In this document: piece by piece, positions 1-64,000 of the stretch
Position numbering within the stretch: position 1 is the first letter of the stretch
How the letters are laid out: every line of letters begins with the position of its first letter
From: an uncultured Chloroflexia bacterium
GTDB lineage: Bacteria; Chloroflexota; Limnocylindria; QHBO01
Assembly: GCA_963720505.1 (NCBI GenBank)
Contig: CAVRFT010000002.1
Span: forward strand, 105,589-169,588
Length of the DNA stretch: 64,000 nt
Direction of reading: 5' to 3'
Notes under the pieces: generated by a model
What the model saw: the letters and a program-made list of their open reading frames with translations, nothing else
Databases searched by the model: none
What the model was told of the DNA's origin: nothing
Position numbers and translations under genes: made by a program

Positions 1-2669
1 GCGTACAGGTCTCCCACCTTCTTGATGCGCGCGCCCATGCTCTGGATGGTCCATCGGTCGGAGCGAATGGCACGGTCCTCCAGCTCGTCCCAACGGATCG
101 GCGCGGAAACCGGCGCCCCGGCGGACGGCCTGACCGAGTAGGGCGCCACCAGCGTCTTGTTCACCGCGTTCTGGGTGAAGTCGAGGCGTGCCAGGCCCCT
201 TCGCGAGCGCTTGGCCCACTCCCAGCTGACGAGGTCCGGCACCAGTCGCCCGATCATCAGCGACAGCTGCTCCACCCAGCCGCGGGTCTCGTCGAAGCCG
301 TAGCCGCGACGCACCGGCACCCACACCTGCAACCCGCGCTTGCCGGTGGTCTTGGGCAGGCCGATGACGCCCAGGTGCTCCAGCGCGGTCCGGTACAGCC
401 GGGTCAGGGTCAGCACCTCCTCCCAGGTGGTGTTGTCGCCCGGATCGACGTCGATCAGCGCGAAGGTCGGTTCGTGCGGCGAGATGGTGCGTGACGTCCA
501 GGGATGAAGCTCGAGGGCCGCCTCCTGCGCCAGCCAGGCGAGGGTGGCGACCTTGTCGACCACTACGTAGTCCTTCTTGCCCTCGTGCCCGGTGTAGCTC
601 CAGCGGCTGACCCATTTCGGGGCGTGACCCGGCACGTCCTTCTGCCAGAAGCCCATCTTCCCGGTGCCATCCGGGAAGCGCTGCAGGTTCAGCCCGCGCC
701 CAGCCAGGTGCGGCAGCATGGTGGGACCGATGGTCGCGTAGTAGCGCAGCAGGTCGCGCTTGGTGACGGCGACATGGTCGCCCTCCGCCGGTATCAGGAC
801 CTTGTCCAGGTTGGTGACCCGCACCTCGTGGCCGGCCACCGTCCAGTGGCCCTCTCGCTCCAGCTCGTCCAGCGCCTGCAGCTCAGCACGGCTGGCCGGC
901 GTGGGGTCCAGCTCCGTTGGCGGCCAAACATCGCTCGCGGCTTTGGCCGCTGACCTGGCAGGGGGGTCAGCTCCCGCGGCCTGGCGCTTGGTCGGCCGGC
1001 GGTTGGCCGATGGCGCCTTCTGCACCACCCGCGCGGCCGGAATCGCTTCCTCCCGTACCACCGTGGCCGGATCGCGATCCAGCTCGATCCCCTTGAACGC
1101 GGCCTGGCGCAGCAGGCCGTCGCGCGTCCAGTCCGTGAACTCGGCGCGGATGACGATCCGCGGCTCGACCCAGCGCGCCTCGGGCAGCCGCGGCTTCTTG
1201 ACCAGTGGCGAGTTCGGCCGCCGGATCGGCTCCATGGCGGCCAGCAGCTCCTTGCGCATCCGGGCGTTGATGCCGCTGCCCACCTGCCCGGCGTGGCGCA
1301 GGCCGCCGTCGTCGTTCACGGCCACGATCAATGAGCCCAGGTCCTTGTGGGTTCCCTGCCCCGGCAGCCAGCCGACGACCACGATCTCCTGCTCGCGGCG
1401 CAGCTTGATCTTCAGCCAGTCCCGGCTGCGGCGGCCCGCCTGGTAGGTGCTGAGCCGACGCTTGGCGACGATCCCCTCCAGTCCCTTCTCGGCGGCCGCC
1501 TGCGTGAAGTCGACACCCTCTCCCACGACGTGGGAGGCGTACTGCACCAGGCCGTCCGGCCGCAGCACACGCCGCAACAGATGCTTGCGGTCCTCCAGCG
1601 GCACGTCCACCAGCGACCGCCCGTTTAGGTGCAGCAGATCGAAAACCATGTAGGCCATGGGGATCGCCTCGCGTTCCTCGCGGGTCAGGCGGGGCGCGTC
1701 CGGATCGGCACGTCGGGTGGCCATCTCCAGGGCGCGCAGTCCGGTCTTCTCCTGCAGCCGACTGAAGGACGGGCGGCCCTCCTCGTCGAAGGCGACCACC
1801 TCCCCGTCCACGACCGCCTGGTCGGCATCGATCCACGGGGCGGGACCGGCCAGATTCGGGAAATAGGTGGCGGCATCGACCCGGTTGCGCGTCCAGATAT
1901 GGGCCTTGCCATCACTGACCACGGCCTCGACCCGATAACCGTCCCACTTGACTTCGTACAACCAGTCGTCGTCGTCAAAGGCGGCATCCGTCAGGGTGGC
2001 CATCATGGGCGGCACGAAGTCCGGCTGCCGTTCCTCGCGCGCCAACGACAGGTCCGGCGCCACGTCCGGGCCGGGCGGAGGCTGCTCGAAGCGCGGCGGC
2101 AGCCCGTCCTTGACCTCGTCGTTGGTGCGGCCGGTCTTCACGCTGGACGGGAGGTCCTCCGCATCCCAGCCGTCGACCGCCGCCTCGTCGCGCTTCTTGA
2201 TGAGGAGCCATTGCTCGCGCTCGTCACGACGACCGCCACGGCCGCTGGTGCGGACGATGGTGTACCGGCCACGCAGTCGCTCGCCGAAGAGGCGGAACTT
2301 CAGCTCACCGGCGCGGATGGCGCCCGCCGGGTCATCGGTCTCCTCCGGCTCGAAGGTGCCCCAGTCCCAGATGATGACGTCGCCGGCGCCGTACTCGCCG
2401 TGTGGGATCAAACCTTCGAAGTCGAAGTACTCGATCGGATGGTCCTCGGTGCGCATGGCCAGGCGCTTCTCGTCGGGATCCAGGGTCGGCCCCTTGGGCA
2501 CCGCCCAGCTGACCAGGACGCCGTTCACCTCCAGCCGGGTGTCGTAATGAAGGGCGGTGGCCCGATGACGCTGCACCACGAAGCGCCCGCCACCATCGCC
2601 AACTTCGCCGGGCTCCGGCTCGGGGGTGCGCGCGAAATCGCGCTTGGACCGATAGGTCTCGAGAGGCAT
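1..2669 (-). CDS. ligD: NHEJ DNA ligase D (phosphoesterase-ligase-polymerase), runs off window start
   Basis: Starts MPLETYRSKRDFARTPEP; PE motif HYDTRLE; ligase motif EVKWDG at ~1941-1955 in the same frame; polymerase motif KTTGKRGL near 330-355. Confidence 0.95.
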   Translation of the reverse strand, partial: MPLETYRSKRDFARTPEPEPGEVGDGGGRFVVQRHRATALHYDTRLEVNGVLVSWAVPKGPTLDPDEKRLAMRTEDHPIEYFDFEGLIPHGEYGAGDVIIWDWGTFEPEETDDPAGAIRAGELKFRLFGERLRGRYTIVRTSGRGGRRDEREQWLLIKKRDEAAVDGWDAEDLPSSVKTGRTNDEVKDGLPPRFEQPPPGPDVAPDLSLAREERQPDFVPPMMATLTDAAFDDDDWLYEVKWDGYRVEAVVSDGKAHIWTRNRVDAATYFPNLAGPAPWIDADQAVVDGEVVAFDEEGRPSFSRLQEKTGLRALEMATRRADPDAPRLTREEREAIPMAYMVFDLLHLNGRSLVDVPLEDRKHLLRRVLRPDGLVQYASHVVGEGVDFTQAAAEKGLEGIVAKRRLSTYQAGRRSRDWLKIKLRREQEIVVVGWLPGQGTHKDLGSLIVAVNDDGGLRHAGQVGSGINARMRKELLAAMEPIRRPNSPLVKKPRLPEARWVEPRIVIRAEFTDWTRDGLLRQAAFKGIELDRDPATVVREEAIPAARVVQKAPSANRRPTKRQAAGADPPARSAAKAASDVWPPTELDPTPASRAELQALDELEREGHWTVAGHEVRVTNLDKVLIPAEGDHVAVTKRDLLRYYATIGPTMLPHLAGRGLNLQRFPDGTGKMGFWQKDVPGHAPKWVSRWSYTGHEGKKDYVVVDKVATLAWLAQEAALELHPWTSRTISPHEPTFALIDVDPGDNTTWEEVLTLTRLYRTALEHLGVIGLPKTTGKRGLQVWVPVRRGYGFDETRGWVEQLSLMIGRLVPDLVSWEWAKRSRRGLARLDFTQNAVNKTLVAPYSVRPSAGAPVSAPIRWDELEDRAIRSDRWTIQSMGARIKKVGDLY

Positions 2670-2755
2670 CGCTCCGATGATGCCATCACCGCTTGGCATG
2701 CCGCTTGCGGCCCCGTGGGGAGCGCGTGACCGACGCCCAACATTGAGGTGACCCG

Positions 2756-3191
2756 ATGGCACTGACCTTCACACGCGACCTCGACCCGCTGACCAGCAGT
2801 GGCCTGGAGCTCGACGATCCGTCCCGCGACCTGCGCGGGCGCGACGTGCTGGACCGCGATGGCACCACCGTGGGTGTCGTGGCCGAGATGCTGATTGACC
2901 CTGCGCTCCGCGTCCCCCGCATGCTGGTGCTGGAGACCGGCGGCGGCCTGCTGGGACTTGGCAAGAAGCAGTACCTGGTGCCGCTGGAGGCGGTCCACGC
3001 CGATGACAGCCAGGTGCGCATGCGATTGGACCAAGGACGAGATCACCAACGAGCCGGAATACCACCTGGCCGATGGCGAAGAGGAGGAGCTGCAGTACGT
3101 CCAGGTGTATGCCGCCTACGGCATCCACCCGTACTGGGAGGTGGAGGCAGAGTCGCCCAGCACCACCACGATCGAGCCGGAAACCCGCTAG
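2756..3191 (+). CDS. PRC-barrel domain protein (frameshift near 3030)
   Basis: DLRGRDVLDRDG..GGGLLGLGKKQYLVPLEAV; acidic C-terminus (VYAAYGIHPYW) in the adjacent frame. Confidence 0.8.
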
Positions 3192-3907
3192 CCCGATCCT
3201 CCAGCGCCTGCGATGGAGCTCCGCCTGGAGCTCCATCAGCGTGTCCGTCACCAGGACCGCTCCGACCTCGCGCAACGCGTCGGCCGTCACAGCCGCGCCC
3301 GCGGTGACACCGATGCCCGTCATCTGCGCCGCGACCGCCGCACGCATATCCCAGGTGGAGTCGCCGATGCACCAGCAGTGCGTCGGCGATTGATGCAGAG
3401 CATCGGCCGCAGCCAGCAGGAGGTCCGGCGCGGGCTTGGCATGCTGGACGGACGAGCCGTCGACGATGGTCGGCTCGCGTCTCAGCGTCCAGGGCCCGCA
3501 GGGACGTCCCGACCTGCGCTCGCCGTGACGACGTGGCGATGGCCCACGGCCACGCCTGCTCGTCCAGCCAGCGGAGCAGCTCCCGTGCGCCGGACAGGGC
3601 TTGCGGATCCGTGTTGAGCGACTCATAGATCTCGCCGCAGCGACGATCGATCTGCTCGTCCTTTGCGTCAGGAAGCGAGCAGTCCGCCAGCTTCGGCCAC
3701 GTCGCGCGCCAGCCGCTTGCCGTCGATCCCGATCATCGGCGCCACCAGCTCACGACTGGCCGGGATGTCGAACTCGGCGAAGACCTCGAGCCAGGCCCGG
3801 ATCCTGGTCTCGACCGTATCGACCAGGGTGCCGTCGAGGTCGAAGACCAGGGCCGCCGGGGCGAGATCGAGCGCGTGAGCCGGAGTCCATCGGTCTACGA
3901 TAACCAC
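3188..3907 (-). CDS. HAD-superfamily hydrolase (several frameshifts, ends approximate)
   Basis: Motif I FDLDGTLVDT; motifs III/IV AKPAPD and IGDSTWD in another frame. Confidence 0.8.
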
Positions 3908-3909
3908 CG

Positions 3910-5122
3910 ATGCCGTCCGAGCACGCCCGCCACTGGCCGCTCGATCCGCGCATCGACTTCCTGAACCACGGCTCCTATGGCGCCGCCCCGCGCGTGGTGC
4001 TGGAGGCTCAGCAGACCTGGCGCCTGCAGCTGGAGCACGAGCCGGTTCGCTTCATGGTCGAGCAGCTGGAGCCGGCGCTGGACGCGGCGCGCGCCGCGGT
4101 CGGCGCCTTCGTGGGTGCCGCGCCCGATGACCTGGCCTTCATCACCAATGCCACCACCGGCGTGAACACGGTCCTTCGCTCCCTCCGCTTCGAGACGGGC
4201 GACGAGCTGCTGACCACCGACCACGCTTACAACGCGGTGGGGAACGCGATGGAGTACGTGGCGGCGCGCGATGGCGCGCGCGTGGTCGTGGCGGCCGTTC
4301 CGTTCCCCCTCGAGTCGCCTGACGCCGTGGTATCGGCCGTGATGGGCGCCGTCACGCCGCGGACTCGCCTGGCGGTGCTCGACCACGTCTCGTCGGCCAC
4401 CGCGTTGATCCTGCCGGTGGCCGAGCTGGTCGCCGCGTTGGCGGAGCGCGGGGTCGATACCCTGGTGGATGGCGCTCACGCGCCCGGCATGGTGGAGCTG
4501 GATGTGGCCGGCATGAACGCCGCGTACTACACGGGCAACCTGCACAAGTGGGTGTGTGCGCCGAAAGGGGCCGCCTTCCTGTGGGTCCGTCCGGACCGCC
4601 AGGAGCGCATCCGCCCGCTGGTGATCTCGCACGGCGCGAACTCGCCGCGCGCCGATCGGTCGCGGTTCAGGCTCGAGTTCGACTGGCTGGGCACTGGGGA
4701 TCCCTCGGCTTGGCTGGCGGTGCCGGACGCCATCGCACTTCGGCACGTCCCTGCTGCCGGGCGGCTGGCCGGCGCTGCGGGCTCGGAACCACGAGCTCAC
4801 GTTGAGCGCGCGCGAGCTCCTGGCGTCGGCCACGGGCGTGGCGTCCCCGGCGCCGGACGACATGATCGGGTCGATGGCCAGCCTGCCGCTGGGCTGGGAG
4901 GCGCAGCTCGGCACGGACCAGGACGTAGACCTGTACGGCGACCGCGTCCACGGCGCACTGCTGGCGGCGGGGTTCCAGACCATGATCGCCCCGTGGCCGC
5001 AGCGGCCGCAGGGGCGGCGCTGGCAGCGCGTGCTGCGGTTGAGCGCCGCCGCCTACAACGATCGAGCCCAGTACGAGCGCCTGGCGGCCGTCCTGCCGCA
5101 GATCCTGGCCGCGGCCGCCTGA
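3910..5122 (+). CDS. PLP-dependent class V aminotransferase (isopenicillin-N epimerase/EgtE-like lyase), frameshift near 4740
   Basis: FLNHGSYG, DGAHAPG, GNLHKW; C-terminal LRLSAAAYN in ORF 4802..5122. Confidence 0.9.
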
Positions 5123-5245
5123 GCATGGCGGCGCGCGGGATGTGGACGGGCTGGGGATAGGTTCGTCAACTCCCTGTCAAATTCGTGGAGAAAGCCCTTG
5201 AGCCAGCCTGGCCACGCCGATACGGTAGTTGCAGGCCGGGCGCCT

Positions 5246-5399
5246 CGGAGGTGCGACCCGATCAGCCACCGGAGGTGACACCGGACGCAACACTCGGCGC
5301 GACACTCGATCGCTCACTCGAGTCGACGGCGGCAACGTCTCGACCACGGGAGGCGGCACGGGATCGCACGCGGGACTGCGCACCGGACCATCCACTGGA
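5246..5399. repeat. Degenerate 12-bp tandem minisatellite, about 12 units
   Basis: Units such as ggtgacaccgga, tcagccaccgga, cgcgacactcga, tcgaccacggga, ctgcgcaccgga (consensus N5CACYSGA). Confidence 0.6.
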
Positions 5400-5556
5400 G
5401 CTGACGCGGGGGTTCCTCCGGGTCCCCGGCCTATTGCTGCCCGGATTCCGGGGAGCACGATAGGAGGCGGCCGCCTGCAGCCCTCGGGACGATGGTTTCT
5501 GCGGCTGCCTCTATCCGGTTCCAGCCCCCGGGACCGATGCCGCGAACCACCGCCCC

Positions 5557-5994
5557 TCATTCGCCAAGCGCGACGGCCGCATACGCCAGCGCGCCGATGA
5601 CGGGCACGAAGATGAGCGGGGTCGTCCCAGTCGTCCGGCCCGGACCAATCAGGGCCACCACCAGCGCGGCGACGCCCATGGCTGCCAGCACGATTCCGAG
5701 ACCCCTCGCCCACGAACGACGCCGCATTGCCTGGACGGCCACGACCGCGCCGGCGGCGCCATAGACCGCCAGTCCAAGGCCGATGGCACCGGCAACGCCG
5801 GCAAAGCCCTCCGGCACGGCATCGACGTAGGCAGGCAGCGCGTCCGGATTCGAGTTGACCATGACCACGACCAGCAGGACCAGGCCTATCAGGCCGGTGA
5901 ACACGCCGACCGTCAGCAGGATGAGCGCCGCCGCGGTAACGCTCAGCGGTCGCTCGTCAGGATCGGGAGAGGTCGGTTCGGATGCGCCCACCAC
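5557..5994 (-). CDS. Hypothetical membrane protein (4 TM)
   Basis: 145-aa ORF with four hydrophobic segments. Confidence 0.7.
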   Translation of the reverse strand: MVGASEPTSPDPDERPLSVTAAALILLTVGVFTGLIGLVLLVVVMVNSNPDALPAYVDAVPEGFAGVAGAIGLGLAVYGAAGAVVAVQAMRRRSWARGLGIVLAAMGVAALVVALIGPGRTTGTTPLIFVPVIGALAYAAVALGE

Positions 5995-6130
5995 CTGGCA
6001 GCCTCGCGCTAATCGGTCCTCAGCGGAGTCTACCCACGCGTCAAAGTCGCGCCCCTACCGGAGTTCAGCATCGCGGCTGCCTCCCAGGACGCCTCGGCCT
6101 GGACGATCAACCGGCTGATGCGTCATCTGG

Positions 6131-7443
6131 TCACGATTCCGGTTGGCCGGCGGCGACAACGGCGGGCGGCAGCCGGCGCCGACGGCGCTCCGGATCCCGG
6201 ACACCGGGGTAGAAGAGGAGCACGCCCATCAGGACCGATCCCACCAGGCCGGCGGCGATGATCGTGTTCTGCGGGCCGAGCGTGCCGGCGACTGGGCCCG
6301 TCAGAGCGAACGAGACCGGCACCAGGCCGGTTGACACCAGCCAGTCGAGGCTCGAGATCCGGCCGAGGAGATCGCGCGGCACTTCGGTCTGCAGCAGCGT
6401 CACCCAGATGATCGAGCCGATCTCGAACAACGAGGCGGTCAGGAGGCCGATGAGCATGCCCTGCCACAGCGACGTCATCAGGCCGTACCCCGCCAGCAGC
6501 GCGACGCCAAGCGCCCAGGCGGCGTACATGACGGTCACGTAACGCCGCGGCAGGCCGAGCTGGCCAATGGCGATCGCCGAGACCACGGAGCCGATGCCGC
6601 CGATCGCAAAGATCGCGCCGAGCGCCTCCGGCCCCAGAGCGAGCTGGTTCTTCACCAGGAACGGCAGGAGCACCTGCACCGGGCCGATGAAGCAGAGCAG
6701 GCTGAACATCGCCGACAGGAGCGTCGCCCACAGCCAGGGCGTCCGTCGAGCAAATGCGAGCCCTTCCCCTACCTCCGCGATGGCCTGGCGCACGCCGTGG
6801 GAAACGATCTCGCGAGCCGGCGGGCGGCTGATGGCCGCAATGGCCACGGCCGAGACAAGCGAAGCTCGCCGCGTCGATGAGGAACGCGGTGCCGGCGCTG
6901 GAGAGTGCGACGACGAAGCCGCCGACGTGCCGGACCGATGAGTCGGATGGTGAGCGGCCTGATCAGGCCGTTGAGCGCATTCGCCTGAGGCAGGAGCTCG
7001 TCCGGCAGCAGGTCGGGCACGATCGCCGTCGCCGCCGGATTGAAGAACGCGTCGCCCAGCCCGACGAACGCGATCAGGACGATGACGTGCCACAGCTCGA
7101 TGACGCCGTACAGCGACAGGATGCCGAGCAGGCCGATGGCAGCCGCTCGGATGATGTCGGCACCGATCATCAGGCGGCGGCGGTCGTATCGGTCCGTGAA
7201 GACCCCGCCCAGCAAAAGGAAGGCGATGAGCGGGACGGTCCAGGCCACACCGACGATGGAAAGCGCGGTGGGCACGTTGCTGATCTCATAGACCTGCCAT
7301 GCCAGCGCGATCGAAAAGAAGCCGTCGCCCAGGAGGGAGACGACCGACCCGGTGGTGAGCAGCGCGAAGTCGCGACGCACGAGCGGCTGGAACAGCCGCA
7401 CGGCGCGGAGCCGCTCGCGGAAATTGGGAGGCAGGAGCGCCAT
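6131..7443 (-). CDS. MFS transporter (DHA3/macrolide-efflux-like), frameshifted near 6850-6940
   Basis: GVFTDRYDRRRLM motif A; LLGRISS in C-terminal half; about 12 TM across two frames. Confidence 0.9.
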
Positions 7444-7468
7444 TCGTCAGGCCGCTAAAGCGGTGTGG

Positions 7469-7514
7469 TGGTGGACGACACTGGACTCAAACCAGTGACC
7501 TCGTGCACGTCAAG
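7469..7514 (-). mobile_element. Divergent 3'-half copy of tRNA-Val (att-like site)
   Basis: Reverse complement CTTGACGTGCACGAGGTCACTGGTTTGAGTCCAGTGTCGTCCACCA; 4 differences from the 3' half of the tRNA at 31799. Confidence 0.85.
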
Positions 7515-7584
7515 TATGGCAACCGCCCGCGCCCTCCGCCCCGGCGCCAAGGGGATTGCTGCACTGAGGGTTTAGGATCGCGCC

Positions 7585-8248
7585 ATGAAGACAGTCGTGG
7601 GTGGCAATGGCAGTGGCGATCGCGGCAGCCCTCGGCGCCTGCAGCGCGCCGCCGCTCGCGCTGGAAGAGCGTGTACTCAACGAGGCCGATGTGCCCGGCT
7701 CCCTCCCCGATCCAGTCGAGACGCGGCAGACCGCAGAACCCTCGGCGAGTTCGCAGCCTGGCGGGACGTCCGGGCCGCCGAGATCGACCCGGACAAGCTC
7801 GAGGAGGCCGGTTTCGTTTCGGCCATCCACGACACGCGTTTCATCCCGGACACCCCCGGCGGATCCGCATACGCGCGATGCAGCTCACGTTCGAATACTT
7901 GTTGTCCAGTTCGACTCGCAGGGCGGAGCACGTACGGCCGTTGACCTACTGCACGAGAACGCGCTTCAGCCGTGCCCGGGTAGTTGCGCGGCGCGGATCG
8001 AGGAGTTCGACGTGTCCGGGGTGCCCGATGCGAAGGGGGTACAACGCCCCGTCACCGCCGAGCGACTGGCGGAAACTGGCGAGGAGGGCGACCCTTCCGA
8101 CTCCTACACGATCACGTTCGCGGACGGCCCATTCGTGTATCAGATGGAGGGCTTCGCGCCTCCTGGAAAGATCACCGAGCAGCAGATCGAGGATATTGCG
8201 AAGACACTGCATGACCGCGTCGCGGGCGCGCCTGACCCAGCTACCTAG
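7585..8248 (+). CDS. Putative lipoprotein, leaderless (frameshifts near 5' end and ~7740-7870)
   Basis: TAGGAT (7573-7578) 6 nt before ATG 7585; lipobox AAALGAC. Confidence 0.7.
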
Positions 8249-8350
8249 ACCTCTCGTCATGGCGAAGCTCAGGCCCGCGCCACTCGCGAAAGCACTCGCC
8301 GAAAACGCGATTACCGCCGATGTGGGGGTCATATGGTGCTCGGGAGGGTC

Positions 8351-8395
8351 TGGTGGGCGACAGTGGACTCGAACCAGTGACCTCTTGCATGTCAA
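8351..8395 (-). mobile_element. 3'-half copy of tRNA-Val (attR-like island boundary)
   Basis: tggtgggcgacagtggactcgaaccagtgacctcttgcatgtcaa matches 31799-31843 with 1 mismatch; ends at the anticodon loop. Confidence 0.92.
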
Positions 8396-8649
8396 CTATC
8401 AAGGCTTGCACGTAGTGCGCACAAGCACCGCGGAGCGTCCATCGAAGTCTCTGTTAATACGGTCAGTGGTCTTGGCGAGTTGCCGGGCCACTGGCGATCT
8501 AGGCGATGGCCGCCAAGGCCTGCGGTAGAGCCATTCCCGTTGAGCTCCCGCAGAGGACCTCCCACCCATATGGGTATGGCCCGGCGTTGGTACTAGCAAC
8601 ACCGGGCCATGACGACAGACGCTGCCGTGAGTGACAAATGTAGCGGCGC

Positions 8650-8707
8650 GGGGCGACGCCAGCCGCTTGCCATCCTGGGGATGGCCACGCTGCCACGGGA
8701 CCGCCGG
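8650..8707 (+). repeat. Repeat A copy 1 (near full)
   Basis: ggcgacgccagccgcttgccatcctggggatggccacgctgccacgggaccgccgg. Confidence 0.85.
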
Positions 8708-8855
8708 TGGGTGTCTTCATTCGACTTCGACGAGGGAGCCCCCACACGGGTCATCGCAGCGGCTCAGCCTGATCCAGGCACACAACGGGCCTGGCACGTG
8801 GTGGTACGCTCGCGAAGGCAGCCGTGATCCCCCGTTCTCATAGGTAACTGAGCCG

Positions 8856-9388
8856 ATGCAGCCCCGCCAGATCGCCCAACGTCCTCGAAGCGTCACGGTG
8901 CTCATCTGCGCCCTGGCTCTCCTGCTGATGGCGAGCTGTTCCACGGCGCCCGCGGCGTCCAGCGCGAGCGTGGCGTCGAGCCCGAGCGTCGCCCCCTCCG
9001 CCTTTCAGCAGCCATCGCCGACCGAGGCGGCCACCCCGTCCCCCCAAGCGAAAGCCAGGCCGAGGTCGGCCTGACGGGCACCTGGAGCGGCACCTGGAAG
9101 ATCGACCCGCCCTATTCCGGCACCGGCGGCTGGACCATGAAGGTGAAGCAGACCGGCAACAAGTTCAGTGGGACCGTTGACCTGACCAAGACGGACTGTT
9201 CGGACGGCACGGTCGACGGCAACGTCGACGGCTCGACGCTCAGCTTCGGCTGGATCGTCACGCCGCAACCCATCCATTTCGAGGGCCAGGTCAACGGCAC
9301 GTCGATGTCCGGCACTTGGTCCGCCAAGGCCTGCAGCGATTCGAAGATCTCGCTGACCGGAACCTGGAAAGGCACCAAGCAGCACTGA
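8856..9388 (+). CDS. Putative lipoprotein with S/P-rich linker and beta domain (frameshift near 9045)
   Basis: Lipobox LLMASC; repeated L(T/S)GTW motifs. Confidence 0.75.
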
Positions 9389-9456
9389 TTCTGGCGCCGG
9401 ATCCAAAGGGTGAACGCAGACGCTGGAAGGACCGATCGTCCCCGATGGAGCAGGTC

Positions 9457-9479
9457 TAGGGCCGGCGACGCCAGCCGCT
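9457..9479 (+). repeat. Repeat A copy 2 (left half, overlaps stop of 9478..9936)
   Basis: tagggccggcgacgccagccgct. Confidence 0.85.
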
Positions 9480-9936
9480 AGGGAGCCCGCTCGAACTCCC
9501 TGCCATCGATCGCGCCGCGACGGCCCGGGCATGCGTCATCAACTAACACGAGACGAAGGACGTCGTCCTCGACGGACCATTGGTAGGTGCCCACTCCACA
9601 CATGCCGCCCAGCAAGGTCACTTCCCCTGCCTCGACGTTGAGCATGCCCAGCACCTGCTCAATACCGGTTTCGAGGCGGTAGGTCGCATCTTCCATGATG
9701 TCCAGCATGACCGTGTCCCCGCCGGCGGTTTCCGCTCGCCACTCGCCTACCAGCTCAGGCGGTGGAGTGGGTCGTGGCGTTCGGGCCGCTGTCGGTATCG
9801 CTGAAGGGGAGGCGCTGCTAATCGAGGCTGGCACGGAAGCGCCTGGGGCGGCGCATGCGCTGAGGAGGAGCATCGCAAGCAGCGAACGCGGCACGCGCGA
9901 CGTCGAGGCGGTCAGCGCGATGAGGCTTCCCATCAT
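9478..9936 (-). CDS. Putative lipoprotein (cargo of B1)
   Basis: Lipobox LLLSAC, S/P/T linker, ELVGEW beta domain. Confidence 0.8.
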   Translation of the reverse strand: MMGSLIALTASTSRVPRSLLAMLLLSACAAPGASVPASISSASPSAIPTAARTPRPTPPPELVGEWRAETAGGDTVMLDIMEDATYRLETGIEQVLGMLNVEAGEVTLLGGMCGVGTYQWSVEDDVLRLVLVDDACPGRRGAIDGREFERAP

Positions 9937-9997
9937 CCCGTCGTCGACCCGCGCCGCTCGCGCAGCCGGTCGCTGAGCCGCCGCAGGGCCTGGCGTA
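9933..9997 (-). pseudogene. Repeat B copy 1 (3' remnant)
   Basis: Encodes ..ALRRLSDRLRERRGSTTG*; TGA overlaps downstream ATGs (ATGATG). Confidence 0.8.
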
Positions 9998-10018
9998 CTG
10001 CTGGTGGGGCGTGCCGTG

Positions 10019-10483
10019 TCACGAAAATGGCTTGATCACCATGTCGAAGATGATCACAAAGAACCAGGCGATATCGATTGCCAACACCGACAACGTCCGG
10101 CGGTTCATGAACAGGTCCTGGATCTCAGGCGTGAGCGGTCCGTCCGGGGTTCGTTTGACCGCCTCAGCGAGACGTAGCGGCCATGTCCGGTTCGCGGTGA
10201 GGCCGGTGAGCATCGCGATCGCGAAGGCGACGTAGGCGATCACCAGCCATGGTGCGAGCAGGTCGAACCCGAAGGCGATCGCGGTGAGCCCCCCGAAGAT
10301 CCCTCCGAACAGGTACATCAGAAAGGTCAGCAGCCCCAGACGCGAGTGCACCACGGCCAGGCCCCGGATGTTCCCGACCTCGCCCGTCTGGTAAGCCACC
10401 CGCAGGAGCACAAGCGGACCATAGGAGATCGTGATCGCGGTGATGAAGAAGGTGATGTGTAGGAACAGCAGAAGGTGCGGCAT
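10019..10483 (-). CDS. DUF2269-like membrane protein
   Basis: AAGGAGG RBS; LLLFLHI start, PWL motif, C-terminal DMVIKPF. Confidence 0.8.
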   Translation of the reverse strand: MPHLLLFLHITFFITAITISYGPLVLLRVAYQTGEVGNIRGLAVVHSRLGLLTFLMYLFGGIFGGLTAIAFGFDLLAPWLVIAYVAFAIAMLTGLTANRTWPLRLAEAVKRTPDGPLTPEIQDLFMNRRTLSVLAIDIAWFFVIIFDMVIKPFS

Positions 10484-10712
10484 GTGGCCTCCTTGGGCTG
10501 GGGTGACATGACGCTGGCCGCTCGCGGCTCCGTGCAAGACGGCGCCGTCGGTCCGATGCGGCGAGTATGCGACGGGGCGTCAAAAGTCCGCAATGCCGAC
10601 ACATTGGAGCGAGGGGCAGATCGGCATCATCGCCGCCGAAGCCCAGCGGGAGCTAGATGCGCTCCCGGTCCCTGACGACCTTCCCGCAGACTGAGTTGTG
10701 TAGGCTCTCGGG

Positions 10713-11534
10713 GTGGTGAGCTCAGCGCTACGACTGCTTCTTCCTGCCCTGTGCGTCCTCGCCGCCTGCTCGGCTCAGGGAAACTCGTCAGCTACCACCG
10801 CACCGTCGGAAACCAAACCGGCGGGGACCGCAATCCCGTCCCCAGGCGCGTCGTCCATCCAGACAACGCTGCCTAGCCCGACGGTGGATCAGTCGAGACT
10901 GGCCATCGACGGGTTCGCAGAGGTTGTGACAAGCGATCTCGTTGTCCGGTCAGCGCCAGGAACCGGTCAGGACTCTGACATTCTTGGAACCGTCACCCAT
11001 GTCCCGGTCACCGTTTTGGACGGCCCGGTCCAGGCCAACGGTTACGAATGGTGGCTCATCAGACCGATTGATTCCGATGGGTTCGAACCGCCGCCATCGG
11101 GCTGGGTCGCCGCGGGAGGCCAGGGCGAGGTATGGCTCCGACCGACTGCCCTCAACTGTGAGGATGCTCCCACGAGCGAAAGACTTTGGGCGATGCCATC
11201 TGCTATCTGGGTGGGCTGCTACGCGGGCGAGGAGCTGACGCTTCGCGGCACACTGGACGGCTGTGCGACCGATACCAGCGGAACTGCCTGGCACGATAGC
11301 TGTGCACTCCGCAACTGTTTGCCGGACATCTGTGAACGCCTCTCTGACGACCGGCGCATCATCGTGCACTTTGATGCGTTACCGGCCACGCACGAAGGCC
11401 GAATCGGTGTCACCGGACATTTCGATGATCCGGGGGCCGAGCAGTGCGGCACCGACGGCGATCCGCTTTCACGCCTGGATATGTTCGCGTGTCGCACTCA
11501 CTTCGTGGTGACGTCTCACCGCTTCGCCGACTGA
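10713..11534 (+). CDS. Putative lipoprotein with SH3-like domain and Cys pairs, leaderless
   Basis: TAGGCT 6 nt before GTG; lipobox VLAAC; LVVRSAPG..GPVQANGYEWW..GWVA. Confidence 0.8.
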   Translation: MVSSALRLLLPALCVLAACSAQGNSSATTAPSETKPAGTAIPSPGASSIQTTLPSPTVDQSRLAIDGFAEVVTSDLVVRSAPGTGQDSDILGTVTHVPVTVLDGPVQANGYEWWLIRPIDSDGFEPPPSGWVAAGGQGEVWLRPTALNCEDAPTSERLWAMPSAIWVGCYAGEELTLRGTLDGCATDTSGTAWHDSCALRNCLPDICERLSDDRRIIVHFDALPATHEGRIGVTGHFDDPGAEQCGTDGDPLSRLDMFACRTHFVVTSHRFAD

Positions 11535-11544
11535 AGACGAGGAG

Positions 11545-11570
11545 TAGTGCCGGACGCCAGCCGCTCGCCA
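11545..11570 (+). repeat. Repeat A copy 3 (left half)
   Basis: tagtgccggacgccagccgctcgcca. Confidence 0.75.
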
Positions 11571-11654
11571 GGGGGAACGGGCGGCCGCAGAGCGCCTAGG
11601 AAGGAGCTTGCGGCACCGCGAAACGGGGCAGCGGCTCGGTTCCTGTCTGCGCGG

Positions 11655-13151
11655 TCAGCGATCGGGTCGCGCGGCCTGAATTCGCCACGTCGTGCCGTCG
11701 TAGTGACTCCACACCGCCAGGGCGCTGCGACGGGCGTCTATGGCCACCGGGGGATCTGAGGCCCGCGGGCCTGGCACTGACAGGGTCTGGACCATGCCGA
11801 GGTGGCCCAATGCCGTGCGGCGCCGGAGCTGGATGGATGCGAGGCCCGTCGCGTCGAACAGCTGCCAGACCACCAGCGCGTTATTGGCGGCATCGATCGC
11901 CAGCTGCGGACGGTAGGCCTCGAGGCCGGCCGGCGACAACATCTGTACCGCGTTCAGGCCGCCCGTGGCCGAGCGGCGGCGAAGCTCGATCCTCGGCTTG
12001 GGGCCGTCGTAGCCTTGCCATACCACCAGCGCGGCACCGTTCCCGTTGATCGCAACCTGTGGCAGGTCACCACCTGCCGCTGACAGGGTCTGGACCGCGC
12101 TGAGCGTGCCCGCTGCCGAGCGGCTACACAGCTGGATGCCCCCGACGCCCGACCACACCACCACCGCATTGCTGTTTCGATCGATCGCGACCTGCGGACG
12201 GCTAGCATCTCCACCGGCCGGTGACAGGGTCTGCACCGCGCTGAGGCTGCCGGCGGCCGAGTGGCGGCGGAGCTGAATGCGGTCGTTAGTGCCGTCGTGG
12301 TGCGTCCACACCACTAGCGCGTTGCCGTTGGTGTCCATCGCCAGCTGTGGATACGCGGCGGCCCCGGGAGACAGCGTCCTGATCGGGCCCAGCGTGCCCG
12401 ACGCGGAGCGGCGACGGAGCTGGATACGGTAGGGTCCTGCTTGCTCGGCGCCGGTCCAGACCACCACCGCATTGCCGTGCCGATCGATCGCGACCTGCGG
12501 TCCGTATGCGTCAAACCCGAGGCCGGAGAGGGTCTGCACCGGGCCAAGCGTTCCGGAAACCGCGCGGCGGCGCAGTTGGATGACGTGGTTGTTCCCATTC
12601 CACAGCGTCCACACCACCAGCCCATTGCCGTTCCCATCGAGCGCGACCTGCGGCTGCGAGGCGTCGCGGTGAGCGGGCGACAGGGTCTGGACCGGGCTGA
12701 GGCTGCCCGACGCAAAGCGGCGGCGGAGCTGGATCCGGCCGTGGAAGCCGTCGGAGCGACCCCACACCACCAGCGCGTTGCCCTTGCTGTCGATCGCCAC
12801 TTGCGGCTCGTTTGCATCCCCGGCAAGGGGAGAGATGGTTTCCGCCAATGCCGCCTGCTGCTGACCGGCGAGCGACAGAATCTGTGGATGCGATGTGGCA
12901 ACTCGATCAGGGGCAGCTGCTCCGGTAACCGGAACAGCGGGCAAGGTGAGAGCTCCTGCCACCATCAACGAGACAAGGCCGCGCTCGAGGTGTCTCCTGG
13001 GAGAAGGCATACGGCTCTTCACGGCGTGATGCAGCGGCTGGGAAGCCTCAGTTGATTCCGCGTCCCGTCTTTGCCGCCAGACGATGAAAGCGACAACCTC
13101 GACGGCAACCGCGATGCCGGCGACGGCCCAACGGATCAAGCGCCAGTTCAT
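11655..13151 (-). CDS. Exported protein with 8 tandem ~50-aa repeats (probable beta-propeller)
   Basis: Eight PQ(V/L)A(I/L/M)DxxGNA(L/V)VVW-type repeats. Confidence 0.8.
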   Translation of the reverse strand: MNWRLIRWAVAGIAVAVEVVAFIVWRQRRDAESTEASQPLHHAVKSRMPSPRRHLERGLVSLMVAGALTLPAVPVTGAAAPDRVATSHPQILSLAGQQQAALAETISPLAGDANEPQVAIDSKGNALVVWGRSDGFHGRIQLRRRFASGSLSPVQTLSPAHRDASQPQVALDGNGNGLVVWTLWNGNNHVIQLRRRAVSGTLGPVQTLSGLGFDAYGPQVAIDRHGNAVVVWTGAEQAGPYRIQLRRRSASGTLGPIRTLSPGAAAYPQLAMDTNGNALVVWTHHDGTNDRIQLRRHSAAGSLSAVQTLSPAGGDASRPQVAIDRNSNAVVVWSGVGGIQLCSRSAAGTLSAVQTLSAAGGDLPQVAINGNGAALVVWQGYDGPKPRIELRRRSATGGLNAVQMLSPAGLEAYRPQLAIDAANNALVVWQLFDATGLASIQLRRRTALGHLGMVQTLSVPGPRASDPPVAIDARRSALAVWSHYDGTTWRIQAARPDR

Positions 13152-13263
13152 GGCTGGCCTCCATCTGCACGACTCTCACTGGATCGTTGCCTCTGCGGCT
13201 CAATCCCGCCAGTGCCGAAAGTCATTCCCATGGGATCACTCGGTGCCTGGCCGACGCACACGA

Positions 13264-13333
13264 TAGGGCCGGCGACGCCAGCCGCTCGCCATCCGAGGTA
13301 CAGATGGCCCCGCTGCCACGGAGCGCCGGCCCT
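13264..13333 (+). repeat. Repeat A copy 4 (full)
   Basis: tagggccggcgacgccagccgctcgccatccgaggtacagatggccccgctgccacggagcgccggccct. Confidence 0.95.
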
Positions 13334-13411
13334 GATCAAGACTGGCGCTGGCCGCTTACGCGGCACGCTGCGAACCACGGCCTAGGCATCGCCCTCCAGC
13401 AGCGCGATGTG

Positions 13412-13771
13412 TCACCGCGTCGCCCGAACCTCGTCCATACGAAGCCCGACGATTTGGCGCACGAGGTCAGCCGGGATCGGCTCGTCGGCTGGGAAGCGAA
13501 TAGTTCCTTTGCCATACATGTACGGCTTCAACGCATCGCCCAACTGCGCGGCCATGTGGTCCGACCACGGAAACAGGCTGTAGTGATTCTTGAACGCCTG
13601 GTAGGAGAGGAGAAACCTGCCGTCTAGCCGCAGCGCCGGCATGTTGTAAGCGATCGTTTCGGTCGCTTCCGGCGCGGCCGCCGTTACCGCCCGCCGCAGA
13701 TCCTCCATCGTCGCCCGACGGTCTCGTGGAAGGCCGGCCATGTAGTCGGCGACGCTCGCGTACTTAGTCAC
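13412..13771 (-). CDS. DUF1801/YdhG-like protein
   Basis: SVADYM..APEATETIAYNMP..AFKNHYSLFP..KGTIRFP. Confidence 0.9.
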   Translation of the reverse strand: MTKYASVADYMAGLPRDRRATMEDLRRAVTAAAPEATETIAYNMPALRLDGRFLLSYQAFKNHYSLFPWSDHMAAQLGDALKPYMYGKGTIRFPADEPIPADLVRQIVGLRMDEVRATR

Positions 13772-13820
13772 ACCTACTCATCTCCCACTGAGCTGGTACC
13801 GCGTTGCAGGCAGCGTGTCA

Positions 13821-13843
13821 TGGGCCGGCGCAGCCAGCGGCTC
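13821..13843 (+). repeat. Repeat A copy 5 (left half, overlaps stop of 13842..14231)
   Basis: tgggccggcgcagccagcggctc. Confidence 0.75.
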
Positions 13844-14231
13844 AGTCGGCGGTCGGCGGCATCTGGGAGGCGAACAGCTGCGTCAGATCTGGCGAGGTGA
13901 TCGGGTCGTCTTCGACGATCTTGCCATCTGCGAGCCGGTAGTACGTCAGGCCGCGGGCGACGATCGGCTCACCATTGTCCGGGGTGATCACGTAGCTGAA
14001 GCGGGCCACCACCGAATCTCCCTCGGCGACTAGGTCTCTGATTTCCATCCGGCTACCGGGACCGGCGGAGGCGACGTTCAGCCATGCCTTGAAACTGGCG
14101 CGGTCCATATCCCCCATCCCGCGATTCACATAGTCCGCACCAAGCAGGTCGTCAACAAGGTCGACCTGGCCACCGACCAGAACGTCATTGATGAACCGTC
14201 GGACGACCGCCTTGTTCTGTTCCGTGGACAT
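13842..14231 (-). CDS. SnoaL/NTF2-like ester cyclase family protein
   Basis: MSTEQNKAVVRRF..DLVAEGDSVVARF..DGKIVE; GGAGG RBS. Confidence 0.9.
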   Translation of the reverse strand: MSTEQNKAVVRRFINDVLVGGQVDLVDDLLGADYVNRGMGDMDRASFKAWLNVASAGPGSRMEIRDLVAEGDSVVARFSYVITPDNGEPIVARGLTYYRLADGKIVEDDPITSPDLTQLFASQMPPTAD

Positions 14232-14282
14232 GCATTGGCCTCCCTAGAGCTGGCGATAGAGCGGTGGCATGGACGCACATGG

Positions 14283-14311
14283 TAGGGCGGGCGACGCCAG
14301 CCGCTCGCCAT
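14283..14311 (+). repeat. Repeat A copy 6 (left half)
   Basis: tagggcgggcgacgccagccgctcgccat. Confidence 0.85.
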
Positions 14312-14599
14312 AAGAGGATGGAGGCGCTGCAGCGCATCGGCTGGCAGTGACCTTTGGCCCGGAAGACAGTGCCGCTTGCCACCTGTGCTGTGCTCTTCGT
14401 CGGCCGATGATCAACTCGGCGACCGTCGAATCGCCGTCAATCACAAAGCTGCTCGCACAGCGAATCCCGCCAAGAACCAGGCTGGCACGGGCGAGGCCGT
14501 TCCTGGATGCAGCGGGTGTGGGGCGGCGATTCGGCGGTCTTCATCTGGCCGCCGTCGATCGTCGTGGCTCGTGTTGATTCATGAAAAGGAGATAGACCT

Positions 14600-14878
14600 G
14601 TGACTACCACCGCAGCCTTCTCACGAGATGACGTCGCCGCCCTGGCCGCTGAACTGGGAGTGGCGGACGAGGTGGACCTGGAGCAACTCCGTGCCGGGAT
14701 GGAAGTCGAGCTGGAGCATGGTCGCCGCGACCCGCTCACCAACGTGACCGGCGACGACCCGCTGCTCACAGCGAAGATCGCACTGGCCCACCTGCGCGAG
14801 CTGCCCGAGTACTACGTGCGTCTGGCGGTCATGGAGGCCGCCGCTGAGGGCCGCCCGCCTGCCGTGGGCGACCGCTAA
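14600..14878 (+). CDS. DUF5661-like small protein
   Basis: GMEVELEHG..TNVT..KIALAHLRELPEYY; AGGAG RBS. Confidence 0.85.
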   Translation: MTTTAAFSRDDVAALAAELGVADEVDLEQLRAGMEVELEHGRRDPLTNVTGDDPLLTAKIALAHLRELPEYYVRLAVMEAAAEGRPPAVGDR

Positions 14879-14889
14879 ATCCGCTTTGG

Positions 14890-14955
14890 TGGGCCGGCGA
14901 CGCCAGCCGCTCACCATCTCACGGGAGGGCCGCGCTGCCACGGATCGCCGGCCCA
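14890..14955 (+). repeat. Repeat A copy 7 (full, extension to ~14991)
   Basis: tgggccggcgacgccagccgctcaccatctcacgggagggccgcgctgccacggatcgccggccca. Confidence 0.9.
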
Positions 14956-15000
14956 GGCGATGTTGTCAGTGGCCGCTTACCCAACGGCTTATCGGGGCCA

Positions 15001-15348
15001 TTACCTCATCGCCGAGCAATACTCGTGCGGGATCAGACAGTTTCCCCAAGACACGTAGAGCAAGAACGTCACGCCGAGCACGGCGATCACGATGGTGGCG
15101 GTCCGCCCCAAAGCTGAGCCGTTGAAGGCGTACCACAGCAGCCCGACCACGACCGCCAGGCCAACCGTCACCATCCCGTTGGTGCTGATGACAGTGTCCA
15201 CCATCCCCTCTGGCATCCCCGCGCCGAACGCATCGGCACTGGGCAGGAACTGGGACACCAGGATCGGGACCGCCACGCCCAGCATCACCAAGACACTGGC
15301 CGTGGCCGCTCCGAGGAGCCGCGAGGACTGCTGACTCAACGCTCCCAC
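15001..15348 (-). CDS. Hypothetical membrane protein (3 TM; cargo of B2)
   Basis: 115-aa hydrophobic ORF starting 8 nt after the B2 stop. Confidence 0.7.
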   Translation of the reverse strand: MGALSQQSSRLLGAATASVLVMLGVAVPILVSQFLPSADAFGAGMPEGMVDTVISTNGMVTVGLAVVVGLLWYAFNGSALGRTATIVIAVLGVTFLLYVSWGNCLIPHEYCSAMR

Positions 15349-15356
15349 GTCCCCGC

Positions 15357-15581
15357 CTAGCCCGTACTAGACCCGCGTCGCTCCCGCAGCTGGTCGCTGA
15401 GCCTCTGCAGGGCCAGGTATTCCCATCGCCCCACCCCGCTGGCGTAGTCATCGAAGGCCGGACCCTCGGCGACCGATACCCACTCCTGGCCGAACCGCCA
15501 CACGCCAAGGATCTGCCAGCCGAGCGGCAGCGATGCCTCAGCGGATATTCAGGCTTGCGAGAGGGCGCCCAAGGGTGCCAT
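15357..15581 (-). pseudogene. Repeat B copy 2 (full length, codon 11 TGG>TGA)
   Basis: MAPLGALSQA*ISAEASLPLGWQILGVWRFGQEWVSVAEGPAFDDYASGVGRWEYLALQRLSDQLRERRGSSTG*; TAGACT 6 nt upstream of ATG. Confidence 0.9.
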
Positions 15582-15713
15582 CCACGAAGTCTATGACCTT
15601 CGGCTCCGATTCTTCAGGTTGTACGACTCTGGCGTGATTGGCTGAAGAGCGCGATGTTGGCCAAGGCGACGACGCGGTTTTGGTCGTCGACACCCAAAGG
15701 AGGGGTAACAGTC

Positions 15714-16148
15714 ATGTCAAAGCCAACAGTCACCAAGGTCTTCCTGAGCAGCATCGTAGCGGTGATCGCCGGCGTCGTCCTGGGATTCGCTGCCGTCTGG
15801 TACGCGTACATCAACGACGCCTTTGTGATGAACGGGCCCGACGTCGTTGGGATTCAAGCGACGCCGGCGGCGTGGGGTATGGTCGGCTTGGCATTCGTCG
15901 CGGTGTTGACCATCGTTGGCGGATTCGTCGGCGGGCTCGTCTCCTGGATCGGAGCACTGCTGAACACTGCCCAACTCGAGGACAAGACGTGGTTCGTCGT
16001 GCTCCTGGTCCTGGGCGTGCTCAGCTTTGGCCTCGTGGCGATGATCGCGTATGTCATCGGCGGGCCGGACGGAACCAAGCCGAAGGATGCCCGGATGGGC
16101 GCCATCACTGCCGCGACATCCACTGTGGTGATGAATCCCAAGACCTGA
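15714..16148 (+). CDS. Hypothetical membrane protein
   Basis: AAGGAGG RBS; SWIGALLNTAQLEDKTWF..AYVIGGPDG. Confidence 0.8.
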   Translation: MSKPTVTKVFLSSIVAVIAGVVLGFAAVWYAYINDAFVMNGPDVVGIQATPAAWGMVGLAFVAVLTIVGGFVGGLVSWIGALLNTAQLEDKTWFVVLLVLGVLSFGLVAMIAYVIGGPDGTKPKDARMGAITAATSTVVMNPKT

Positions 16149-16217
16149 ACCAACACACGATGCGGTTCGCCCACTCACGGTGCGTGGGCGGGCCGCACCG
16201 TCGCGTTCGGCGGCCTT

Positions 16218-16283
16218 TAGGGCCGGGCCGCCAGCCGCTCGCCATCCGAGATACAGATGGCCACGCTGCCACGGAGCGCGGCC
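16218..16283 (+). repeat. Repeat A copy 8 (full)
   Basis: tagggccgggccgccagccgctcgccatccgagatacagatggccacgctgccacggagcgcggcc. Confidence 0.92.
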
Positions 16284-16287
16284 AACC

Positions 16288-16725
16288 TCACTCAACGCCT
16301 CTGACACCGTAGCTGGCCTCCACACAAACCAACGCGCCGTAGGCTTGGACCGAGCCCGCGACGGTGCCAACGTCGACAGGTAATCCGTCCTTTGCCGCGG
16401 CATGCCAGTTTGTGGATATCTTCGCCACGCTGTTGACGGCGTAGAACGGGCCGTCTCGAAGTTCATCCACCGCCCACAATCCGATGTCGCCCTCCCCCAT
16501 GAAGTCTCCTCCGTCGATTTCTGCTGCGACGACGAAGTCGAAGTCCGAACTCGGCGGCAGCGCCACTGCGTACGCGTGGTGGAGGAACTCCCCGCCCTGG
16601 ACGGCGAGTCGCTCGGAGATCGCCGTTTCGGACTCCGGCGCGGATATGCACTCGGCGTTTGTACCGGCATCGCCGCACGCGACGAGTGCCAGGGCGAGCA
16701 CGGGAGCCGCGACGAGTCGGGCCAT
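16288..16725 (-). CDS. Putative lipoprotein, leaderless
   Basis: TACTAT 7 nt before ATG; MARLVAAPVLALALVAC lipobox. Confidence 0.8.
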   Translation of the reverse strand: MARLVAAPVLALALVACGDAGTNAECISAPESETAISERLAVQGGEFLHHAYAVALPPSSDFDFVVAAEIDGGDFMGEGDIGLWAVDELRDGPFYAVNSVAKISTNWHAAAKDGLPVDVGTVAGSVQAYGALVCVEASYGVRGVE

Positions 16726-16736
16726 AGGCTCAATAG

Positions 16737-16804
16737 TAGGGCCGCCGACGCCAGCCGCTCGCCAATCCTGGGGGATGGTCACGCTGCCACGGAGCGCCGG
16801 CCCT
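16737..16804 (+). repeat. Repeat A copy 9 (full, extension to 16840)
   Basis: tagggccgccgacgccagccgctcgccaatcctgggggatggtcacgctgccacggagcgccggccct. Confidence 0.92.
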
Positions 16805-16837
16805 GGGTGATGCTGGCAGTGACCGCTTGCTGGCGGC

Positions 16838-17218
16838 TTAGATGCAACCGCCAGGCTCGGCGTCAATCCCCTCAAGCCACGGACGCAGCGGCACCTCCGT
16901 TCCCCCGGAGCTGGTGTAGATGGCCGTGTCGGGGTCGCGGAGCACGATGCTGCCGTGGTCCCAGACGGAATTGCCGTCGGTCACCTTCACATCGGCCCCA
17001 ACCACCAACGCCCCGGTGGGCACCTCCGCCGGTATCCAGACCGCGCCATTGATGTAGACCAGCTGAAGGCCGCAGTGGACCGATGCGGTGTGCGGGTAGT
17101 GCACGCCGATGGCCGGGTTTTGCAGGTTCGAGTTGTGCTCGGGAGTTGGCGAGGCAAGCAGGCCTTGGCATCCCGTCGTCAGGACGGCAGCAATGGCGAG
17201 GAGGAACCCCTTCGTCAT
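16838..17218 (-). CDS. Putative lipoprotein
   Basis: MTKGFLLAIAAVLTTGC lipobox; HCG motif; ATGA overlap with the upstream gene. Confidence 0.8.
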   Translation of the reverse strand: MTKGFLLAIAAVLTTGCQGLLASPTPEHNSNLQNPAIGVHYPHTASVHCGLQLVYINGAVWIPAEVPTGALVVGADVKVTDGNSVWDHGSIVLRDPDTAIYTSSGGTEVPLRPWLEGIDAEPGGCI

Positions 17219-17574
17219 GATTCGTCCCAGCAAGGGACTTCCTGCTCGAACTCGACGCCCGTGTCCCTGAGGAAGGCCGTGACCGTGCACCGATCCACAT
17301 AGCCCCACAGCGCCTGCTCCATCTCGAGCCGCTCGATGTCTAGGGCGTCAAGCCCGTCGGGGTATTCGAGGTCCTTGCGGAGGATGGTGACTCCCCATGC
17401 TCCACATGCGGGGATCCCCTCGGAGGTGAAGTGGTTGTCGGTATGCGTCGACCCGTCGCACTCGAACTCGGTTGGCACCCCCGCCAGTGACGTCGCACTG
17501 CCGGAGTGGTACAGGCTGGCGGCGACAAGCAGGCCAACCACCGCCGCCCCGATGTACGTCACTGCAACGCGCAT
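17215..17574 (-). CDS. Exported hypothetical protein (cargo of B3)
   Basis: N-terminal hydrophobic segment, 4 Cys; TGATG overlap with B3. Confidence 0.75.
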   Translation of the reverse strand: MRVAVTYIGAAVVGLLVAASLYHSGSATSLAGVPTEFECDGSTHTDNHFTSEGIPACGAWGVTILRKDLEYPDGLDALDIERLEMEQALWGYVDRCTVTAFLRDTGVEFEQEVPCWDES

Positions 17575-17798
17575 CAGCCTGTCGTCGACCCGCGCCGCTC
17601 GCGCAGCCGGTCACTCAGCCGCTGCAGGGCTAGGTATTCCCATCGGCCTACGCCGCTGGCGTAGTCATCGATAGCCGGACCTTCGGCCACCGATACCCAC
17701 TCCTCGCCGAACCGCCAGACGCCAAGGATCTGCCAGCCGAGCGGCAGCGAAGCCTCAGCCGAGGTCCAAGCTTGGGAGAAGGCGCCGAGCGCGGTCAT
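17574..17798 (-). CDS. Repeat B copy 3: intact 74-aa small protein
   Basis: MTALGAFSQAWTSAEASLPLGWQILGVWRFGEEWVSVAEGPAIDDYASGVGRWEYLALQRLSDRLRERRGSTTG; start and stop both overlap neighbouring genes. Confidence 0.85.
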   Translation of the reverse strand: MTALGAFSQAWTSAEASLPLGWQILGVWRFGEEWVSVAEGPAIDDYASGVGRWEYLALQRLSDRLRERRGSTTG

Positions 17799-18472
17799 GA
17801 GGAGGCCAGGACCCGGATTGCGCCGTTGTGGAACCGGACACACAACTGGGTCCGGCCCGCGACGTCGCGAAGGAATAGCCGGGCCCGGTTGATGTTTGGC
17901 GCCTGGGGGTTGGCGATCTCCGCCAGTTCGATGAAGCGGTTGGTGAAGACCTTGCCGTCGAAGTAACCCGCCCAGCCGTCGTCGCTGCTGCCGCGGACGC
18001 CTTGACCCTTGGGGCTGTGGCCCCACACGCCCTTGCTTAAGGTGTCCTGGGCCGCGTACCCATATACGCCGGTCTTGCGATTGCCGACTGGCGGCGTAGC
18101 GGAACTATTGCCGCTGTAGCCGACGACCCCAGTGTGGTTCCCGTCTCCCTCTCCCCGGATGGCCGGCTGATTCGTCGCGAACGTGCGGCCGACGATACCC
18201 ACGTATTGCTGACTGGCTCCAAACAGGCCCCCTCCAACGACGCATTGCGCCCCGAGACCCACGCCACCGTCCGGATTGGTGTTCACCAAGCTGGTGTTGC
18301 TGGTCGATGTGTTGTCCACCCCGATAATCAGCGGATCACCGCTGGCGGCCTGCGCCGGATTGGCGCGACTGGCGACACCGACCGCCCAGGCGCCGACGCC
18401 GCCAAGGGCGCCGGCCAGCAGGGCTCGACGGCTGCGCGGCTTGGACGTGGAGGTTTGAATGGGCGCGGTCAT
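17795..18472 (-). CDS. Tat-exported Gly-rich protein
   Basis: GGAGGAG RBS; SRRALLAG twin-arginine signal with AQA site; G(V/I)xG repeats. Confidence 0.8.
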   Translation of the reverse strand: MTAPIQTSTSKPRSRRALLAGALGGVGAWAVGVASRANPAQAASGDPLIIGVDNTSTSNTSLVNTNPDGGVGLGAQCVVGGGLFGASQQYVGIVGRTFATNQPAIRGEGDGNHTGVVGYSGNSSATPPVGNRKTGVYGYAAQDTLSKGVWGHSPKGQGVRGSSDDGWAGYFDGKVFTNRFIELAEIANPQAPNINRARLFLRDVAGRTQLCVRFHNGAIRVLASS

Positions 18473-18569
18473 AGCCGACTCCTCCGTGCCTCGCGGCGCA
18501 CTGCTGACATTCCAGTGCGCCTGCAATCACGCAAAGGCTAAGCCCGTCGTCCATGCCCAAGCGCCGCCT

Positions 18570-18594
18570 CACGCTGCCCACGGAGCGCCGGCCC
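18570..18594 (+). repeat. Repeat A copy 10 (right half)
   Basis: cacgctgcccacggagcgccggccc. Confidence 0.8.
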
Positions 18595-18613
18595 ACGCGG
18601 ATTCTCCAGTCGC

Positions 18614-19174
18614 TTAGTGGCTTGCGTGTACGCGACCGTCCAACCCGTCGAGGAATTCCTCAGCTGCCCGTTTGGACCCGAGCGCGTGAAGGACCGCGTG
18701 CTGCCCGCACTGCGAGATGATCTCGTGTTCGCGCTGGGGCTCTGACCGGCGGTTCCGCCAGATGACGATGGCCAACCGCCACTCGTCGCGCAACCGTCGC
18801 CAGGACGAATCGTCGCACCCTTCGGGCATCTCCCCAACCGGCTTCCGCAGGCCGCGCAGGAACGCGCGTCCGGCGCACACCCACCAGGGCGTGTCGAGAA
18901 TGACAACGGTGTCCGCGCGTTTGAGGCGGAGGTCGAGTGTCTCGTGGTAGTTGCCGTCGGCGATCCACGCGGCGCCGGCGAGCAGGCCGCTTTGCTTCTC
19001 GCGCCACTCGAGCTCCGACGGCGCAACCCAGCCAGGCTTCCAGAAATGGAGGTCGAGATGAATGACCGGCAAGCCGGTCTTCGCCGCAAGCGAGCGTGAG
19101 AAGGTGCTCTTCCCGGACCCTGCCATCCCAGTCACGAGGACCCGGCGGCCTATCTCCCTGGCGGCATCGCTCAT
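18614..19174 (-). CDS. P-loop kinase-like protein (adenylate kinase/FlaR-like)
   Basis: GMAGSGKST, HLDLHFWKPGW, WIADGNY. Confidence 0.9.
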   Translation of the reverse strand: MSDAAREIGRRVLVTGMAGSGKSTFSRSLAAKTGLPVIHLDLHFWKPGWVAPSELEWREKQSGLLAGAAWIADGNYHETLDLRLKRADTVVILDTPWWVCAGRAFLRGLRKPVGEMPEGCDDSSWRRLRDEWRLAIVIWRNRRSEPQREHEIISQCGQHAVLHALGSKRAAEEFLDGLDGRVHASH

Positions 19175-19315
19175 CGGCGTCAGTGTCCCTCAAGTGCTGC
19201 AGCAGGCCCATCACCTCGCCGCAAGCAACGGCCTGCGCCGCCCGGTTATGGGCACAAGCCGGGTACGAAACCTTGGGCTGCGCGAGGGTACCAATATGCC
19301 CGCTACACCGTAGAA

Positions 19316-19381
19316 GCCGGCGACGCCAGCCGCTCGCCATCCGAGGTACAGATGGCCAGGCTGCCACGGAGCGCCGGCCCT
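19316..19381 (+). repeat. Repeat A copy 11 (full, extension to 19417)
   Basis: gccggcgacgccagccgctcgccatccgaggtacagatggccaggctgccacggagcgccggccct. Confidence 0.95.
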
Positions 19382-19414
19382 GGTCGATGATGGCGGTGGC
19401 CCCTTATCGGCGGC

Positions 19415-19861
19415 TTATTGCCGCGACGCCTGTCGCTCTAGCAATTCCTTGAGAACCGGGAGGCCTGCGGCGATTTCGCGTCTCAGGCTAGCGGCGATCA
19501 GCGGCGTCGCGAGTCGAGACAGTCCGCCCGGCTGCATCTCGACTATGGACGTCACCTTCGTACCGTCGGGCGTCGCTTCGAATAGGTACGTGCCTTGGCC
19601 CTGCATGGGACCTGACGCGAACCGGAACTGGACCTTCCGGTTCGGCTCGTATGCCACGAACTCGTTGGCGGCCTCCATCTTCCGCCCCATGAACTGACGG
19701 ACGAACACGTATCGCGTGCCTACGCCGACGGGGCCGTCGGTCAGTTTCCGCGCCTCCAAGAGCTGGGCCTGCCAAGCGGCCGAGTGAGTGAGGTCAGTCA
19801 CATACGCGAAGACTTCCTCGATGGGGCGGCGGATGATAACGCTGCCGTGCTCCTTGACCAT
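19415..19861 (-). CDS. SRPBCC/polyketide cyclase family protein
   Basis: IIRRPIEEVFAYVTD..GPVGVGTRY..YEPNR; GGAGG RBS. Confidence 0.9.
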   Translation of the reverse strand: MVKEHGSVIIRRPIEEVFAYVTDLTHSAAWQAQLLEARKLTDGPVGVGTRYVFVRQFMGRKMEAANEFVAYEPNRKVQFRFASGPMQGQGTYLFEATPDGTKVTSIVEMQPGGLSRLATPLIAASLRREIAAGLPVLKELLERQASRQ

Positions 19862-19908
19862 CCAGCCTTCCTCCAATCTCCGAATCCAGTCATGAGCATC
19901 TCGAGTTG

Positions 19909-19954
19909 GCCGGCCCTGGTCGATGGTGGCGGTGGCCGCTCACCGGCCCGCTTA
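19909..19954 (+). repeat. Repeat A copy 12 (right tip plus extension)
   Basis: gccggccctggtcgatggtggcggtggccgctcaccggcccgctta, close match to 19373-19417. Confidence 0.8.
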
Positions 19955-20395
19955 GCTCAGTTCGTCGACGGAGAATTCTATCTGCCAGTCCTGCCCTTTC
20001 AGCCAATACGATGGGAGGAAGACGTGCGGCTGATCAGCCACTTGGATCACATAGCGACCGAGATCAGGAAGATCGGTGACCTCCCAGAAGAACTTGCACC
20101 CGACCGGATGGAATTCATCCGGAGGAGTGATCCCCTCACTCAGCTGCCCTTCGCCAAGTAACTGTTGGGTCGGACTGGTCACCCGCACCAGGGCGCCTGG
20201 CGCGAGGTCCGCGTATTTTCCGGCTCCCACGCACGTCCCGTCTCCGAGGTCGGTGAAGTCTTCGCCGGCGGGCAGTTCGATGGTGAATGACCCAGTCATC
20301 GTGCGGCGCACCGGGGCCGGCGATTCCGCTGGCGTACACGCCACGAGCAGCACGACCACAGCCAGCCCGGCGCTGAATCGCTCGGTTGGCGTCAT
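19952..20395 (-). CDS. Putative lipoprotein (cargo of B4)
   Basis: MTPTERFSAGLAVVVLLVAC lipobox; CxGxGxYxDL motif; ATGA overlap with B4. Confidence 0.8.
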   Translation of the reverse strand: MTPTERFSAGLAVVVLLVACTPAESPAPVRRTMTGSFTIELPAGEDFTDLGDGTCVGAGKYADLAPGALVRVTSPTQQLLGEGQLSEGITPPDEFHPVGCKFFWEVTDLPDLGRYVIQVADQPHVFLPSYWLKGQDWQIEFSVDELS

Positions 20396-20616
20396 CCGGT
20401 GGTTGGCCCTCTCCGCTCCCGCAGCCGATCGCTGAGGCGCTGCAGAGCCAGGTACTCCCATCGCCCGACGCCACTGGCGTACTCCTCGAACGTCGGACCT
20501 TCGGCCACCGATACCAACTCTTCGCCGAACCGCCACACGCCGAGGATCTGCCAGCCCAGCGGCAGCGATGCCTCCGCACTGACCCAGGCCTACTAGAGGG
20601 CGCCCAGGGCCGCTCT
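20392..20616 (-). pseudogene. Repeat B copy 4 (start lost, TAGTAG at 20590-20595)
   Basis: ..ALGAL**AWVSAEASLPLGWQILGVWRFGEELVSVAEGPTFEEYASGVGRWEYLALQRLSDRLRERRGPTTG*; TACGAT upstream. Confidence 0.9.
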
Positions 20617-20699
20617 AACCCGGATCGTAGACCGGCGGTTGTTGCGCGACTAGGCTCCGCTCTGCGCGGCAGTCCGCCGCTTCGAGCAGGAGGGAACTC

Positions 20700-21114
20700 A
20701 TGACCGCTGAATCAACCCAAACCGCGCCGCGCTCGCGTCGCGCCCTGCTGGCCGGAGCCTTGGGCGGCCTCGGCGTCTGGGCGGCTTCAGCCATCGGACG
20801 CGCTGCCCCCGCTGAAGCCGCCGCCGGCGACCCGATCCGGATGGGTCGGATCAACCGGGCCGGCACCTCAACTACCGAACTGCAGTCTCAGACGAGCCAA
20901 CCAGTCTTCCGAGCGGTGCAGTATGGCCGGGGCTGCTTCGTGGGTCCAGTGGTCGTGGAGGGGCAGCTGCAAATGTTTGTGACCGGCACCCCCCCCCGCC
21001 GGGCACCTTCATCCTGAACAAGGCAATTCTCTTCTCCCGGCTCACCGGGGGAAGGTGGAACTCTGCGTTGCCCTTCCCAGCGGCCCGATCCAGGTGCTCG
21101 CGACAGAGCCATAG
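20700..21114 (+). CDS. Tat-exported protein, short paralog of 17795..18472 (homopolymer frameshifts near 20990 and 21050)
   Basis: PRSRRALLAGALGG..AAAGDP; C-terminus NKAILFSRL..ELCVALPSGPIQVLATEP matches NRARLFLRD..QLCVRFHNGAIRVLASS. Confidence 0.75.
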
Positions 21115-21189
21115 GAGGCTGGGGTCACCTGCACCGCCCGACCTTTGCGGGATCAGCAGCCGTCAACGTCGCCACGGCCCACGCGTGTA

Positions 21190-21262
21190 GGGCCGGGACC
21201 GAAATGAAGGTGATCAGGTAGAGGATGCCCGCGACGAGCGCGGTCTTGCGCATCGAGTCCAT
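21190..21262 (-). pseudogene. Truncated N-terminal fragment of a DUF4386-like membrane protein
   Basis: MDSMRKTALVAGILYLITFISVPAL followed by unrelated sequence. Confidence 0.55.
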
Positions 21263-21455
21263 TGGGACTCGCTTCGCGCCTTGTGAGTCAGACACAGCTG
21301 AACTCCTCTTGGACCTGCCGTCGTCCAGGTAGTGGGAGCTCAGATCCTGCCCGCGATGATTGCCCGGCAAGGAGGCCGCGTGTAGCTGGCTGAGACGAAA
21401 GTATCTCAGCGTTGCGCTCGGACACCGAACGATACGCGGAGCGCGACCGAAAAGA

Positions 21456-21510
21456 TAGGGGCGGCGGCGAGCCATCCGAGCTACAGATGGCCACGCTGGC
21501 ACGGAGCGGC
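21456..21510 (+). repeat. Repeat A copy 13 (internally deleted, abuts stop of 21511..21966)
   Basis: taggggcggcggcgagccatccgagctacagatggccacgctggcacggagcggc. Confidence 0.85.
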
Positions 21511-21966
21511 TCAAACGATGGCAGGCTCCTCGCCGGCGGTGAGTGCGACGACAGCTCGCTCCGCTGTCTTGCGGACTCTCGCGTTAGGGTCTTTCCGCAG
21601 TCGCTGCAGTCTCGGGAGGGCGCCGCGAACGTGATGACGGATTACCACCCGCGTCGCCATCTCCCGGACGCGCCAGGCATCATCGCCCAGAGCGGCGAGG
21701 ACCGACGGCGTCGCCTCGTCATCCCATACCCACAAGAGCCCACGCGCCGCCCACACCCGCAGCCAGTAGGTCGGGCCTGGCGGCTCATCGAAGCCAGCCG
21801 CCCAGCGAGCCGGCCGACCACCAAGCGCCAGGATCAGTCGCGGATCTGCCTCGCGACCCGCTAGCAGTGCGCGGCAGCCCTCCACCACCGCGGCCTTCCC
21901 CGCACGCTTGACTTCGGCCTCAACGCTTTTGCGTGGCGTCGTTCCCCACTTGGGCTTGGCAGACAC
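21511..21966 (-). CDS. HEAT-repeat domain protein, leaderless
   Basis: CATACT 6 nt before GTG; ALGDDAWRVREMA..DPNARVRKTA. Confidence 0.85.
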   Translation of the reverse strand: MSAKPKWGTTPRKSVEAEVKRAGKAAVVEGCRALLAGREADPRLILALGGRPARWAAGFDEPPGPTYWLRVWAARGLLWVWDDEATPSVLAALGDDAWRVREMATRVVIRHHVRGALPRLQRLRKDPNARVRKTAERAVVALTAGEEPAIV

Positions 21967-22017
21967 CGAGCGAGTATGCGTTGACGTGACGCCCGTGTGC
22001 GCGAAACCAATCTCAGC

Positions 22018-22041
22018 TAGGGCCGGCGAGGCCAGCCGCTC
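22018..22041 (+). repeat. Repeat A copy 14 (left half)
   Basis: tagggccggcgaggccagccgctc. Confidence 0.8.
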
Positions 22042-22191
22042 CTTATCGTGTCACTCCCGCGGCGTAGAGCAGCGGCGACGATGAATCACTTGCGGTTAGG
22101 GCATGCCGCTTGCTGAACTGAGTAGTGCCTGGGTCCGCGTCGGCCGTATGTGCGGTAAGACGTAATCCGTACTCCCAACGAAGAGATCTTG

Positions 22192-22693
22192 ATGGTAGGC
22201 AACGACACCAGAGTCCCGGCACATCCTGGTCGTGAACGACACGGAGGAGATCCTCGATCTGTTTCGCGACATCATTGAGAACCTGGGCCACCGCATGACG
22301 GCCTGGAGCTTCTCGCCTGACGATTTGGCCAAGGTCACGGAGATCCAGCCTGATCTGATCATCCTCGACATCATGCTCGGACCCACCGAGCTGCAGGGCT
22401 GGGCGCTGCTTCAAAAGATCAGGATGAGCCCGCCGACAGAAGACATTCCGGTGATAGTGTGCAGCGCCGCGACGCAGTGGGTGCGCGAGCAGGAGGGTTG
22501 GCTGGCGGCCAACGCCGTAAAGGTGGTCCTCAAGCCATTTAAGGTGGCCCATCTCGAACACGCAATCTCACAGGCCTTCGCCCTGCCCGACGTGACGGCT
22601 TCGGCAGCGATGGTCGACGGTGGGATCCGCGACACGGGAACGGTTTCCGCGGACTCGTCACGTGGTGGCAACGCGGCGAAGGAGCCGAATTAG
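22192..22693 (+). CDS. Single-domain response regulator (start uncertain)
   Basis: HILVVND..PDLIILDIML..IPVIVCSA..KPF. Confidence 0.85.
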
Positions 22694-22965
22694 TCCGCTT
22701 CCTCGGCTTGATCTCTAGCGGTAAGACCATTCACCGCAGTTCTGCCCCTTGCCAATAGCGCTAATAGTTCAAGGTCGGCCTCGGATTGGATTTCGATAGC
22801 GACGGCGTCGAGCAACGCCGAGGACCGCTGCGCGAGATCTTCGAGGTCCCGACCCTGCTTCCGCCGCGCTTCGGCACCTACGATCGCCACGATCAATCGC
22901 AGCTGAAGCTTGACCCGCCGACGGTCCACGTCGTCCCCCGGTGCGTGAGCCGGCTCCCATCGCAA
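22690..22965 (-). CDS. Hypothetical helical protein
   Basis: 91-aa ORF convergent with the regulator. Confidence 0.45.
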   Translation of the reverse strand: MRWEPAHAPGDDVDRRRVKLQLRLIVAIVGAEARRKQGRDLEDLAQRSSALLDAVAIEIQSEADLELLALLARGRTAVNGLTARDQAEEAD

Positions 22966-23291
22966 GCCGCGTGCCGGTTGCTAGGGACTCGGGACGTCAG
23001 CTGCACTCGATGCTGCTACCGCACGCTCAGACGATCTTTCCGAGACGTTTAGCGAAGGGGAAAGTGGCGGACAGGTTCTGCCAGGACCGCGCCGTCTCTG
23101 GCTCAGCGAGCGGCCCACGTCGGCGCCCGCGGCATGCTCCACCGGTTGGCACGCGAGTTGCCTTACCCCGCGTCGGCGAGGGCCTTGAAGCCAGGCCATC
23201 GAGTCGCCGCCACGCAGACAGGGGAACCAGAGTGAGGGATCGCGGTAGAGAGGCGTCGCCTCGGGAGGGACGGCTTTGCGACGCCGTGGCG

Positions 23292-23498
23292 ATGGTGGAA
23301 TGGACCGAGGGCTGGGAAATCCAAGAATCGGACCATGGATCCGAGCTTGTATTCCACCATCACCAGGATGGTCCGTATCGCGCCTCGTTTCGGACCGATG
23401 GATGGGGCACTCGGACAGCCCGATGCTCGGCATGTGGACTGACTTATTCCTGGCACTCCAGCGAAGGCGTGAGTTTTGCTAAGGAAGCGCGGCCATAG
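23292..23498 (+). CDS. Small hypothetical protein with HHH and CxxC
   Basis: GGAGG upstream; FHHHQDG..CSACG. Confidence 0.55.
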   Translation: MVEWTEGWEIQESDHGSELVFHHHQDGPYRASFRTDGWGTRTARCSACGLTYSWHSSEGVSFAKEARP

Positions 23499-23554
23499 CT
23501 CAGTCTCGTGTGGCTTCGCTGTGAGCGGGCACGGCGGATGCAGATTCAGCGCTC

Positions 23555-23935
23555 ATGGCTATCGTCCTTGTCGTCAACGACGATCGTGACATGCTCGAGG
23601 TGTACGAAGCACTCCTCGCCGAGATGGGCCATCGTGCCGTGCCGCGCCTGGAACTCGATCCCAATCCGGAAGAGGTCCTAAAGGCGCGTGCCGATGCCCT
23701 GGTAATCGACCTCCAAGCCGGGGCGCACCCCGTAGCGGGCCTCAAGGTCATCGAGGCGCTGCGGAGCAATCCGGCGACGCAGAAGATTCCGATCGTCCTT
23801 AGCACAGGCGCTGCGAACGAGGTCAAGCCGCTCCTGAACCGTCTATCGAAGCTCGACGTGCCCGTGCTGATCAAGCCCTTCGCCACGGACGAGTTCAAAA
23901 ACGTGGTCGGGCGCGTGCTGCCACCCGGCACCTAA
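23555..23935 (+). CDS. Single-domain response regulator
   Basis: VLVVNDD..ALVIDL..IPIVLSTG..KPF. Confidence 0.85.
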   Translation: MAIVLVVNDDRDMLEVYEALLAEMGHRAVPRLELDPNPEEVLKARADALVIDLQAGAHPVAGLKVIEALRSNPATQKIPIVLSTGAANEVKPLLNRLSKLDVPVLIKPFATDEFKNVVGRVLPPGT

Positions 23936-24267
23936 TTCTCACCGGGTGGCAGGGCGCCGACCCCATTCGGCCCTTCCAGGTGAAGGCCCGAAGCGAATGC
24001 CTTCAGCGGCTCGGCCTCAGTCCGCGCCATTTGCACCAGGCGTGGCACCTAGGAGGCGGCCCAGCCGAAGGGCGCGTTTTCGATTAGCAACTACCTATTG
24101 CCCCGACCCGAGGTGTTCTGCATCCGGACCCAAACGATGCCGCCCATCACGACGAACTCCGCTCCGGCCATTCTGTCGGGTGTCGGAACGGTTTAGCGTG
24201 GGCTTGCTCGCTTTACGGTGGGGCGGGCACCGGCTCACACTGCGGGGAGGGACCGGGAGGGCCTGCC

Positions 24268-25198
24268 ATGCAGAAGACCACCGCGTTGCTCGCTGCCGTT
24301 GTCCTGTGCGTGTCGGCTGCAATTTCGCTCTCTGCGTTGCGGCCCGCCCTCGCCCTCGCTGCCCCCGATCCGCTGACCTGTGCCGGCTACGCGGAGCCAC
24401 GCGTGTTCCTCGAGGCTCAGTCGTGGTGGACCCAGGGTCCCGGCCAGCCGGACCAGCACCTCCACATGGGGACCTGCTTCCCGCTCAATCAGACTGTCAG
24501 CGGCCTTGTGGCGTTCGATGTCCGCCTCATGAAGCATGGGGCGCTGGGACGGACCAACTTCTTCACCATCCACGACGAAACCGAAATTGAATGCCACCGT
24601 TCCTACCCGCAGGTCGCGAGCGCGGATCCGGATGGCATGCTCATCACGCACGTCATGGTGGATACGACGCTGCTTCAAGGACGGCTACCGCGGCCTGATC
24701 TTCAACTGGACGGTCAAGCAACCGAATGGCAACCGCTTCATCGTGCGCCAACGTCTCGGCCTTGACATCGAGAACGGCAAGCCGGACACCAACTGGAATG
24801 CCAACGAGTTGATGGGCGGTTCGTCCTTCGAAGAGCCCGGCAAGATCGACTGGCACTACGCCCAAGCCATGATTCGAGGCGGCCAGGGGAAGACATCGGC
24901 CTACTCGATGGCGCCGCGCTCGGGCAAGTTCACCCTGGCGCTCAAGGCCACGCCCGGCCCAATGCCCGGCTTCACCGAGCGCAGCTTCGTCGGAACCATC
25001 GATCCTGACTTCCACAACGGAAACCCCGGCACCGAAATCCTTCGCGTGGCAGGTGGCTATCAGGGCCCGCTGACGATCGACACCACGGCCTTTGCGAACG
25101 GGGTGCACCGGCTTGTCCTGATCGAGTGCCATGAGATCGTCTCGCAGGGCAAGGTCCTCTGCGGTGTGCTGGCCGTGCCCTTCATCGTCCAGAACTAA
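24268..25198 (+). CDS. Secreted hypothetical protein (frameshift near 24675)
   Basis: Signal peptide ending ALA; CAGYAEPRVFLEAQSWW; two (I/V)DTTxFxxG repeats. Confidence 0.75.
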
Positions 25199-25340
25199 CC
25201 GGTCCCGCTGGCGTCGTCATCAAGGCCGGACCTTCGGGTGTACCGTCCCTAGTCAACGAAGGACAGCGCACTTGGGAACCCGCCGATGATGGTTGTCGGC
25301 GAGTTCTCGACACCGATCCGCACCGCCAGAGGAACACTCG

Positions 25341-26454
25341 ATGTCGCGCTTCCGTCTCGCCACGTTCGCCACCCTCGCGCTGTGCCTGACCGCGATGCTG
25401 CCCGCGCCGGTCCTGGCAGCCGCGCCGAAGCTGGGAACTGGCGTCGTCCAGCATGGACTGACCATCCCTTGGGACGTGGCCTTCGCGCCGGGCGGCCAGA
25501 TGTTCGTCACCGAGCGACCGGGTCGGGTGCGCGTCTTCCAGAGCGGCAAGCCCAATGCGCCGTTGCTGGGCACTTCGACCATCCCTCGGGTGCATGCGGA
25601 CGGCGAGGCCGGCGCGATGGGCATCGCCCTCGATCCCCATTTCGCAGTGAGTCGCTTCGCGTATGTCTGCGCCTCGCGCCAGGTCCAGGGTCAGTGGCGC
25701 AACCAGGTGATCAAGTACCACGTCAACCGCCGGTGGAAGCTGGACTTCCAGCGCTTCATCATCCGGTTGGGTATGCACGCGGCCGCCAGCCACAACGGCT
25801 GCGCCGTGCAGGTCGGGCCGGATAACAAGCTGTGGGTGACCATGGGCGACGCCGGCCACGCCAAGTGGGCCCAGATTCCGAATCGGCGCAACGGCAAGGT
25901 GCTCCGTGTCAACCTGGACGGGAGCGTGCCGGCCAGCAACCCGATCTGGCCGGGCAACAGCGCGCCCGACCATCGTGTACTCGATCGGGCATCGCAACCC
26001 GCAGGGCATCACCTTCGAGCCGATCACCCATCGCGCGTATGCGGCCGAGCACGGTCCCGACCGCGACGACGAGATCAACTGGATCCGGCCGGGCCGCAAC
26101 TATGGCTGGCCGTGCGTCACCGGGATGAATCACGTGAATACGGGCTGCGCCGGGACCTTCTCGCTTCCGGCATGGTCGTCCGAGGGCCCGACCCTGGCCA
26201 CCTCCGGCGCCACCTTCGTGAACAACGCGAACTGGGAGAGCTGGAACAAGAGCCTGTTCGTGTCGACGCTGAAGGAGTCGGACCTGCGGCGCTTCAGGGT
26301 CAAGGCCGATACCTGGAAGCTCACGATGCGCGACACGTTGTTCAACATGCGCTGGGGTCGCCTGCGGGCGGCGGTGATGGGCCCGTTTGGCAAGCTCTAC
26401 CTGACCACCTCAAATGGCAACAACGACAAGGTCGTGCGCATCACCCCGAACTGA
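25341..26454 (+). CDS. PQQ-dependent sugar dehydrogenase (GSDH/YliI family), frameshift near 25960
   Basis: PWDVAFAP..VTERPG, HNG, GDAG, GHRNPQG, EHGP, GRNYGWP, GRLR. Confidence 0.9.
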
Positions 26455-26521
26455 CCGGGCTCCAAGGCGGCTCACGCTAGGCCCCCAGCTAAGCGTCGAG
26501 GGCTGCCATCGGCACGGATTT

Positions 26522-26590
26522 GGGGCCGGCGCCGCCAGCCGCTCGCCATCCGAGGTACAGATGGCCACGCTGCCACGGAGCGTCGGCCCT
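26522..26590 (+). repeat. Repeat A copy 15 (full)
   Basis: ggggccggcgccgccagccgctcgccatccgaggtacagatggccacgctgccacggagcgtcggccct. Confidence 0.95.
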
Positions 26591-26841
26591 AGGCGATTCT
26601 GGCGGTGCCCGTTGGTCGACCGATTGCTGCGATTGAAGGATCGCCGCCGCGGCGGCCCCATACGTCGTAGAGGCGGTCGCTTTGGCTGCCAACGTGGAGG
26701 GTGGTTGTGGCTGAGCACCAGCAGCAGAAGTCGCCAATGCGCACCTCGACTCCAGCGACCTTATCGGCCGTGGGCGCGCTGGTCCCTGCCGGCCGTGGCC
26801 GGACGAAGGGAAAGCGTATGCTCGCTGAGGCGCGCTCCGTG

Positions 26842-28029
26842 ATGAGACGCCCAGCCATCGATAACCGTCTCGCTATCGTGGTGGCCCTTGGGCTGTGCGT
26901 CACCGCATGTGGAGGCGACCGTGGGCTCTCCCCGACGAGCTCCACCGCAGTCCCCACCGAGACCACGCAGACTGCTAGCGACAGAGGCCCTCTGATCCTG
27001 TTCGGCCGCGCCATGCCTGGGAGCGATCAGTTCGAGACCTTCATCATCGGCGTCAACGGGGACCCGCCAGAGACCGGGCTGACCGACGTGACTGAATGCT
27101 GTCCGTCCTGGTCACCGGACGGAACGATCATCATGGTGCCGGACACGCAGGCCTCATCACGTGTGCTTCCAGCCACCGTCAACGCCGATGGCACCGGCTA
27201 TGAGGTCTACAAGATCGGGCCGCCGACCTTGAACCTCGGACCGGGCGGTTGGTCGCCTGACGGGAACAAGATCGTGTTCGAGGGATGGGATGACACAGAC
27301 CCGAGCCGCACTGGTGTCTATGTGAGTGAGGGGTTCACGCTGAGCGGGGCAGCGCCAGTCCAGATCACGCAAGCCCCCGTGCACGATATTCCGTTCGAGT
27401 GGTCGCCGGATGGAACGCGCCTTCTCCTGATTCAGGGGACGCGCTGCGGCGAGGTCGACTGCAACGGGGGCGACCTGTACGTGGTGAACTCCGACGGTTC
27501 TGGCCTGACTCGGCTCAACCCCGAAGGCACGTTCGTTTCATGCTGCGCGCCGGCAAGCTGGTCACCCGACGGCACGCAAGTCGCCTTCGGTGCGCCCATC
27601 CTCGATGATGCCGGAGCCGCCGACTTCACCACCTCCGCCGTCTACGTGGCCCAGGCGGACGGCTCCGGGGTGGAGGCCATCACCGAGCCGGGCGCGTTCA
27701 CGGAGGCTGCCGAGTGGTCTCCCGATGGCGACTGGATCGTTTTCAACAAGAAGAGTGGCCCCATCGGCGTGAAGGGCAGTGATCTGTATCTGATTCATCC
27801 GGACGGCAGCGGACTGAAGGCCATAACCACCGCGGGAGCAGCCGGCAAGAGCGATCAGGGCGGAGCTGTCTGGTCGCCCGACGGAACTCGCCTGCTGTTC
27901 ACTTCCATACCGGGTGGCCCGGATCAAGGGCAGGATCTGTGGATCGTCGACGTCGACGGGACAGGCCTCACCCAACTAACTGACACGCCGGCACAGGTAT
28001 TCGGGTACAGCTGGCAGCCAGGGAACTGA
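26842..28029 (+). CDS. TolB-like (PD40 repeat) lipoprotein
   Basis: Lipobox CVTAC; six WSPDG repeats. Confidence 0.9.
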   Translation: MRRPAIDNRLAIVVALGLCVTACGGDRGLSPTSSTAVPTETTQTASDRGPLILFGRAMPGSDQFETFIIGVNGDPPETGLTDVTECCPSWSPDGTIIMVPDTQASSRVLPATVNADGTGYEVYKIGPPTLNLGPGGWSPDGNKIVFEGWDDTDPSRTGVYVSEGFTLSGAAPVQITQAPVHDIPFEWSPDGTRLLLIQGTRCGEVDCNGGDLYVVNSDGSGLTRLNPEGTFVSCCAPASWSPDGTQVAFGAPILDDAGAADFTTSAVYVAQADGSGVEAITEPGAFTEAAEWSPDGDWIVFNKKSGPIGVKGSDLYLIHPDGSGLKAITTAGAAGKSDQGGAVWSPDGTRLLFTSIPGGPDQGQDLWIVDVDGTGLTQLTDTPAQVFGYSWQPGN

Positions 28030-28068
28030 GCGAGCGGTTGTCCGACATCAAGTAGGCTAGTTTGCTAA

Positions 28069-28136
28069 GGGGCCGGCGACGCCAGCCGCTCGCCATCCGA
28101 GGTACAGATGGCCACGCTGCCACGGAGCGCCGGCCC
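28069..28136 (+). repeat. Repeat A copy 16 (full, consensus-like)
   Basis: ggggccggcgacgccagccgctcgccatccgaggtacagatggccacgctgccacggagcgccggccc. Confidence 0.95.
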
Positions 28137-28235
28137 GGAGGCGATCCTGGTGGTCGCCCGTCATCGGCGCCTATCCAACGCTTTCGCAGGTCGCGCTATT
28201 AGGCATGACCGACTCCCGCCGCTAGCGCGGCCCCG

Positions 28236-28682
28236 CTACCGGTTCCGGCGCCATATCGCGAAGTTGAGCGCCGTCGCAAAGCTGACCCAGCCCAGGTACG
28301 GGAGGAGCAGGACACCTGCGACGGGCCGTCGTGAGAAGAACGCCGCCACGGTCCCGACAAGGGCAACCCACAGCAGGACGATGTTGATGAGCGCTAGCCC
28401 CGGTGCCCGGAGGCCGAAAAAGACGGGGGTCCACGTGGCGTTCAGCGCCAGCTGCGCACTCCAGAGCGCCAACGGTGTGCGAGATGCCGAGCCGCCCTTG
28501 CCTGCGACGAGCCACGCCGCGATGCCCATGAGCGCGTACAGGACCGTCCATACGGGGCCGAAGAGCCACCCCGGCGGTGCCCAGGACGGCTTCTCAAGAC
28601 GAGCGTAGTACTCGGGCGCAGGAAACCGGTAGCCAATCACAGCCGGCACGAAGGCGAGGACGAGCCAGCGAAGGAGTCGCAT
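28236..28682 (-). CDS. tspO: TspO/MBR tryptophan-rich sensory protein
   Basis: LEKPSWAPPGWLFGPVWTVLY..QLALNATWTPVFF..PYLGWVSFATALN. Confidence 0.93.
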   Translation of the reverse strand: MRLLRWLVLAFVPAVIGYRFPAPEYYARLEKPSWAPPGWLFGPVWTVLYALMGIAAWLVAGKGGSASRTPLALWSAQLALNATWTPVFFGLRAPGLALINIVLLWVALVGTVAAFFSRRPVAGVLLLPYLGWVSFATALNFAIWRRNR

Positions 28683-28724
28683 GGCGGCGTGCGCTTGCAC
28701 ATCGAGTGCCTGAACGACACAAGT

Positions 28725-28782
28725 CCGATGCCAGCCGCTCACTATCACGGTGGATGGTCACGCTGTCACAGAGCGCCGGCCC
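28725..28782 (+). repeat. Repeat A copy 17 (divergent)
   Basis: ccgatgccagccgctcactatcacggtggatggtcacgctgtcacagagcgccggccc. Confidence 0.85.
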
Positions 28783-28920
28783 GACCGGACCATACGCGGC
28801 GGTACTTATTCACGGCTTACCAGGCAGATCAGGACCTTCGTAGCATGCCGTCAGGTCGGCGGGGCGGGCTGCGCGTTTCCCCAGGGGGCCCGCTGGCTCC
28901 CTCCCTGGAAGGGGTAAGGC

Positions 28921-29136
28921 ATGCAACCCAGCTCGCACGACTTCGCGCAGCTACTCTCGATCGCCGGACTCATCGGCGCGACGATCGAATATGCAGAGAT
29001 CATCAAGCGGCGCGGGATCAGTCGAAGGGCAGACGCGCTCCGCGAGGAGAGTGCTGACCTCGGGCTGCGTGGCCTCGTGCGCGTGCTGCTCGCCGACGCT
29101 GAGCCAGACCCAGCCAGCATGGAGCCGCAGACCTAG
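28921..29136 (+). CDS. Small hypothetical protein
   Basis: 71-aa ORF with purine-rich RBS. Confidence 0.5.
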   Translation: MQPSSHDFAQLLSIAGLIGATIEYAEIIKRRGISRRADALREESADLGLRGLVRVLLADAEPDPASMEPQT

Positions 29137-29170
29137 TTCGGACCGTTAGGCATCGCTGCACACTGACGGT

Positions 29171-29590
29171 GTGGATGGGACCTCGCTCATCGCCGTCGCT
29201 GCAAGCCTGCTCGGGGTGTGGCTGCTGCTCATCGCCGTGCTGTGGCTGCTCAGACCGCGCGACGTGCAGCTCGGGCAACTGGTCCGCGTTGTGCCCGATG
29301 TGCTGCGCCTAATCCGGCAGTTGCTCGGCGATTCGTCTACCCCGCTCGGGGTGCGACTGGCCTTGATCGGACTGCTGGCCTGGCTCCTCAACCCCATCGA
29401 CCTGATTCCCGAGTTCATCCCGGTGCTCGGTCCACTCGACGATGTGGTGGTGGCGGTGCTGGTCCTGCGCTACGTCCGCCGCCGCCTGGGTGACGAGGAA
29501 CTGCGCGAACGATGGCGTGGCACACCCGATGGCTACGCGCTGCTTAGCGGGATTCTCGGCTCAAACGGCCGTTCATCGAAGAACGGCTGA
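29171..29590 (+). CDS. DUF1232/YkvA family membrane protein, leaderless
   Basis: PIDLIPEFIPVLGPLDD; CACACT 6 nt before GTG. Confidence 0.92.
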   Translation: MDGTSLIAVAASLLGVWLLLIAVLWLLRPRDVQLGQLVRVVPDVLRLIRQLLGDSSTPLGVRLALIGLLAWLLNPIDLIPEFIPVLGPLDDVVVAVLVLRYVRRRLGDEELRERWRGTPDGYALLSGILGSNGRSSKNG

Positions 29591-29808
29591 CCCGTTGTCG
29601 GTCCTCTCCGCCCCTGCAGCCGGTCACTGACCCGCTGCAGGGCCAGGTATTCCCATCGGCCGACGCCACTCGCGTAATCGTCGAATGATGGGCCTCCGGC
29701 TACCGATACCCACACCTCGCCGAACCGCCATACCCCGAGGTTTGCCAGCCGAGGGGCAGCGATGCCTCAGCTTAGACCCAGGCTTGGGAGAGAGCTCCGA
29801 GGGGCCAT
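29591..29808 (-). pseudogene. Repeat B copy 5 (indels and stop)
   Basis: ..GALSQAWV*AEASLPLGWQ/LGVWRFGEVWVSVAGGPSFDDYASGVGRWEYLALQRVSDRLQGRRGPTTG; TACGAT 6 nt before ATG. Confidence 0.88.
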
Positions 29809-30156
29809 CCCTGGATCGTAGGGGCGTGGTCCGAACCTACTGGCTGGGCTGTGCAGCGCGCCGGGCCACCGCCACGCCAGCGCCAATCGTTGCCACCCAG
29901 ATCCCGTAGGCCAACCGAGGCGGGCGGACTCGCGCGGAGTGGATGCCACTCGCGCCGTTCAGGATCACGCATGGCGTCCCAGGCTGAAATCGACCCGATG
30001 GCAAGGCCTAACCCGATCACAACTGAGGATGCCGGGATGGTACCTGATGACAGGCGTTAGGCCGAAGCCGACCAGCGCGTACTGGGTGCGACCGCGCTAG
30101 CCATCTACCGCCTCCCCCAGTAACCGGAGCGGCGGCACCGACAAAGACCCGTCGCC

Positions 30157-30223
30157 TAGCCGGCGACCGAAGCGGCCCGCCATCCGAGGGACCAGACGGA
30201 AGACCAGCCAACGCGGCTGCCCT
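30157..30223 (+). repeat. Repeat A copy 18 (highly degenerate)
   Basis: tagccggcgaccgaagcggcccgccatccgagggaccagacgg..gccct. Confidence 0.55.
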
Positions 30224-30403
30224 AGCGCAGGTGAGGGGAGACCCTATTGAACCCGGCGCTAACACGCGTTGACTGGCCTCTGACCCGAAGGGTATTCGGC
30301 AGACCAAGATTGGGCAATGACTATGGGCCCCGCTGACCGGATTACCGATCGGGGGACTATTGGCCCGCGAACACACTCGATTTCGCAGGCCCGCCACTTG
30401 CGA

Positions 30404-31588
30404 ATGTGCAGGTTCGTGACATGGCAGCTGATCGAGCGGCCCTTGGTGGCCGCGGCATACGCAGTCAACCTGGCTGTGCGCGCTCGGCACGGCCTTCGCA
30501 GCCGCGGACGGCAGACTGGGACAGCGGAGGGCATCATCCGCTCGTGTATCGACGAGTGCTGGGATGGGACCCACTATCGAGCCAGCGCAGGGCATTTCCG
30601 GCAGTTCTGGACTCGGGACCTCAGTTTCAGCGCCCCGGCCCTGGCTCGCCTCAGTCCGGGGCATGCCGACCGCGTCATCCGATCCTATGAGTGGGCGATC
30701 CGCACTTGGCAGCGCCGCCGCAGCCATGTCACGACCACGATCCACTATTTCGATCAACCCGTCGACGTCTTCGACTTCGGCGTCGATTGCCTGCCGCTGA
30801 TGTTGGCCGCCCTGCGGCGGGTGGGGGCCGAGGATCTCCTTGAGGAGCACCGAGCGTGGCTGGAGGGCGAGGTGCGGCACTACGTGGATGAGGTGGTGGA
30901 CCCCCGCACCGGCATGGTGCGGGGTGACCGCAAGTACAGCGCCCACCGCGACACCATCGTCAACCGCTGCAACGCCTTTGGGAACAGCATGGTGGCCTTG
31001 CTGGCCATGACGGTCGCGGAACTGGGCTGGGAGCTACCCGAACGCTTGCGCCCGCTCGCGCTCGCCCCCCAGAGCATTCTGCTTGATCGCTTCTGGGATG
31101 CACGGGGCTTCTTCATCGACTCCATCGGCGATAACACGCCATCCGGCGAAGGCAATATCTGGCCCTTCTGGACGGGCGTGGTTACCGATGACGCCGTCCT
31201 GCGCACGGCCCTCCACGAGCTGGAGGCGCGAGGGTACGCGGACCCCTACCCGCTTAAATACGAGGTCGCCCGTCGACCGCAGCTCGAGCCGCTGTTCGTG
31301 CGAACGTTCATGCCTGACTACCAAGGCGCCACGGTGTGGACCTCACTGGGCTCGATGTACCTGCAGCTGCTCCACACGTGCGACCCGGCGTTGGCGCGCC
31401 CTGAGATCGTTCGCTACCGGACCTGGATCGAGCGGGATGGGACCTTCTGGGAGGTCATCGATGATGAGACCGGAGAGCGGTACCGCTCGACCTTCATGAC
31501 CCGCAGCGACGAGGGCATGCTGTGGTCCGCGATCTTCCTCGACCTACTTGAAAACCCCGATCTCCCGCCGGCCACCATGCGGCCGTAG
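30404..31588 (+). CDS. Six-hairpin glycosidase-like protein (start uncertain)
   Basis: HFRQFWTRD, YQGATVW, FWE motifs typical of (alpha/alpha)6 glycoside hydrolases. Confidence 0.7.
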   Translation: MCRFVTWQLIERPLVAAAYAVNLAVRARHGLRSRGRQTGTAEGIIRSCIDECWDGTHYRASAGHFRQFWTRDLSFSAPALARLSPGHADRVIRSYEWAIRTWQRRRSHVTTTIHYFDQPVDVFDFGVDCLPLMLAALRRVGAEDLLEEHRAWLEGEVRHYVDEVVDPRTGMVRGDRKYSAHRDTIVNRCNAFGNSMVALLAMTVAELGWELPERLRPLALAPQSILLDRFWDARGFFIDSIGDNTPSGEGNIWPFWTGVVTDDAVLRTALHELEARGYADPYPLKYEVARRPQLEPLFVRTFMPDYQGATVWTSLGSMYLQLLHTCDPALARPEIVRYRTWIERDGTFWEVIDDETGERYRSTFMTRSDEGMLWSAIFLDLLENPDLPPATMRP

Positions 31589-31685
31589 CCCTCACACCCG
31601 CTGCCAGGTGTCGCCGCCGTTCGCGCCAGAGGAGCACGATGGTCGCCATCGCCATGATGGCGGTGAGTAGTAGGTTCCGCGCGCA

Positions 31686-31752
31686 TTAGCCGCTCGCCGG
31701 TCCTCGCCGCTCCCGCAGCCGGTCGCTGAGCCGCTGCAGGGCCAGGTATTCC
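31686..31752 (-). pseudogene. Repeat B copy 6 (3' remnant 46 bp downstream of the tRNA)
   Basis: EYLALQRLSDRLRERRGPASG*; TAATG overlap with a decayed signal-peptide-like start. Confidence 0.85.
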
Positions 31753-31798
31753 TGCGGCCCCTGTTAAGGCGGTCTAGTTCGTGCTCAGAAAGGGTGTT

Positions 31799-31875
31799 TG
31801 GTGGGCGACACTGGACTCGAACCAGTGACCTCTTGCATGTCAAGCAAGTGCTCTAACCAGCTGAGCTAGCCGCCC
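31799..31875 (-). tRNA. tRNA-Val(GAC)
   Basis: GGGCGGCTAGCTCAGCTGGTTAGAGCACTTGCTTGACATGCAAGAGGTCACTGGTTCGAGTCCAGTGTCGCCCACCA; full cloverleaf, encoded CCA. Confidence 0.98.
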
Positions 31876-31889
31876 GACGGCAGGCGCGC

Positions 31890-31898
31890 AGCCTACCA
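31890..31898 (-). promoter_or_regulatory. Extended -10 (TGgTAGGCT) for the tRNA
   Basis: TGn-TANNNT 14 nt upstream of the mature tRNA. Confidence 0.6.
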
Positions 31899-31968
31899 CG
31901 GCACCCGACGACCTGCGAGCCCCGCTCCCTCCTTGCGTCGCAGACCGAAGCGGCGGACGCAGGCAGCC

Positions 31969-33372
31969 TCAGCGCGGATTCGCGGGCGCCACATTCGGGT
32001 TCACGTGGAAGACATTGTCGGGGTCCCAGGTCCGTTTCAGCGATGAGAGGCGGGTGAGCTTTTCGTCGCCGTAGAACCGGCGGGTCTCTTCCGGGCCGGC
32101 GTCGCTGTTGCCGTTCGGGTATGCGCCGATCGTCCGATCCGGCTCGACGACGGCCATCGCCCGGCGGCACCAGCCAATGACCGTCTCATCCTCGGCTGGA
32201 TCGGACCAGTTCGCGTCGGCGCTCAGGTCGAACGCCGCGGCTCGACCCGCATACGCGGTCGCGTCCTCGGGCACGCGCGCGATGGCCCCGCCGAGGGCTG
32301 TGACCGAGAAGGTCCCCTCCCCAGGCGCCGTTGCGATGAGCTCGACCAGCTCCTCGAGCGCCTCCGGTCGGACGTCGTCCGCGTTGTGGCTCTTGATGTA
32401 CGAGCGGCTGCCCCACTGGTACGCGAGGTCGTGGGCGGTCTGGACCTCGAGATACGGCGAGCTGCCGATCGTGGTGGTCAGGGGCGTCGGGCCTTGCCGC
32501 AGCGCGGCCGTGTCGCGTTCGACATCCTCGATCGCACCACTGTGGTTCCACGCGAAGTAGGCGATCGGCTTGCCGATCATGTCGTCGGCATAGCCGCCGT
32601 CAGGCGCCGCTCGATCGAACCCGAAGATCGCCGACACCGCTTCAGGTGCGCTAAGGGCGTACTCACGGAAGATGTCCCACAGCTCGCGGACCCGGGTCGC
32701 CGCGAAGGTCAGGACGCCTCGATGGAGGTCCGGCCCGAACGGCTGGAGTCGGAACTCGAACGCAGTCGCGATCCCGAAGTTCCAGCCCGCGCCGCGGAGG
32801 CCCCAGAAGAGATCCGGCTCCTCGGTCTCGCTCGCGCGAACGAGTCGACCATCGGCCGTCACGATCTCGACAGCGGCCAAGTTGTCGATCGTCAGCCCGA
32901 AGTGGCGCTGGAGACGGCCAATTCCCCCACCGAGCGTCAGCCCAGCGACGCCGGTATGGCCGACGACGCCAACCGGGCAGACCAGCCCGTGGGCCTGGGC
33001 CGCGACATCGAGCTCGCCCAGGAAGGCACCCCCGTTCGCTCGGGCGGTCCGCGTCCGGGGGTCGACCTCGACGCCGCGCATCGCCGACATATCGATCAGG
33101 AGCCCGTCATCCGGGCCGCGGAGGCCGGCTGCGCTGTGGCCGCCGGACTGGACCGCGATCACCAGGTCGTGGTCTCGCGCGAATCGGACTGCCGCGGCGA
33201 CTTTCTCGGCGGTCGACGGCCGAACGATGGCCGCCGGCCGCCGATCGTGGATCGCGTTCCACAGGCGGCGCGCCGCGTCGTAGGTCGCGTCGTCGGCGGT
33301 GATCACCTCGCCGCAGGCTCGGCGCAGTTGATCGAGATCGTGGGCCGCAAGCCCCACTGTGGCGTCAACCAT
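31969..33372 (-). CDS. FAD-binding oxidoreductase (BBE-like)
   Basis: SGGHS, GVAGLTLGGGIG, DLFWGLRGAG, KRTWDPDNVF. Confidence 0.95.
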   Translation of the reverse strand: MVDATVGLAAHDLDQLRRACGEVITADDATYDAARRLWNAIHDRRPAAIVRPSTAEKVAAAVRFARDHDLVIAVQSGGHSAAGLRGPDDGLLIDMSAMRGVEVDPRTRTARANGGAFLGELDVAAQAHGLVCPVGVVGHTGVAGLTLGGGIGRLQRHFGLTIDNLAAVEIVTADGRLVRASETEEPDLFWGLRGAGWNFGIATAFEFRLQPFGPDLHRGVLTFAATRVRELWDIFREYALSAPEAVSAIFGFDRAAPDGGYADDMIGKPIAYFAWNHSGAIEDVERDTAALRQGPTPLTTTIGSSPYLEVQTAHDLAYQWGSRSYIKSHNADDVRPEALEELVELIATAPGEGTFSVTALGGAIARVPEDATAYAGRAAAFDLSADANWSDPAEDETVIGWCRRAMAVVEPDRTIGAYPNGNSDAGPEETRRFYGDEKLTRLSSLKRTWDPDNVFHVNPNVAPANPR

Positions 33373-33440
33373 GGGTTCCTCCCTTGGCGATCAACGGTGG
33401 ACAGGCCCTCCGACCACCATCCGGCTCGGACCCTGACGGT

Positions 33441-34025
33441 TCAGGCCGTGGAAACCACGGGCTGCGCCAGCGCCGCCGGCGGGCACCGTCGCGTCTCTCC
33501 GGACAGCAGCCAGCGACGAACAGTCGGGTTCATCGACTCGCCCAGCGGCCGATCCAGCCCGAAGTAGTTCCCCGCGCCGATGTAGCCGATGAACGCCGTG
33601 ACCAGCGCGTAGGTCAAGTGCTGGTTCACGATGCCGAATTCGAAGTCCCAGGCGGCCACGAAGAAGAACAGCATCATCAAGGTGCCCATGGCCGCGCCGA
33701 ATCGGGTGAACAGGCCAAGGATTAGGCTGACCCCGATGCCAAGCTGGCCGAACGGCACCAGGAAGTTGATCACTCTCATGGCCGAATCGTTCTCGGACAG
33801 CGTCACCCAGAAATCGTGGGTCGGGTTGTAGATCGTGCCCTCGGCCGGCGTCCCGGTGACGAACGGCCAGCCCAAGGTGCCCATCGTTCCGAACTGCAGG
33901 AAGCCCGCCGCGTCAAAGGGCTCGGGCGCCATGAGCTTCTCCAGACCCGCCCATAGGAATATGACGCCGACCGCGATACGCAGGAGTGCGATCGCGATCT
34001 CCAGCCATCGGTCCAGTACAACCAT
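33441..34025 (-). CDS. DoxX/DoxD family membrane protein
   Basis: LRIAVGVIFLWAGLEKL..LILGLFTR; GGAGG RBS. Confidence 0.85.
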   Translation of the reverse strand: MVVLDRWLEIAIALLRIAVGVIFLWAGLEKLMAPEPFDAAGFLQFGTMGTLGWPFVTGTPAEGTIYNPTHDFWVTLSENDSAMRVINFLVPFGQLGIGVSLILGLFTRFGAAMGTLMMLFFFVAAWDFEFGIVNQHLTYALVTAFIGYIGAGNYFGLDRPLGESMNPTVRRWLLSGETRRCPPAALAQPVVSTA

Positions 34026-34096
34026 GCCCGGGTTCCTCCGTTGCTCGGTTCCTCCGTTGCTCCCCGCGCGACCAGCGTACGCCCGGGACGCCAGCG

Positions 34097-34766
34097 TCAA
34101 CCGCCCGCGATCGCGTCCATCGACTGAATCAACGTCTCGCGATCGATCTCGCCGGTCACACGCTGCGTCACCTGACCCTGCGCGTTGACGAAGACGAAGC
34201 CCGGGAAGGCCGTCAGGCCGAGCGTGTGCAGGCCCTCGGAATTGGCATCGTCGATCAGGGTTGGCTGCTGCCACCCTTCCCGTTCGAACCAGGCCGATGG
34301 CGGATAGTTGCCGCGCAGCTCATTGATCGCGGTCGACAGGCCCACGACCGAGACGCCGTCGGGGACATCGCCGGAATTGATCATGTCGACCAGCATCGGC
34401 AGCTCGCGCTGGCAGTGCGGGCACCAATGGGCCAGCGCCACGATCATCTGGGCACCACCCGCCGGACCGATCTCCATCGGCTCGCCATCCAGGCCAGTCC
34501 CCGCCAGGGTCGGCAACGTCATGCCAACGGCCGGATCAGGCCCCTCCGCCGTCAGGTCGGGCAGCGGCTCGCCGGTGATGACGAGCGGTTGCTCCGCCGG
34601 CTCCGGGGGTCCACCTGACGAGCCAAGCGCCAGGACGGCGATCACCGCGGCAAGGACCACCACCCCGATCGGCGCCGCCGATGAGGATCCAACGGGTGCG
34701 GCTCGACTGGGCCGCCGGCTGGGCGCTGCGGCGCGGCATCCCGCGCGATCGGTTTGACTTGGTCAT
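34097..34766 (-). CDS. TlpA-like membrane-anchored thioredoxin (frameshift near 34670)
   Basis: AHWCPHCQRE, cis-Pro loop AFP. Confidence 0.9.
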
Positions 34767-35305
34767 TCGTCAGCGGTCTCCGGGGCGGAGTTGAAGTTCG
34801 GCGCGAACGCGAACAGCACGGTCAGGATGGCGGCAAAGGCCACCAGTGCCATGAACGGGATGGTCACGAATCCAAAGCGCTCGAGGTCGATCGCCGAGCA
34901 GGGGGCGGTGAGCGAGCAGCCGGTGCTCGGCAAGCTCGGCACCCGCTGCAGCACGACGTGGTAGGCGGCGATGACGGCACCGATCGCCGCCAGCGGCGCC
35001 ACATACCGTCGAACGCCCCAGTCGCCGCGCCAGGCGGCGATGCCCAGGATCAGCGCCAGCGGATACATCGCAATGCGCTGATACCAGCACAACGTGCACG
35101 GTTCGAGTCCGGCCACGTTCGAGAAATAGAGGCTGCCCGCAGTGGCGGTGAGTGCGACAGCGAATGCCAGCCACAGGGCGCCGGACGCCAGCGCGCTCCG
35201 GATCGGCTCCAGGCGACCGATGACGGCCAGCACGACAACCGCAACGATGCCCGCGGCCGTGACCAGGGTCAACACCGCCAGGAAGGTGGCAACGGCAAGC
35301 GTCAT
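34763..35305 (-). CDS. Disulfide bond formation protein B (DsbB/BdbC family)
   Basis: GSLYFS..PCTLCWYQRIAMYP..FVTIPFMAL. Confidence 0.92.
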   Translation of the reverse strand: MTLAVATFLAVLTLVTAAGIVAVVVLAVIGRLEPIRSALASGALWLAFAVALTATAGSLYFSNVAGLEPCTLCWYQRIAMYPLALILGIAAWRGDWGVRRYVAPLAAIGAVIAAYHVVLQRVPSLPSTGCSLTAPCSAIDLERFGFVTIPFMALVAFAAILTVLFAFAPNFNSAPETADE

Positions 35306-35469
35306 GGCGCCAGAGCGTCGGTCCCCATTGGCGGGCAGCCTAACCCTTTGCCAAGCCGGTCCGTCGCAGTGCTTCGGAGTCTTAACACGAGCTTGAGGTG
35401 CCTTTGTTGACGGAACTCCGGACGGCGGTACAGTAGAAGTCGATCCCGAGGGGCAGTTCCCGGGCAGAA

Positions 35470-37722
35470 ATGACAGCTGACTCCCACCTGCGGGACCGCG
35501 CCGCCGTGCGACGTGGTGCCAACGAGCTCCAATTTGCGTCCCCGCGCCTTCCTGAGCCGTTCGTTGACCGACCACGACTCCGGCAGCGTCTCGCTGAGTC
35601 TCAACTAGGCGCACTGGTGCTCGTCAGCGCGCCCGTTGGCTACGGCAAGACCGCCGTGGTGGCCGACTGGCTGGCACGCCCGCCCCGGGCGCGGCCTCGG
35701 ATCTGGATCACGCTGCGGGCGGGAGAAGATGCACGCGGCTTCTGGTCGCGCCTGATCGATGGCTTCCGCACGGTCGACCGTGGCTTTCGCGCGGACGACT
35801 ACCTGGCCGCGATCGCGGCATCCGATGACCGGCTGAGCGGCACCGTCCGCGGTTTCCTGGATACGATCGCCCGTCGTCAGCCCGCGGTCACGATCGTGCT
35901 CGACGAGTACCACGACGTTCACGACGAAGCGGGCTGCTGCGAGCCACTCCGGGCGCTGGTCGAGGATCTGCCGATCTCGGTGCAGCTCGTCGTGATCAGC
36001 CGCGGCGAGCCAATGCTGCAGCTCCCCCGCCTCCGAGTTCAGGGCCGGCTGATGGAATTGCGGGCGGAGGAGCTGGCGTTTACTCGAGAAGAAACCGCGG
36101 TGCTTCTGGCAGCCCACCTTGGACGCACCGCCCTCCGCGCCAGCTCGATCAACGTGCTCCATGACCGCGCCGAGGGGTGGCCCGCCGCGGTCTCCTTGGC
36201 CGCACAGGCCATGAGCCGCCTTGAGAGTCCGGATGCCTACGCTCGCGCATTTGCGGGCGACCTGCGGGAGATCAGCGACTACCTCTCCAGTGAACTGCTC
36301 GATCGACTCAGTCCGGCGGATCGCCAGCTGCTGCGTGACTGTGCCATCGCCGAGGAGATTTCCGGACCGCTGATCGAGGCGATTACCGGGCGAAGCGACG
36401 CCGCCGATGCGTTGGGCGCGTTGCGACGAGCGAACCGCTTCGTGGTGGCGATGGACGGCCGCGGGCAGTGGTTCCGCCTCCATCGGCTCTTTCGACAGAC
36501 GTTGCTCAGCGAGCTGCGGACGACGCAGCCCACGCGCGAGGCCGAGCTCCATCGGCGAGCCAGCGACTGGTACCTCCAGGAAGGACGCATCGACGACGCG
36601 ATCAATCACGCGGTGCGCTCGAACGCGCGTGATCGGGCCGCCGACCTGATCGTCGCCAACTGGGTGCGGTATGTCGCACGCTGGCAGGTCGGCCCGGTCG
36701 CCGGATGGCTGGCGCAGCTCCCCGACGAGATGATCCGGGCGGACCGGCGACTGAGTTTCGTTGCGGCAACGATCGCGCTGATCGACGGCGACGGCCCTCG
36801 ATTCGGCGAACACTTGAGCGTGCTCAATCTGAGTGAGGCCTACGACGGGCAGCCGCCGGGCGACGTCCTGGCCGCCTTCGCTCCGTTCTATGGCATCGAG
36901 GCGATGCGGGCTGCCGCCGGGCGCGCTGTCGCCAAACTCGCCGGGAGCACAGATCAGTACTGGCTCTGGAACGCCCAGAGTGCTCAGGCACGTGCGCTGT
37001 ACCTGGCCGGCGAGCCCGAAGCCGCCCTGGCGGCCATGGCGGTACCGATGAATGAGCTCACCCTCAGCCGCTACCCGGCTCTCTTGGCGTGGGCGATGGG
37101 CTGGGCGGCTTTGATCTCGGACGCCTGTGAGGAGCACGAGCAGGCGCGCCGACTGCTCGTGCGCGCCAAGGAGGCCCTGGCCACCGCCCGCCTCCATCAT
37201 GTGGCTCGGATGGGGATCGTCGAGGTGGTGGAGGGCCGAATGCTGGCGCGCAGCGGCAGCCTGGCCGAGGGAAGGACGCACCTGGAACAGGGCCTGCAGT
37301 TCGCGGAGTCGACCCACGATCCGCTGGATCAAGCGGTGGCGCTCCTGGAGCTGGTGCCGGTACTGGTGGCTATGGGCGAGCACGCGGCCAGTCGGGCGCG
37401 CATGGCGGAAGCGGCGGACGCGCTGGCGCGCATCCCGGACGCTGACTGGCTCCAGGAGAGCGTGGCCAGCCTCCGCCACCGGCTCCGTCTGCGCCTTGGG
37501 CCCCGCGATCATCTGCCGGAGCCGCTCAGCGATCGAGAGCTGAGCGTGCTGCGGCTGCTCGGTGGCTCCCTCTCGCAGCCCGAGATCGCGGCCGAGCTGG
37601 GGATCTCGGCCCACACCGTCAAGAGCCACGCTCGCGCCATCTACCGCAAGCTGGGCGTCTCCACTCGTGACGAGGCATTAGAGGAGGCGCGTTCGCTGGA
37701 GTTGCTGCGCCCCGCGCGCTGA
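35470..37722 (+). CDS. MalT-like (LAL) ATP-dependent LuxR regulator
   Basis: APVGYGKT Walker A, VLDEYH, EGWPAA, C-terminal LSDRE..TVKSH..IYRKLG HTH. Confidence 0.93.
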   Translation: MTADSHLRDRAAVRRGANELQFASPRLPEPFVDRPRLRQRLAESQLGALVLVSAPVGYGKTAVVADWLARPPRARPRIWITLRAGEDARGFWSRLIDGFRTVDRGFRADDYLAAIAASDDRLSGTVRGFLDTIARRQPAVTIVLDEYHDVHDEAGCCEPLRALVEDLPISVQLVVISRGEPMLQLPRLRVQGRLMELRAEELAFTREETAVLLAAHLGRTALRASSINVLHDRAEGWPAAVSLAAQAMSRLESPDAYARAFAGDLREISDYLSSELLDRLSPADRQLLRDCAIAEEISGPLIEAITGRSDAADALGALRRANRFVVAMDGRGQWFRLHRLFRQTLLSELRTTQPTREAELHRRASDWYLQEGRIDDAINHAVRSNARDRAADLIVANWVRYVARWQVGPVAGWLAQLPDEMIRADRRLSFVAATIALIDGDGPRFGEHLSVLNLSEAYDGQPPGDVLAAFAPFYGIEAMRAAAGRAVAKLAGSTDQYWLWNAQSAQARALYLAGEPEAALAAMAVPMNELTLSRYPALLAWAMGWAALISDACEEHEQARRLLVRAKEALATARLHHVARMGIVEVVEGRMLARSGSLAEGRTHLEQGLQFAESTHDPLDQAVALLELVPVLVAMGEHAASRARMAEAADALARIPDADWLQESVASLRHRLRLRLGPRDHLPEPLSDRELSVLRLLGGSLSQPEIAAELGISAHTVKSHARAIYRKLGVSTRDEALEEARSLELLRPAR

Positions 37723-37730
37723 GCGGCGGC

Positions 37731-37748
37731 TCATCCTGCGGGGGATGG
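37731..37748. promoter_or_regulatory. Inverted repeat TCATCC-N6-GGATGG, candidate operator
   Basis: Palindromic half-sites between the regulator and the next operon. Confidence 0.4.
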
Positions 37749-37784
37749 CACGTCATCGCGCGGCCCGACAAGGTGAGCATCGTG

Positions 37785-38186
37785 ATGACCACTCGAACCG
37801 GGTGGCAGTCGACTTCCGGCGGAGCCAGTCCCTCACCGGCCGCCTTCCTGCGGGCGGTGGCACGCGCCGAGGTATCGGTGCTCACCTACACACCCGCCAT
37901 GGCCGAGATCGCTTCGACCTCAGGCCTCGACGAGCGGTCGCACGCCCTGTCGAAACTTGCCGCCACCATCGGCACCGGCGCTCCGACTGCGGTCTACGTG
38001 TGGCAGGTGAACGCGGCACTGAAGGCGGGGGTCACCGTCGAGGAGCTCATCGGCGTGCTGGCGGCTGTTTCGCCGCTGGTGGGCGCGTCACGGACCGTGG
38101 CTGCGGCCGGGCATCTTGCCTTCGCGCTGGGACTCGACACCAGCCCAAGCGACAGCGAAACTGACGCCGGAGGGGACTTCGGCTAG
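37785..38186 (+). CDS. Carboxymuconolactone decarboxylase-like protein
   Basis: SGLDERSHAL..ALKAGVTVEEL..PLVGASR. Confidence 0.8.
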   Translation: MTTRTGWQSTSGGASPSPAAFLRAVARAEVSVLTYTPAMAEIASTSGLDERSHALSKLAATIGTGAPTAVYVWQVNAALKAGVTVEELIGVLAAVSPLVGASRTVAAAGHLAFALGLDTSPSDSETDAGGDFG

Positions 38187-38200
38187 GAGGATCACGCACT

Positions 38201-38872
38201 GTGGATGTCTTCGTCGCACTGATCACGGCGGCGATCGGGCTTCTTGCCCTGTTCTTCGGCTACCGCATATTCAAGCTGCTGCTGCCACTGCTCGGCTTCT
38301 TCGTCGGCCTGGTGGTCGGTGCGCAGGTCGTGGCCTCCATCTTCGGGGAGGGCTTCATGGCCAGCATCATCGGCGTGGTCGCCGGACTGGTCGTTGGCCT
38401 CCTGTTCGGAGCGCTGGCGTACGTCTGGTGGTGGCTCGGTGTGGTCCTGGTCTTCGCGGGCATGGGCTACGCGCTCGGCGTCTCCATCCTGCCTGCCTTC
38501 GGTCTGGATCTCGACTTTGTGAGCGTCCTCGTCGGCCTGGCGGTCGCGGCCGTCTTCGCCGTTGGCGCCATCGTCCTGCGCATGCCGAAGCTGATCGTGA
38601 TCGGCGTCACCGCCCTCTGGGGCAGCGGCGCCACGATCGCCGCCTGGCTCGTCTTCACCAACCAGATCGAGCCCGACCAGCTCGGCTACGGCGCCGTCAA
38701 CGCGGTGGTCGTCCAGTCAACCTTCTGGCTGATCGTGTTCTTCGCGGTTGCCGTGGTCGGCATGGCCTTCCAGCTGGCGAGCACCATGGAATACGAGCTG
38801 ATGTGGGACGAGGAATATCCCTGGGAGACCCCCGCCAGCCCCAGCACCCCGAGCGCTCCCAGCGCGCCCTGA
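38201..38872 (+). CDS. DUF4203/TMEM198-like membrane protein
   Basis: FFGYRIFKLLLPLLGF..TALWGS; AGGAGG RBS. Confidence 0.85.
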   Translation: MDVFVALITAAIGLLALFFGYRIFKLLLPLLGFFVGLVVGAQVVASIFGEGFMASIIGVVAGLVVGLLFGALAYVWWWLGVVLVFAGMGYALGVSILPAFGLDLDFVSVLVGLAVAAVFAVGAIVLRMPKLIVIGVTALWGSGATIAAWLVFTNQIEPDQLGYGAVNAVVVQSTFWLIVFFAVAVVGMAFQLASTMEYELMWDEEYPWETPASPSTPSAPSAP

Positions 38873-39066
38873 CCCAACGACCAGCCCGCAGGTCGACATT
38901 TGAACCGGGGGGTGACAGCCGGTCCACCCGCGACCGGCTGTCATGACGTGCGCAACCGGACACTTACTCGGCTACCCGACGGGGGATTCCGGCTCATCCC
39001 GGATGTGCGAGACTCCGCTCAGCCCGTGTCGGGTTGCGGCGGGCGTGGTTACGGATGGAGGACTCA

Positions 39067-39498
39067 ATGACGAGCGATTCCGAGCAGATGGACAAGGAAG
39101 CCGGCCGGGCCGTCGGCGCCGTTGGCATGATCTTCTTCGCCAGCGTGATGATGGTCATGATCGGCTTCTTCCACGCCATGTACGGCCTGGCGGCGATCCT
39201 GAAGGGCACCGCCTTCATCCCGACCCAGGAGACCATCTACGCGCTTGACGTCTCGACCTGGGGCTGGATCCATCTCATTGCCGGCATCCTGGTGCTGATC
39301 GCCGGGTGGTCGCTCTTCTCTGGCGCCACCTGGGCCCGCGTTGTGGGAATCACGCTGGCGCTGGTCAGCGCCATCGCCAACTTTGCCTCGATCCCGTACC
39401 AGCCGTTCTGGTCGATCCTGATCATCGTCCTCGACGTGCTGGTGATCTGGGCGCTGGCGGTGTACGGCGGCGAGCTGGGTGAGGGCCAGGCCGGCTAG
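39067..39498 (+). CDS. DUF7144-like 4-TM membrane protein
   Basis: WGWIHL..WARVVGI..NFASIPYQPFWS..DVLVIWAL. Confidence 0.85.
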   Translation: MTSDSEQMDKEAGRAVGAVGMIFFASVMMVMIGFFHAMYGLAAILKGTAFIPTQETIYALDVSTWGWIHLIAGILVLIAGWSLFSGATWARVVGITLALVSAIANFASIPYQPFWSILIIVLDVLVIWALAVYGGELGEGQAG

Positions 39499-39510
39499 CG
39501 GACCTTAGCC

Positions 39511-41333
39511 TCAGCCAAGCTCACGCAGGTTCTGGGTGATGACGAAGGCGCCGGCGACGAGCGCGGCGGCAATGACCAGCAGCACCCAGAAGTGAATCGC
39601 CAGGATCACCGAGGCAATCAGTGCGAGCGCGACGCTGATCGTGTTGACCAGCGCCACGACGGTGCCGCGCAGCACTGACTCGATGAAGACGAACGCCCCA
39701 ATCAGCACGATGGCGGCGATCACCCCGTAAGCCGGCGCGACCAGCAGGGCCACGACCAGGCCGATCAGCAGCAGCCCGATGCTGAGTGCTGCCCACAGCT
39801 CGAGCAGCCGACCATATGCAACCGAACCCGATGGCGTCGGCGTCGCGATGCGAGTGACGTGGGCGAGCGGCGCGTCCTGGATGCCGGCTGCCAGCCGTTC
39901 TCGCCGCCGATCGATCGCCTCAGTCCGGGGATAGGTCTCGGTCAGGGCCAGACGCTGCTCCCGGTTCCGACTGCGCAGCTCGGCGATCCGAGCTCGCATC
40001 GCCTCCGCCTCGTGCTGCAGGTTGGCGTCATGCCGGATCGCTTCCAATTCTGCGCCGGCCGCGACCAGCTGCTGTCCGATATCGTCGATCTCCTGACGCA
40101 GGACCTCTCGCTCGGCCACCACGTCCTTGGCGCGGGTCGCCAGCTCCTCCACCTCGTGTTCAGGCGGCGGCACGCGGTCCAAGCCGGAAAAGCCCAACGG
40201 ATCGAACCAGGAGCCACGAACCGAGCCGTCGCGGTTGAACAGGGGCCCGGCCGGCGCGTCCTCGCCCTGGAAGGGGTCCTGGATCGAGACACCCCACAGG
40301 CCGGCATAATCGAACGCCCACGCCTGGGTCTCGTCCAATAGCACCGGTGACCACTCCCTGGCCTCTCCAGGACCGACGCTCTCGCCATCACCCCGGGCGT
40401 AGTCGACGAAGGCGATGGGCACCAGCCGATGAGACCCCTTGTCGTCATCATCACCGGGGAACAGCCGGCCAATGGCGTCCGCGATGACGTAGATCCAGCG
40501 CGGCAGGCGAAGTTCCTGCTCCGCCAGATACTCACCTGGCAGGAAGTAGGATGCGTGTGAGCCCGCTCCGGCGAACACGACCGGGTGGCCGTCGATCACC
40601 TGCAGCTGGTCGGAGTCGTCCCAGCGCCGTCGCAGCGCCTCGCCGTGGTAGTCGTGTTGAGCATAGGCGGCCCAGCGAGGGACCTCTTCGCCCGTCGTCA
40701 TCCGTCGACAGGAAGAGGGTGATCTGCTCCCAATCCGCCTCGTGGTCGTTGGCGCCATGGAATGCGCTGCGCCAGTCGTTGTAGGCGTAGAAGAACCAGT
40801 ACTGCAGCACCGTCCAGCCGGCATCGCGGTAGACGCGCCCGTAGTACGGATGCGGCCCCTGGCGGGCGGTGGCCCGATACCACAGGGCGGAACTGCGAGC
40901 GATCCCGCCAGGCACGCGGCCCCGCAGCAGGAGCGACCCGGCAAACCCGGCATCAACGAAGCGTGACAGGTAACCCACGCGCGCCAGCCGCCCCGGGCCG
41001 CGCCGAAAGCCCTCCGCCTGGGCACGCTGACCCGGCAGTAGGGCGCGGGCCATGTCAGCCGCCGATGCCTCCGTTGCCACGTTCAGGAACGTGCGGCCCG
41101 TCGACGCCTCCGGCCACCAGCTCCCCGATATTGGTCTCATTGAGCTCGCCCGGCTGCGCCAGGGCGTGCACCTGGCCATTCGCGTCGCGCTCCCAAAGCG
41201 TGGCGTGGGCGAGGTAGGTGCCGACCTCCATGGGGAAGAACGTTTCGCCCCGGGTGTAGCGCACGATCGGCTCGTGCCGCCGCAGCAGCTCCAGGTCCGC
41301 GGAGCCGGTCTTTCCAGCTGAGCTGTCGTTCAT
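39511..41333 (-). CDS. Large membrane-anchored protein with an HEADWE (Vps62/NPP1-like) domain and coiled coil (frameshifts)
   Basis: PIVRYTRGETFFPM; LQYWFFYAYNDW..NDHEADWE; GSHASY; C-terminal TMs. Confidence 0.7.
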
Positions 41334-41729
41334 TGCCCGTCCGCTCGGTAGGCGTGACGCATCGCGCGCGAGCTGAGCAGGAAGACGACCACCACCCCCA
41401 GCGCCATGCCGATCCAGCCAGGCTCCCCGATCCACCACAGCACCAGGAAGTAGCCGACGTTCCAGCCGGCCAGCGACATGGCCAGGATCCAACCGAAGCG
41501 CATGCCCGACACCAGCCCAACCGTCGCGATGAGGTTCAGCACGGCGAAGAGGTCGCGACGTCCGGCAGCCGGGCATGGACACCGCAGATCGCGAAGGAAT
41601 GGGAAGGCGCTGAGCGCCTGGTAGGCAGCCTCCGGCAAGGAGGATGACCAAGACCGGCAACAGCAGCAGCATGCGGGGCCGCGGGCGTTGGATCGCCTCG
41701 TCGTCCAGGTGTGCGCTCGAGCCGGTCAT
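41330..41729 (-). CDS. Hypothetical membrane protein (frameshifted)
   Basis: Hydrophobic segments in two frames, ATGA overlap with the next gene. Confidence 0.55.
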
Positions 41730-41790
41730 GGCGCCATCATGATGGAAATTCGGTCCGGCGCCAGACGTCCCCTGGGGGACCGGTGGGACG

Positions 41791-42341
41791 TCAGTCCATA
41801 CGGAAGGCCATGATGATCGAGGCGATGCCACCGACCAGGATGAACGCCCCGAGCACGACCGGCAGGCCACCAGCGCTGCCACGAGCGAGTTGAAGATCAG
41901 CGCCAGGCCGATGACGATGTCCACCGCGCCCAGGATGCCCAGGCCCCAACCGCCTCCGGCACTGAAGGCGCGTACCAGGTTCATGACGCCGAAGGCCAGT
42001 GCCAGAATGCCCATGAAGATGACCAGCGTGCTGGTGACCAGGATGCTCGAGTAGAGCGGATGCTGGATCACGGCCATGCCGGCGACAATCCCCAGGATGC
42101 CGCCGAAGATCTTCCAGCCCCACTGGCTGCGGTCCCAGATCAGTGAGACCAGGCCGATGGTGCCGCTGATCAGCCAATAAAGAGCCAGGAACTGGATCAG
42201 GATGACGGTGCTGGCACCCGGGGCCAGCAAGAGCATGAGGCCGAGCAGGATGCCCGCCACGCCCTGGATGACGATCAGCCATTTCATTGGAGCCAGGTCG
42301 TCGGCAACTGATGGCGGCTCGGGTGACACGCTCTCGGTCAT
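41791..42341 (-). CDS. HdeD/DUF308 membrane protein (frameshift near 41870)
   Basis: IQGVAGILLG..YWLISG..GILGIVAG..IIMAFR. Confidence 0.88.
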
Positions 42342-42523
42342 CGGGTCCTCCAGTTCGGGATCGGAGCCTCCGTGCCCCGATCGAGCGCGGCAAGTGTACG
42401 CGGGACTCACAACCGGGCCGGTCGACAATCGGGAGCTCATGAGCAGGAACCTGGCCGGCGCTGCGCAGGTTGCTTGCCATCTCTGCGTAGCGTGGCACGC
42501 GACGTGATCTCTAGGATGGCGCC

Positions 42524-43148
42524 GTGCGCACGCTGGGTTGGTTGCTGGTCGTCTACGCGGCCCTTGGGCTGATGCTGCTGGTGGCCGCCGTGGCGGTGGG
42601 CCTGCCGATGGTGGCCCGCGTCCAGCGGATCGCCGACTCGGCCAGCGGTTCGATCGCGGCCGCCGCCGGCTCCGCGCGGGCCGCCAGCCAGGCACTGGCG
42701 GGCTTCGATGACAGCCTCGCGCAGGCCCAGCAGTCGCTCGTCAGACGCCGCCACGCTCAGTCGGGATGCGGCTCGCACGCTGGACAGCCTGTCGACCGCC
42801 ATGAACGTGTCCATCCTGGGCACGCAGCCGCTCATCGGGCTGGCCGACGACTTCGCGGCGAGTGCCGACCAGCTGGCTCAGCTGGGTGACAGCCTGGAAG
42901 GGATCGGCGAGGCGATGGCCACCAGCCAGGGCGACGTGGATGACGTGTCGGTCGAGCTGCAGGGACTGACGGATCAGCTGACCGAGTTGGCCGGCGCGAC
43001 GGAAGCGGAGCTGGCGGGAGCCGATCCGCCACTGACCTGGCTCTTCGCGGGCTTCCTGGCCTGGCAGGGGGTGCAGGTCGTCGCGGCCGGGTTGGCCGGG
43101 ATGCTGATGCTGCGCAACACCTCCGGGAGGTCCGCGGAAGGCTCCTAG
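42524..43148 (+). CDS. Membrane-anchored coiled-coil protein, leaderless (frameshift near 42740)
   Basis: TAGGAT 6 nt before GTG; TM-helical-TM layout. Confidence 0.7.
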
Positions 43149-44356
43149 ACGCGCCGCCTCAGGCGGCACCGCGCAGGATCGCGCGCATGCGCAGCGAGCG
43201 AGACGAGATAGAGCACCACGCCGATCCCGACCAGGGCGGCGATCATCCACGGCTGGGTCACCATTCCCCGCAGCATGGCGTCCTGCAGGGTGGCGATGCC
43301 ATGGGTCACCGGCAGCACGTAGGCCAGGTATTGCACCGGACCGATGAAGTCCTGCACCGGCAGCACGAAACCGCTGAAGAAGACGGAGGCCAGCAGCACG
43401 AGCATGGCCAGCTGCACGGCCATCCGCTCCGAGTCGGCCAGCAGCGAGATGAGCAGGCCCACGCCCAGCGAGGCAAAGGTCAGCAGCAGGACGATCAGGA
43501 TGGCCTCGAGGTAGCCACTCAGCACGGGGACCTGCAGCCCGAAGATCATCAGCGCGCCCACCACGGCGGTCACGAACAGGCTGAGCAGGGCGAAGGCCAC
43601 GTATTTGCCGGTCAGCACCTCGATCGCGTTGACTGGCGCCACCCGGAACAGGTCGATCTGGCCGCTCAGCCGCTCACGCACCATCGACAGCGCGCTGAGG
43701 GTGATGGCCAGGTGCTGGATGACGAGCGCCAGCACCGCCGGCCCGAAGAAGTTGAGGACGCTGGGCTCGGTGGGCGCCACGTTCTGAGTCTTGGCCGTGG
43801 TGGGCTCGGCGATGACGTCCGGCGACAGGTTCTCTACCCGCGGACCGAGCTCGCTCTCGGCGATGTCGATGCCCTCTGCCGCGGCCTGGCGGATGATCTC
43901 CGCATTCAGGGCGCTGACCATGGTCGATACCGCCAGCCGGGCGAGTCCGTCGTAGATCGGGTCAACCTGGTTCCAGGCCACGCCGATCTCCGTCTGCTCC
44001 CCCTTCCGCAGCTGCTCGGCGGCGTCCTCCGGCGCGACCACCACCAAATCGGTCTCCAGGTTCTCGAGTCGCTGAATGGCGGCCTGGCGATCATCGGTCA
44101 CCGCCGTCACCTGGATGCGGCCCGGCGCCAGGTCCTGGTAGAACTCGGTGTCGCGGGGCAGGTTGGAGCCCGGCGGAATGACGACCTCGGTGGCGAATGG
44201 CTGTCGCTGGCCCGTGTAGCCGAGACCGAAGAGCAGCATCACCAGGAACGGTCCCAGCACCAGCGCAAACAGCATGCCAGGGCGGCGCAGCGTCTCGCGC
44301 AGCTCCTTGCCGGAGAAGGAGGTGATCCGCACGAGGCTGCGCCAGAGGTCACCCAT
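43145..44356 (-). CDS. ABC-2 type transporter permease
   Basis: SFSGKELRE..MVRERLSG..FFSGFVLP..LPVTHG. Confidence 0.9.
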   Translation of the reverse strand: MGDLWRSLVRITSFSGKELRETLRRPGMLFALVLGPFLVMLLFGLGYTGQRQPFATEVVIPPGSNLPRDTEFYQDLAPGRIQVTAVTDDRQAAIQRLENLETDLVVVAPEDAAEQLRKGEQTEIGVAWNQVDPIYDGLARLAVSTMVSALNAEIIRQAAAEGIDIAESELGPRVENLSPDVIAEPTTAKTQNVAPTEPSVLNFFGPAVLALVIQHLAITLSALSMVRERLSGQIDLFRVAPVNAIEVLTGKYVAFALLSLFVTAVVGALMIFGLQVPVLSGYLEAILIVLLLTFASLGVGLLISLLADSERMAVQLAMLVLLASVFFSGFVLPVQDFIGPVQYLAYVLPVTHGIATLQDAMLRGMVTQPWMIAALVGIGVVLYLVSLAAHARDPARCRLRRRV

Positions 44357-45351
44357 CGGCCGATTCCTTCTCCCGACCTCGCCCGGGTGGTCGTCGTCGG
44401 TCGCGCGCTGCCGTTGCACCAGCTGGGTGAAGACCTCGTCAAACGACGGCTGGTGCTCCTCGACGCTGACCAGGGCAATGCCCGCCGCCCGGAAGGCCTC
44501 GATGAGGCGGGGCGTGGCGAGGCCCGCCTGGGTGACCGTCACGATCAGTCGCCGGTCCCCTGCCTGCTGCACGGCGATGACCTCCGGCACGTTGGCCACC
44601 AGCTGCGGGTCGATAGGCTGCTCGGCGTCCACCTGGAGCACGTCGCCGCCGAACACGCTGCGACGCAGCTCCTCCGGCGCGTCGAGGGCGATCAGCTTCC
44701 CCTCGGCCAGCAGCGCGACGCGGTCGCAGTACTCCGCCTCGGCGACGTACTGGGTGGTGACCAGCAGGGTCCGGCCCTCGTCGCGCATGGCACGCAGCTC
44801 GTCCCAGATGGCGCGCCGCAGCAGCGGGTCGATGCCGGCCGTCGGCTCGTCGACGAACAGGACCTGGGGGTCGTGGACGATGGCACAGGCCAGCTCCAGG
44901 CGCCGCTGCATCCCGCCCGACAGGTCGCCGGCACGGCGATCGCGCGCGTCCCATAGGTCGACCACGGAGAGCGCGCGCTGGATGCGACCACGACGACCGA
45001 ACCACGAGATGCCGTACAGGGCGGCGACGAACCCGACATTCTCCCTGGCGGTCAGGTCGGGATACAGCGAGAAGAGCTGCGGCATGTAGGCGATCCGCTC
45101 ACGCGTCTTGCGGCTGAACCGCTGCGGATCCTCGCCCAGCACCTCGCGCTTCCCCGTGGGTGGGGCGCAGGGTTCCGGTCAGCAGACGCACGGTCGTGGT
45201 CTTGCCGGACCCTGATGGACCGATGAGGCCCAGGATGCTGCCGGCCGGGACCGCCATGCTCACGTCACGGACGGCCCACAGGCCATTGAACCGGCGACTG
45301 ACGCCGGACATCGCGATGACGGGGTCGACGCCCTCCGAGGATTGCGGTCAC
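44357..45351 (-). CDS. ABC transporter ATP-binding protein (frameshifts, reads in frame into the permease)
   Basis: GPSGSGKTT, LSGGMQRR, VDEPTAG. Confidence 0.92.
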
Positions 45352-45402
45352 GAGGGCGGCCAAATGCAAGCCCCGTGCCGCGTGGCCTCAGGTGGGAAGC
45401 GG

Positions 45403-45711
45403 TCAGCGCGACCAGTCGATCGAGGACGAGACGGTGCCCAGCACGCGCCGGATCTCGCCCCGATAGCGGGTCCCGGACGGGTGCTTCTCCAGCCAGCGCA
45501 GGTAGTCGGGATCGGCGCCGGCCAGCTCCTCGATGGTGCGCCCGGCGTAGTGGCCGAAATCGAGCCGGGTGGGGTCGAACGACGAGGATGCGTTGCCCGG
45601 CCCTACCGGTCGGAGCCGATCCTCCTCGATCTCGAATGCCTGATCTGCCCCCATCCCCATCTGCCATCGCTGCCTCCGTCTGGCCAGGGAGCGTGGTCGG
45701 TTCGGCGGCAT
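45403..45711 (-). CDS. Small protein with LDFG-Y-G...DPDYLRWL motif (DUF3820-like)
   Basis: RLDFGHYAGRTIEELAGADPDYLRWL. Confidence 0.7.
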   Translation of the reverse strand: MPPNRPRSLARRRQRWQMGMGADQAFEIEEDRLRPVGPGNASSSFDPTRLDFGHYAGRTIEELAGADPDYLRWLEKHPSGTRYRGEIRRVLGTVSSSIDWSR

Positions 45712-45749
45712 CCTACGCTCGGCGCATCGACCTCGCAACGCCTTTTGCG

Positions 45750-47389
45750 CTAAGCCCGATGGACTTCGCGACCCCCGACCAGCGTGAGGTCCGCGCCGAT
45801 ATCGGCCAGCGCGTCATCGGCCCTCATGAGGGTGGCCAGGTCGACGTTCAGCACCGCCAGGTCGGCGTGAGCGCCCGGCCGCAGATGGCCCTCATCGGTG
45901 AGGCCGGCCGAGACCGCGGACCCAATGTGTACGCCGACAGGGCGGCCTCCACGCCGATCGCCTGTTGCGCCTGCCAGTCCGGGGTCCCGTCGCGCGGAAA
46001 GCGACGGTGCACGGCGGCGAAGATGCCGGTCCACGGGTTGGGCGACTCGATCGGCGCGTCGGAGCCGAACGCCAGCCGCGCCCCCGCCGCGCGCAGGGCG
46101 GCCACCGGATACGCGTCTGGCCAGACGATCGGCCCAGCACGCCTCCACCATCGGCCGGTCGGCGGCGCAGTGCACCGGCTGCATGCTGGCCGTGATGTCG
46201 CGCGTTGCGAGCCTGGGCAGGTCGGCGGGCCGCACCAGCTGCAGGTGCTCGATTCGGTCCGGGGGCGTTTCCGCGCCGCGGGGCGACGGCTCGTTCGAAG
46301 GCATCCAGCACGTCCGCAACGCCACGGTCGCCGATGGCATGGATGGCCAGACCGATCCGCGCCGCCCGGCCCGCGGCGATCAGCGCGTCGAGCTCGTCGG
46401 GTGACAGGCGCGGGATGCCTGTCTGGCCCGGGCGGGCCGCAGGTGTAGGGCTCGAACACCGCGGCCGTGCGCGAACCGAGCGCGCCGTCCACGAACGCCT
46501 TCGCCCAGCCGATGCGCACCGACCGCTGCCCTCGACGGACGCGCCGCTTCGCAGTCCCAGCTCGGCGGCGTCGGCAATCGCTTCGGCAGGCAGGTTCACG
46601 GTCAGCCGCAGCCTGCCCTCCAGCCGGTCGCGCAGCGAGAGCAGCGCCGATGCGCGGTCACCCAGCGCCGCGTAGGGCCCCTGCCGCCATCGGGCGTCGA
46701 GTCGCCCGCATCGACCACCGCGGTCACGCCCAGCGCCGCCAGGTCCGCGACGGTCTCGTCCACGGCGCGCGCCAGCTCCTCGCCATTCAGCCGCTCGGCG
46801 ACGGACGTCCACCGGTCGGTCGCCGTCTCGCGCAGCACGCCGGACAGCTCGCCATCGGGCTCGCGCTCCAGCCGTCCACCGGCAGGATCCGCGGACGACC
46901 GGTCCAGGCCGGCGCGCCGCAGCGCCGCCGAGCGAGGCCCACGCCGAGTGGCCGTCGTGGCTGTACAGCAGCGCCGGGCGGCCGCCGACAGCGTGGTCGA
47001 GCGTCTCGCGGTTCGCTCCGGTCATGGCGTGCTCGCGCCAGCCACGCCCTCGCAGCCAGGCATCGGTCGGCAGCCGCTCGGCGCCGGCGCGCAGCAGGCT
47101 CGCCAGCGCGCCGATGTCGGCGGCGTCGTCCAGCAGCGACCTCGCGCCGCGCGCGCGCCATGCCGACCAGGTGCAGGTGGAAGTCGCGCAAGCCGGGAAC
47201 CACCGCCCGACGGCCCGTCGTCCAGCGGGTCGCTCCGGCGCGCGCGGCGTCCAGCACCTCGTCCCGCGTGCCGGCGCTCACCACGCGCCCATCGGCGATC
47301 CCGATCGCCTCGGCGGTGACCAGGCGGTCCGCCTCGGCAGCGATCACGACCTGGCCGATCACCACGGTGCCGGCGCGCGGCGGGCTCAT
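45750..47389 (-). CDS. Amidohydrolase 3 (YtcJ-like), many frameshifts
   Basis: [43 protein letters not shown]. Confidence 0.9.
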
Positions 47390-48700
47390 CGGTCCACCAT
47401 CGAGCGTCGCGCGGTCCGGGCGAAGTCCGTGGTCGGCGGCCAGAGCGCGATGCGCAGCAGGGCGGCGGGGACCACCAGCAGCCAGTGGCTGAGGAACAGG
47501 GCGCCGCGCAGGCTGCGGCCGAGGAGCCGCACCGAGCGTTCGCCGGCGGCCGCCAGCCCGGCCAGGCCGAACAGGTAGGTGCCGAGCAGGTACGCGATGA
47601 ACAGGGTGACCGGCACCGTCCAGTCGGCCGGTCGCGGCAGGACCACCGTCACCAGGCTGGCGACGATGGACGCGGCGAAGAGCGGCGGGATCACGAACTC
47701 ACCGACGAAGACGATGAAGTCCAGCCGCCGCCCGAGCGGCAGGGCGCGATTGGCGACCAGCGGCGGGCCCGAGCTCGATCAGCCGTCGCAGGCTGCCCTC
47801 CGCCCAGCGCATGCGCTGCCGCCACAGGGCGCCCAGCCGACTCGACCGCCTCCTCCACCACCGTGACCTCCGGCGCCAGCGCCACGTGCTCGCCGTGCAG
47901 GGTGAGGCGGGTCGACATCTCGAGGTCCTCGGTCAGCGCCGTCGGCGACCAGCCACCGACCGCCTCCAGCCGCTCGCGGCGAATGAGCATCCCGTTGCCG
48001 CGCAGCTCGGCCGTGCCGTCGGTCGACCAGCGGCCGCACTGGCTGGCCATGTCCATCAGCTGCTCCTCGTCCTGGGCCGCGGTCAGCCAGCCGCATGCGC
48101 CGGTTGGCGTCCCGTCGCTGCACCTGGAGCGCGGCCGCACCCGGGTCACGCGACCAGGCGGCCATGGCGCGCGACAGGAAGTCGGCCGGCCAGGTGCGCG
48201 TCGGCGTCGATCACGGCCACCACCTCGCCACGGACCTGCGGCTGCGCCCAGGCCAGCACCGCGCCCTTGGTGCGCGGGCCGGTGCCGGGCTCACGGCGGC
48301 AGACCGTGACCGCATCCGGCGCCGACGCGGCGGCCGCGCGGGCCAGCTCGCCGGTGCCGTCCGACGACCCATCGTCCAGGATCAGGACGTCGAAGCGCCG
48401 CCGGCCGGCATCGGCGTAGTCCTGCGCCAGCAGGTCGGCCACGACCGTGGCGATCACCGGCGCCTCGTCAGCGGCCGGAACCAGGACCGTCACCCACGGT
48501 CGTTCGCCAGCATCCGACGCTGGCTCCAACCGGGCGTCGCGCATCACCCGCAAGCCGCGCCAGGCCAGAAAGCCGACGTAGAGCAGCGAGAGACCGATGG
48601 CTCCCTGGAGCAGCCGCGCAACGGGCCAGGCGCTGATGGCGAGCCAGGCGATGAGCCCCGAGGCGACAAGGATGGCTGCGGCCGGGAGCCTACTGCGCAT
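47386..48700 (-). CDS. Glycosyltransferase family 2 (frameshifted)
   Basis: VLVPAADE, DDGSSD, DAD, TEDLEM, RQRMRWA. Confidence 0.9.
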
Positions 48701-50107
48701 CCTCGCCCGCCACGCTGGGCTCGGGCTGGGTGCCGCCTGAATGCAGGCCGGCGGCGGCGTTGTGCCGCCACGAGGCGATGCCGATCCACAGCGTGAGCGC
48801 GCCCAGCACCGCCATCACGACCGGGATGCCCGCCCCCTTGAAGACGAGGTTGATGCAGGTCGGCCGCGACCGGCGCAATCAGCACGGGCAGGAACGACGC
48901 GACCGACAGCAGCGTGTTGAGGATGCCGAAGATCCGTCCGCGGACGTCGACCGGCAGCTCCTCCTGCAGGGCGGTCTGCGACGGGATGGCGACGAAGGCG
49001 TACTCGATCCCTGCCGAGACGCGCGATCAGGACGACCACGGCGATGAGCGACAGCAGCGGCGCCAGCGCGTCGGGCAGGTTGCTCTCGATCGGTGCCGAG
49101 GGCGGGCGCCACGGCCGAGGTGACCGGCTTCACCAGGGCCAGGCCGATGAGGGTGATGCCCATCGCCACCAGCCCGATGTCGATCACCAGGCGGCGCGGG
49201 ATGCCCTTGCCGTAGGCGTTCAGGAAGAGGATGCCGATCACGGCGCCCAGGCCGGCCGGTCCCATGATGAAGAAGAAGTCCTCGGGCGTCAGCTCGAGGA
49301 TGTCGGTGGCGAAGCCGGGGCCGATGGCGCCCATCACCGCCGATCAGGCTGGCCGCGATGCCCAGGTAGCCAAGCGACCAGGCGATGCGCCGATGGCTGC
49401 GCACGAACTGGATGCCCTCCTGCACCTGGTCGATCACCGCGCGCAGCGCATGCACCGTCGTCTCGGTGACGAGCGCCTCCACGCGCTCGGGGCGGACCGA
49501 CGGCAGCGGCACGATGGCCAGCGCCGCCAGGCCGAACATGACCGCCACCACGACGAAGACCGCGTCAGCCCCGGCCGTCGTCAGCAGCAGCGGCCCAAGG
49601 AACCCGAAGCCGATGGCGAAGGTCGCGTTCACGGTCAGCACGAAGATCGAGTTGGCCGCCATCAGGTTGCGCCGATCCACGAGGCGCGGCATGGCAGTCA
49701 GCTCCGCCGGCGCGAAGAACGCGGTGACCGTGGCGATGAAGAAGTTGATCACCAGGATCAGGCCGACGTGCGTGCCGACGAAGATGAACAGGACGGTTCC
49801 GCCTGCCCGCAGCAGGTTGGAGCCGAGCATGATGATGCGCGCGTCGCTGCGCTCGACGAAGACGCCGGCCACCGCGCTGAAGATGACCGCCGGCACCAGG
49901 AAGGTCAGGATCAGCACCGCGTTGGCCGTGTTCGAGCCGGTGGCGCTCACGACGGTTGCCATCAACGCGGCCAGCACCATGTTGCTGGCCAGCTGGCTCA
50001 GCAGCTGCGCCACCCAGAGCAGCACGAAGTTGCGGTTCTGGAACGACGCTGCCGGCGCCCGACAGGTCCTGGCTGCCGATGTCCTGCGGCAGCTCCAGCT
50101 CGGTCAC
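48690..50107 (-). CDS. MFS transporter (frameshifted)
   Basis: NFVLLWVAQLLSQLA, GVFVERSD, FFAPAE, RGRIFG. Confidence 0.88.
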
Positions 50108-50319
50108 GCCGTCGGCCTCGCGGGCCGTGCTCGCGGTGACCGGTGTAGCGCCGCTCGACATCCAGCCGGTCCATCAGGATCCGATGGCCGCAGCCGGCGC
50201 AGACCAGGCCGATGTCGGCGCCGATGCGCTGCACCCGCCACTCCCGGGCTCCGCACGGATGCTCCTTGCGAAGCGAGATCAGGTCACCGACGCGCAGCTC
50301 GACGGCCGGCCAAGGTCAC
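50104..50319 (-). CDS. DUF951 family protein (frameshifted)
   Basis: VGDLISLRKEHPCG..RIGADIGLVCAGCGHRILM. Confidence 0.88.
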
Positions 50320-51695
50320 GCCCCCGACTCGGCAGCGGTCGCGCCGGTGAAGGCGAAGCGACCGATGCGCAGGGCGGGAACGCGGGCGTTGATGCCGCTG
50401 TACTCGGCGCCGACCATCTTGGTCTCGGGCCGTGATCGCCTCGATGCGGCTGAAGGCGGCGGGGATCTCCTCGCGTGAAGCGCAGGTTGCGGATGGGTCG
50501 CACGATGCGGCCGTTCTCGATCAGGAAGGTGCCGTCCTTGGTCATGCCGGTGAGCACGCGCCTTGCGCGGATGGACGATGTTCACGTAGTGGAAGCGCGT
50601 GACCCAGATCCCGCGCTCGATCGATGACAGCATCGCCTCCTTGGAGCTGGAGCCGGGCGCCATGAACAGGTTCCAGGCCATGGGACCGAACGTGTTCGGC
50701 GCCGGCAGGGCGTGGCCGGTGGATGCGACTCCCGCCCGTCGCGCGGTGGCCGTGTCGTGCACGACCGCGGTGGCGACGCCATCGGTCACCAGGTCGACCC
50801 GCTGCTTGGCGACCCCCTCGAAGTCGGACGCCGATGGCAAGCCCGGTCGCATCGGTCCCGTCGTCCCAGAGGCTGACGTTGTCGCCCATGACCCGGTTGC
50901 CGAGGTCCATGAACGAGCGACCCTCCTCGACCGCCAGCGCCGAGAAGCCGGCATACGACGAGGTACTCGAGGATGGTCTGGACCGCGTACTCCTCCAGGA
51001 TGACGTCGTAGGCACCCGGCTCCAGGTCCGTGGCGCCGGCGGAGCGCGCGGCCTTGTCGGCCGCCTCGGCGCCGACGGCGGCGGCGTCGATGGCGCCGAT
51101 ATCGGTGCTCACCGCCTGGGCATAGCCCGAGGCGCCGTCCGCCCCGGTCATCACGGTCAGCAGCTTGGCCTGGGTGCTGGTGTGGCAGGAGCGCAGCCCG
51201 TTGGTGTTCGCGATGGCGATGGTCGAGACGCTCGGTGGAGAAGGCGCCGCTGGCGATCAGGTCGTCCGCCTGGGCCGCGGCGATCACGGCGCGTGCGCCT
51301 TCGGCGCGCCGCTCCGGCTCCGCCTGGGCGGTCGCCGCCACGTACCCCAGCTCGCTGTCGCCCGCGCCGGCCTCGGCGGGGCCAGCGGCGTCGGGATCCG
51401 GGTTCGGTGCCGCCCGGCGACAGAGCTCGCGAGGCCCGCGCCACGACCTCGGCGATCCCCTGGTCGTCCAGGCGGTTGGTGCTGGCCACGCCGGTGCGGC
51501 CGTCCTCCAGGATCCGCATCCGCAGGCTGGCGTCGTGCTCGGACACGTTCTGGTGGATGCGCGAGCCGGCGAAGCGGGTCAGCGCCGCGTCTTGCGCCAC
51601 GGTACGACGGCCTCCGCCTGGCCGCGCACCATGCGCAGCGCCAGGTCCAGCACCTCCTCGGGCGCGGCTCGCCGGTCGGTATGCGTGGCTACCAT
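50316..51695 (-). CDS. TldE/PmbA family protein (frameshifted)
   Basis: LTRFAGSRIHQN, LEPGAYDVILE, DFEGV, TGMTKDG. Confidence 0.88.
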
Positions 51696-53139
51696 TGGCC
51701 GACTCCCACCTGGACGTTCCGGAACCGCGCCGGCGCGGCACCGTGGCCGACGCGGTGCGTCTGCATCGGCTCGCCCTTGCCGCAGTTCGGGACACCCCAC
51801 AGCCGCCACTCCGAGTCGCTGCAGATGGCGTCGCAGCTGCCCCAGAACTCAGGCGTGATGCCGGTGTAGGTCGGGTTGCGGATCATCTCGGCCAGCTGCC
51901 CGTTGCGGATGCGCCAGCCGATCTGGGTGCCGAACTGGAAGTTCAGCCGCCGGTCGTCGATGCTCCAGGACCGATTGGTGCTGACCAGCAGGCCGTCATC
52001 GGTGTCGGCGATCAGGTCGTCCAGCGTGCCGGCCTCGCCCGGCCGCAGGTTGACGTTGGTCATCCGGATCAGCGGGATGACGTTCCAGCCCGACGCCCGG
52101 CTGCTGCCCATGCTGCGGCGGCCGATGATCGGGGCCGTCTCGCGGCTGGTGAGGTAGCCGACGAAGCGCCCGCCGCTCACGATCGGCACGTTCTGGGCCG
52201 GCACGCCCTCGTCGTCGAAGCCGAAGGTGCCCAGCCCGCCGGGCGCGGTGGCATCGGCGTCGATGTTCACGATCTCGCTGCCGTAGCGCAGCGTGTCCAG
52301 CTTGTCGAGCGTCAGGAACGAGGTCCCGGCGAAGCTGGCCTCCATGCCGAGCACGCGATCGAGCTCGATGGGATGGCCGCACGACTCGTGCACCTGCAGC
52401 GCCATCTGGGAGGAGTCGATCACCAGCGGTCATCGGTCCGGACGGGCATTCCTCCGCGGTCGAGCAGCGCCACCGCCTCCTCGGCGATGCGCTGGGCGTT
52501 GCCCGGCAGGTCCATGGCGCGGACGGCCTCGAAGCCACCCGTCACGTGCTGCCCGCCAGCCGAGTTCGGCCAGCTGCGGACCTGCGACTCGGACTCGTTG
52601 ACCGCCGTCGCCTCGATCCCGGCGCCCGCCTCGGTCAGCTCCTGCTCGATCCGCGCGCCCTCGGTCGAGGCGAAGGTCTTGCGCTCGCGCCCGCCCTCGA
52701 TGGAGCCCTCCCGCACGGTGACGCCGGGCACGCGGGCCATGGCCGCATCGGCCTCGAACAGGATCGCCAGCTTGTCGTCGATCGAGACGCCGAACGGGTC
52801 CTCCTGCAGCGGCGTCGCGTAGCGCGCGACCTGCGGCGGCGTGTCGTCCAGCTGCACCGGGTCGCCGGCCGCCAGCCCGCTGGCGCGGGCGATCTCGATC
52901 GCCTCGCGCGTCACGCGCTCGACCTCCGCGTTGGTCATCACCGCCGATCCGGCAAAGCCCCAGGCGCCGTCGACCAGCACCCGCACCCCGAATCCGGTGG
53001 TCAGATTGGACGAGGCGGCCTCCAGCGCGCCGTTCTTGACGGTCAGCGATTCGGTCTCGCGCTCGGTGATGCGGATGTCCGCGTACTGCGCGCCGGCCGC
53101 CTGGGCGGCATCCAGCGCACGATCGATCAGCTCGTTCAT
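51689..53139 (-). CDS. tldD: TldD family metalloprotease (frameshift near 52430)
   Basis: GFGVRVL, HESCGHPIELDR, RMTN, NCGKGEP. Confidence 0.9.
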
Positions 53140-53186
53140 GGCGCCCCCAATGCTACCGAGGGTGGCGATCGTCGGGGCGGCGTTCC

Positions 53187-53860
53187 TCATTCGGCCGGCT
53201 GCGCGACCTGCGGGATCAGGTCGACCTGGGTCGCGGGCAGCTCAAGGTCGTCCGACTGGCTGGCCACGATGGAAGCGTCGATGAACTGCTCCAGCTGCGG
53301 GATGATGCCGCCCGGCCGCTCGATGGTGGAGAGCAGGCCCTCCGGCGACCCGATGGCCCGCAGCGTGAAGCGACGGCCGACCGGCACGCCGTCGACCAGC
53401 AGCGAGGTCGGCCCCTGGACCGCCACCGAACGGTGCGTGATGCGGATCTGGTCCACCGCCAACGCCTCGGCGCCGGCGTTGCGCAGCTCGTTCAGGAGGT
53501 CGTTGAGAGCGATCGCGTCGAGGTCACCTTCCACCTCCAGCGTGATCCCCTGCCCCATCACCGGCGCCAGGCCGCCGAAGGCGGTGATGCGCCGCAGGTC
53601 CTCGCGGCTCACCTGCAGCGCGCTCTGGCCCACCGGTCCTGCGGCCTGGTAGTCGCGCAGCGTGTCGCGCTTGGTCGCTCAGCGCCGTGCGCAGCTCAGC
53701 GTTCCGATTCGAAAGCGTCTCGATCAGCTGCGACAGCTCCTGCGCCGACAGGCTGCTGATCTCGGTCGGGCGCGCCTGGGAGCGCAGCTGCCCGATCAGC
53801 AGCAGGCCAACCAGCAGGCCGACCGACGAACAGGCTGATCTGCGCCACGTTGCGGGTCAT
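53187..53860 (-). CDS. DUF881 family protein (frameshifted)
   Basis: GLAPVMGQG..NELRNAGAEA..AIG. Confidence 0.88.
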
Positions 53861-54622
53861 GGCGCCTCCTCGGACGGGACCGCCCAACGGAAGCGCGTGT
53901 TGCCGACGAAGGCCGGCAGCGTCAGGTCGGTCGAGATCTGGGAGGCGAACTCCAGGCCGAAGAAGTCGATCCGCTGGGCCACCCGGCCAAGGAATGCGGG
54001 ATGGGACTGGAACCGCTCGAGCAGCCCGTCGCTGCCAATCGCCTCGATCCGGAATGGCGGCGACAGGAAGGCGGTGTTGACCAGGACCGATGCGCCCACG
54101 CCGTAGATCGAGGAGGTCGCCACCAGCCGCTCGCCGTTGATGCTGATCGCCTCGGCGCCGGACGCCCACAGGGCGGTGACGATGTCACGCAGGTCGTCGA
54201 CCAGCACGATGAAGCTTGACGGGTTCTCGCCGGGCGGAACGACGCGCTTCGAGTCGGCGATCTCCACGGCCACGCCCGGCCCGCGAACCGCGGTCAAGCC
54301 CGTTTGCAGGCGCGCGGTCGCCAGCTGCCGGTTCAGCTCCTCGAGGGCCACCGAGCTGCCGGTGGACTGCTGCTGCAGGCGCAGCACCTGGGCGTTGGCT
54401 GTCGCGAGCTGCCCGCGGAGCTTGTCCTGCTCCGCCTCGAGGATCGGTGACCTGGCCGGCCAGCACCTGCTGCGCCGAGGTCGTGAACTGGTCGCGTGCC
54501 AGCGAGCTGTTCCACTGCATGGCGCCGATGAAGCCAACCACCGCCAGCGCCACCGCAATCGAGATGCCCCAGGTTGACGCGGTGCGAAAGCGCCGGCGGC
54601 CCGGGCTGGCCATCACGCTCAT
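53857..54622 (-). CDS. DUF881 family protein (frameshift near 54440)
   Basis: GLTAVRGPG..LWASGAEAISINGER..PPFRIEAIG. Confidence 0.9.
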
Positions 54623-55939
54623 GACGGCTCATCCTTGCCGGCGCGGCGTCGCGCCGACCAGGCGGCGAAGCCCGCGATGCACAGGATCGCCAGGCCAACC
54701 ACGGCGACGACGATGACGATGGGGGCATCCGCGAATGTCGCCGACGGCGCCGGCCGTTCGGAAGATGCTGCCGGGGATCCGCCGGCGGACGCTCCGGGAG
54801 CCTGTGCGCTGCCCGGCTTGTCGACATCGGATGGCGGAATGGCGGCTGCCTCGACCGGCGCCGGCTCGTCGACGCCGAACGAGTCGTAGTAGTCGGCGTA
54901 GAGCTGGTCGGCGGGCACGCCGGTCCCCTCCTGCAGCGCCTCGTCGTCCGAGTCACCGGCGCGGTAGGCCGTCGCGATCCGCGCGATCGCGTCCTCGCCG
55001 TAGTCGTCGATGATCATGTCGACCATGGTTGTGCCCATCGCGTACGACAGTGTCGTCCCACGCGTGCCAAACGGGAAGTTATACGTGATCGCGTCGAACG
55101 AAAACAGGCCGCTCCCGGACGCCTCCGACTCGACGGTTGCCTGCTGCGTTGCGGCCGAATGCTGCTCCGCCCACGTCGCCAGGCCCTCGTTCAGCCACTT
55201 GGCCGGGTCGTGGAACGGGTTCCTGGTCGCGTCCCCGAAGACGATATGCGTCACCTCGTGGACGATCGTCGTATCCAGGTAGCTGGCCGGGCCCGCCCCC
55301 AGCCACATGAAGGTGGTCCGCAGCGGTGGGAAGGTGGCGGCACCGAACCACTCGCGCGCACCCGGCCCCAGCGCTCCGAAGAAATCCTCGCGCGCGTCGT
55401 ACACGAAGATGTCGACCGGACCGTCCATCTGGTGGCCCAGCAGCTCTTCGGCCTGGGCCGCGCCACCGGCGGTCAGCTCGCCCAGGTGGCGCGCCTCCTG
55501 CTCGTTGCCGCCGTACCAGTGCACCGTCGCGTCGCCGATCACCGCCGACTGCCAGTCCAGCCCCGGCCGGTCGTCGTCGTAGAGCAGCGACCCCTCCGCA
55601 CTGAGCGTCGTCCGTCCGCCCTCGGTGGCACGCCATTGGTAGTCGATCTCCGTGTTCGGCACGACGTAGCGCTCGGCCGCGTCCCAGACGTAGGTCGCCT
55701 GGTCACCGGTCGGCCTGCACGGGGGCAACCAGCGTCGAATCCGCGCCGGTGAAGTGCATGAGCAGCTCCAGCTCGTCCGGCGCTCCGCCCGGAAGGTCAA
55801 CGCTGAACGTCATCTGCTCCCCGAAGGTCGCATCCGCCTGCAGATTGGCGAAGCCGGTGAATCCGAAGGCCGGGGCCGGCAGCGCGCCGAGCAGCAGCAC
55901 GGCGACGACCATCGGTCCTGCCAGCCTCAGCCGTCCCAC
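54619..55939 (-). CDS. Peptidase MA-like (gluzincin) exported protein with C-terminal TM (frameshifted)
   Basis: VHEVTH..WLNEGLA. Confidence 0.85.
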
Positions 55940-57516
55940 GACACCCTCCCGAAGTCCAGGATGCCGGTCGTCAGGTTGCCCAGCCCGCGCAGGCCGGGCC
56001 GCACCAGCCACCAGCTGGTCGGGTACGACCACGGAATCAGTGGCGCCTGCTCGTCGACGTACGCGTCCACCTCGCGGTAGGCGGCCGCCTGGGCGGCGTC
56101 GCCTTCGGCGGCCGATGCCGCCTGCAGCAGCTGCACGAAGGTCGCATCGGTCCATCCACCGTAGTTGCTCGCGGCCCGTGGCAGCAGCAGCAGGCTGTAG
56201 AGCGCGTAGGGCGACGGGTAGTCGGCGATCCAGTTGATGGTGAAGACCTGCGGCGGGTCCTCCTCCAGGGCCACCAGGTAGTCGGCGAAGTCCATGCTCT
56301 CGACCGTGACCCGTGCGCCCAGCTCGTCGCGCCAGACTTCCACCGCCGGCCCCACCCCCAGCCCGACGTCCGCCACCACGATCTCGCCCAGGTCCTGGCG
56401 GTCGACGTAGCCCGCCCGGTCGAGCAGGCGCTGGGCCTCGGCCACGTCATGGGGCAGGTCGTCCTCGAGCCCCTCCGGCCACAGGGCCGGCGGCACGACG
56501 CTCGAGGCCGGCTCGCCGGTCGCGCCCTCGGACAGCGGCACCAGCCGCGATCGGTCCAGCGCCAGCGCAAATGCCTGGCGCACCCGCGCGTCGTCGAACG
56601 GCGGACGAGTGGTGTCGAAGCCGAAGTACTGCACGTTCAGCGGCGCGCGCCTCGTGCAGCGCCGGACCGAAGTCGGGGTCGTAGGCGATCCAGCTGGCGT
56701 CGAAGCCGCTGACGCCCACCAGGTCGACCTGGTCGTCGGCGTAGGCGCGCCACGCCGTCGCTCTCGACCTGCGTCAGCCACTGCACGCGGGTGATGGGTG
56801 GCGGACCGGCCACGTACTCCGGGTTGGCGACCAGCACCAGCGCCTGGTCGTCCAGGCTGTCGGCGACGTATGGGCCGGAGCCGATGAAGCTGTCGACCGT
56901 CTGCCAGCCCTGGCTGGCATCGGCGCTTCGGCGGCACCACGAACGCGGTCGGCGTGGCCGCGATCTCCGGGAAGTAGGTCGCCGGGTGGCGCAGGCCCAC
57001 GACGAGCGTGGTCGCGTCCGGCGCCTGGATGGCGACCTCGTCCTCCGAGCCGCCGGCCAGCCGTTCGTCGGCGCCGGCGATGATGCTGAGCACGTCCGGT
57101 GCGGTGCTGCCGGTGGCCGGGTCCAGGATGCGCAGCCACGAGCGCCGCACGTCCTCGGCGCCGCAGCGGACGACCCGTCCGAGAAGTGCAGGCCCGTCTC
57201 GCAGCCGGAAGGTGTAGGTCCTGCCGTCGTCGCTCACCGTCCACGACTCGGCCAGCGATGGATAGGGCTCGCCGTTCTCGTCCAGCCGGGTCAGGCCGGC
57301 GTACAGCTGCAGCAGGAGCTGCACGTCGGACGCGTCGCTGATGAAGGCGGGATCCAGCGTCTTCGGCTCGCCGCCCAGGTAGCGGAGGACGTCGTCGGCT
57401 GCCTGGGCTGGGCGGGCAGGCAGCGACGCATTGAGGGCGACGATCAGGGCGAGAGCGAGCACGGCGACCCCGACCGCCAGGCGGGTCCACGAGCCCGCCG
57501 AGGTCAAGCGGGGCAT
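55927..57516 (-). CDS. ABC peptide transporter substrate-binding protein, family 5 (frameshifted)
   Basis: TLDPA, LAESWTVSDDGRTYTFRLR, GSGPY, PPFDDARVRQA. Confidence 0.9.
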   Translation of the reverse strand: MPRLTSAGSWTRLAVGVAVLALALIVALNASLPARPAQAADDVLRYLGGEPKTLDPAFISDASDVQLLLQLYAGLTRLDENGEPYPSLAESWTVSDDGRTYTFRLRDGPALLGRVVRCGAEDVRRSWLRILDPATGSTAPDVLSIIAGADERLAGGSEDEVAIQAPDATTLVVGLRHPATYFPEIAATPTAFVVPPKRRCQPGLADGRQLHRLRPIRRRQPGRPGAGAGRQPGVRGRSATHHPRAVADAGRERRRGAPTPTTRSTWWASAASTPAGSPTTPTSVRRCTRRAPLNVQYFGFDTTRPPFDDARVRQAFALALDRSRLVPLSEGATGEPASSVVPPALWPEGLEDDLPHDVAEAQRLLDRAGYVDRQDLGEIVVADVGLGVGPAVEVWRDELGARVTVESMDFADYLVALEEDPPQVFTINWIADYPSPYALYSLLLLPRAASNYGGWTDATFVQLLQAASAAEGDAAQAAAYREVDAYVDEQAPLIPWSYPTSWWLVRPGLRGLGNLTTGILDFGRVSWDG

Positions 57517-57524
57517 GCGGCGGC

Positions 57525-57531
57525 TAGTATA
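57525..57531. promoter_or_regulatory. Overlapping divergent -10 boxes (TAGTAT on +, TATACT on -)
   Basis: Only AT-rich patch in the 22-bp gap between two divergent start codons. Confidence 0.5.
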
Positions 57532-57538
57532 CGGGCCC

Positions 57539-58076
57539 GTGCAGCAGACCCATGAGCACCGCTTTCGGCCCCAGCCGGCCGGCGGCCTGACGCTGCGCCA
57601 GTTCGTGGAATCGCTCCGTCGCTGGACCCCGGAGATGCGCCAGGTGGCGCAGATCGCGCTCACCCGCACCGAGGCCGAGCGGCGCAGCTACCTGCAGGGC
57701 TTCCACGCCCAACACCACGAACGGCAGCCGCAGGCGATCGACTCGTTCGTGCGCTGGGCCTACTCCGACCCACGGCTGGACCACGTGCCCGCTCTGCTGG
57801 CCGAGCTGCGAGCGGACCGACGCCGACTACCAGGGCGCCCTCACGCACGAGGCGGACGTCCTGGTGCGCATGCGCGCCCAGGGCAAGACGCCGGCGCAGC
57901 GGGTGCACGACTACCTGGCGCTGCTCGAGATCGAGGGCGCGGAGCCGGTGCGGGCGGCGATCGGCGGGCTCCTGCCGCCTGGCACGCCGGAGGAGGCGGT
58001 GATCGCCACCATCCGCCAGATGCGACGACGCTGGCTGGAGCTGTACGGCGACGATCCCTTCTTCGCGGAGGATTGA
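57539..58076 (+). CDS. Hypothetical protein (frameshift near 57800)
   Basis: Coding-like segments in two frames ending ELYGDDPFFAED. Confidence 0.6.
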
Positions 58077-58134
58077 TCCCGGTTCGGCACGGGTCCTGCA
58101 CCGCATCGGTCCCAGACACGCAGGAGACAGACCG

Positions 58135-58386
58135 ATGCCAGAGCTGAGCACCAAGGATCGCGACAAGCTTCGCAAGGACCAGTTCGCGTATGTCGACCGC
58201 GATGGCGGCGAGCACCTGCCGATCCACGACGAGTCGCACGTCCGCAACGCCATCAGCCGCTTCGACCAGACCGACTTCCAATCCGACAACGCCAGGCAGG
58301 AAGCGGCCAAGAAGATCATGAGCGCGGCCAAGCGCCACGACATCGAGGTCGATGAGGACTCCGACGTGGCCAAGGCGGCCCACTGA
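58135..58386 (+). CDS. DUF6582-like small protein
   Basis: FAYVD..HLPIHDESHVRNAISRF; AGGAG RBS. Confidence 0.85.
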   Translation: MPELSTKDRDKLRKDQFAYVDRDGGEHLPIHDESHVRNAISRFDQTDFQSDNARQEAAKKIMSAAKRHDIEVDEDSDVAKAAH

Positions 58387-58475
58387 TTCGTCCCTGAACC
58401 CCGTGGCGCGAGGCGGGCCAACGTGCCCGCCTCCGTATACTCGCTCGGCATTTCCCCGATTGGCCGAGCGAGGAT

Positions 58476-60795
58476 TTGATCCGAACATCGCGCGTATTCC
58501 ACCCCGGTCGAGCCGCCGCCCTGTGCCTCGCGCTGCTCGCGCTGGGGATCCTCGTGCCTGCGCGGACCTTCGCCCACGCCGAGCTCGTCTCCTCGACCCC
58601 CGCGGCCAACGCCGTCCTGCCCGAATCCCCGGCCGAGATGACCATGGTCTTCTCCGAGGCCATCGACGCGCCGTCAGCCATCGTCAAGCTGCTCGACACG
58701 CGGCAGCACCTGATTCCCGGGCGTGGGCGCCGTGACCGTCGACGATGCGGGCACCACCGCCACCATCAGCCTGCCGACCCTGACGCCGGGGACGTACACC
58801 GTCTCCTACCAGGTGACCTCGGCCGTGGACGGCCACGTCGGGAGCGGGATCTTCGCCTTCGGCATCGACCCGACCGGGTACCGCGCCGCCGCCGAACGTC
58901 ACCAGCTCGTCGACGTCGCTCTCCTCCGGCCTCGACGTCATCGCGGCGCGCTGGCTGGCGCTGGCCGCGGCGCTGTCGCTGGCGGGGATCGTGATCTTCT
59001 GGCTCTTCTCGGCGCGGCCCGCGCTGGCCGCCTCCGGCAGCAACGAGGTGCCGGCACCATGGGGCCCGATCAGCGTTGCCGCGGCCATGGCGCTGCTGGG
59101 CCTGGCCGTGTACCTGACACTGGCAGCCCGCCCGATCGTCGCCTCCGGCGGCCACCTGGGCCACGGCGGCAGCTTCCCGCTCGATTTCGCCGCGCCGTTC
59201 GGCTGGACCCCGTTTGCCATCAGCATGCGAGTCGCACTGCTGGGGGCGCTGGCCTCGTTCGGCCTGGCCGTCAGCCATTGGATCGCGCACAACGAGGCGC
59301 GCCGCGGGCAACGCGAGGCGCCGCTCTCGGCGCGATCGCGGCTGGCTGAGCGTGATGCTCGGGGCGGCGGTGGTGACGCTGGGCGGGATGAGCTTCGCCG
59401 GGCACGCGGCGGCCGAGGGCGGACCGCTGATGGGCGCCATCGACCTGGTGCATCTCCTGGGCGTGGCGACCTGGGTCGGGACGCTGGTCGGGCTCTTCCT
59501 GCTGGTTCGGCGCGCGCGCCCGACGGTGCCGGAGGCGCTGAAGCGTCACTCGCGGGTCGCGATCGTGGCGGCGCCGGTGGTGGTGCTGACCGGACTCGCC
59601 AACTCACCGCTCCTGCTGGGCAGTCCGCGGGAGCTGGTGGCCAGCGAATACGGCAACCTGCTGCTGTCGAAGGCCTTCCTCTTCTGCGTGGCGGTCGGCA
59701 TCGGCGCGGTGAACCACTTCCTGGTCCGGCTGGGCCGTGCTCGGCGGGCACTGCCGCTGATCGGGATCGAGCTGGCGGTCGGCACGCTGGCCGTGCTGGC
59801 CGCCGCCGGACTGGTGAGCGGGCAGCCATCGGTCAATCGTCAGCCGGCGGTCGCGCTGAACGCGGTCGGGACGCTGCACCTGTACGGGGAGGCCGGCCAG
59901 TCGTCGGTGCATGCCGCCATCGACCTGCCGGCGCCCGGCAACCAGCGCTACCAGGTCGGCGTGGCGGACCTGGACACGGGGCAGCCGCGGACCGACGTCC
60001 AGCGCGTGTTCATGGTCTTCACGCCGCCCGCCGACTCGGGCCTGACCGGTGAGCGGGTGCAGCTGAACGAGGGCACCGACCCGGGCCTGTGGGGCGCGAC
60101 CGGCGTCTACACCCCGGTGGTCGGCGACTGGCAGCTGGAGGTGATCGTTCGCCGGCGTGGGGCTGCGCGACGAGTCGGCCGACTTCGACCTGCCGGTGGC
60201 GGAGCCCCAGCCACCCGAAACGGTCCCGCCGCCGGACACCGGCGTCGGCGTGTCGCCCATCGTCTCGACCATCTGGAGCTGGCTCCCCGCCGGCCTCGGC
60301 TCGTGGCTGCTGGTGGTGGCGCTGCTGGCCGTGGCCGTCGTGCTGGGCCTGCTGGCGCGCCGGCAGGCCGGCGCGGGCCTCGCCATCTCGCGCGTGGCGG
60401 TGGTGGCTCTGGCGGTGGCCCTTGGGCTGGCGGCGGGCTCGCGGGCCCTGGTGCAGGCGGCGAACCAGGTGCCGGCCGCTGCATCGGCCAAGCCAAACCC
60501 GATCGACGCGGACGCGCAGTCGCTGCCGATTGGCGAGTCGTACTACCTCGCCAACTGCGCCGCCTGCCACGGCATCGACGGCAACGGCGACGGGCCGACG
60601 GCCCAGCGGCTGGGCTGGAGCCTGACGCCGCTCGACCAGGAGCTGCCGCAGCTGAGCGATGGTGCGCTGAACTATCGGATCGCGGTCGGTACCGTCGGAA
60701 CCGGCATGCCCGGCTTCGCGGGTACCCTTGCCGAACGTGACCGATGGGATCTCGTGAATTACCTGCGCGACCGCTTCGACGAGTCGGCGCCATGA
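58476..60795 (+). CDS. Copper resistance CopC-CopD fusion with YtkA-like and C-terminal cytochrome c domains (frameshifts)
   Basis: AHAELVSSTP..SAVDGH (CopC); SFAGHAA, HLLG, YGNLL (CopD); GDWQLEV; CAACH. Confidence 0.85.
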
Positions 60796-61411
60796 GCCGG
60801 CGACGAGGGCTCGGCCTGGCCGTGCTGCTGAGCGTGATGGGGCACCAGCTGGCGCTGGCTGCGGGTCGGGTGGCCACCGGCGAGACCGGATTGCAGGCAG
60901 CCGACCACGGGCCGGTGTGGGGCCTCGGCCGTGGTGCTGGTGTGCGCGGGCGCGGCGCTCGCGACGAGCCTGGCTGCCTGGCGCATGCTGGCGCTGCGCC
61001 TGCGCCTTCGCCTGACCCCCACGCTGAGCCTGCCCGATGGCTCCACGCTCCTCCGCACCTGGGCAGTCATGGCCCTCGCTGGCGCTGGCCATCTTCCTGG
61101 TCCAGGAGAACCTGGAGCACCTGACCCAGCACGGACACCTGCCGCTGCTCGAACCCCTGCTCTCCGGCCAATACGCCGCCGTGCTGCCCGTCTTCGTCGG
61201 CCTGGGGCTGCTGCTGGCCGCCGCCGGCCTGGCCATCGGCACCACCCTGCGGCAGCTCGAGCGCGCCGCGGCCACGCCGCGGATCGACCATCGGCCTCCA
61301 CCGCGGCGCGTCGGCAGCTGGCGCACCCTGCTGCACGATCGTCGCCGGCGCAGCCGGATGGTCACGGCCCTCAGCCCGCGACGCGGCCCTCCCCTGCCGG
61401 TCCGCGGCTGA
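60792..61411 (+). CDS. His-containing membrane protein (frameshifted)
   Basis: GHQLA, HGPVW, QENLEHL. Confidence 0.6.
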
Positions 61412-61461
61412 TTTCGCGAGGGCCTGCGCCCTCGCCCACCAGGCTCACGAGGAATGAACCG

Positions 61462-61987
61462 ATGCGCAGACCTGCGCGATTGCTACTGATCACCCTTGCC
61501 ACGCTGGCGCTGCTTGCCATCCCGGCCGTGGCCAGCGCCCACGTCGAGCTCGTCTCGAGCTCGCCGGAGGCCGGCGCCAACCTGGACACCGCACCAACCG
61601 AGGTCACCGTCACCTTCGACGACGAGCTCGACCCGGACCATTCCACCTTCACCGTGACCGATGCGGACGGCAACGAGGTCGGATCCGGCGAGGTCGACCT
61701 GACCGTGGCCGACCGCAACGTGATGCGCGGCGACGTCAGCATCTCGGATCCGGGCGTCTACACGGTCAGCTACACCGTCGCCGGTGTCGATGGCCACGAG
61801 ATCGATGGCACGTTCAGCTTCGGCTACAACACCGAGGAGACGATCCCCGAGCCGACCGGCGGCGAGCACGACGAGGACCCGGACACCGCCCTGCCGTACG
61901 AGCCAGCCGTCGCCGCTGCCCGTCGTCGGGCTGCTGTTGATCGGCCTGGCCGCAGTGCTCGGCGTGCGGCGCCTGGCGCTCCGCTAG
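61462..61987 (+). CDS. copC: CopC copper-binding protein with C-terminal anchor
   Basis: ASAHVELVSSSP..YTVAGVDGH. Confidence 0.88.
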
Positions 61988-62036
61988 CATTTGGGCGGCC
62001 CGCCCATGGCGGGCCGCTTCGTGACAGGGTAACCGA

Positions 62037-62433
62037 ATGTCGAATCCCGCTGCGCCGCCGGGCGAGCCCGCTCGCCGCGGCCGCGCTCCTGGCCGCCGTG
62101 CTCACCGCCTGCGTGGGCGACGCCGGGCTGCCGCCGACCTGCCACGATCCATCGGTCAGCTTCACGGCCACGCTGAGCGACGAGCACCTGGAGCCGGCCT
62201 CGCTCAACGCCTGCCGCGGCCAGGCCGTGACCATCACCTTCACCATCGAGCGCGACGGCGTGCTGCACCTGCACGGCTACGACGACCAGGTCTCCGCCAC
62301 CGAGGTGCGTGCCGGCCAGAAGACCGTGTTCGAGTTCGACGCCGTGCGCAGCGGCGTGTTTCCGATCGCGTTGCACACGACCGACGGCCCGGCGGAAGCC
62401 ACCGTCGGCACGCTGACGGTCCATGAGCCCTAG
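62037..62433 (+). CDS. Cupredoxin-like lipoprotein (5' frameshift)
   Basis: Lipobox VLTAC; LHLHGYD; GVFPIALH. Confidence 0.8.
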
Positions 62434-62454
62434 CCGCCGGCCGGCGGAACGCTG

Positions 62455-64000
62455 ATGCGCTCCAGCGCAGTCCGGCTCTGGATGATGCGCGGCGGGCTGG
62501 CCGCCGCGGCGCTTGCCGCGTGGCTGCTGATCGTCCCGGCGCCGGCGCAGGCGCACGCCATCGGACAGGTCTTCACGCTGCCGGTCCCGCTGGCTCTGTA
62601 CCTGGCGGGGGCAGCCCTGGCGGTGGCTGCATCGTTCGCGGTGGCGGTGGTGGTCGTCCGGCCCGCGCGGAGCACCCCGAGCTATCCCGCCTGGCCAGTC
62701 CCGGCCGGCCTCGCCAATGGCGCCTCCGTAATCCTGCGGTGGCTCGGCCCGATCATCTGGGTTGGCACCATCGTGCTCGGCTACCGGCTCGACTCGACTT
62801 CGGCGTTGCCAGCCGTCCTGTTCTGGATCTTCATCTGGACGGGCCTGCCGATCGCGTCGGTCCTGCTCGGCAATCCATGGCCCAGCCTGAGCCCCTTCCG
62901 GGCGCTTTTCAGCGCCTTCGAGCGCCTTGGGCGGCGAGCCGGACTGGACCGGCTGGATGCGGGCCTTTCCTACCCGCGCGGGCTGGGACAGTGGCCGGCG
63001 GTCGTCTTCCTGTTCGTCGCCCTGTGGGCCGAGCTGGTACTGCCGGAGAGCGAGACGCCGGTCACCGTCGCCAACCTGATGCTGGGCTACACGATCCTGA
63101 CGCTGGCCGGCATGACGCTGTTCGGTCGCGTCGCCTGGCTGCGCCACGCGGAGCTGTTCGAGGTGCTGCTCGGCTGGTTCGGGCGCATCGGTCCTATCGG
63201 TCGGCGGGTGGTGGTCGCCGCAGCCTGCCAGGACTGCGGGGAGGAATGCGACCCCGCCCGATGCGTGGACTGCCCCGAGTGCTCGGTCGCCGCTGAGTCC
63301 GGTGAGCGCGCTGCCGAGCTCCGGCCGTGGTTCGTCGGCCTGACGGAGGTCCAGCGCACGCAGTGGTCGGATGCCGGCTTCATCATCCTGGCATTGGCCG
63401 GCGTGACGTATGACGGGCTGCAGGAGACGGCCTTCTGGGGCGCGCTGATGCAGCCGATCTTCGTGGCGGTCTGGGAGGTACTCGGCGCGCTCAACACCGT
63501 GCTGATCATCCAGACGCTGGGCCTGGCGGCGGTATGGGTCGTGTTCCTGGCTGCTTTCACCCTGGCCACGGCCCTGACCCGCGCCCTCCACGACCCGCTG
63601 CGCCGTCCACCGCCGATGGGCCGGATGCTGGGCGTCTACGCCGCCACGCTGCTGCCGATCGCGGCGGGCTACCTGATTGCGCACTACCTGACGCTCCTGA
63701 TCCAGGGCGTGGTCTGGCTGCCGGAGCTGCTCCTGGATCCACTGCTCACCGTGGCGCCGCCGCTCGACTGGATCCCGGTGAGCGTGATCTGGTACCTGTC
63801 GGTCGGTGCGATCGTGATCGGGCACATCGTGGCCGTGGTGCTGGCGCATCGCATCGCGCTGCGTGACTCTCCCTCGCGCCCCGTGCTGGCGGGGCTGCCC
63901 TTGGTGGTGCTGATGATCGGCTATACGGTCATGTCGCTCTGGATCATCGCCGCGCCGATCACGCTGGAGCCCGGCGTCGTGCCGTCCGGGCTTCTGCCGC
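62455..64000 (+). CDS. Polytopic membrane protein ('fenitrothion hydrolase'-like family), runs to window end
   Basis: AHAIG..LPVPLALYLAGA, SPFR, YDG, LPIAAGYLIAHY, GHIVAV. Confidence 0.8.
   Translation, partial: MRSSAVRLWMMRGGLAAAALAAWLLIVPAPAQAHAIGQVFTLPVPLALYLAGAALAVAASFAVAVVVVRPARSTPSYPAWPVPAGLANGASVILRWLGPIIWVGTIVLGYRLDSTSALPAVLFWIFIWTGLPIASVLLGNPWPSLSPFRALFSAFERLGRRAGLDRLDAGLSYPRGLGQWPAVVFLFVALWAELVLPESETPVTVANLMLGYTILTLAGMTLFGRVAWLRHAELFEVLLGWFGRIGPIGRRVVVAAACQDCGEECDPARCVDCPECSVAAESGERAAELRPWFVGLTEVQRTQWSDAGFIILALAGVTYDGLQETAFWGALMQPIFVAVWEVLGALNTVLIIQTLGLAAVWVVFLAAFTLATALTRALHDPLRRPPPMGRMLGVYAATLLPIAAGYLIAHYLTLLIQGVVWLPELLLDPLLTVAPPLDWIPVSVIWYLSVGAIVIGHIVAVVLAHRIALRDSPSRPVLAGLPLVVLMIGYTVMSLWIIAAPITLEPGVVPSGLLP

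Follow-up and report, generated by a model that had tools for sequence, protein, structure and literature searches.

Results

The window is a 64,000-nucleotide stretch of the metagenome-assembled genome (MAG) of a soil Chloroflexota bacterium, rated 71% complete. Its sole tRNA gene (ARAGORN) is tRNA-Val(GAC), which adjoins an island of approximately 23 kb made up of small accessory genes with co-oriented copies of a repeat, A, between them (Table 1). The far border is an attR-like direct repeat of the tRNA 3' end, and a third, older and more diverged repeat delimits an extra 0.83-kb remnant, close to where synteny with relative G011 stops (window 7454). GC content is 0.63–0.67 in the island and 0.66–0.75 outside. 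A crude gene caller placed 29 genes between tRNA repeat and tRNA; two extra ORFs are supported by a Pfam match (21511-21966) and a signal peptide (10713-11534), so the roughly 30 short genes noted in the first-pass annotation between tRNA-Val (31799-31875) and its displaced 3' end (8348-8395) are indeed there. The genes lie on both strands in about equal numbers and thus share no direction of expression. There is no PF00589 match in contig C2:113-137 kb, nor any integrase or integrase remnant in the island. Segment 8396-31798 is a genomic island in decay; as had been suggested, it lacks an integrase and is anchored at the tRNA-Val 3' end.

An nhmmer profile built from six copies of A (E<=10) matched the window 17 times, each time on the plus strand and within 8652-30191, and a left-arm piece (A5) brings the number to the 18 that had been counted by eye. 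Seven are full length (A4, A7, A9, A11, A15, A16 and, without its left arm, A17), the others are pieces, and two of these (A3, A18) are weak. A 17-nt core pattern with <=3 mismatches matched 18 times, compared with 1.7 expected (0 of 100 shuffles reached 18), and the 12 matches inside the island are all on the plus strand. The copies are 61–98% alike. Spacing from A to A is 0.45–4.5 kb; about ten intervals hold one ORF each, with 5–70 nt from A to the end of the ORF. The island is a series of approximately 18 short modules, about ten of them single-ORF, set apart by co-directional A copies. ORF B was found in six places, all on the minus (tRNA) strand, and the order from the tRNA (B6 A18 B5 A17 ... 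B1 A2 A1) was reproduced exactly. Profile and homology searches found neither A nor B elsewhere in the window, again as first described.

Table 1 Features of the island and its borders (window positions)
Feature	Position	Strand	Description
Older tRNA 3'-end repeat	7466..7513	-	third, more diverged copy; 83%; repeat family D17
Distal border, attR-like	8348..8395	-	direct repeat of tRNA-Val 3' end; 48 nt, 96% to 31796-31843; repeat family D17
A1	8652..8707	+	lacks outer left arm and tail; profile 9-67, E 3e-10; CM 38 bits
A2	9457..9480	+	left arm only; abuts stop codon of gene 9478-9936(-); within 521-bp module
B1	9936..9989	-	C-terminal stub (aa 55-72); stop overlaps start codon of next gene
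A3	11546..11570	+	weak left-arm piece; E 0.09; 17-mer with 2 mismatches
A4	13264..13372	+	full; E 4e-28; CM 98.6 bits
DUF1801	13412-13771	-	single-gene module; Pfam
A5	13820..13842	+	left arm only; abuts SnoaL stop codon; repeat family D10, 78%
SnoaL	13842-14231	-	single-gene module; Pfam
A6	14283..14358	+	left arm intact, rest diverged; E 1e-7
A7	14890..14995	+	full; between convergent genes; E 2e-24
B2	15360..15572	-	full length, one in-frame TGA
A8	16218..16280	+	left arm and first hairpin, no tail; E 3e-15
A9	16737..16846	+	full; last bases are stop codon of gene 16838-17308(-); E 8e-28
B3	17574..17798	-	intact 74-aa ORF; within co-directional gene run 18526->16838
A10	18570..18605	+	right-hand fragment; E 0.003
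A11	19313..19421	+	full, best scoring; E 2e-32; CM 116 bits
SRPBCC (Polyketide_cyc2)	19415-19876	-	single-gene module; Pfam 7e-18
A12	19909..19953	+	tail (second hairpin) only; profile 63-106
B4	20395..20610	-	full length, two in-frame TAG
A13	21470..21537	+	right part; profile 25-101
A14	22018..22046	+	left arm only; profile match; repeat family D10, 96%
Glucose/sorbosone dehydrogenase	25286..26454	+	broken paralogue of core gene; Pfam GSDH, C-terminal half only
A15	26521..26632	+	full; E 2e-30
A16	28068..28177	+	full; E 3e-28
TspO	28236..28748	-	second TspO gene; Pfam TspO_MBR 7e-48; A on both sides within 26-59 nt
A17	28726..28820	+	lacks outer left arm; profile 11-108
B5	29590..29801	-	frame-shifted, stop codon lost
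A18	30159..30191	+	doubtful piece; E 1.8 only
B6	31689..31760	-	C-terminal stub (aa 49-72); 38 nt from tRNA 3' end
tRNA-Val(GAC)	31799..31875	-	ARAGORN; Rfam tRNA 68.5 bits; 3' end towards island

Repeat A is approximately 70–110 nt long and consists of a conserved hairpin, whose one-sided bulge is almost invariant, and then a variable second hairpin. The inner stem is 95% paired across 34 copies, with one pair changed from G-C to A-U in six of them, and in the second hairpin all six pairs are changed on both sides among copies. In total, 31 cells are changed on both sides, compared with 11.3±2.7 in shuffles (0 of 500 reach 31). The unpaired 12–15 nt are conserved more than the stems. All 46 copies that bear a left arm (24 full, 16 with left arm plus hairpin, 6 with left arm only) begin at profile position 2–6, a sharp left edge; right-hand ends are scattered with no fixed position, and half of the copies are partial. 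No T-run terminator follows either hairpin. The proposed lack of attC cores is borne out, given that neither GTT nor AAC is conserved in A (largest column shares 0.15 and 0.03), and no match to an Rfam or other known RNA family was found. A is a lineage-specific folded DNA repeat that has not been described before.

ORF B had been taken for a second punctuating repeat family, a view that we abandon: it is a conserved gene for a 74-aa protein with 143 homologues, present in 12 of 13 genus genomes, mostly as one copy outside arrays. In every locus seen, B is on the strand opposite A (12 of 12 A matches at loci with an oriented B), and it is often truncated. Because the breaks in its pieces fall at many different points, we read B as probable cargo or collateral and not as punctuation equivalent to A.

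The cargo named earlier is confirmed by Pfam for SnoaL, DUF1801 and SRPBCC, and lipobox-type signal peptides are seen by eye in at least six ORFs. Two genes are relatives of core genes: the broken dehydrogenase gene is 87% identical to C3:634984-636100 of the same genome, with homology confined to the ORF, and TspO is 81% identical to the core copy at C6:410827-411286. Pfam and further searches detected no toxin or immunity family.

A is clustered in the genome rather than dispersed. The 31 matches at E<=1 fall into 4–5 loci and three weak singletons, and orientation is uniform within each cluster, for example at C7:272980-274331 (four copies, all minus) and C7:285959-295808 (seven, all plus), in the five clusters of G011, and at G009:C163 (three, all minus). 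Scattering in both orientations, which would have pointed to a dispersed repeat, was therefore not seen. A also occurs in 10 of 24 further genomes searched of the same family and in 0 of 16 of other families.

The arrays differ among relatives, where they also lie at tRNA genes but with different cargo. In the closest relative, G011, the orthologous tRNA-Val locus spans 2.1 kb with neither A nor B, and the island is missing; an A/B array of 8.7 kb lies in G011 exactly at the tRNA-Cys 3' end, where the genome studied here has none, and at tRNA-Lys both carry arrays of unrelated content. A conserved cargo order, which would have argued against a shuffling platform, is thus not found. With no known RNA family matched by A, none of the three refuting outcomes named in the first pass occurred. 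Two modules recur in other arrays. A 521-bp module (window 9458-9978) is repeated at C7:289357-289877 with 98% identity, starting exactly at the outer edge of A and ending inside the tail of B. A 369-bp module (C7:273068-273435) is shared with contig C2 of G011 at 96%, compared with approximately 84–88% for flanking core genes; it ends at a fixed point within the A core, and in G011 it is joined to B at 2–3 nt of microhomology. Of four pairs of paralogous modules, two (response regulator, X4) show no relation between their borders and A. No excised circle or A-bounded deletion was shown in public reads.

The absence of intI reported in the first pass extends to the genome, which has no integron integrase above the curated cut-off, and to the relatives (IntI in 0 of 41 genomes). 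Searches of the genome also found no Y1 HUH (RAYT/IS200) or Y2 transposase, serine recombinase, reverse transcriptase or TnpB; absence is not proof here because the genome is rated only 71% complete. The only recombinases seen are Xer-type tyrosine recombinases. Among 14 genus genomes, three carry IS91-type Y2 transposases; neither of the two genomes with the largest arrays is one of them. In G022 and G011, integrase genes or their remnants flank equivalent A/B islands, and their Xer-like family is also present in genomes without A. Among the families searched, no candidate enzyme co-occurs with A.

Discussion

We tentatively propose an integron-like, hairpin-directed cassette system with A as its recombination site, a reading that we hold to be possible and slightly favour over repeat-anchored homologous or illegitimate recombination. 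In this view one strand of A would form a hairpin comprising two paired boxes, a large unpaired stretch that is conserved, and a loop that varies. Since the A sites all share one direction, ORF-sized circles would be gained or lost when two of them recombine, through an enzyme that would act in trans and would not be an integron integrase. The many partial copies would be the product of later erosion, in which copies of A and B recombined homologously and illegitimately, and B would be frequent cargo and not machinery. The orientation, clustering and structure of A, its sharp left edge, and the size, turnover and mobility of the modules argue for this proposal; the role of A as a recombination site, its action as a folded single strand and the identity of the enzyme are inferred. 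Against it stand the failure to find IntI, HUH Y1, serine recombinase, reverse transcriptase or TnpB, the IS91-type and Xer-like distributions, the lack of conserved GTT/AAC, genes on both strands, the scattered right ends of A and break points of B, the module pairs with A-unrelated borders, and the lack of circles or A-bounded deletions in public reads. Of the earlier suggestion, the short, mostly single-ORF modules between co-oriented structured repeats stand. The capture platform served in trans is kept as conjecture, given that no candidate enzyme co-occurs, boundaries lie only partly at A and many A copies are ragged pieces; its alternative, homologous recombination between repeats, we judge nearly as likely as the integron-like reading.

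That alternative, rather unlikely on its own but a serious contender, is a plasticity zone without a dedicated enzyme, in which A (~100 nt), B (225 nt) and the tRNA end serve as portable homology. DNA of relatives would enter by homology-facilitated illegitimate recombination: one of its ends would cross over within a repeat, dependent on RecA, and the other would be joined illegitimately at a microhomology. The array would afterwards be reshuffled and worn down by unequal crossover and deletion. A itself would owe its retention to some other role, for example as a terminator or insulator hairpin, with gene conversion keeping its copies alike. The B break points fit, with N-terminal pieces ending at nt 48–187 and C-terminal pieces starting at nt 69–180 of 225, as do the ragged right-hand ends of A, the end of the 521-bp module in a homology tract, the B tail, the microhomology join in G011, the duplicated modules with borders unrelated to A and the absence of a co-occurring recombinase. 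First hairpins are 96–98% alike where tails are only 64–84% (repeat families D9, D3), as expected from gene conversion, and integration of circles via homologous A copies would likewise give direct orientation. However, this explanation does not account for the same element on unrelated modules, for the unpaired bulge as its most conserved part or for the sharp left edge of all 46 copies with a left arm, and the hairpins lack terminator-like T-runs. Homology of 70–110 nt at 80–95% identity, as between A tracts, is also short for efficient RecA exchange.

We consider it improbable that A is a small non-autonomous mobile element (MITE-, REP- or PATE-like) inserting in intergenic island DNA, the cassette look arising only from short intergenic spacers. 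Its size, hairpin potential, sharp left edge and restriction to one family would suit such an element, and the TAG or GTAG start of many copies recalls the GTAG head of REP elements; a weak inverted similarity between the two ends is seen by eye. Yet there are only ~30 copies in 4–5 clusters of one orientation each, half of them partial, the genome has no Y1, Y2 or TnpB gene, comparisons with relatives gave no homologous site pair with and without A, and the orientation shows no agreement with GC skew, a signal too weak to be read in any case. Somewhat more doubtful still is the view that A acts purely in cis at the RNA level, as a hairpin for 3' ends or stability or as a small RNA, in accessory operons piled up by serial integrase-mediated insertions at the tRNA. 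Covariation in both hairpins, the position of A at gene 3' ends, often between convergent genes, and the tRNA-end repeats and integrase remnants at such islands are consistent with it, but just two tRNA-end repeats face 18 A copies, neither an Rfam family nor T-runs were found, and A keeps its orientation whatever the strand of the neighbouring gene. The 51 G-T wobbles compared with 26 A-C on the plus strand look like a strand-specific fold, although this count is biased by an alignment fitted to the plus-strand model. A collapsed or chimeric repeat region is very improbable: the MAG is incomplete and several window genes are split by frame shifts, as long-read indel errors would give, but the copies are diverged rather than collapsed, the region is covered in pieces by short public contigs at 95–100% identity, and independent assemblies have the same A/B architecture (10 other genomes, 8 metagenome contigs, 30 B loci).

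The island looks like an integron, yet without the integron enzyme and without integron site motifs. Its B 3'-end stubs of 14–24 codons directly precede differing genes, with overlapping stop and start codons, as in the CDI/Rhs-type orphan-module arrays, in which each displaced variable module follows the stub of a conserved gene; B, however, is a complete protein with its own stop and not the conserved part of a long toxin, and toxin or immunity families were not detected. With REP/BIME elements and their RAYT the island shares short extragenic imperfect palindromes at gene 3' ends, some with (G)TAG heads, whereas REP elements number in the hundreds, dispersed over the chromosome in both orientations, and the A clusters are few and uniformly oriented, in a genome where no Y1 transposase was found. 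The 48-nt repeat at the far border, the lower GC, the absence from the orthologous locus of a relative and the integrase genes or remnants flanking equivalent islands are those of tRNA-targeting islands and integrative elements, including integrase-less satellites; in contrast, this island has no integrase or remnant, and 18 co-oriented internal repeats are foreign to ordinary islands.

The remaining comparison is with sedentary chromosomal integron arrays (Vibrio cholerae VCR) and CALINs, clusters of attC sites lacking an integron integrase. Among the CALINs described, half come from genomes that lack intI, and Chloroflexi are known to contain integrons (PMC4889954). A differs in having no RYYYAAC/GTTRRRY cores and in being conserved in sequence, with a long one-sided bulge and a second, separate hairpin; in attC it is chiefly the structure that is conserved. 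Genes here are on both strands, each genome has several small arrays, mostly at tRNA genes and with many partial sites, and IntI was found in none of the 41 related genomes. Alike are the co-directional imperfect-hairpin repeats of ~100 nt, homogeneous within a lineage, the array that varies among relatives with no integrase nearby, and the mostly single-ORF, promoter-poor modules of unrelated accessory functions.

Results

The source genome (GCA_963720505.1, here G000) is a metagenome-assembled genome of 2.53 Mb in 7 contigs, with roughly 70% GC and a completeness rating of 71%; for the related genomes, the record titles read Candidatus Limnocylindria or Chloroflexota. The ratings of 71% and 58% in these long-read assemblies are probably lowered by frame-shifts, given that split genes are seen. 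Across 8–32 kb of the window the GC content is 0.63–0.67, compared with 0.68–0.71 before and 0.66–0.75 after this stretch, and the lowered GC together with the repeats of the tRNA-Val 3' end frames a 23.4-kb tRNA-integrated island with a small older remnant adjoining it. Two traits of tRNA islands are found here: a distal repeat of the tRNA end, and presence/absence polymorphism at the orthologous locus, which in the closest relative (G011, 7 contigs) has the same flanks, 82–88% identical to G000, and 2.1 kb on the island side with neither of the two repeats discussed below. There is no integrase inside the island, and PF00589 has no match in C2:113–137 kb. On the other side of the tRNA, a FAD-binding/BBE oxidase gene is non-syntenic with G011, and homologues of 76–81% are located elsewhere in five relatives; with the island, this makes both sides of tRNA-Val variable. 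The highest GC of the window, 0.754, is at 46001–48000.

Features of the island and of the source genome. Positions without prefix are those of the window; C2 and C7 are contigs of G000.
Feature	Position	Strand	Remark
tRNA-Val(GAC)	31799–31875	minus	sole tRNA of the window
tRNA-Val 3'-end direct repeat, distal border	8348–8395		48 nt (last 45 nt and 3 nt beyond), 96%
tRNA-Val 3'-end repeat, more diverged	7466–7513		83%
FAD-binding/BBE oxidase gene	31969–33372	minus
Split MFS transporter gene	6131–7443	minus	overlapping ORFs
498-aa repeat ORF	11655–13151	minus
Receiver gene	22232–22693	plus
Receiver gene	23555–23935	plus
Full A copy (example)	28068–28177	plus
A left-arm piece	13820–13842	plus	from repeat search of the window
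Intact B copy	17574–17798	minus
Second intact B copy	C7:201922–202146		59% identical; outside any array
A, this island			15 of 31 genome matches
A	C2:333031		1 match, 70 nt downstream of tRNA-Lys
A	C7:199005		1 match, near tRNA-Leu
A	C7:272980–274331	minus	4 matches
A	C7:285959–295808	plus	7 matches
A, weak singletons in G000			3 matches

The first-pass annotation had described the island as an integrase-less cassette array punctuated by a folded repeat (A) and a small gene (ORF B), and had named three outcomes that would speak against it: A scattered in both orientations, the same cargo order in relatives, or A scoring as a known attC or IS end. None of the three was seen, and every observation of that annotation proved real. 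At the G011 locus both repeats are missing, and the genome-wide A profile matches in G000 (31 at E≤1) fall into 4–5 clusters, each of a single orientation. In the window, a profile built from six copies gives 17 matches, every one on the plus strand as had been stated and all within 8652–30191; with one left-arm piece from the repeat search and the six places of B, they return the order of A and B from the tRNA exactly as annotated. Spacing from A to A is 0.45–4.5 kb; the copies are co-oriented at cassette-sized intervals, as in integrons. Allowing up to 3 mismatches, the 17-nt A core is found 18 times where 1.7 are expected, and 12 of these places are in the island, all plus.

A full copy of A consists of a left arm, a first hairpin, an unpaired stretch and a second hairpin. 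Across 34 copies, taken from several genomes, pairing in the upper (inner) stem of the first hairpin reaches 95%, and one of its pairs switches from G-C to A-U in 6 copies. For the lower part there are two mutually exclusive pairings, with 90–92% or 69–79% of cells paired, and covariation fits neither better. The unpaired 12–15 nt on the 3' side are the most conserved part of A. The second hairpin is variable in sequence, with changes on both sides in all six pairs. Cells changed on both sides number 31, compared with 11.3±2.7 in shuffles, and loop length varies from 3 to 9 nt. As annotated, A is without attC cores: the heptamers RYYYAAC and GTTRRRY occur, at any position, in 2 and 1 of the 34 aligned copies, and no column is conserved as GTT or AAC (15% and 3% of copies in the top alignment column). 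No family of Rfam release 15 matches A, whether the gathering threshold or E≤1 (13200–19500) is applied, and the whole window returns tRNA only.

Over all loci, 24 copies of A are full, 16 comprise the left arm and first hairpin, and 6 are left arm only; a further 16 right-hand rows include several chance coding matches. The left edge is sharp, with 46 of 46 copies that have a left arm beginning at profile position 2–6, and on the right the ends are ragged. In the window, the copies reduced to a left arm end within ~3 nt of each other. Truncation points scatter across all loci, so a fixed crossover point in A is only a hint and was not retained. Neither was a Chi-like hotspot role of the A core, a 10-mer of which is found 63 times on one strand and 44 times on the other, its orientation following no pattern beyond the arrays. 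GC skew in G000 is too weak and noisy to be read against A orientation.

Beyond G000, a covariance model search places A in 7 of the 13 other genomes of the genus, in 3 further genera of the family and in none of 16 genomes of other families, which with G000 makes 11 of 41 genomes. Counts over these 41 include one genome flagged as unpublished (G017), which has one Xer-like match and no match to A, B or the G022 integrase considered below, and no claim depends on it alone. Among 27 metagenome contigs that match a 21-nt A pattern, 8 hold true A copies and the others are chance matches in coding DNA; viral contigs gave no match to this pattern.

ORF B was annotated as a punctuating repeat, a role that does not hold up. 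It is a real gene of 74 aa: for the intact copy in the island there are 143 homologues (E≤0.001), almost every one 74 aa long, and the mean column identity is 72%. It occurs in 12 of the 13 other genus genomes, usually as one copy and in differing neighbourhoods (adjoining MgtE in the relative G008 and an Opp permease in G003). B has no match in Pfam, PHROGs or NCBIfam. Its AlphaFold model, of modest confidence (pLDDT 74.5), has a helix, two strands and two helices; none of 95 PDB matches to it reaches E≤0.001, and its Atlas neighbours are all without names. Copies in the arrays are mostly broken, N-terminal pieces ending at nt 48–187 and C-terminal ones starting at nt 69–180 of 225, and short C-terminal stubs stand directly before various genes, the stop codon of the stub overlapping the start codon of the gene. 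At every locus that has both, A is on the strand opposite to B (12 of 12 A matches in one set of B loci). We read B as very frequent cargo, truncated by later events, and not as a part of the machine. Distant B-like small ORFs of ~35% identity with a common N-terminal motif are found at 7858–8061 of locus L016 (G003), where the ORF directly adjoins a tRNA-Val 3' fragment, and at C3:220215–220334 of G000, which points to a broader superfamily of small proteins associated with islands. Contigs with B (L048, which also has A; L032, L043 and L047; L049) are found in MAGs labelled Conexibacteraceae, Gemmatimonadales and Acidimicrobiia, through either mis-binning or cross-phylum transfer.

The cargo contains the SnoaL, DUF1801 and SRPBCC domains and the lipoproteins that had been annotated, the latter as lipoprotein-type signal peptides at the start of at least six ORFs (by eye). 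Pfam adds DUF5661, two receiver domains, HEAT repeats, an AAA-type kinase fold, a PD40 propeller, TspO, DUF1232 and half a glucose/sorbosone dehydrogenase. Part of the cargo consists of diverged second copies of core genes of G000 itself: identity is 87% between the dehydrogenase and the copy at C3:634984–636100, and 81% between TspO and that at C6:410827–411286. Homology of both is confined to the ORF; intergenic DNA is unalignable at such divergence anyway, and the confinement is therefore no proof of ORF-precise capture. Of the 18 intervals that A copies delimit, about ten contain just one ORF, whose ends lie 5–70 nt from A. By crude gene calls, ~13 gene modules are on the minus and 12 on the plus strand, and do not follow the integron pattern of cassettes mostly in one direction with the site downstream of the ORF.

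The 498-aa ORF consists of about seven tandem units of ~150 nt with weak Pfam hints (BNR-like), and a 70%-identical homologue adjoins an A copy at G011:C4:337774–339165. Both receiver genes are stand-alone response regulators, and the second has another copy, flanks included, at C7:293664–294161 (88%). Outside the island, an MFS transporter gene is split into an N-terminal (6769–7443) and a C-terminal part (6131–7093; Pfam MFS_3/MFS_1), either as a pseudogene or through a long-read indel error; similar splits occur within the island at 8856–9388 and 25286–26454.

G011 has arrays of its own at other loci. An 8.7-kb array starts at the exact 3' end of tRNA-Cys, where the G000 junction is uninterrupted; a second begins at the tRNA-Thr 3' end, and a third lies within a core-synteny gap. 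At the tRNA-Leu/tRNA-Lys locus both genomes have A with unrelated content, and in G011 a decayed tyrosine recombinase adjoins tRNA-Lys inside the array. There (L087, G011:C6), synteny with G000 stops in the middle of a tRNA-Lys (~2491–2530), the intact tRNA-Lys follows 4.8 kb on (7315–7389), and the A array and the integrase remnant lie between them; this array seems to be bounded by a 5' tRNA fragment and not a 3' one.

Two module pairs are informative about movement. The stretch 9458–9978, comprising an A left arm, a lipoprotein gene and a B stub, recurs at C7:289357–289877 with 98% identity, which starts exactly at the outer edge of A and stops inside the B stub, with unrelated flanks. A 369-bp module between two A copies (C7:273068–273435) recurs on C2 of G011 at 96%, compared with 84–88% for flanking core genes, and lies there within a split B gene. 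One of its ends is a fixed point in the A core, 6 nt from where the left-arm-only copies end, and the other joins B at 2–3 nt of microhomology. In two further paralogous pairs, one of a response regulator gene and the other of the gene that follows B4, the borders bear no relation to A.

Among 22 public sequencing runs listed, 20 hold part of the window, in no case more than 23% of the sampled words, and all as short contigs (150–500 nt, depth 2–5). Of the nine joints listed, in most of which the shorter side has 21 letters, three involve A copies (19341 to 16772, 21181 to 13271 and 26588 to 28838) and may be repeat-induced assembly joins. With such contigs and joins, the reads were set aside as evidence on excision, habitat or expression.

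The annotated absence of intI is borne out: the best match of G000 to the IntI model (NCBIfam TIGR02249) scores 82 bits against a cut-off of 265, which none of the 41 related genomes exceeds. It had also been proposed to look for a recombinase, HUH or reverse transcriptase gene beside A/B arrays. PF00589 has four matches in G000, at C2:2569–3118, 224092 and 258631, and the only recombinases are two Xer-like genes and one broken one, ~100 kb away. Searches of this genome, rated 71% complete, found no Y1 HUH transposase (PF01797, 0 matches), serine recombinase, reverse transcriptase or TnpB. In the related genome G022, an intact 313-aa Xer-like recombinase adjoins tRNA-Leu at the edge of an A/B island; its family is class-wide and occurs also in genomes without A. 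We take it to be an ordinary island integrase, and it is not supported as a specific partner of A. G003, G009 and G010, and not G000 or G011, have Y2 transposases of the IS91 type alongside a tyrosine recombinase; these elements were rejected as the engine. On two short contigs (L052, G003:C185; L054, G009:C137), the tyrosine recombinase has 310–318 aa and stands before a Y2 transposase of ~390 aa; within the genus, no other sub-threshold match to the integron-integrase model is better than this recombinase.

Discussion

The arrays may have been built by a hairpin-directed, enzyme-driven cassette system that was served in trans and later eroded, a reading we hold tentatively and at somewhat less than an even chance. 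More doubtful is a second integron-like system, evolved independently, that would use A as its site across Limnocylindria. In such a system, single-stranded A would fold to a hairpin site unrelated in sequence to attC, at which a non-IntI enzyme, either a Xer-type tyrosine recombinase or an unrecognised protein, would capture and shuffle ORF-sized cassettes, including copies of the lineage's own core genes, and several small arrays would be seeded at tRNA genes. Only slightly less likely than the cassette reading is homologous exchange at A, B and the tRNA end, together with illegitimate joins; it gives the best account of the scattered break points.

We regard it as improbable that A is a small mobile element. 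A MITE would have terminal inverted repeats, a target-site duplication and pairs of empty and filled sites; the ends of A have only weak inverted similarity (by eye), and the comparisons made between genomes contain no empty and filled site pair that differs by A only. A purely RNA-level element in serially integrated operons is slightly less probable again. On the plus strand, A has 51 G-T wobbles vs 26 A-C, in an alignment fitted to the plus-strand model; scans gave 3 promoter-like sites vs 1.8 expected and 2 terminator-like sites vs 7.4 expected, none of them at A. An artefact is very improbable, and A and B are found in assemblies of several relatives.

If recombination at A is enzyme-driven, as we tentatively prefer, the island would show a second way of solving the problem that integrons solve, and one could seek a new recombinase and cassette genesis here; with an independent integron-like system, cassette genesis would become open to study through core-gene copies as cassettes. 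If it is not enzyme-driven, the island would be a clear natural case of a short conserved repeat organising a hypervariable island by homology alone. Either way, neither A nor the 74-aa B family has been described before, and both are useful as markers of variable islands in Limnocylindria genomes.

The origin of cassettes and the integrase-less attC clusters are long-standing open questions, and to our knowledge integrons are so far the sole platform that stockpiles single-gene cassettes at folded-DNA sites. We found no work joining Limnocylindria and integrons, and no such array in the portions seen of the literature on attC, CALINs and gene cassettes in Chloroflexi, the supplementary data of which might list Chloroflexi integrons. 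REP/BIME elements with RAYT have many dispersed copies in both orientations and a Y1 gene, in contrast to A, with 31 matches in one-orientation clusters and no PF01797 match in a genome rated 71% complete. In architecture the array corresponds to an integron cassette array or CALIN, as compared with passages of PMC4889954: co-oriented, folded, lineage-homogeneous sites stand between ORF-sized modules, a genome has several arrays, turnover is fast and modules recur. With neither IntI nor attC cores, the array is not a member of either class. It presents integron architecture without the integrase or the site motifs, in an abundant uncultured soil lineage, and, unlike in attC, the unpaired region of its site is one-sided and conserved in sequence.

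Follow-up and report, generated by a model that had tools for sequence, protein, structure and literature searches.

A lineage-restricted 74-residue protein with a predicted dsRBD-like fold, present in six copies, one of them intact, in a tRNA-Val island of Candidatus Limnocylindria

Polymorphic toxin loci contain orphan modules, in which a conserved 5' stub is joined to a variable 3' part. Integron cassettes are mostly promoterless, and the attC sites of integrons carry the boxes RYYYAAC and GTTRRRY. Limnocylindria are abundant, uncultured Chloroflexota of soil and freshwater, and to our knowledge their mobile genetic elements are essentially undescribed. Integron and CALIN arrays contain small unrelated ORFs and imperfect-palindrome repeats of ~100 nt, as given in an extract of the source (Nucleic Acids Res 2016, PMC4889954). 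Islands of the tycheposon model start at a full tRNA gene and are marked by partial tRNA repeats, degenerated remnants and tRNA-proximal variability, according to an extract of the preprint (bioRxiv 10.1101/2020.12.28.424599). Neither the gene family nor the arrays described below were found in the titles and abstracts of the literature on Chloroflexi integrons or attC sites and on Limnocylindria.

Here we analyze a window (the whole stretch of DNA studied) of 64,000 nt, in which a 74-codon ORF, labelled B, occurs six times. All six copies lie within a 23-kb additive island that is seeded by a tRNA-Val gene and flanked by partial tRNA repeats (Table 1). Small cassettes follow one another along the island, each closed by a hairpin repeat, A. 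Our preferred account, to which we assign a probability of about 0.6, is that B is a real family with a dsRBD-like fold that heads modules in tRNA islands, that its spare copies in the window were recently disabled, and that the protein is likely a binding adaptor.

The tRNA-Val island and its cassettes

As far as the extract of the tycheposon preprint goes, the island has the same full-tRNA start, partial repeats, remnants and tRNA-proximal variability as the model, and several tRNAs are used across genomes. It departs from that model in having no integrase in the window, and the hairpin-punctuated cassettes and B are not among the features given in the extract. A search with the integrase family PF00589 gave no match in the window and four in the genome, which is 71% complete; two of these are ORFs that look Xer-like by eye, and the other two are neighbouring parts of a single broken integrase of phage type (C2:2.5-3.1 kb). 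In a related island at tRNA-Lys in genome G011, a frameshifted tyrosine recombinase is present. The Rfam search of the window returned tRNA only, and a further copy of the 48-nt tRNA-Val repeat was located at 7466-7513 (83%). In the loci of relatives, core synteny is kept up to the tRNA and is variable beyond it. In 9 of 46 loci B has a same-strand tRNA gene upstream, where the density of tRNA genes (50 in the 2.53-Mb genome) leads us to expect at most ~2.

Table 1. Positions of B copies, adjoining genes, repeats and the tRNA gene within the 64,000-nt window
Feature	Position	Strand	Description
B1	9933..9999	-	3' stub; tblastn 9936-9989 = residues 57-74
B2	15357..15581	-	full length; TGA for Trp at codon 11; tblastn 15360-15581, 88%
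B3	17574..17798	-	sole intact window copy; 74 codons + TGA; translation 74 aa + stop, as first noted; tblastn 17577-17798, 100% identity
B4	20392..20616	-	full length; start codon gone; TAG TAG at codons 8-9; tblastn 20395-20586, 89% over residues 11-74
B5	29590..29812	-	two frames in tblastn (29590-29801); TAA at codon 13
B6	31686..31760	-	3' stub, codons 51-74 + TAA; tblastn 31689-31760
Lipoprotein gene coupled to B1	9478..9936	-	lipobox LLSAC
115-aa hydrophobic ORF	15001..15348	-	starts 9 nt past B2 stop codon
Probable lipoprotein gene	16838..17218	-	MTKGFLLAIAAVLTTGC...; ATG overlaps stop of 119-aa ORF (ATGA)
119-aa ORF coupled to B3	17215..17574	-	N-terminal hydrophobic segment
243-aa ORF upstream of B3	17795..18526	-	twin-arginine-like signal SRRALLAGALGG by eye; no Pfam match
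Lipoprotein gene coupled to B4	19952..20395	-	lipobox LLVAC
Repeat A	14885..14981	-	closes B2 module
Repeat A	16733..16829	-	closes B3 module; then TACTAT, 7 nt, lipoprotein gene ATG
Repeat A, full copy	19308..19404	-	
Repeat A, 5' half copy	19909-19947		after B4 module
tRNA-Val(gac)	31799..31875	-	seeds island
Direct repeat of tRNA-Val 3' half	8348..8395	.	96% identical to 31796-31843; distal island border; family D14

The copies of B were located by tblastn of the intact 74-aa protein against the window, which returned six sites, all on the minus strand; a repeat search also picked these copies up, under families D1 and D4. The preliminary description of this DNA had counted six copies with one intact, and both searches agree with it: besides the intact B3, three copies (B2, B4 and B5) are full length but disabled near the 5' end, and B1 and B6 retain only the 3' end, as had also been reported. 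At the DNA level B1 begins at about codon 49 and contains a 4-nt deletion, the homology of B4 reaches to ~20610, and B6 follows the tRNA at a distance of 39 nt from its 3' end. Homology between copies ends exactly at the B stop codon. Nonsense codons within the first ~13 codons of B2, B4 and B5, a further claim of the preliminary description, are present in all three. The lesions had been called substitutions and not indels, yet not all of them are: in B5 the TAA is joined by a pair of 1-nt deletions, one near codon 3 and one near codon 23, and the stop codon is gone (TCA). B4, in addition, has lost its start. The frameshifts of B5 could stem from long-read indel errors.

The cassettes resemble integron and CALIN arrays, as the extract of that source depicts them, in their small unrelated ORFs, mostly in one orientation, their imperfect-palindrome repeats of ~100 nt and the lack of an adjacent integrase. 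They differ in that A lacks attC boxes (0 of 20 copies carry both RYYYAAC and GTTRRRY, on either strand), the genome, 71% complete, yielded no integron integrase, and a -10-like box of its own follows A in 11 of 37 copies. A Y1 transposase, considered as a partner for the hairpin, was absent in all five genomes searched. It is very doubtful that A and B together constitute an undescribed, integrase-free cassette system of Limnocylindria, in which A would serve as recombination site and outward leaderless promoter and B as a dsRBD-fold factor that recognizes the hairpin, as RNA or single-stranded DNA, and through translational coupling drives any envelope-protein gene that has recombined in behind its 3' end.

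Outside the window, the same genome carries an intact B (C7:201922-202143, 59% identity), and B fragments form another cluster at C7:287-297 kb. Modules made of a B 3' end and a lipoprotein gene are common to the two arrays of the genome: the B1 module recurs at C7:289357-289877 (97.9% identical), and a paralogue of the B4-module lipoprotein gene, with a B 3' end attached, is found at C7:290208-290684 (80% identity).

A conserved family under purifying selection

Among 144 candidates, 143 proteins were homologous to B at E<=0.001, most of them 74 aa long, and clustering at 50% left 134 representatives. The 21 loci in metagenome-assembled genomes include 12 from Candidatus Limnocylindria, 4 from Chloroflexota, 2 from Chloroflexia and 2 labelled Gemmatimonadales. 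B is present in 12 of 13 genomes of the same genus and in 19 of 40 genomes of relatives. Judged by these homologues, B is a genuine, lineage-restricted family of Candidatus Limnocylindria (soil Chloroflexota), found mainly in one genus. The search for longer or fused forms gave a single match, a 270-aa protein with B at its C-terminus, which by eye is an over-extended ORF.

Synonymous changes dominate among the window copies (dS 0.48-0.87, dN 0.035-0.125). The dN/dS check named in the preliminary description, where a value near 1 was to count against a real gene, gave 0.07-0.16 for B2-B5, pairs of broken copies included. Together with the conserved, mostly 74-aa family, ratios of ~0.1 bear out the claim that B is a real gene. 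On these ratios, the four full-length window copies evolved under purifying selection, so it is the protein itself that matters. In a comparison with 56 database homologues, B2-B5 form a single clade (support 98/91). Since they are old duplicates that arose within one lineage, their inactivation would be recent; and one clade combined with dS of 0.5-0.9 and low dN/dS suggests that several copies stayed functional for a long time. The earlier proposal that extra copies are costly fits poorly with such long-retained functional copies.

It had also been asked whether B might be a piece of a known transposase or phage gene, and the searches argue against this. No family of Pfam, NCBIfam or PHROG matched B, and no relative was found in the viral contigs of IMG/VR. 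At the level of fold, the phage matches were uncharacterised phage proteins only (best E = 1.6e-4), and a search of the ESM Atlas returned unnamed clusters only. Among public sequencing runs, no RNA run was found to contain window sequence; 20 soil or rhizosphere runs contain <=25% of sampled window words, and the contigs from four such runs were of low depth and 150-400 nt long, none of them shown to span the B stop codons.

Predicted fold of B and its likeness to dsRBD and HicA

AlphaFold2 modelling of B from a 121-sequence alignment gave pLDDT 92 and pTM 0.81, superseding a model from 33 sequences (pLDDT 68) that had no useful Foldseek match. The elements of the model (helix 3-16, strands 23-30, 33-39 and 46-51, helix 54-71) follow the alpha-beta-beta-beta-alpha order that the preliminary description had guessed, a guess with which the structural neighbours also agree. 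Structural matches are headed by dsRBDs, at middling Z scores of 5.2-7.2 (for VIA-align, top Z 6.9-7.2 with an rmsd of 2.7-2.9 A over 61-62 residues), which, being below 8, may reflect merely a common arrangement. By title, ~34 of the 50 matches listed are dsRBD proteins. The best Foldseek E-value was 0.016, and scores nearly as high as those of dsRBDs were obtained for ribosome hibernation factors and for the N-terminal region of YcaO. B is predicted to be a 74-residue cytoplasmic protein with a dsRBD-like fold.

Canonical dsRBDs contact RNA through a Glu in helix 1, GPxH in loop 2 and KKxAK at the opening of helix 2. B has the same topology and similar length as these domains of ~70 residues, and its neighbours are the dsRBDs of Dicer, Staufen, TRBP, Loquacious, ADAR and RNase III; three of them, Staufen dsRBD5, TRBP dsRBD3 and Loqs dsRBD3, we take to be protein-binding rather than RNA-binding. 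It differs from dsRBDs in that no profile match was obtained: dsrm (PF00035) matched neither P0001 at E<=0.01 nor any of 44 members at E<=10, and a profile search against PDB sequences gave a single chance-level match. It also differs in that the canonical loop-2 and helix-2 motifs are absent, whereas the helix-1 Glu is kept; the near-invariant columns of the 121-sequence alignment include E15, but neither a His within the beta1-beta2 loop nor a pair of Lys at residues 52-56 is among them. In contrast to RNase III, in which the dsRBD is one domain, B is a stand-alone bacterial protein.

HicA toxins, too, are small proteins that stand alone and fold much like a dsRBD, and their gene comes first of the two in its module. 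B nevertheless differs from HicA in having no HicA profile match, no conserved catalytic His and no HicB partner (HicB matched neither the downstream genes of the window nor 10 neighbouring ORFs of relatives), and in that its downstream genes vary. The earlier wording, dsRBD- or HicA-like, is thus supported for likeness of fold and not for family membership. These comparisons also bear on the idea that B belongs to an addiction module, as its toxin or its antitoxin, and that unpaired copies were inactivated as harmful. Toxin-antitoxin modules are common in cassette arrays, and a small dsRBD-fold protein that comes first in an overlapping bicistronic module, with extra copies inactivated early and repeatedly, would be in keeping with one. 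We nonetheless regard this as extremely unlikely, given that HicA and other toxin-antitoxin families found no match in the 44 members at E<=10, that no conserved His is present among the near-invariant columns, that the downstream partners do not belong to one antitoxin family, and that several paralogues were long kept under purifying selection.

The predicted fold had led to the suggestion that B binds hairpin A, as RNA or single-stranded DNA, and as a dedicated factor controls cassette expression or recombination. A does form an imperfect hairpin in which one base pair covaries, with A-U in place of G-C in 5 of 20 copies, though its folding z-scores are unremarkable (-1.9 to +0.2). A and B co-occur in the arrays of this genome and in loci L004 and L018, and all five same-genus genomes with an A core also have B. 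The distributions of the two nevertheless part company among relatives, where the A core is found in only 6 of 40, fewer than contain B; no A lies near the conserved copy of B that follows tRNA-Leu(caa), and an integrase-bearing island contains four A copies and no B. This mismatch weakens the idea that B binds A, and of the three dsRNA-contact regions only the helix-1 Glu is conserved; we consider such a dedicated role improbable. A search for DNA similarity between A and B, or for an A-like core within B, gave local alignment scores that 10-77% of shuffles reached, as expected by chance.

In our preferred account, B would most likely act as a small adaptor whose C-terminal helix, conserved and basic (R60, R66, R68 and R69), binds either structured RNA or a partner protein. 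This function is suggested by fold and genomic context.

Modules headed by B and the loss of its copies

B is typically the first gene of its module, preceded by a -10-like TAnnnT box and 6-9 nt, in the layout of a leaderless gene. Boxes had been reported 6 nt before the ATG of B2 (TAGACT) and B5 (TACGAT); both were confirmed, and B4 has one as well (TACGAT) upstream of its mutated ATG. Across 46 loci, TAnnnT is found 6-9 nt before the start in 19 of 33 near-full copies. The intact B3 sits within a four-gene operon in which every gene overlaps start to stop: its ATG shares bases with the stop codon of the gene before it (ATGA), and its TGA with the ATG of the gene after it (TGATG). A homologue of this downstream gene comes after a B fragment in the relative locus L018. 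Overlap with the downstream gene is also seen at B1 and B4, each with a lipoprotein gene (ATGA), at B6 (TAATG), and at C7:289835 and C7:290630, while among copies elsewhere it is found in 9 of 33. In this genome the gene downstream of B encodes a lipoprotein or membrane protein in all five readable cases. Outside it, a hydrophobic N-terminus was recognised by eye in just 4 of the 9 genes that overlap B downstream, so the link between B and envelope proteins is not general. The downstream partners are unrelated to one another and include lipoproteins, membrane proteins and SnoaL-like proteins.

The layout resembles that of the orphan modules of polymorphic toxin loci, in which conserved stubs lie directly upstream of variable genes and are repeated in an array, an arrangement that by analogy may permit swapping by homologous recombination. 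It differs in that B and the variable genes are separate ORFs and that the variable genes have no recognised toxin domain. A fixed recombination breakpoint within B was considered and rejected: some stubs begin at codons 49-52, but the match ends of partial homologues span residues 24-64.

These features could also be read as B being chiefly an expression platform, a leaderless, efficiently translated lead ORF that re-initiates downstream genes devoid of an RBS and whose repeats swap envelope genes, with any activity of the protein secondary. Stop/start overlap at most B copies of this genome would be expected of such a platform, as would homology that ends at the B stop codon, 3' stubs retained before lipoprotein genes in both arrays (one of the stubs being fused in frame to another ORF) and 5' pieces of B fused to lipoprotein ORFs in L004 and P0160. 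The low dN/dS, the constant length and the confidently predicted fold, however, point to selection on the protein, and 24 of 33 copies elsewhere have no overlapping downstream gene. We judge this reading unlikely as a whole. Within the account that we prefer, the 3' stubs may have been kept because lipoprotein genes depend on them for their upstream flank and for the context of coupling.

The position of the lesions bears on how the copies were lost. In nine copies from seven genomes, 8 of 11 stops fall in the first 22 of 74 codons, whereas just 29-38% of single-step nonsense paths do (P = 0.004-0.03, from a small sample and with the 22-codon threshold picked after the data were seen). The poorly aligned loci L054, L055 and L058-L064 were omitted from this test, and L045, read later, lies just outside the threshold. 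Early stops in other genomes are at codons 2, 12, 15, 22 and 23. It is somewhat unlikely that the broken copies show no more than redundant paralogues decaying neutrally in an island rich in junk, with the 5' bias of lesions due to chance. Such decay is in line with the small number of stops and with the presence of other broken genes in the island (a 3' fragment of GSDH and an MFS gene split over two frames), and it is the skew towards early codons that speaks against it.

We suggest that the other window copies, as redundant paralogues, have only recently been disabled. Where a module is leaderless and translationally coupled, an early stop would abolish B and at the same time uncouple or silence the downstream gene. 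Silencing of coupled cargo by early knockout of B, as the preliminary description had proposed, is plausible from the pattern of lesions.

If a link between A and B were real, it would point to a new kind of cassette system, and in the integrase-free system considered above, if true, the array of stubs and silenced copies would form a reservoir from which surface-protein modules could be switched. B itself would add to the proteins with a dsRBD-like fold, as predicted, a bacterial family that stands alone and belongs to neither RNase III nor HicA. As a marker of variable tRNA-linked islands of Limnocylindria, it offers a sequence handle for finding such islands in metagenomes. The combination of a promoter, a leaderless B, a coupled envelope gene and many silenced or truncated copies may provide a testable model for control by a lead ORF of horizontally acquired surface proteins.

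Copies of B in the window and descent of the family

The 74-aa protein quoted in the preliminary description is the translation of B3, and a tblastn search of the window (G+C, 68%), whose relatives go under the names Candidatus Limnocylindria or Chloroflexota, with this protein confirmed the six copies reported there, all on the minus strand. The DNA alignment of the copies showed that the stop codon of B is the exact limit of homology among them and that a TAnnnT box lies 6 nt upstream of the present or former ATG in B2, B4, and B5. The ATG of B4 has also been mutated away, and B5, besides two additional 1-nt deletions, no longer has a stop codon. In the source genome, G000 (2.53 Mb in 7 contigs, 71% complete), a further intact copy with 59% identity was located on contig C7, where additional fragments cluster at 287-297 kb.

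Coordinates of B copies, repeat A, and neighboring features (window positions unless a contig or locus is named)
Feature	Position	Strand	Remarks
B1	9936-9989	-	3' stub (tblastn)
B2	15360-15581	-	TGA at codon 11 (tblastn)
B3	17574-17798	-	intact
B4	20395 to about 20610	-	TAG TAG at codons 8-9
B5	29590-29801	-	TAA at codon 13; two reading frames (tblastn)
B6	31689-31760	-	3' stub (tblastn)
B outside window	C7:201922-202143		intact
Repeat A	8641-30192		e.g., 13260-13356, 16733-16829, 19308-19404, 26517-26613, 28064-28160
Repeat A outside window (G000)	C7:272984-295808; C2:333025-333087
tRNA-Val(gac)	31799-31875
tRNA-Val 3' 48-nt copies	31796-31843; 8348-8395; 7466-7513		direct copies
423-aa ORF	30317-31588	+
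498-aa ORF	11655-13151	-
GSDH 3' fragment	25342-26459		87% identical to C3:634984-636100
TspO gene	28240-28699		81% identical to C6:410827-411286
MFS transporter gene	6131-7443	-	two frames
66-aa ORF	C7:199636-199836 (G000); L018 2621-2821		contains TGCSECLLDRVM

Nei-Gojobori comparisons among B2 to B5 gave dN/dS values of 0.07 to 0.16 (dS, 0.48 to 0.87), as expected of the real gene that had been proposed, and the low ratio persisted even when both copies compared were broken. B2 to B5 formed one clade (support, 98/91) in a tree built together with 56 homologues from databases, and the C7 copy grouped apart from them in the other main clade. The single clade and the low dN/dS mark the full-length window copies as old duplicates within the lineage, kept under purifying selection, with lesions that would be recent relative to the divergence of the copies. 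The earlier suggestion that extra copies are costly fits poorly with such long shared purifying selection.

A search of a 5.8-billion-protein collection gave 144 candidates, 143 of which are homologues at an E value of ≤0.001; a length of exactly 74 aa prevails, none carries a Pfam domain, and their sole annotation is "hypothetical protein." An exhaustive HMMER scan yielded 134 cluster representatives, of which many are incomplete or chimeric. No match to B was found in Pfam, NCBIfam, or PHROGs or in a profile search of PDB sequences, and 44 members searched against Pfam at an E value of ≤10 gave nothing relevant. B is present in 12/13 genomes of the genus, 18/24 of the family, and 1/16 from other families of the class, tallies that take in the unpublished genome G017, whose matches are weak and which contributed no sequence to the analysis.

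Predicted fold of B

AlphaFold2 modeled B with a pLDDT of 68 from 33 sequences and with a pLDDT of 92 and a pTM of 0.81 from 121 sequences, placing helices at residues 3 to 16 and 54 to 71 and strands at 23 to 30, 33 to 39, and 46 to 51. Foldseek returned nothing from the PDB at an E value of ≤0.001; its best matches (E = 0.016 to 0.05) were the dsRBDs of Staufen, RNase III, and Rnt1p and the YcaO N-terminal region. VIA-align against 48,161 representatives gave 61 chains at a Z score of ≥5 and none at ≥8, led by a Dicer dsRBD (Z, 6.9; rmsd, 2.9 Å over 61 residues) and Staufen dsRBD5 (Z, 6.8). Among the 50 matches listed, judged by their titles, about 34 were dsRBDs, 10 were ribosome hibernation factors, and 2 were YcaO proteins; reexamination of Foldseek's own matches gave a maximum Z of 7.2. 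The model and the dsRBD matches support the topology that had been proposed for B from sequence alone. At such scores, the likeness of the predicted structure to dsRBDs is one of fold and not of family membership. In the BFVD, two uncharacterized phage proteins matched the model at an E value of ≤0.001.

The near-invariant residues in the 121-sequence alignment lie mostly in the hydrophobic core (L4, L7, W11, W22, W34, L58, L61, and L65) and also include E15, G40-P41, G51, and a basic C-terminal patch (R60, R66, R68, and R69).

tRNA-seeded islands and repeat A

The 3' 48 nt of tRNA-Val(gac) occur as three direct copies, the middle one 96% identical, which enclose a 23.4-kb island and an extra 0.9-kb segment, and B1 to B6 all lie between them. 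No integrase was found between the three part-copies, and the window holds no tyrosine recombinase gene. The 423-aa ORF adjoins the tRNA, where an integrase might be expected; it has no Pfam match and is not recombinase-like by eye. The MFS transporter gene beside the outermost repeat spans two frames, through either a frameshift or an assembly indel error.

Nearly every cassette of the island ends in repeat A, a hairpin repeat of about 100 nt with at least 13 copies or part-copies there, all oriented as B. The genes that A divides are small and unrelated (SnoaL-like, DUF1801, SRPBCC, P-loop kinase, TspO, DUF1232, response regulators, PD40 propeller, and a GSDH fragment). The GSDH fragment and the TspO gene are divergent duplicates of genes located at other sites in G000, so copies or fragments of host-related genes are present in the island. 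Repeat units of about 150 nt (families D2, D8, and D10) make up the 498-aa ORF, which has no clear Pfam family.

A is predicted to fold as an imperfect hairpin with one covarying pair and unremarkable z-scores; it had no match in Rfam, attC boxes were absent from 20/20 copies, and no Y1 transposase was found in the 5 genomes searched. The likeness of the island to integron arrays and CALINs, as these are presented in PMC4889954, is in layout only. The conserved 3' end of A, with the core GAGCGGCTGGCGTCGCCGG, is followed within 2 to 4 nt by a TAnnnT box in 11/37 copies, against 0.4% of random 16-nt windows, and a start codon lies 6 to 9 nt past the box in 7 of these 11. Because its conserved end precedes such a box, A may double as a cassette boundary and an outward leaderless promoter.

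At nine of 46 related loci, B lies 0.3 to 2.1 kb downstream of a same-strand tRNA gene (Val-gac, Pro-ggg twice, Thr-tgt, Arg-cct, Leu-caa twice, Cys-gca, and Ser-tga), and at a tenth a B stub is followed by a tRNA. With 50 tRNAs in a genome of 2.53 Mb, at most about two same-strand tRNAs would be expected in 46 flanks of up to 4 kb. Upstream of the B-linked tRNAs the loci are syntenic with G000, and beyond them they differ. In the minimal case (L045, 1-1100), 0.6 kb separates tRNA-Leu(caa) from a B pseudogene that has a TACTCT box of its own and a TGA at codon 23, and 55 nt from the 3' part of the tRNA are repeated after the pseudogene; the arrangement resembles a relic of a small B-carrying element that had integrated there. 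The 66-aa ORF recurs in islands 3' of different tRNAs in two genomes.

In the relative G011, a 4.8-kb insertion (L065, G011:C6:238500-248500, 2031-6814) separates a 5' part-copy from the full tRNA-Lys(ctt); four A copies there adjoin a tyrosine recombinase gene split over several frames, and B is absent. The corresponding G000 site lacks this insertion; there the tRNA is followed by an A copy and a partial tRNA repeat. The layout of this island and of the window fits the model of additive tRNA-seeded islands as outlined in bioRxiv 10.1101/2020.12.28.424599. The A core was found in 5/13 genomes of the genus and in one genome elsewhere, a tally that loss of repeats from short-read MAGs may affect. 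From these distributions B seems to be independent of A, and the binding of B to A raised as a possibility in the preliminary description is not favored.

Coupling of B and the position of its lesions

The 46 loci include 33 near-full B copies, 28 of them intact; a TAnnnT box stands 6 to 9 nt ahead of the start in 19 of the 33, and the stop overlaps a downstream start in 9. In the source genome such coupling is the rule: B3 lies within four genes linked by ATGA, TGATG, and ATGA overlaps, and lipoprotein genes are overlapped by B1 (lipobox LLSAC), B4 (LLVAC), and the stubs at C7:289835 and C7:290630. The two arrays share whole modules that join a B 3' end to a lipoprotein gene (97.9% identity over 521 nt; 80% over 483 nt), and in relatives (L004 and P0160) lipoprotein ORFs are fused to 5' pieces of B. 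Outside the source genome the coupled partners are mixed, with a hydrophobic N terminus in 4/9 by eye; SnoaL-like and small soluble proteins also occur among them.

Stops fall at codons 8, 9, 11, and 13 in the well-aligned window copies and elsewhere at codons 2 (L014), 12 (L052), 15 (L051), 22 (L056), 44 and 68 (L021), and 46 (L019), a count that left out the poorly aligning L054, L055, and L058 to L064. The first 22 codons thus hold 8/11 stops, from 7/9 copies, although only 29 to 38% of single-step nonsense paths lie there (binomial P, 0.004 to 0.03). Because the 22-codon threshold was picked after the data had been seen, this 5' skew is only a hint; L045, read after the test, would land just beyond it. 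An early stop in a leaderless, coupled module would remove B and would presumably also end reinitiation on the downstream gene and perhaps transcription into it. Silencing of coupled cargo by early stops in B, as had been proposed, is plausible. Overall, the best description of B is that of a new family, restricted to its lineage, that has a predicted dsRBD-like fold and provides the leaderless first gene of small modules within tRNA-seeded islands.
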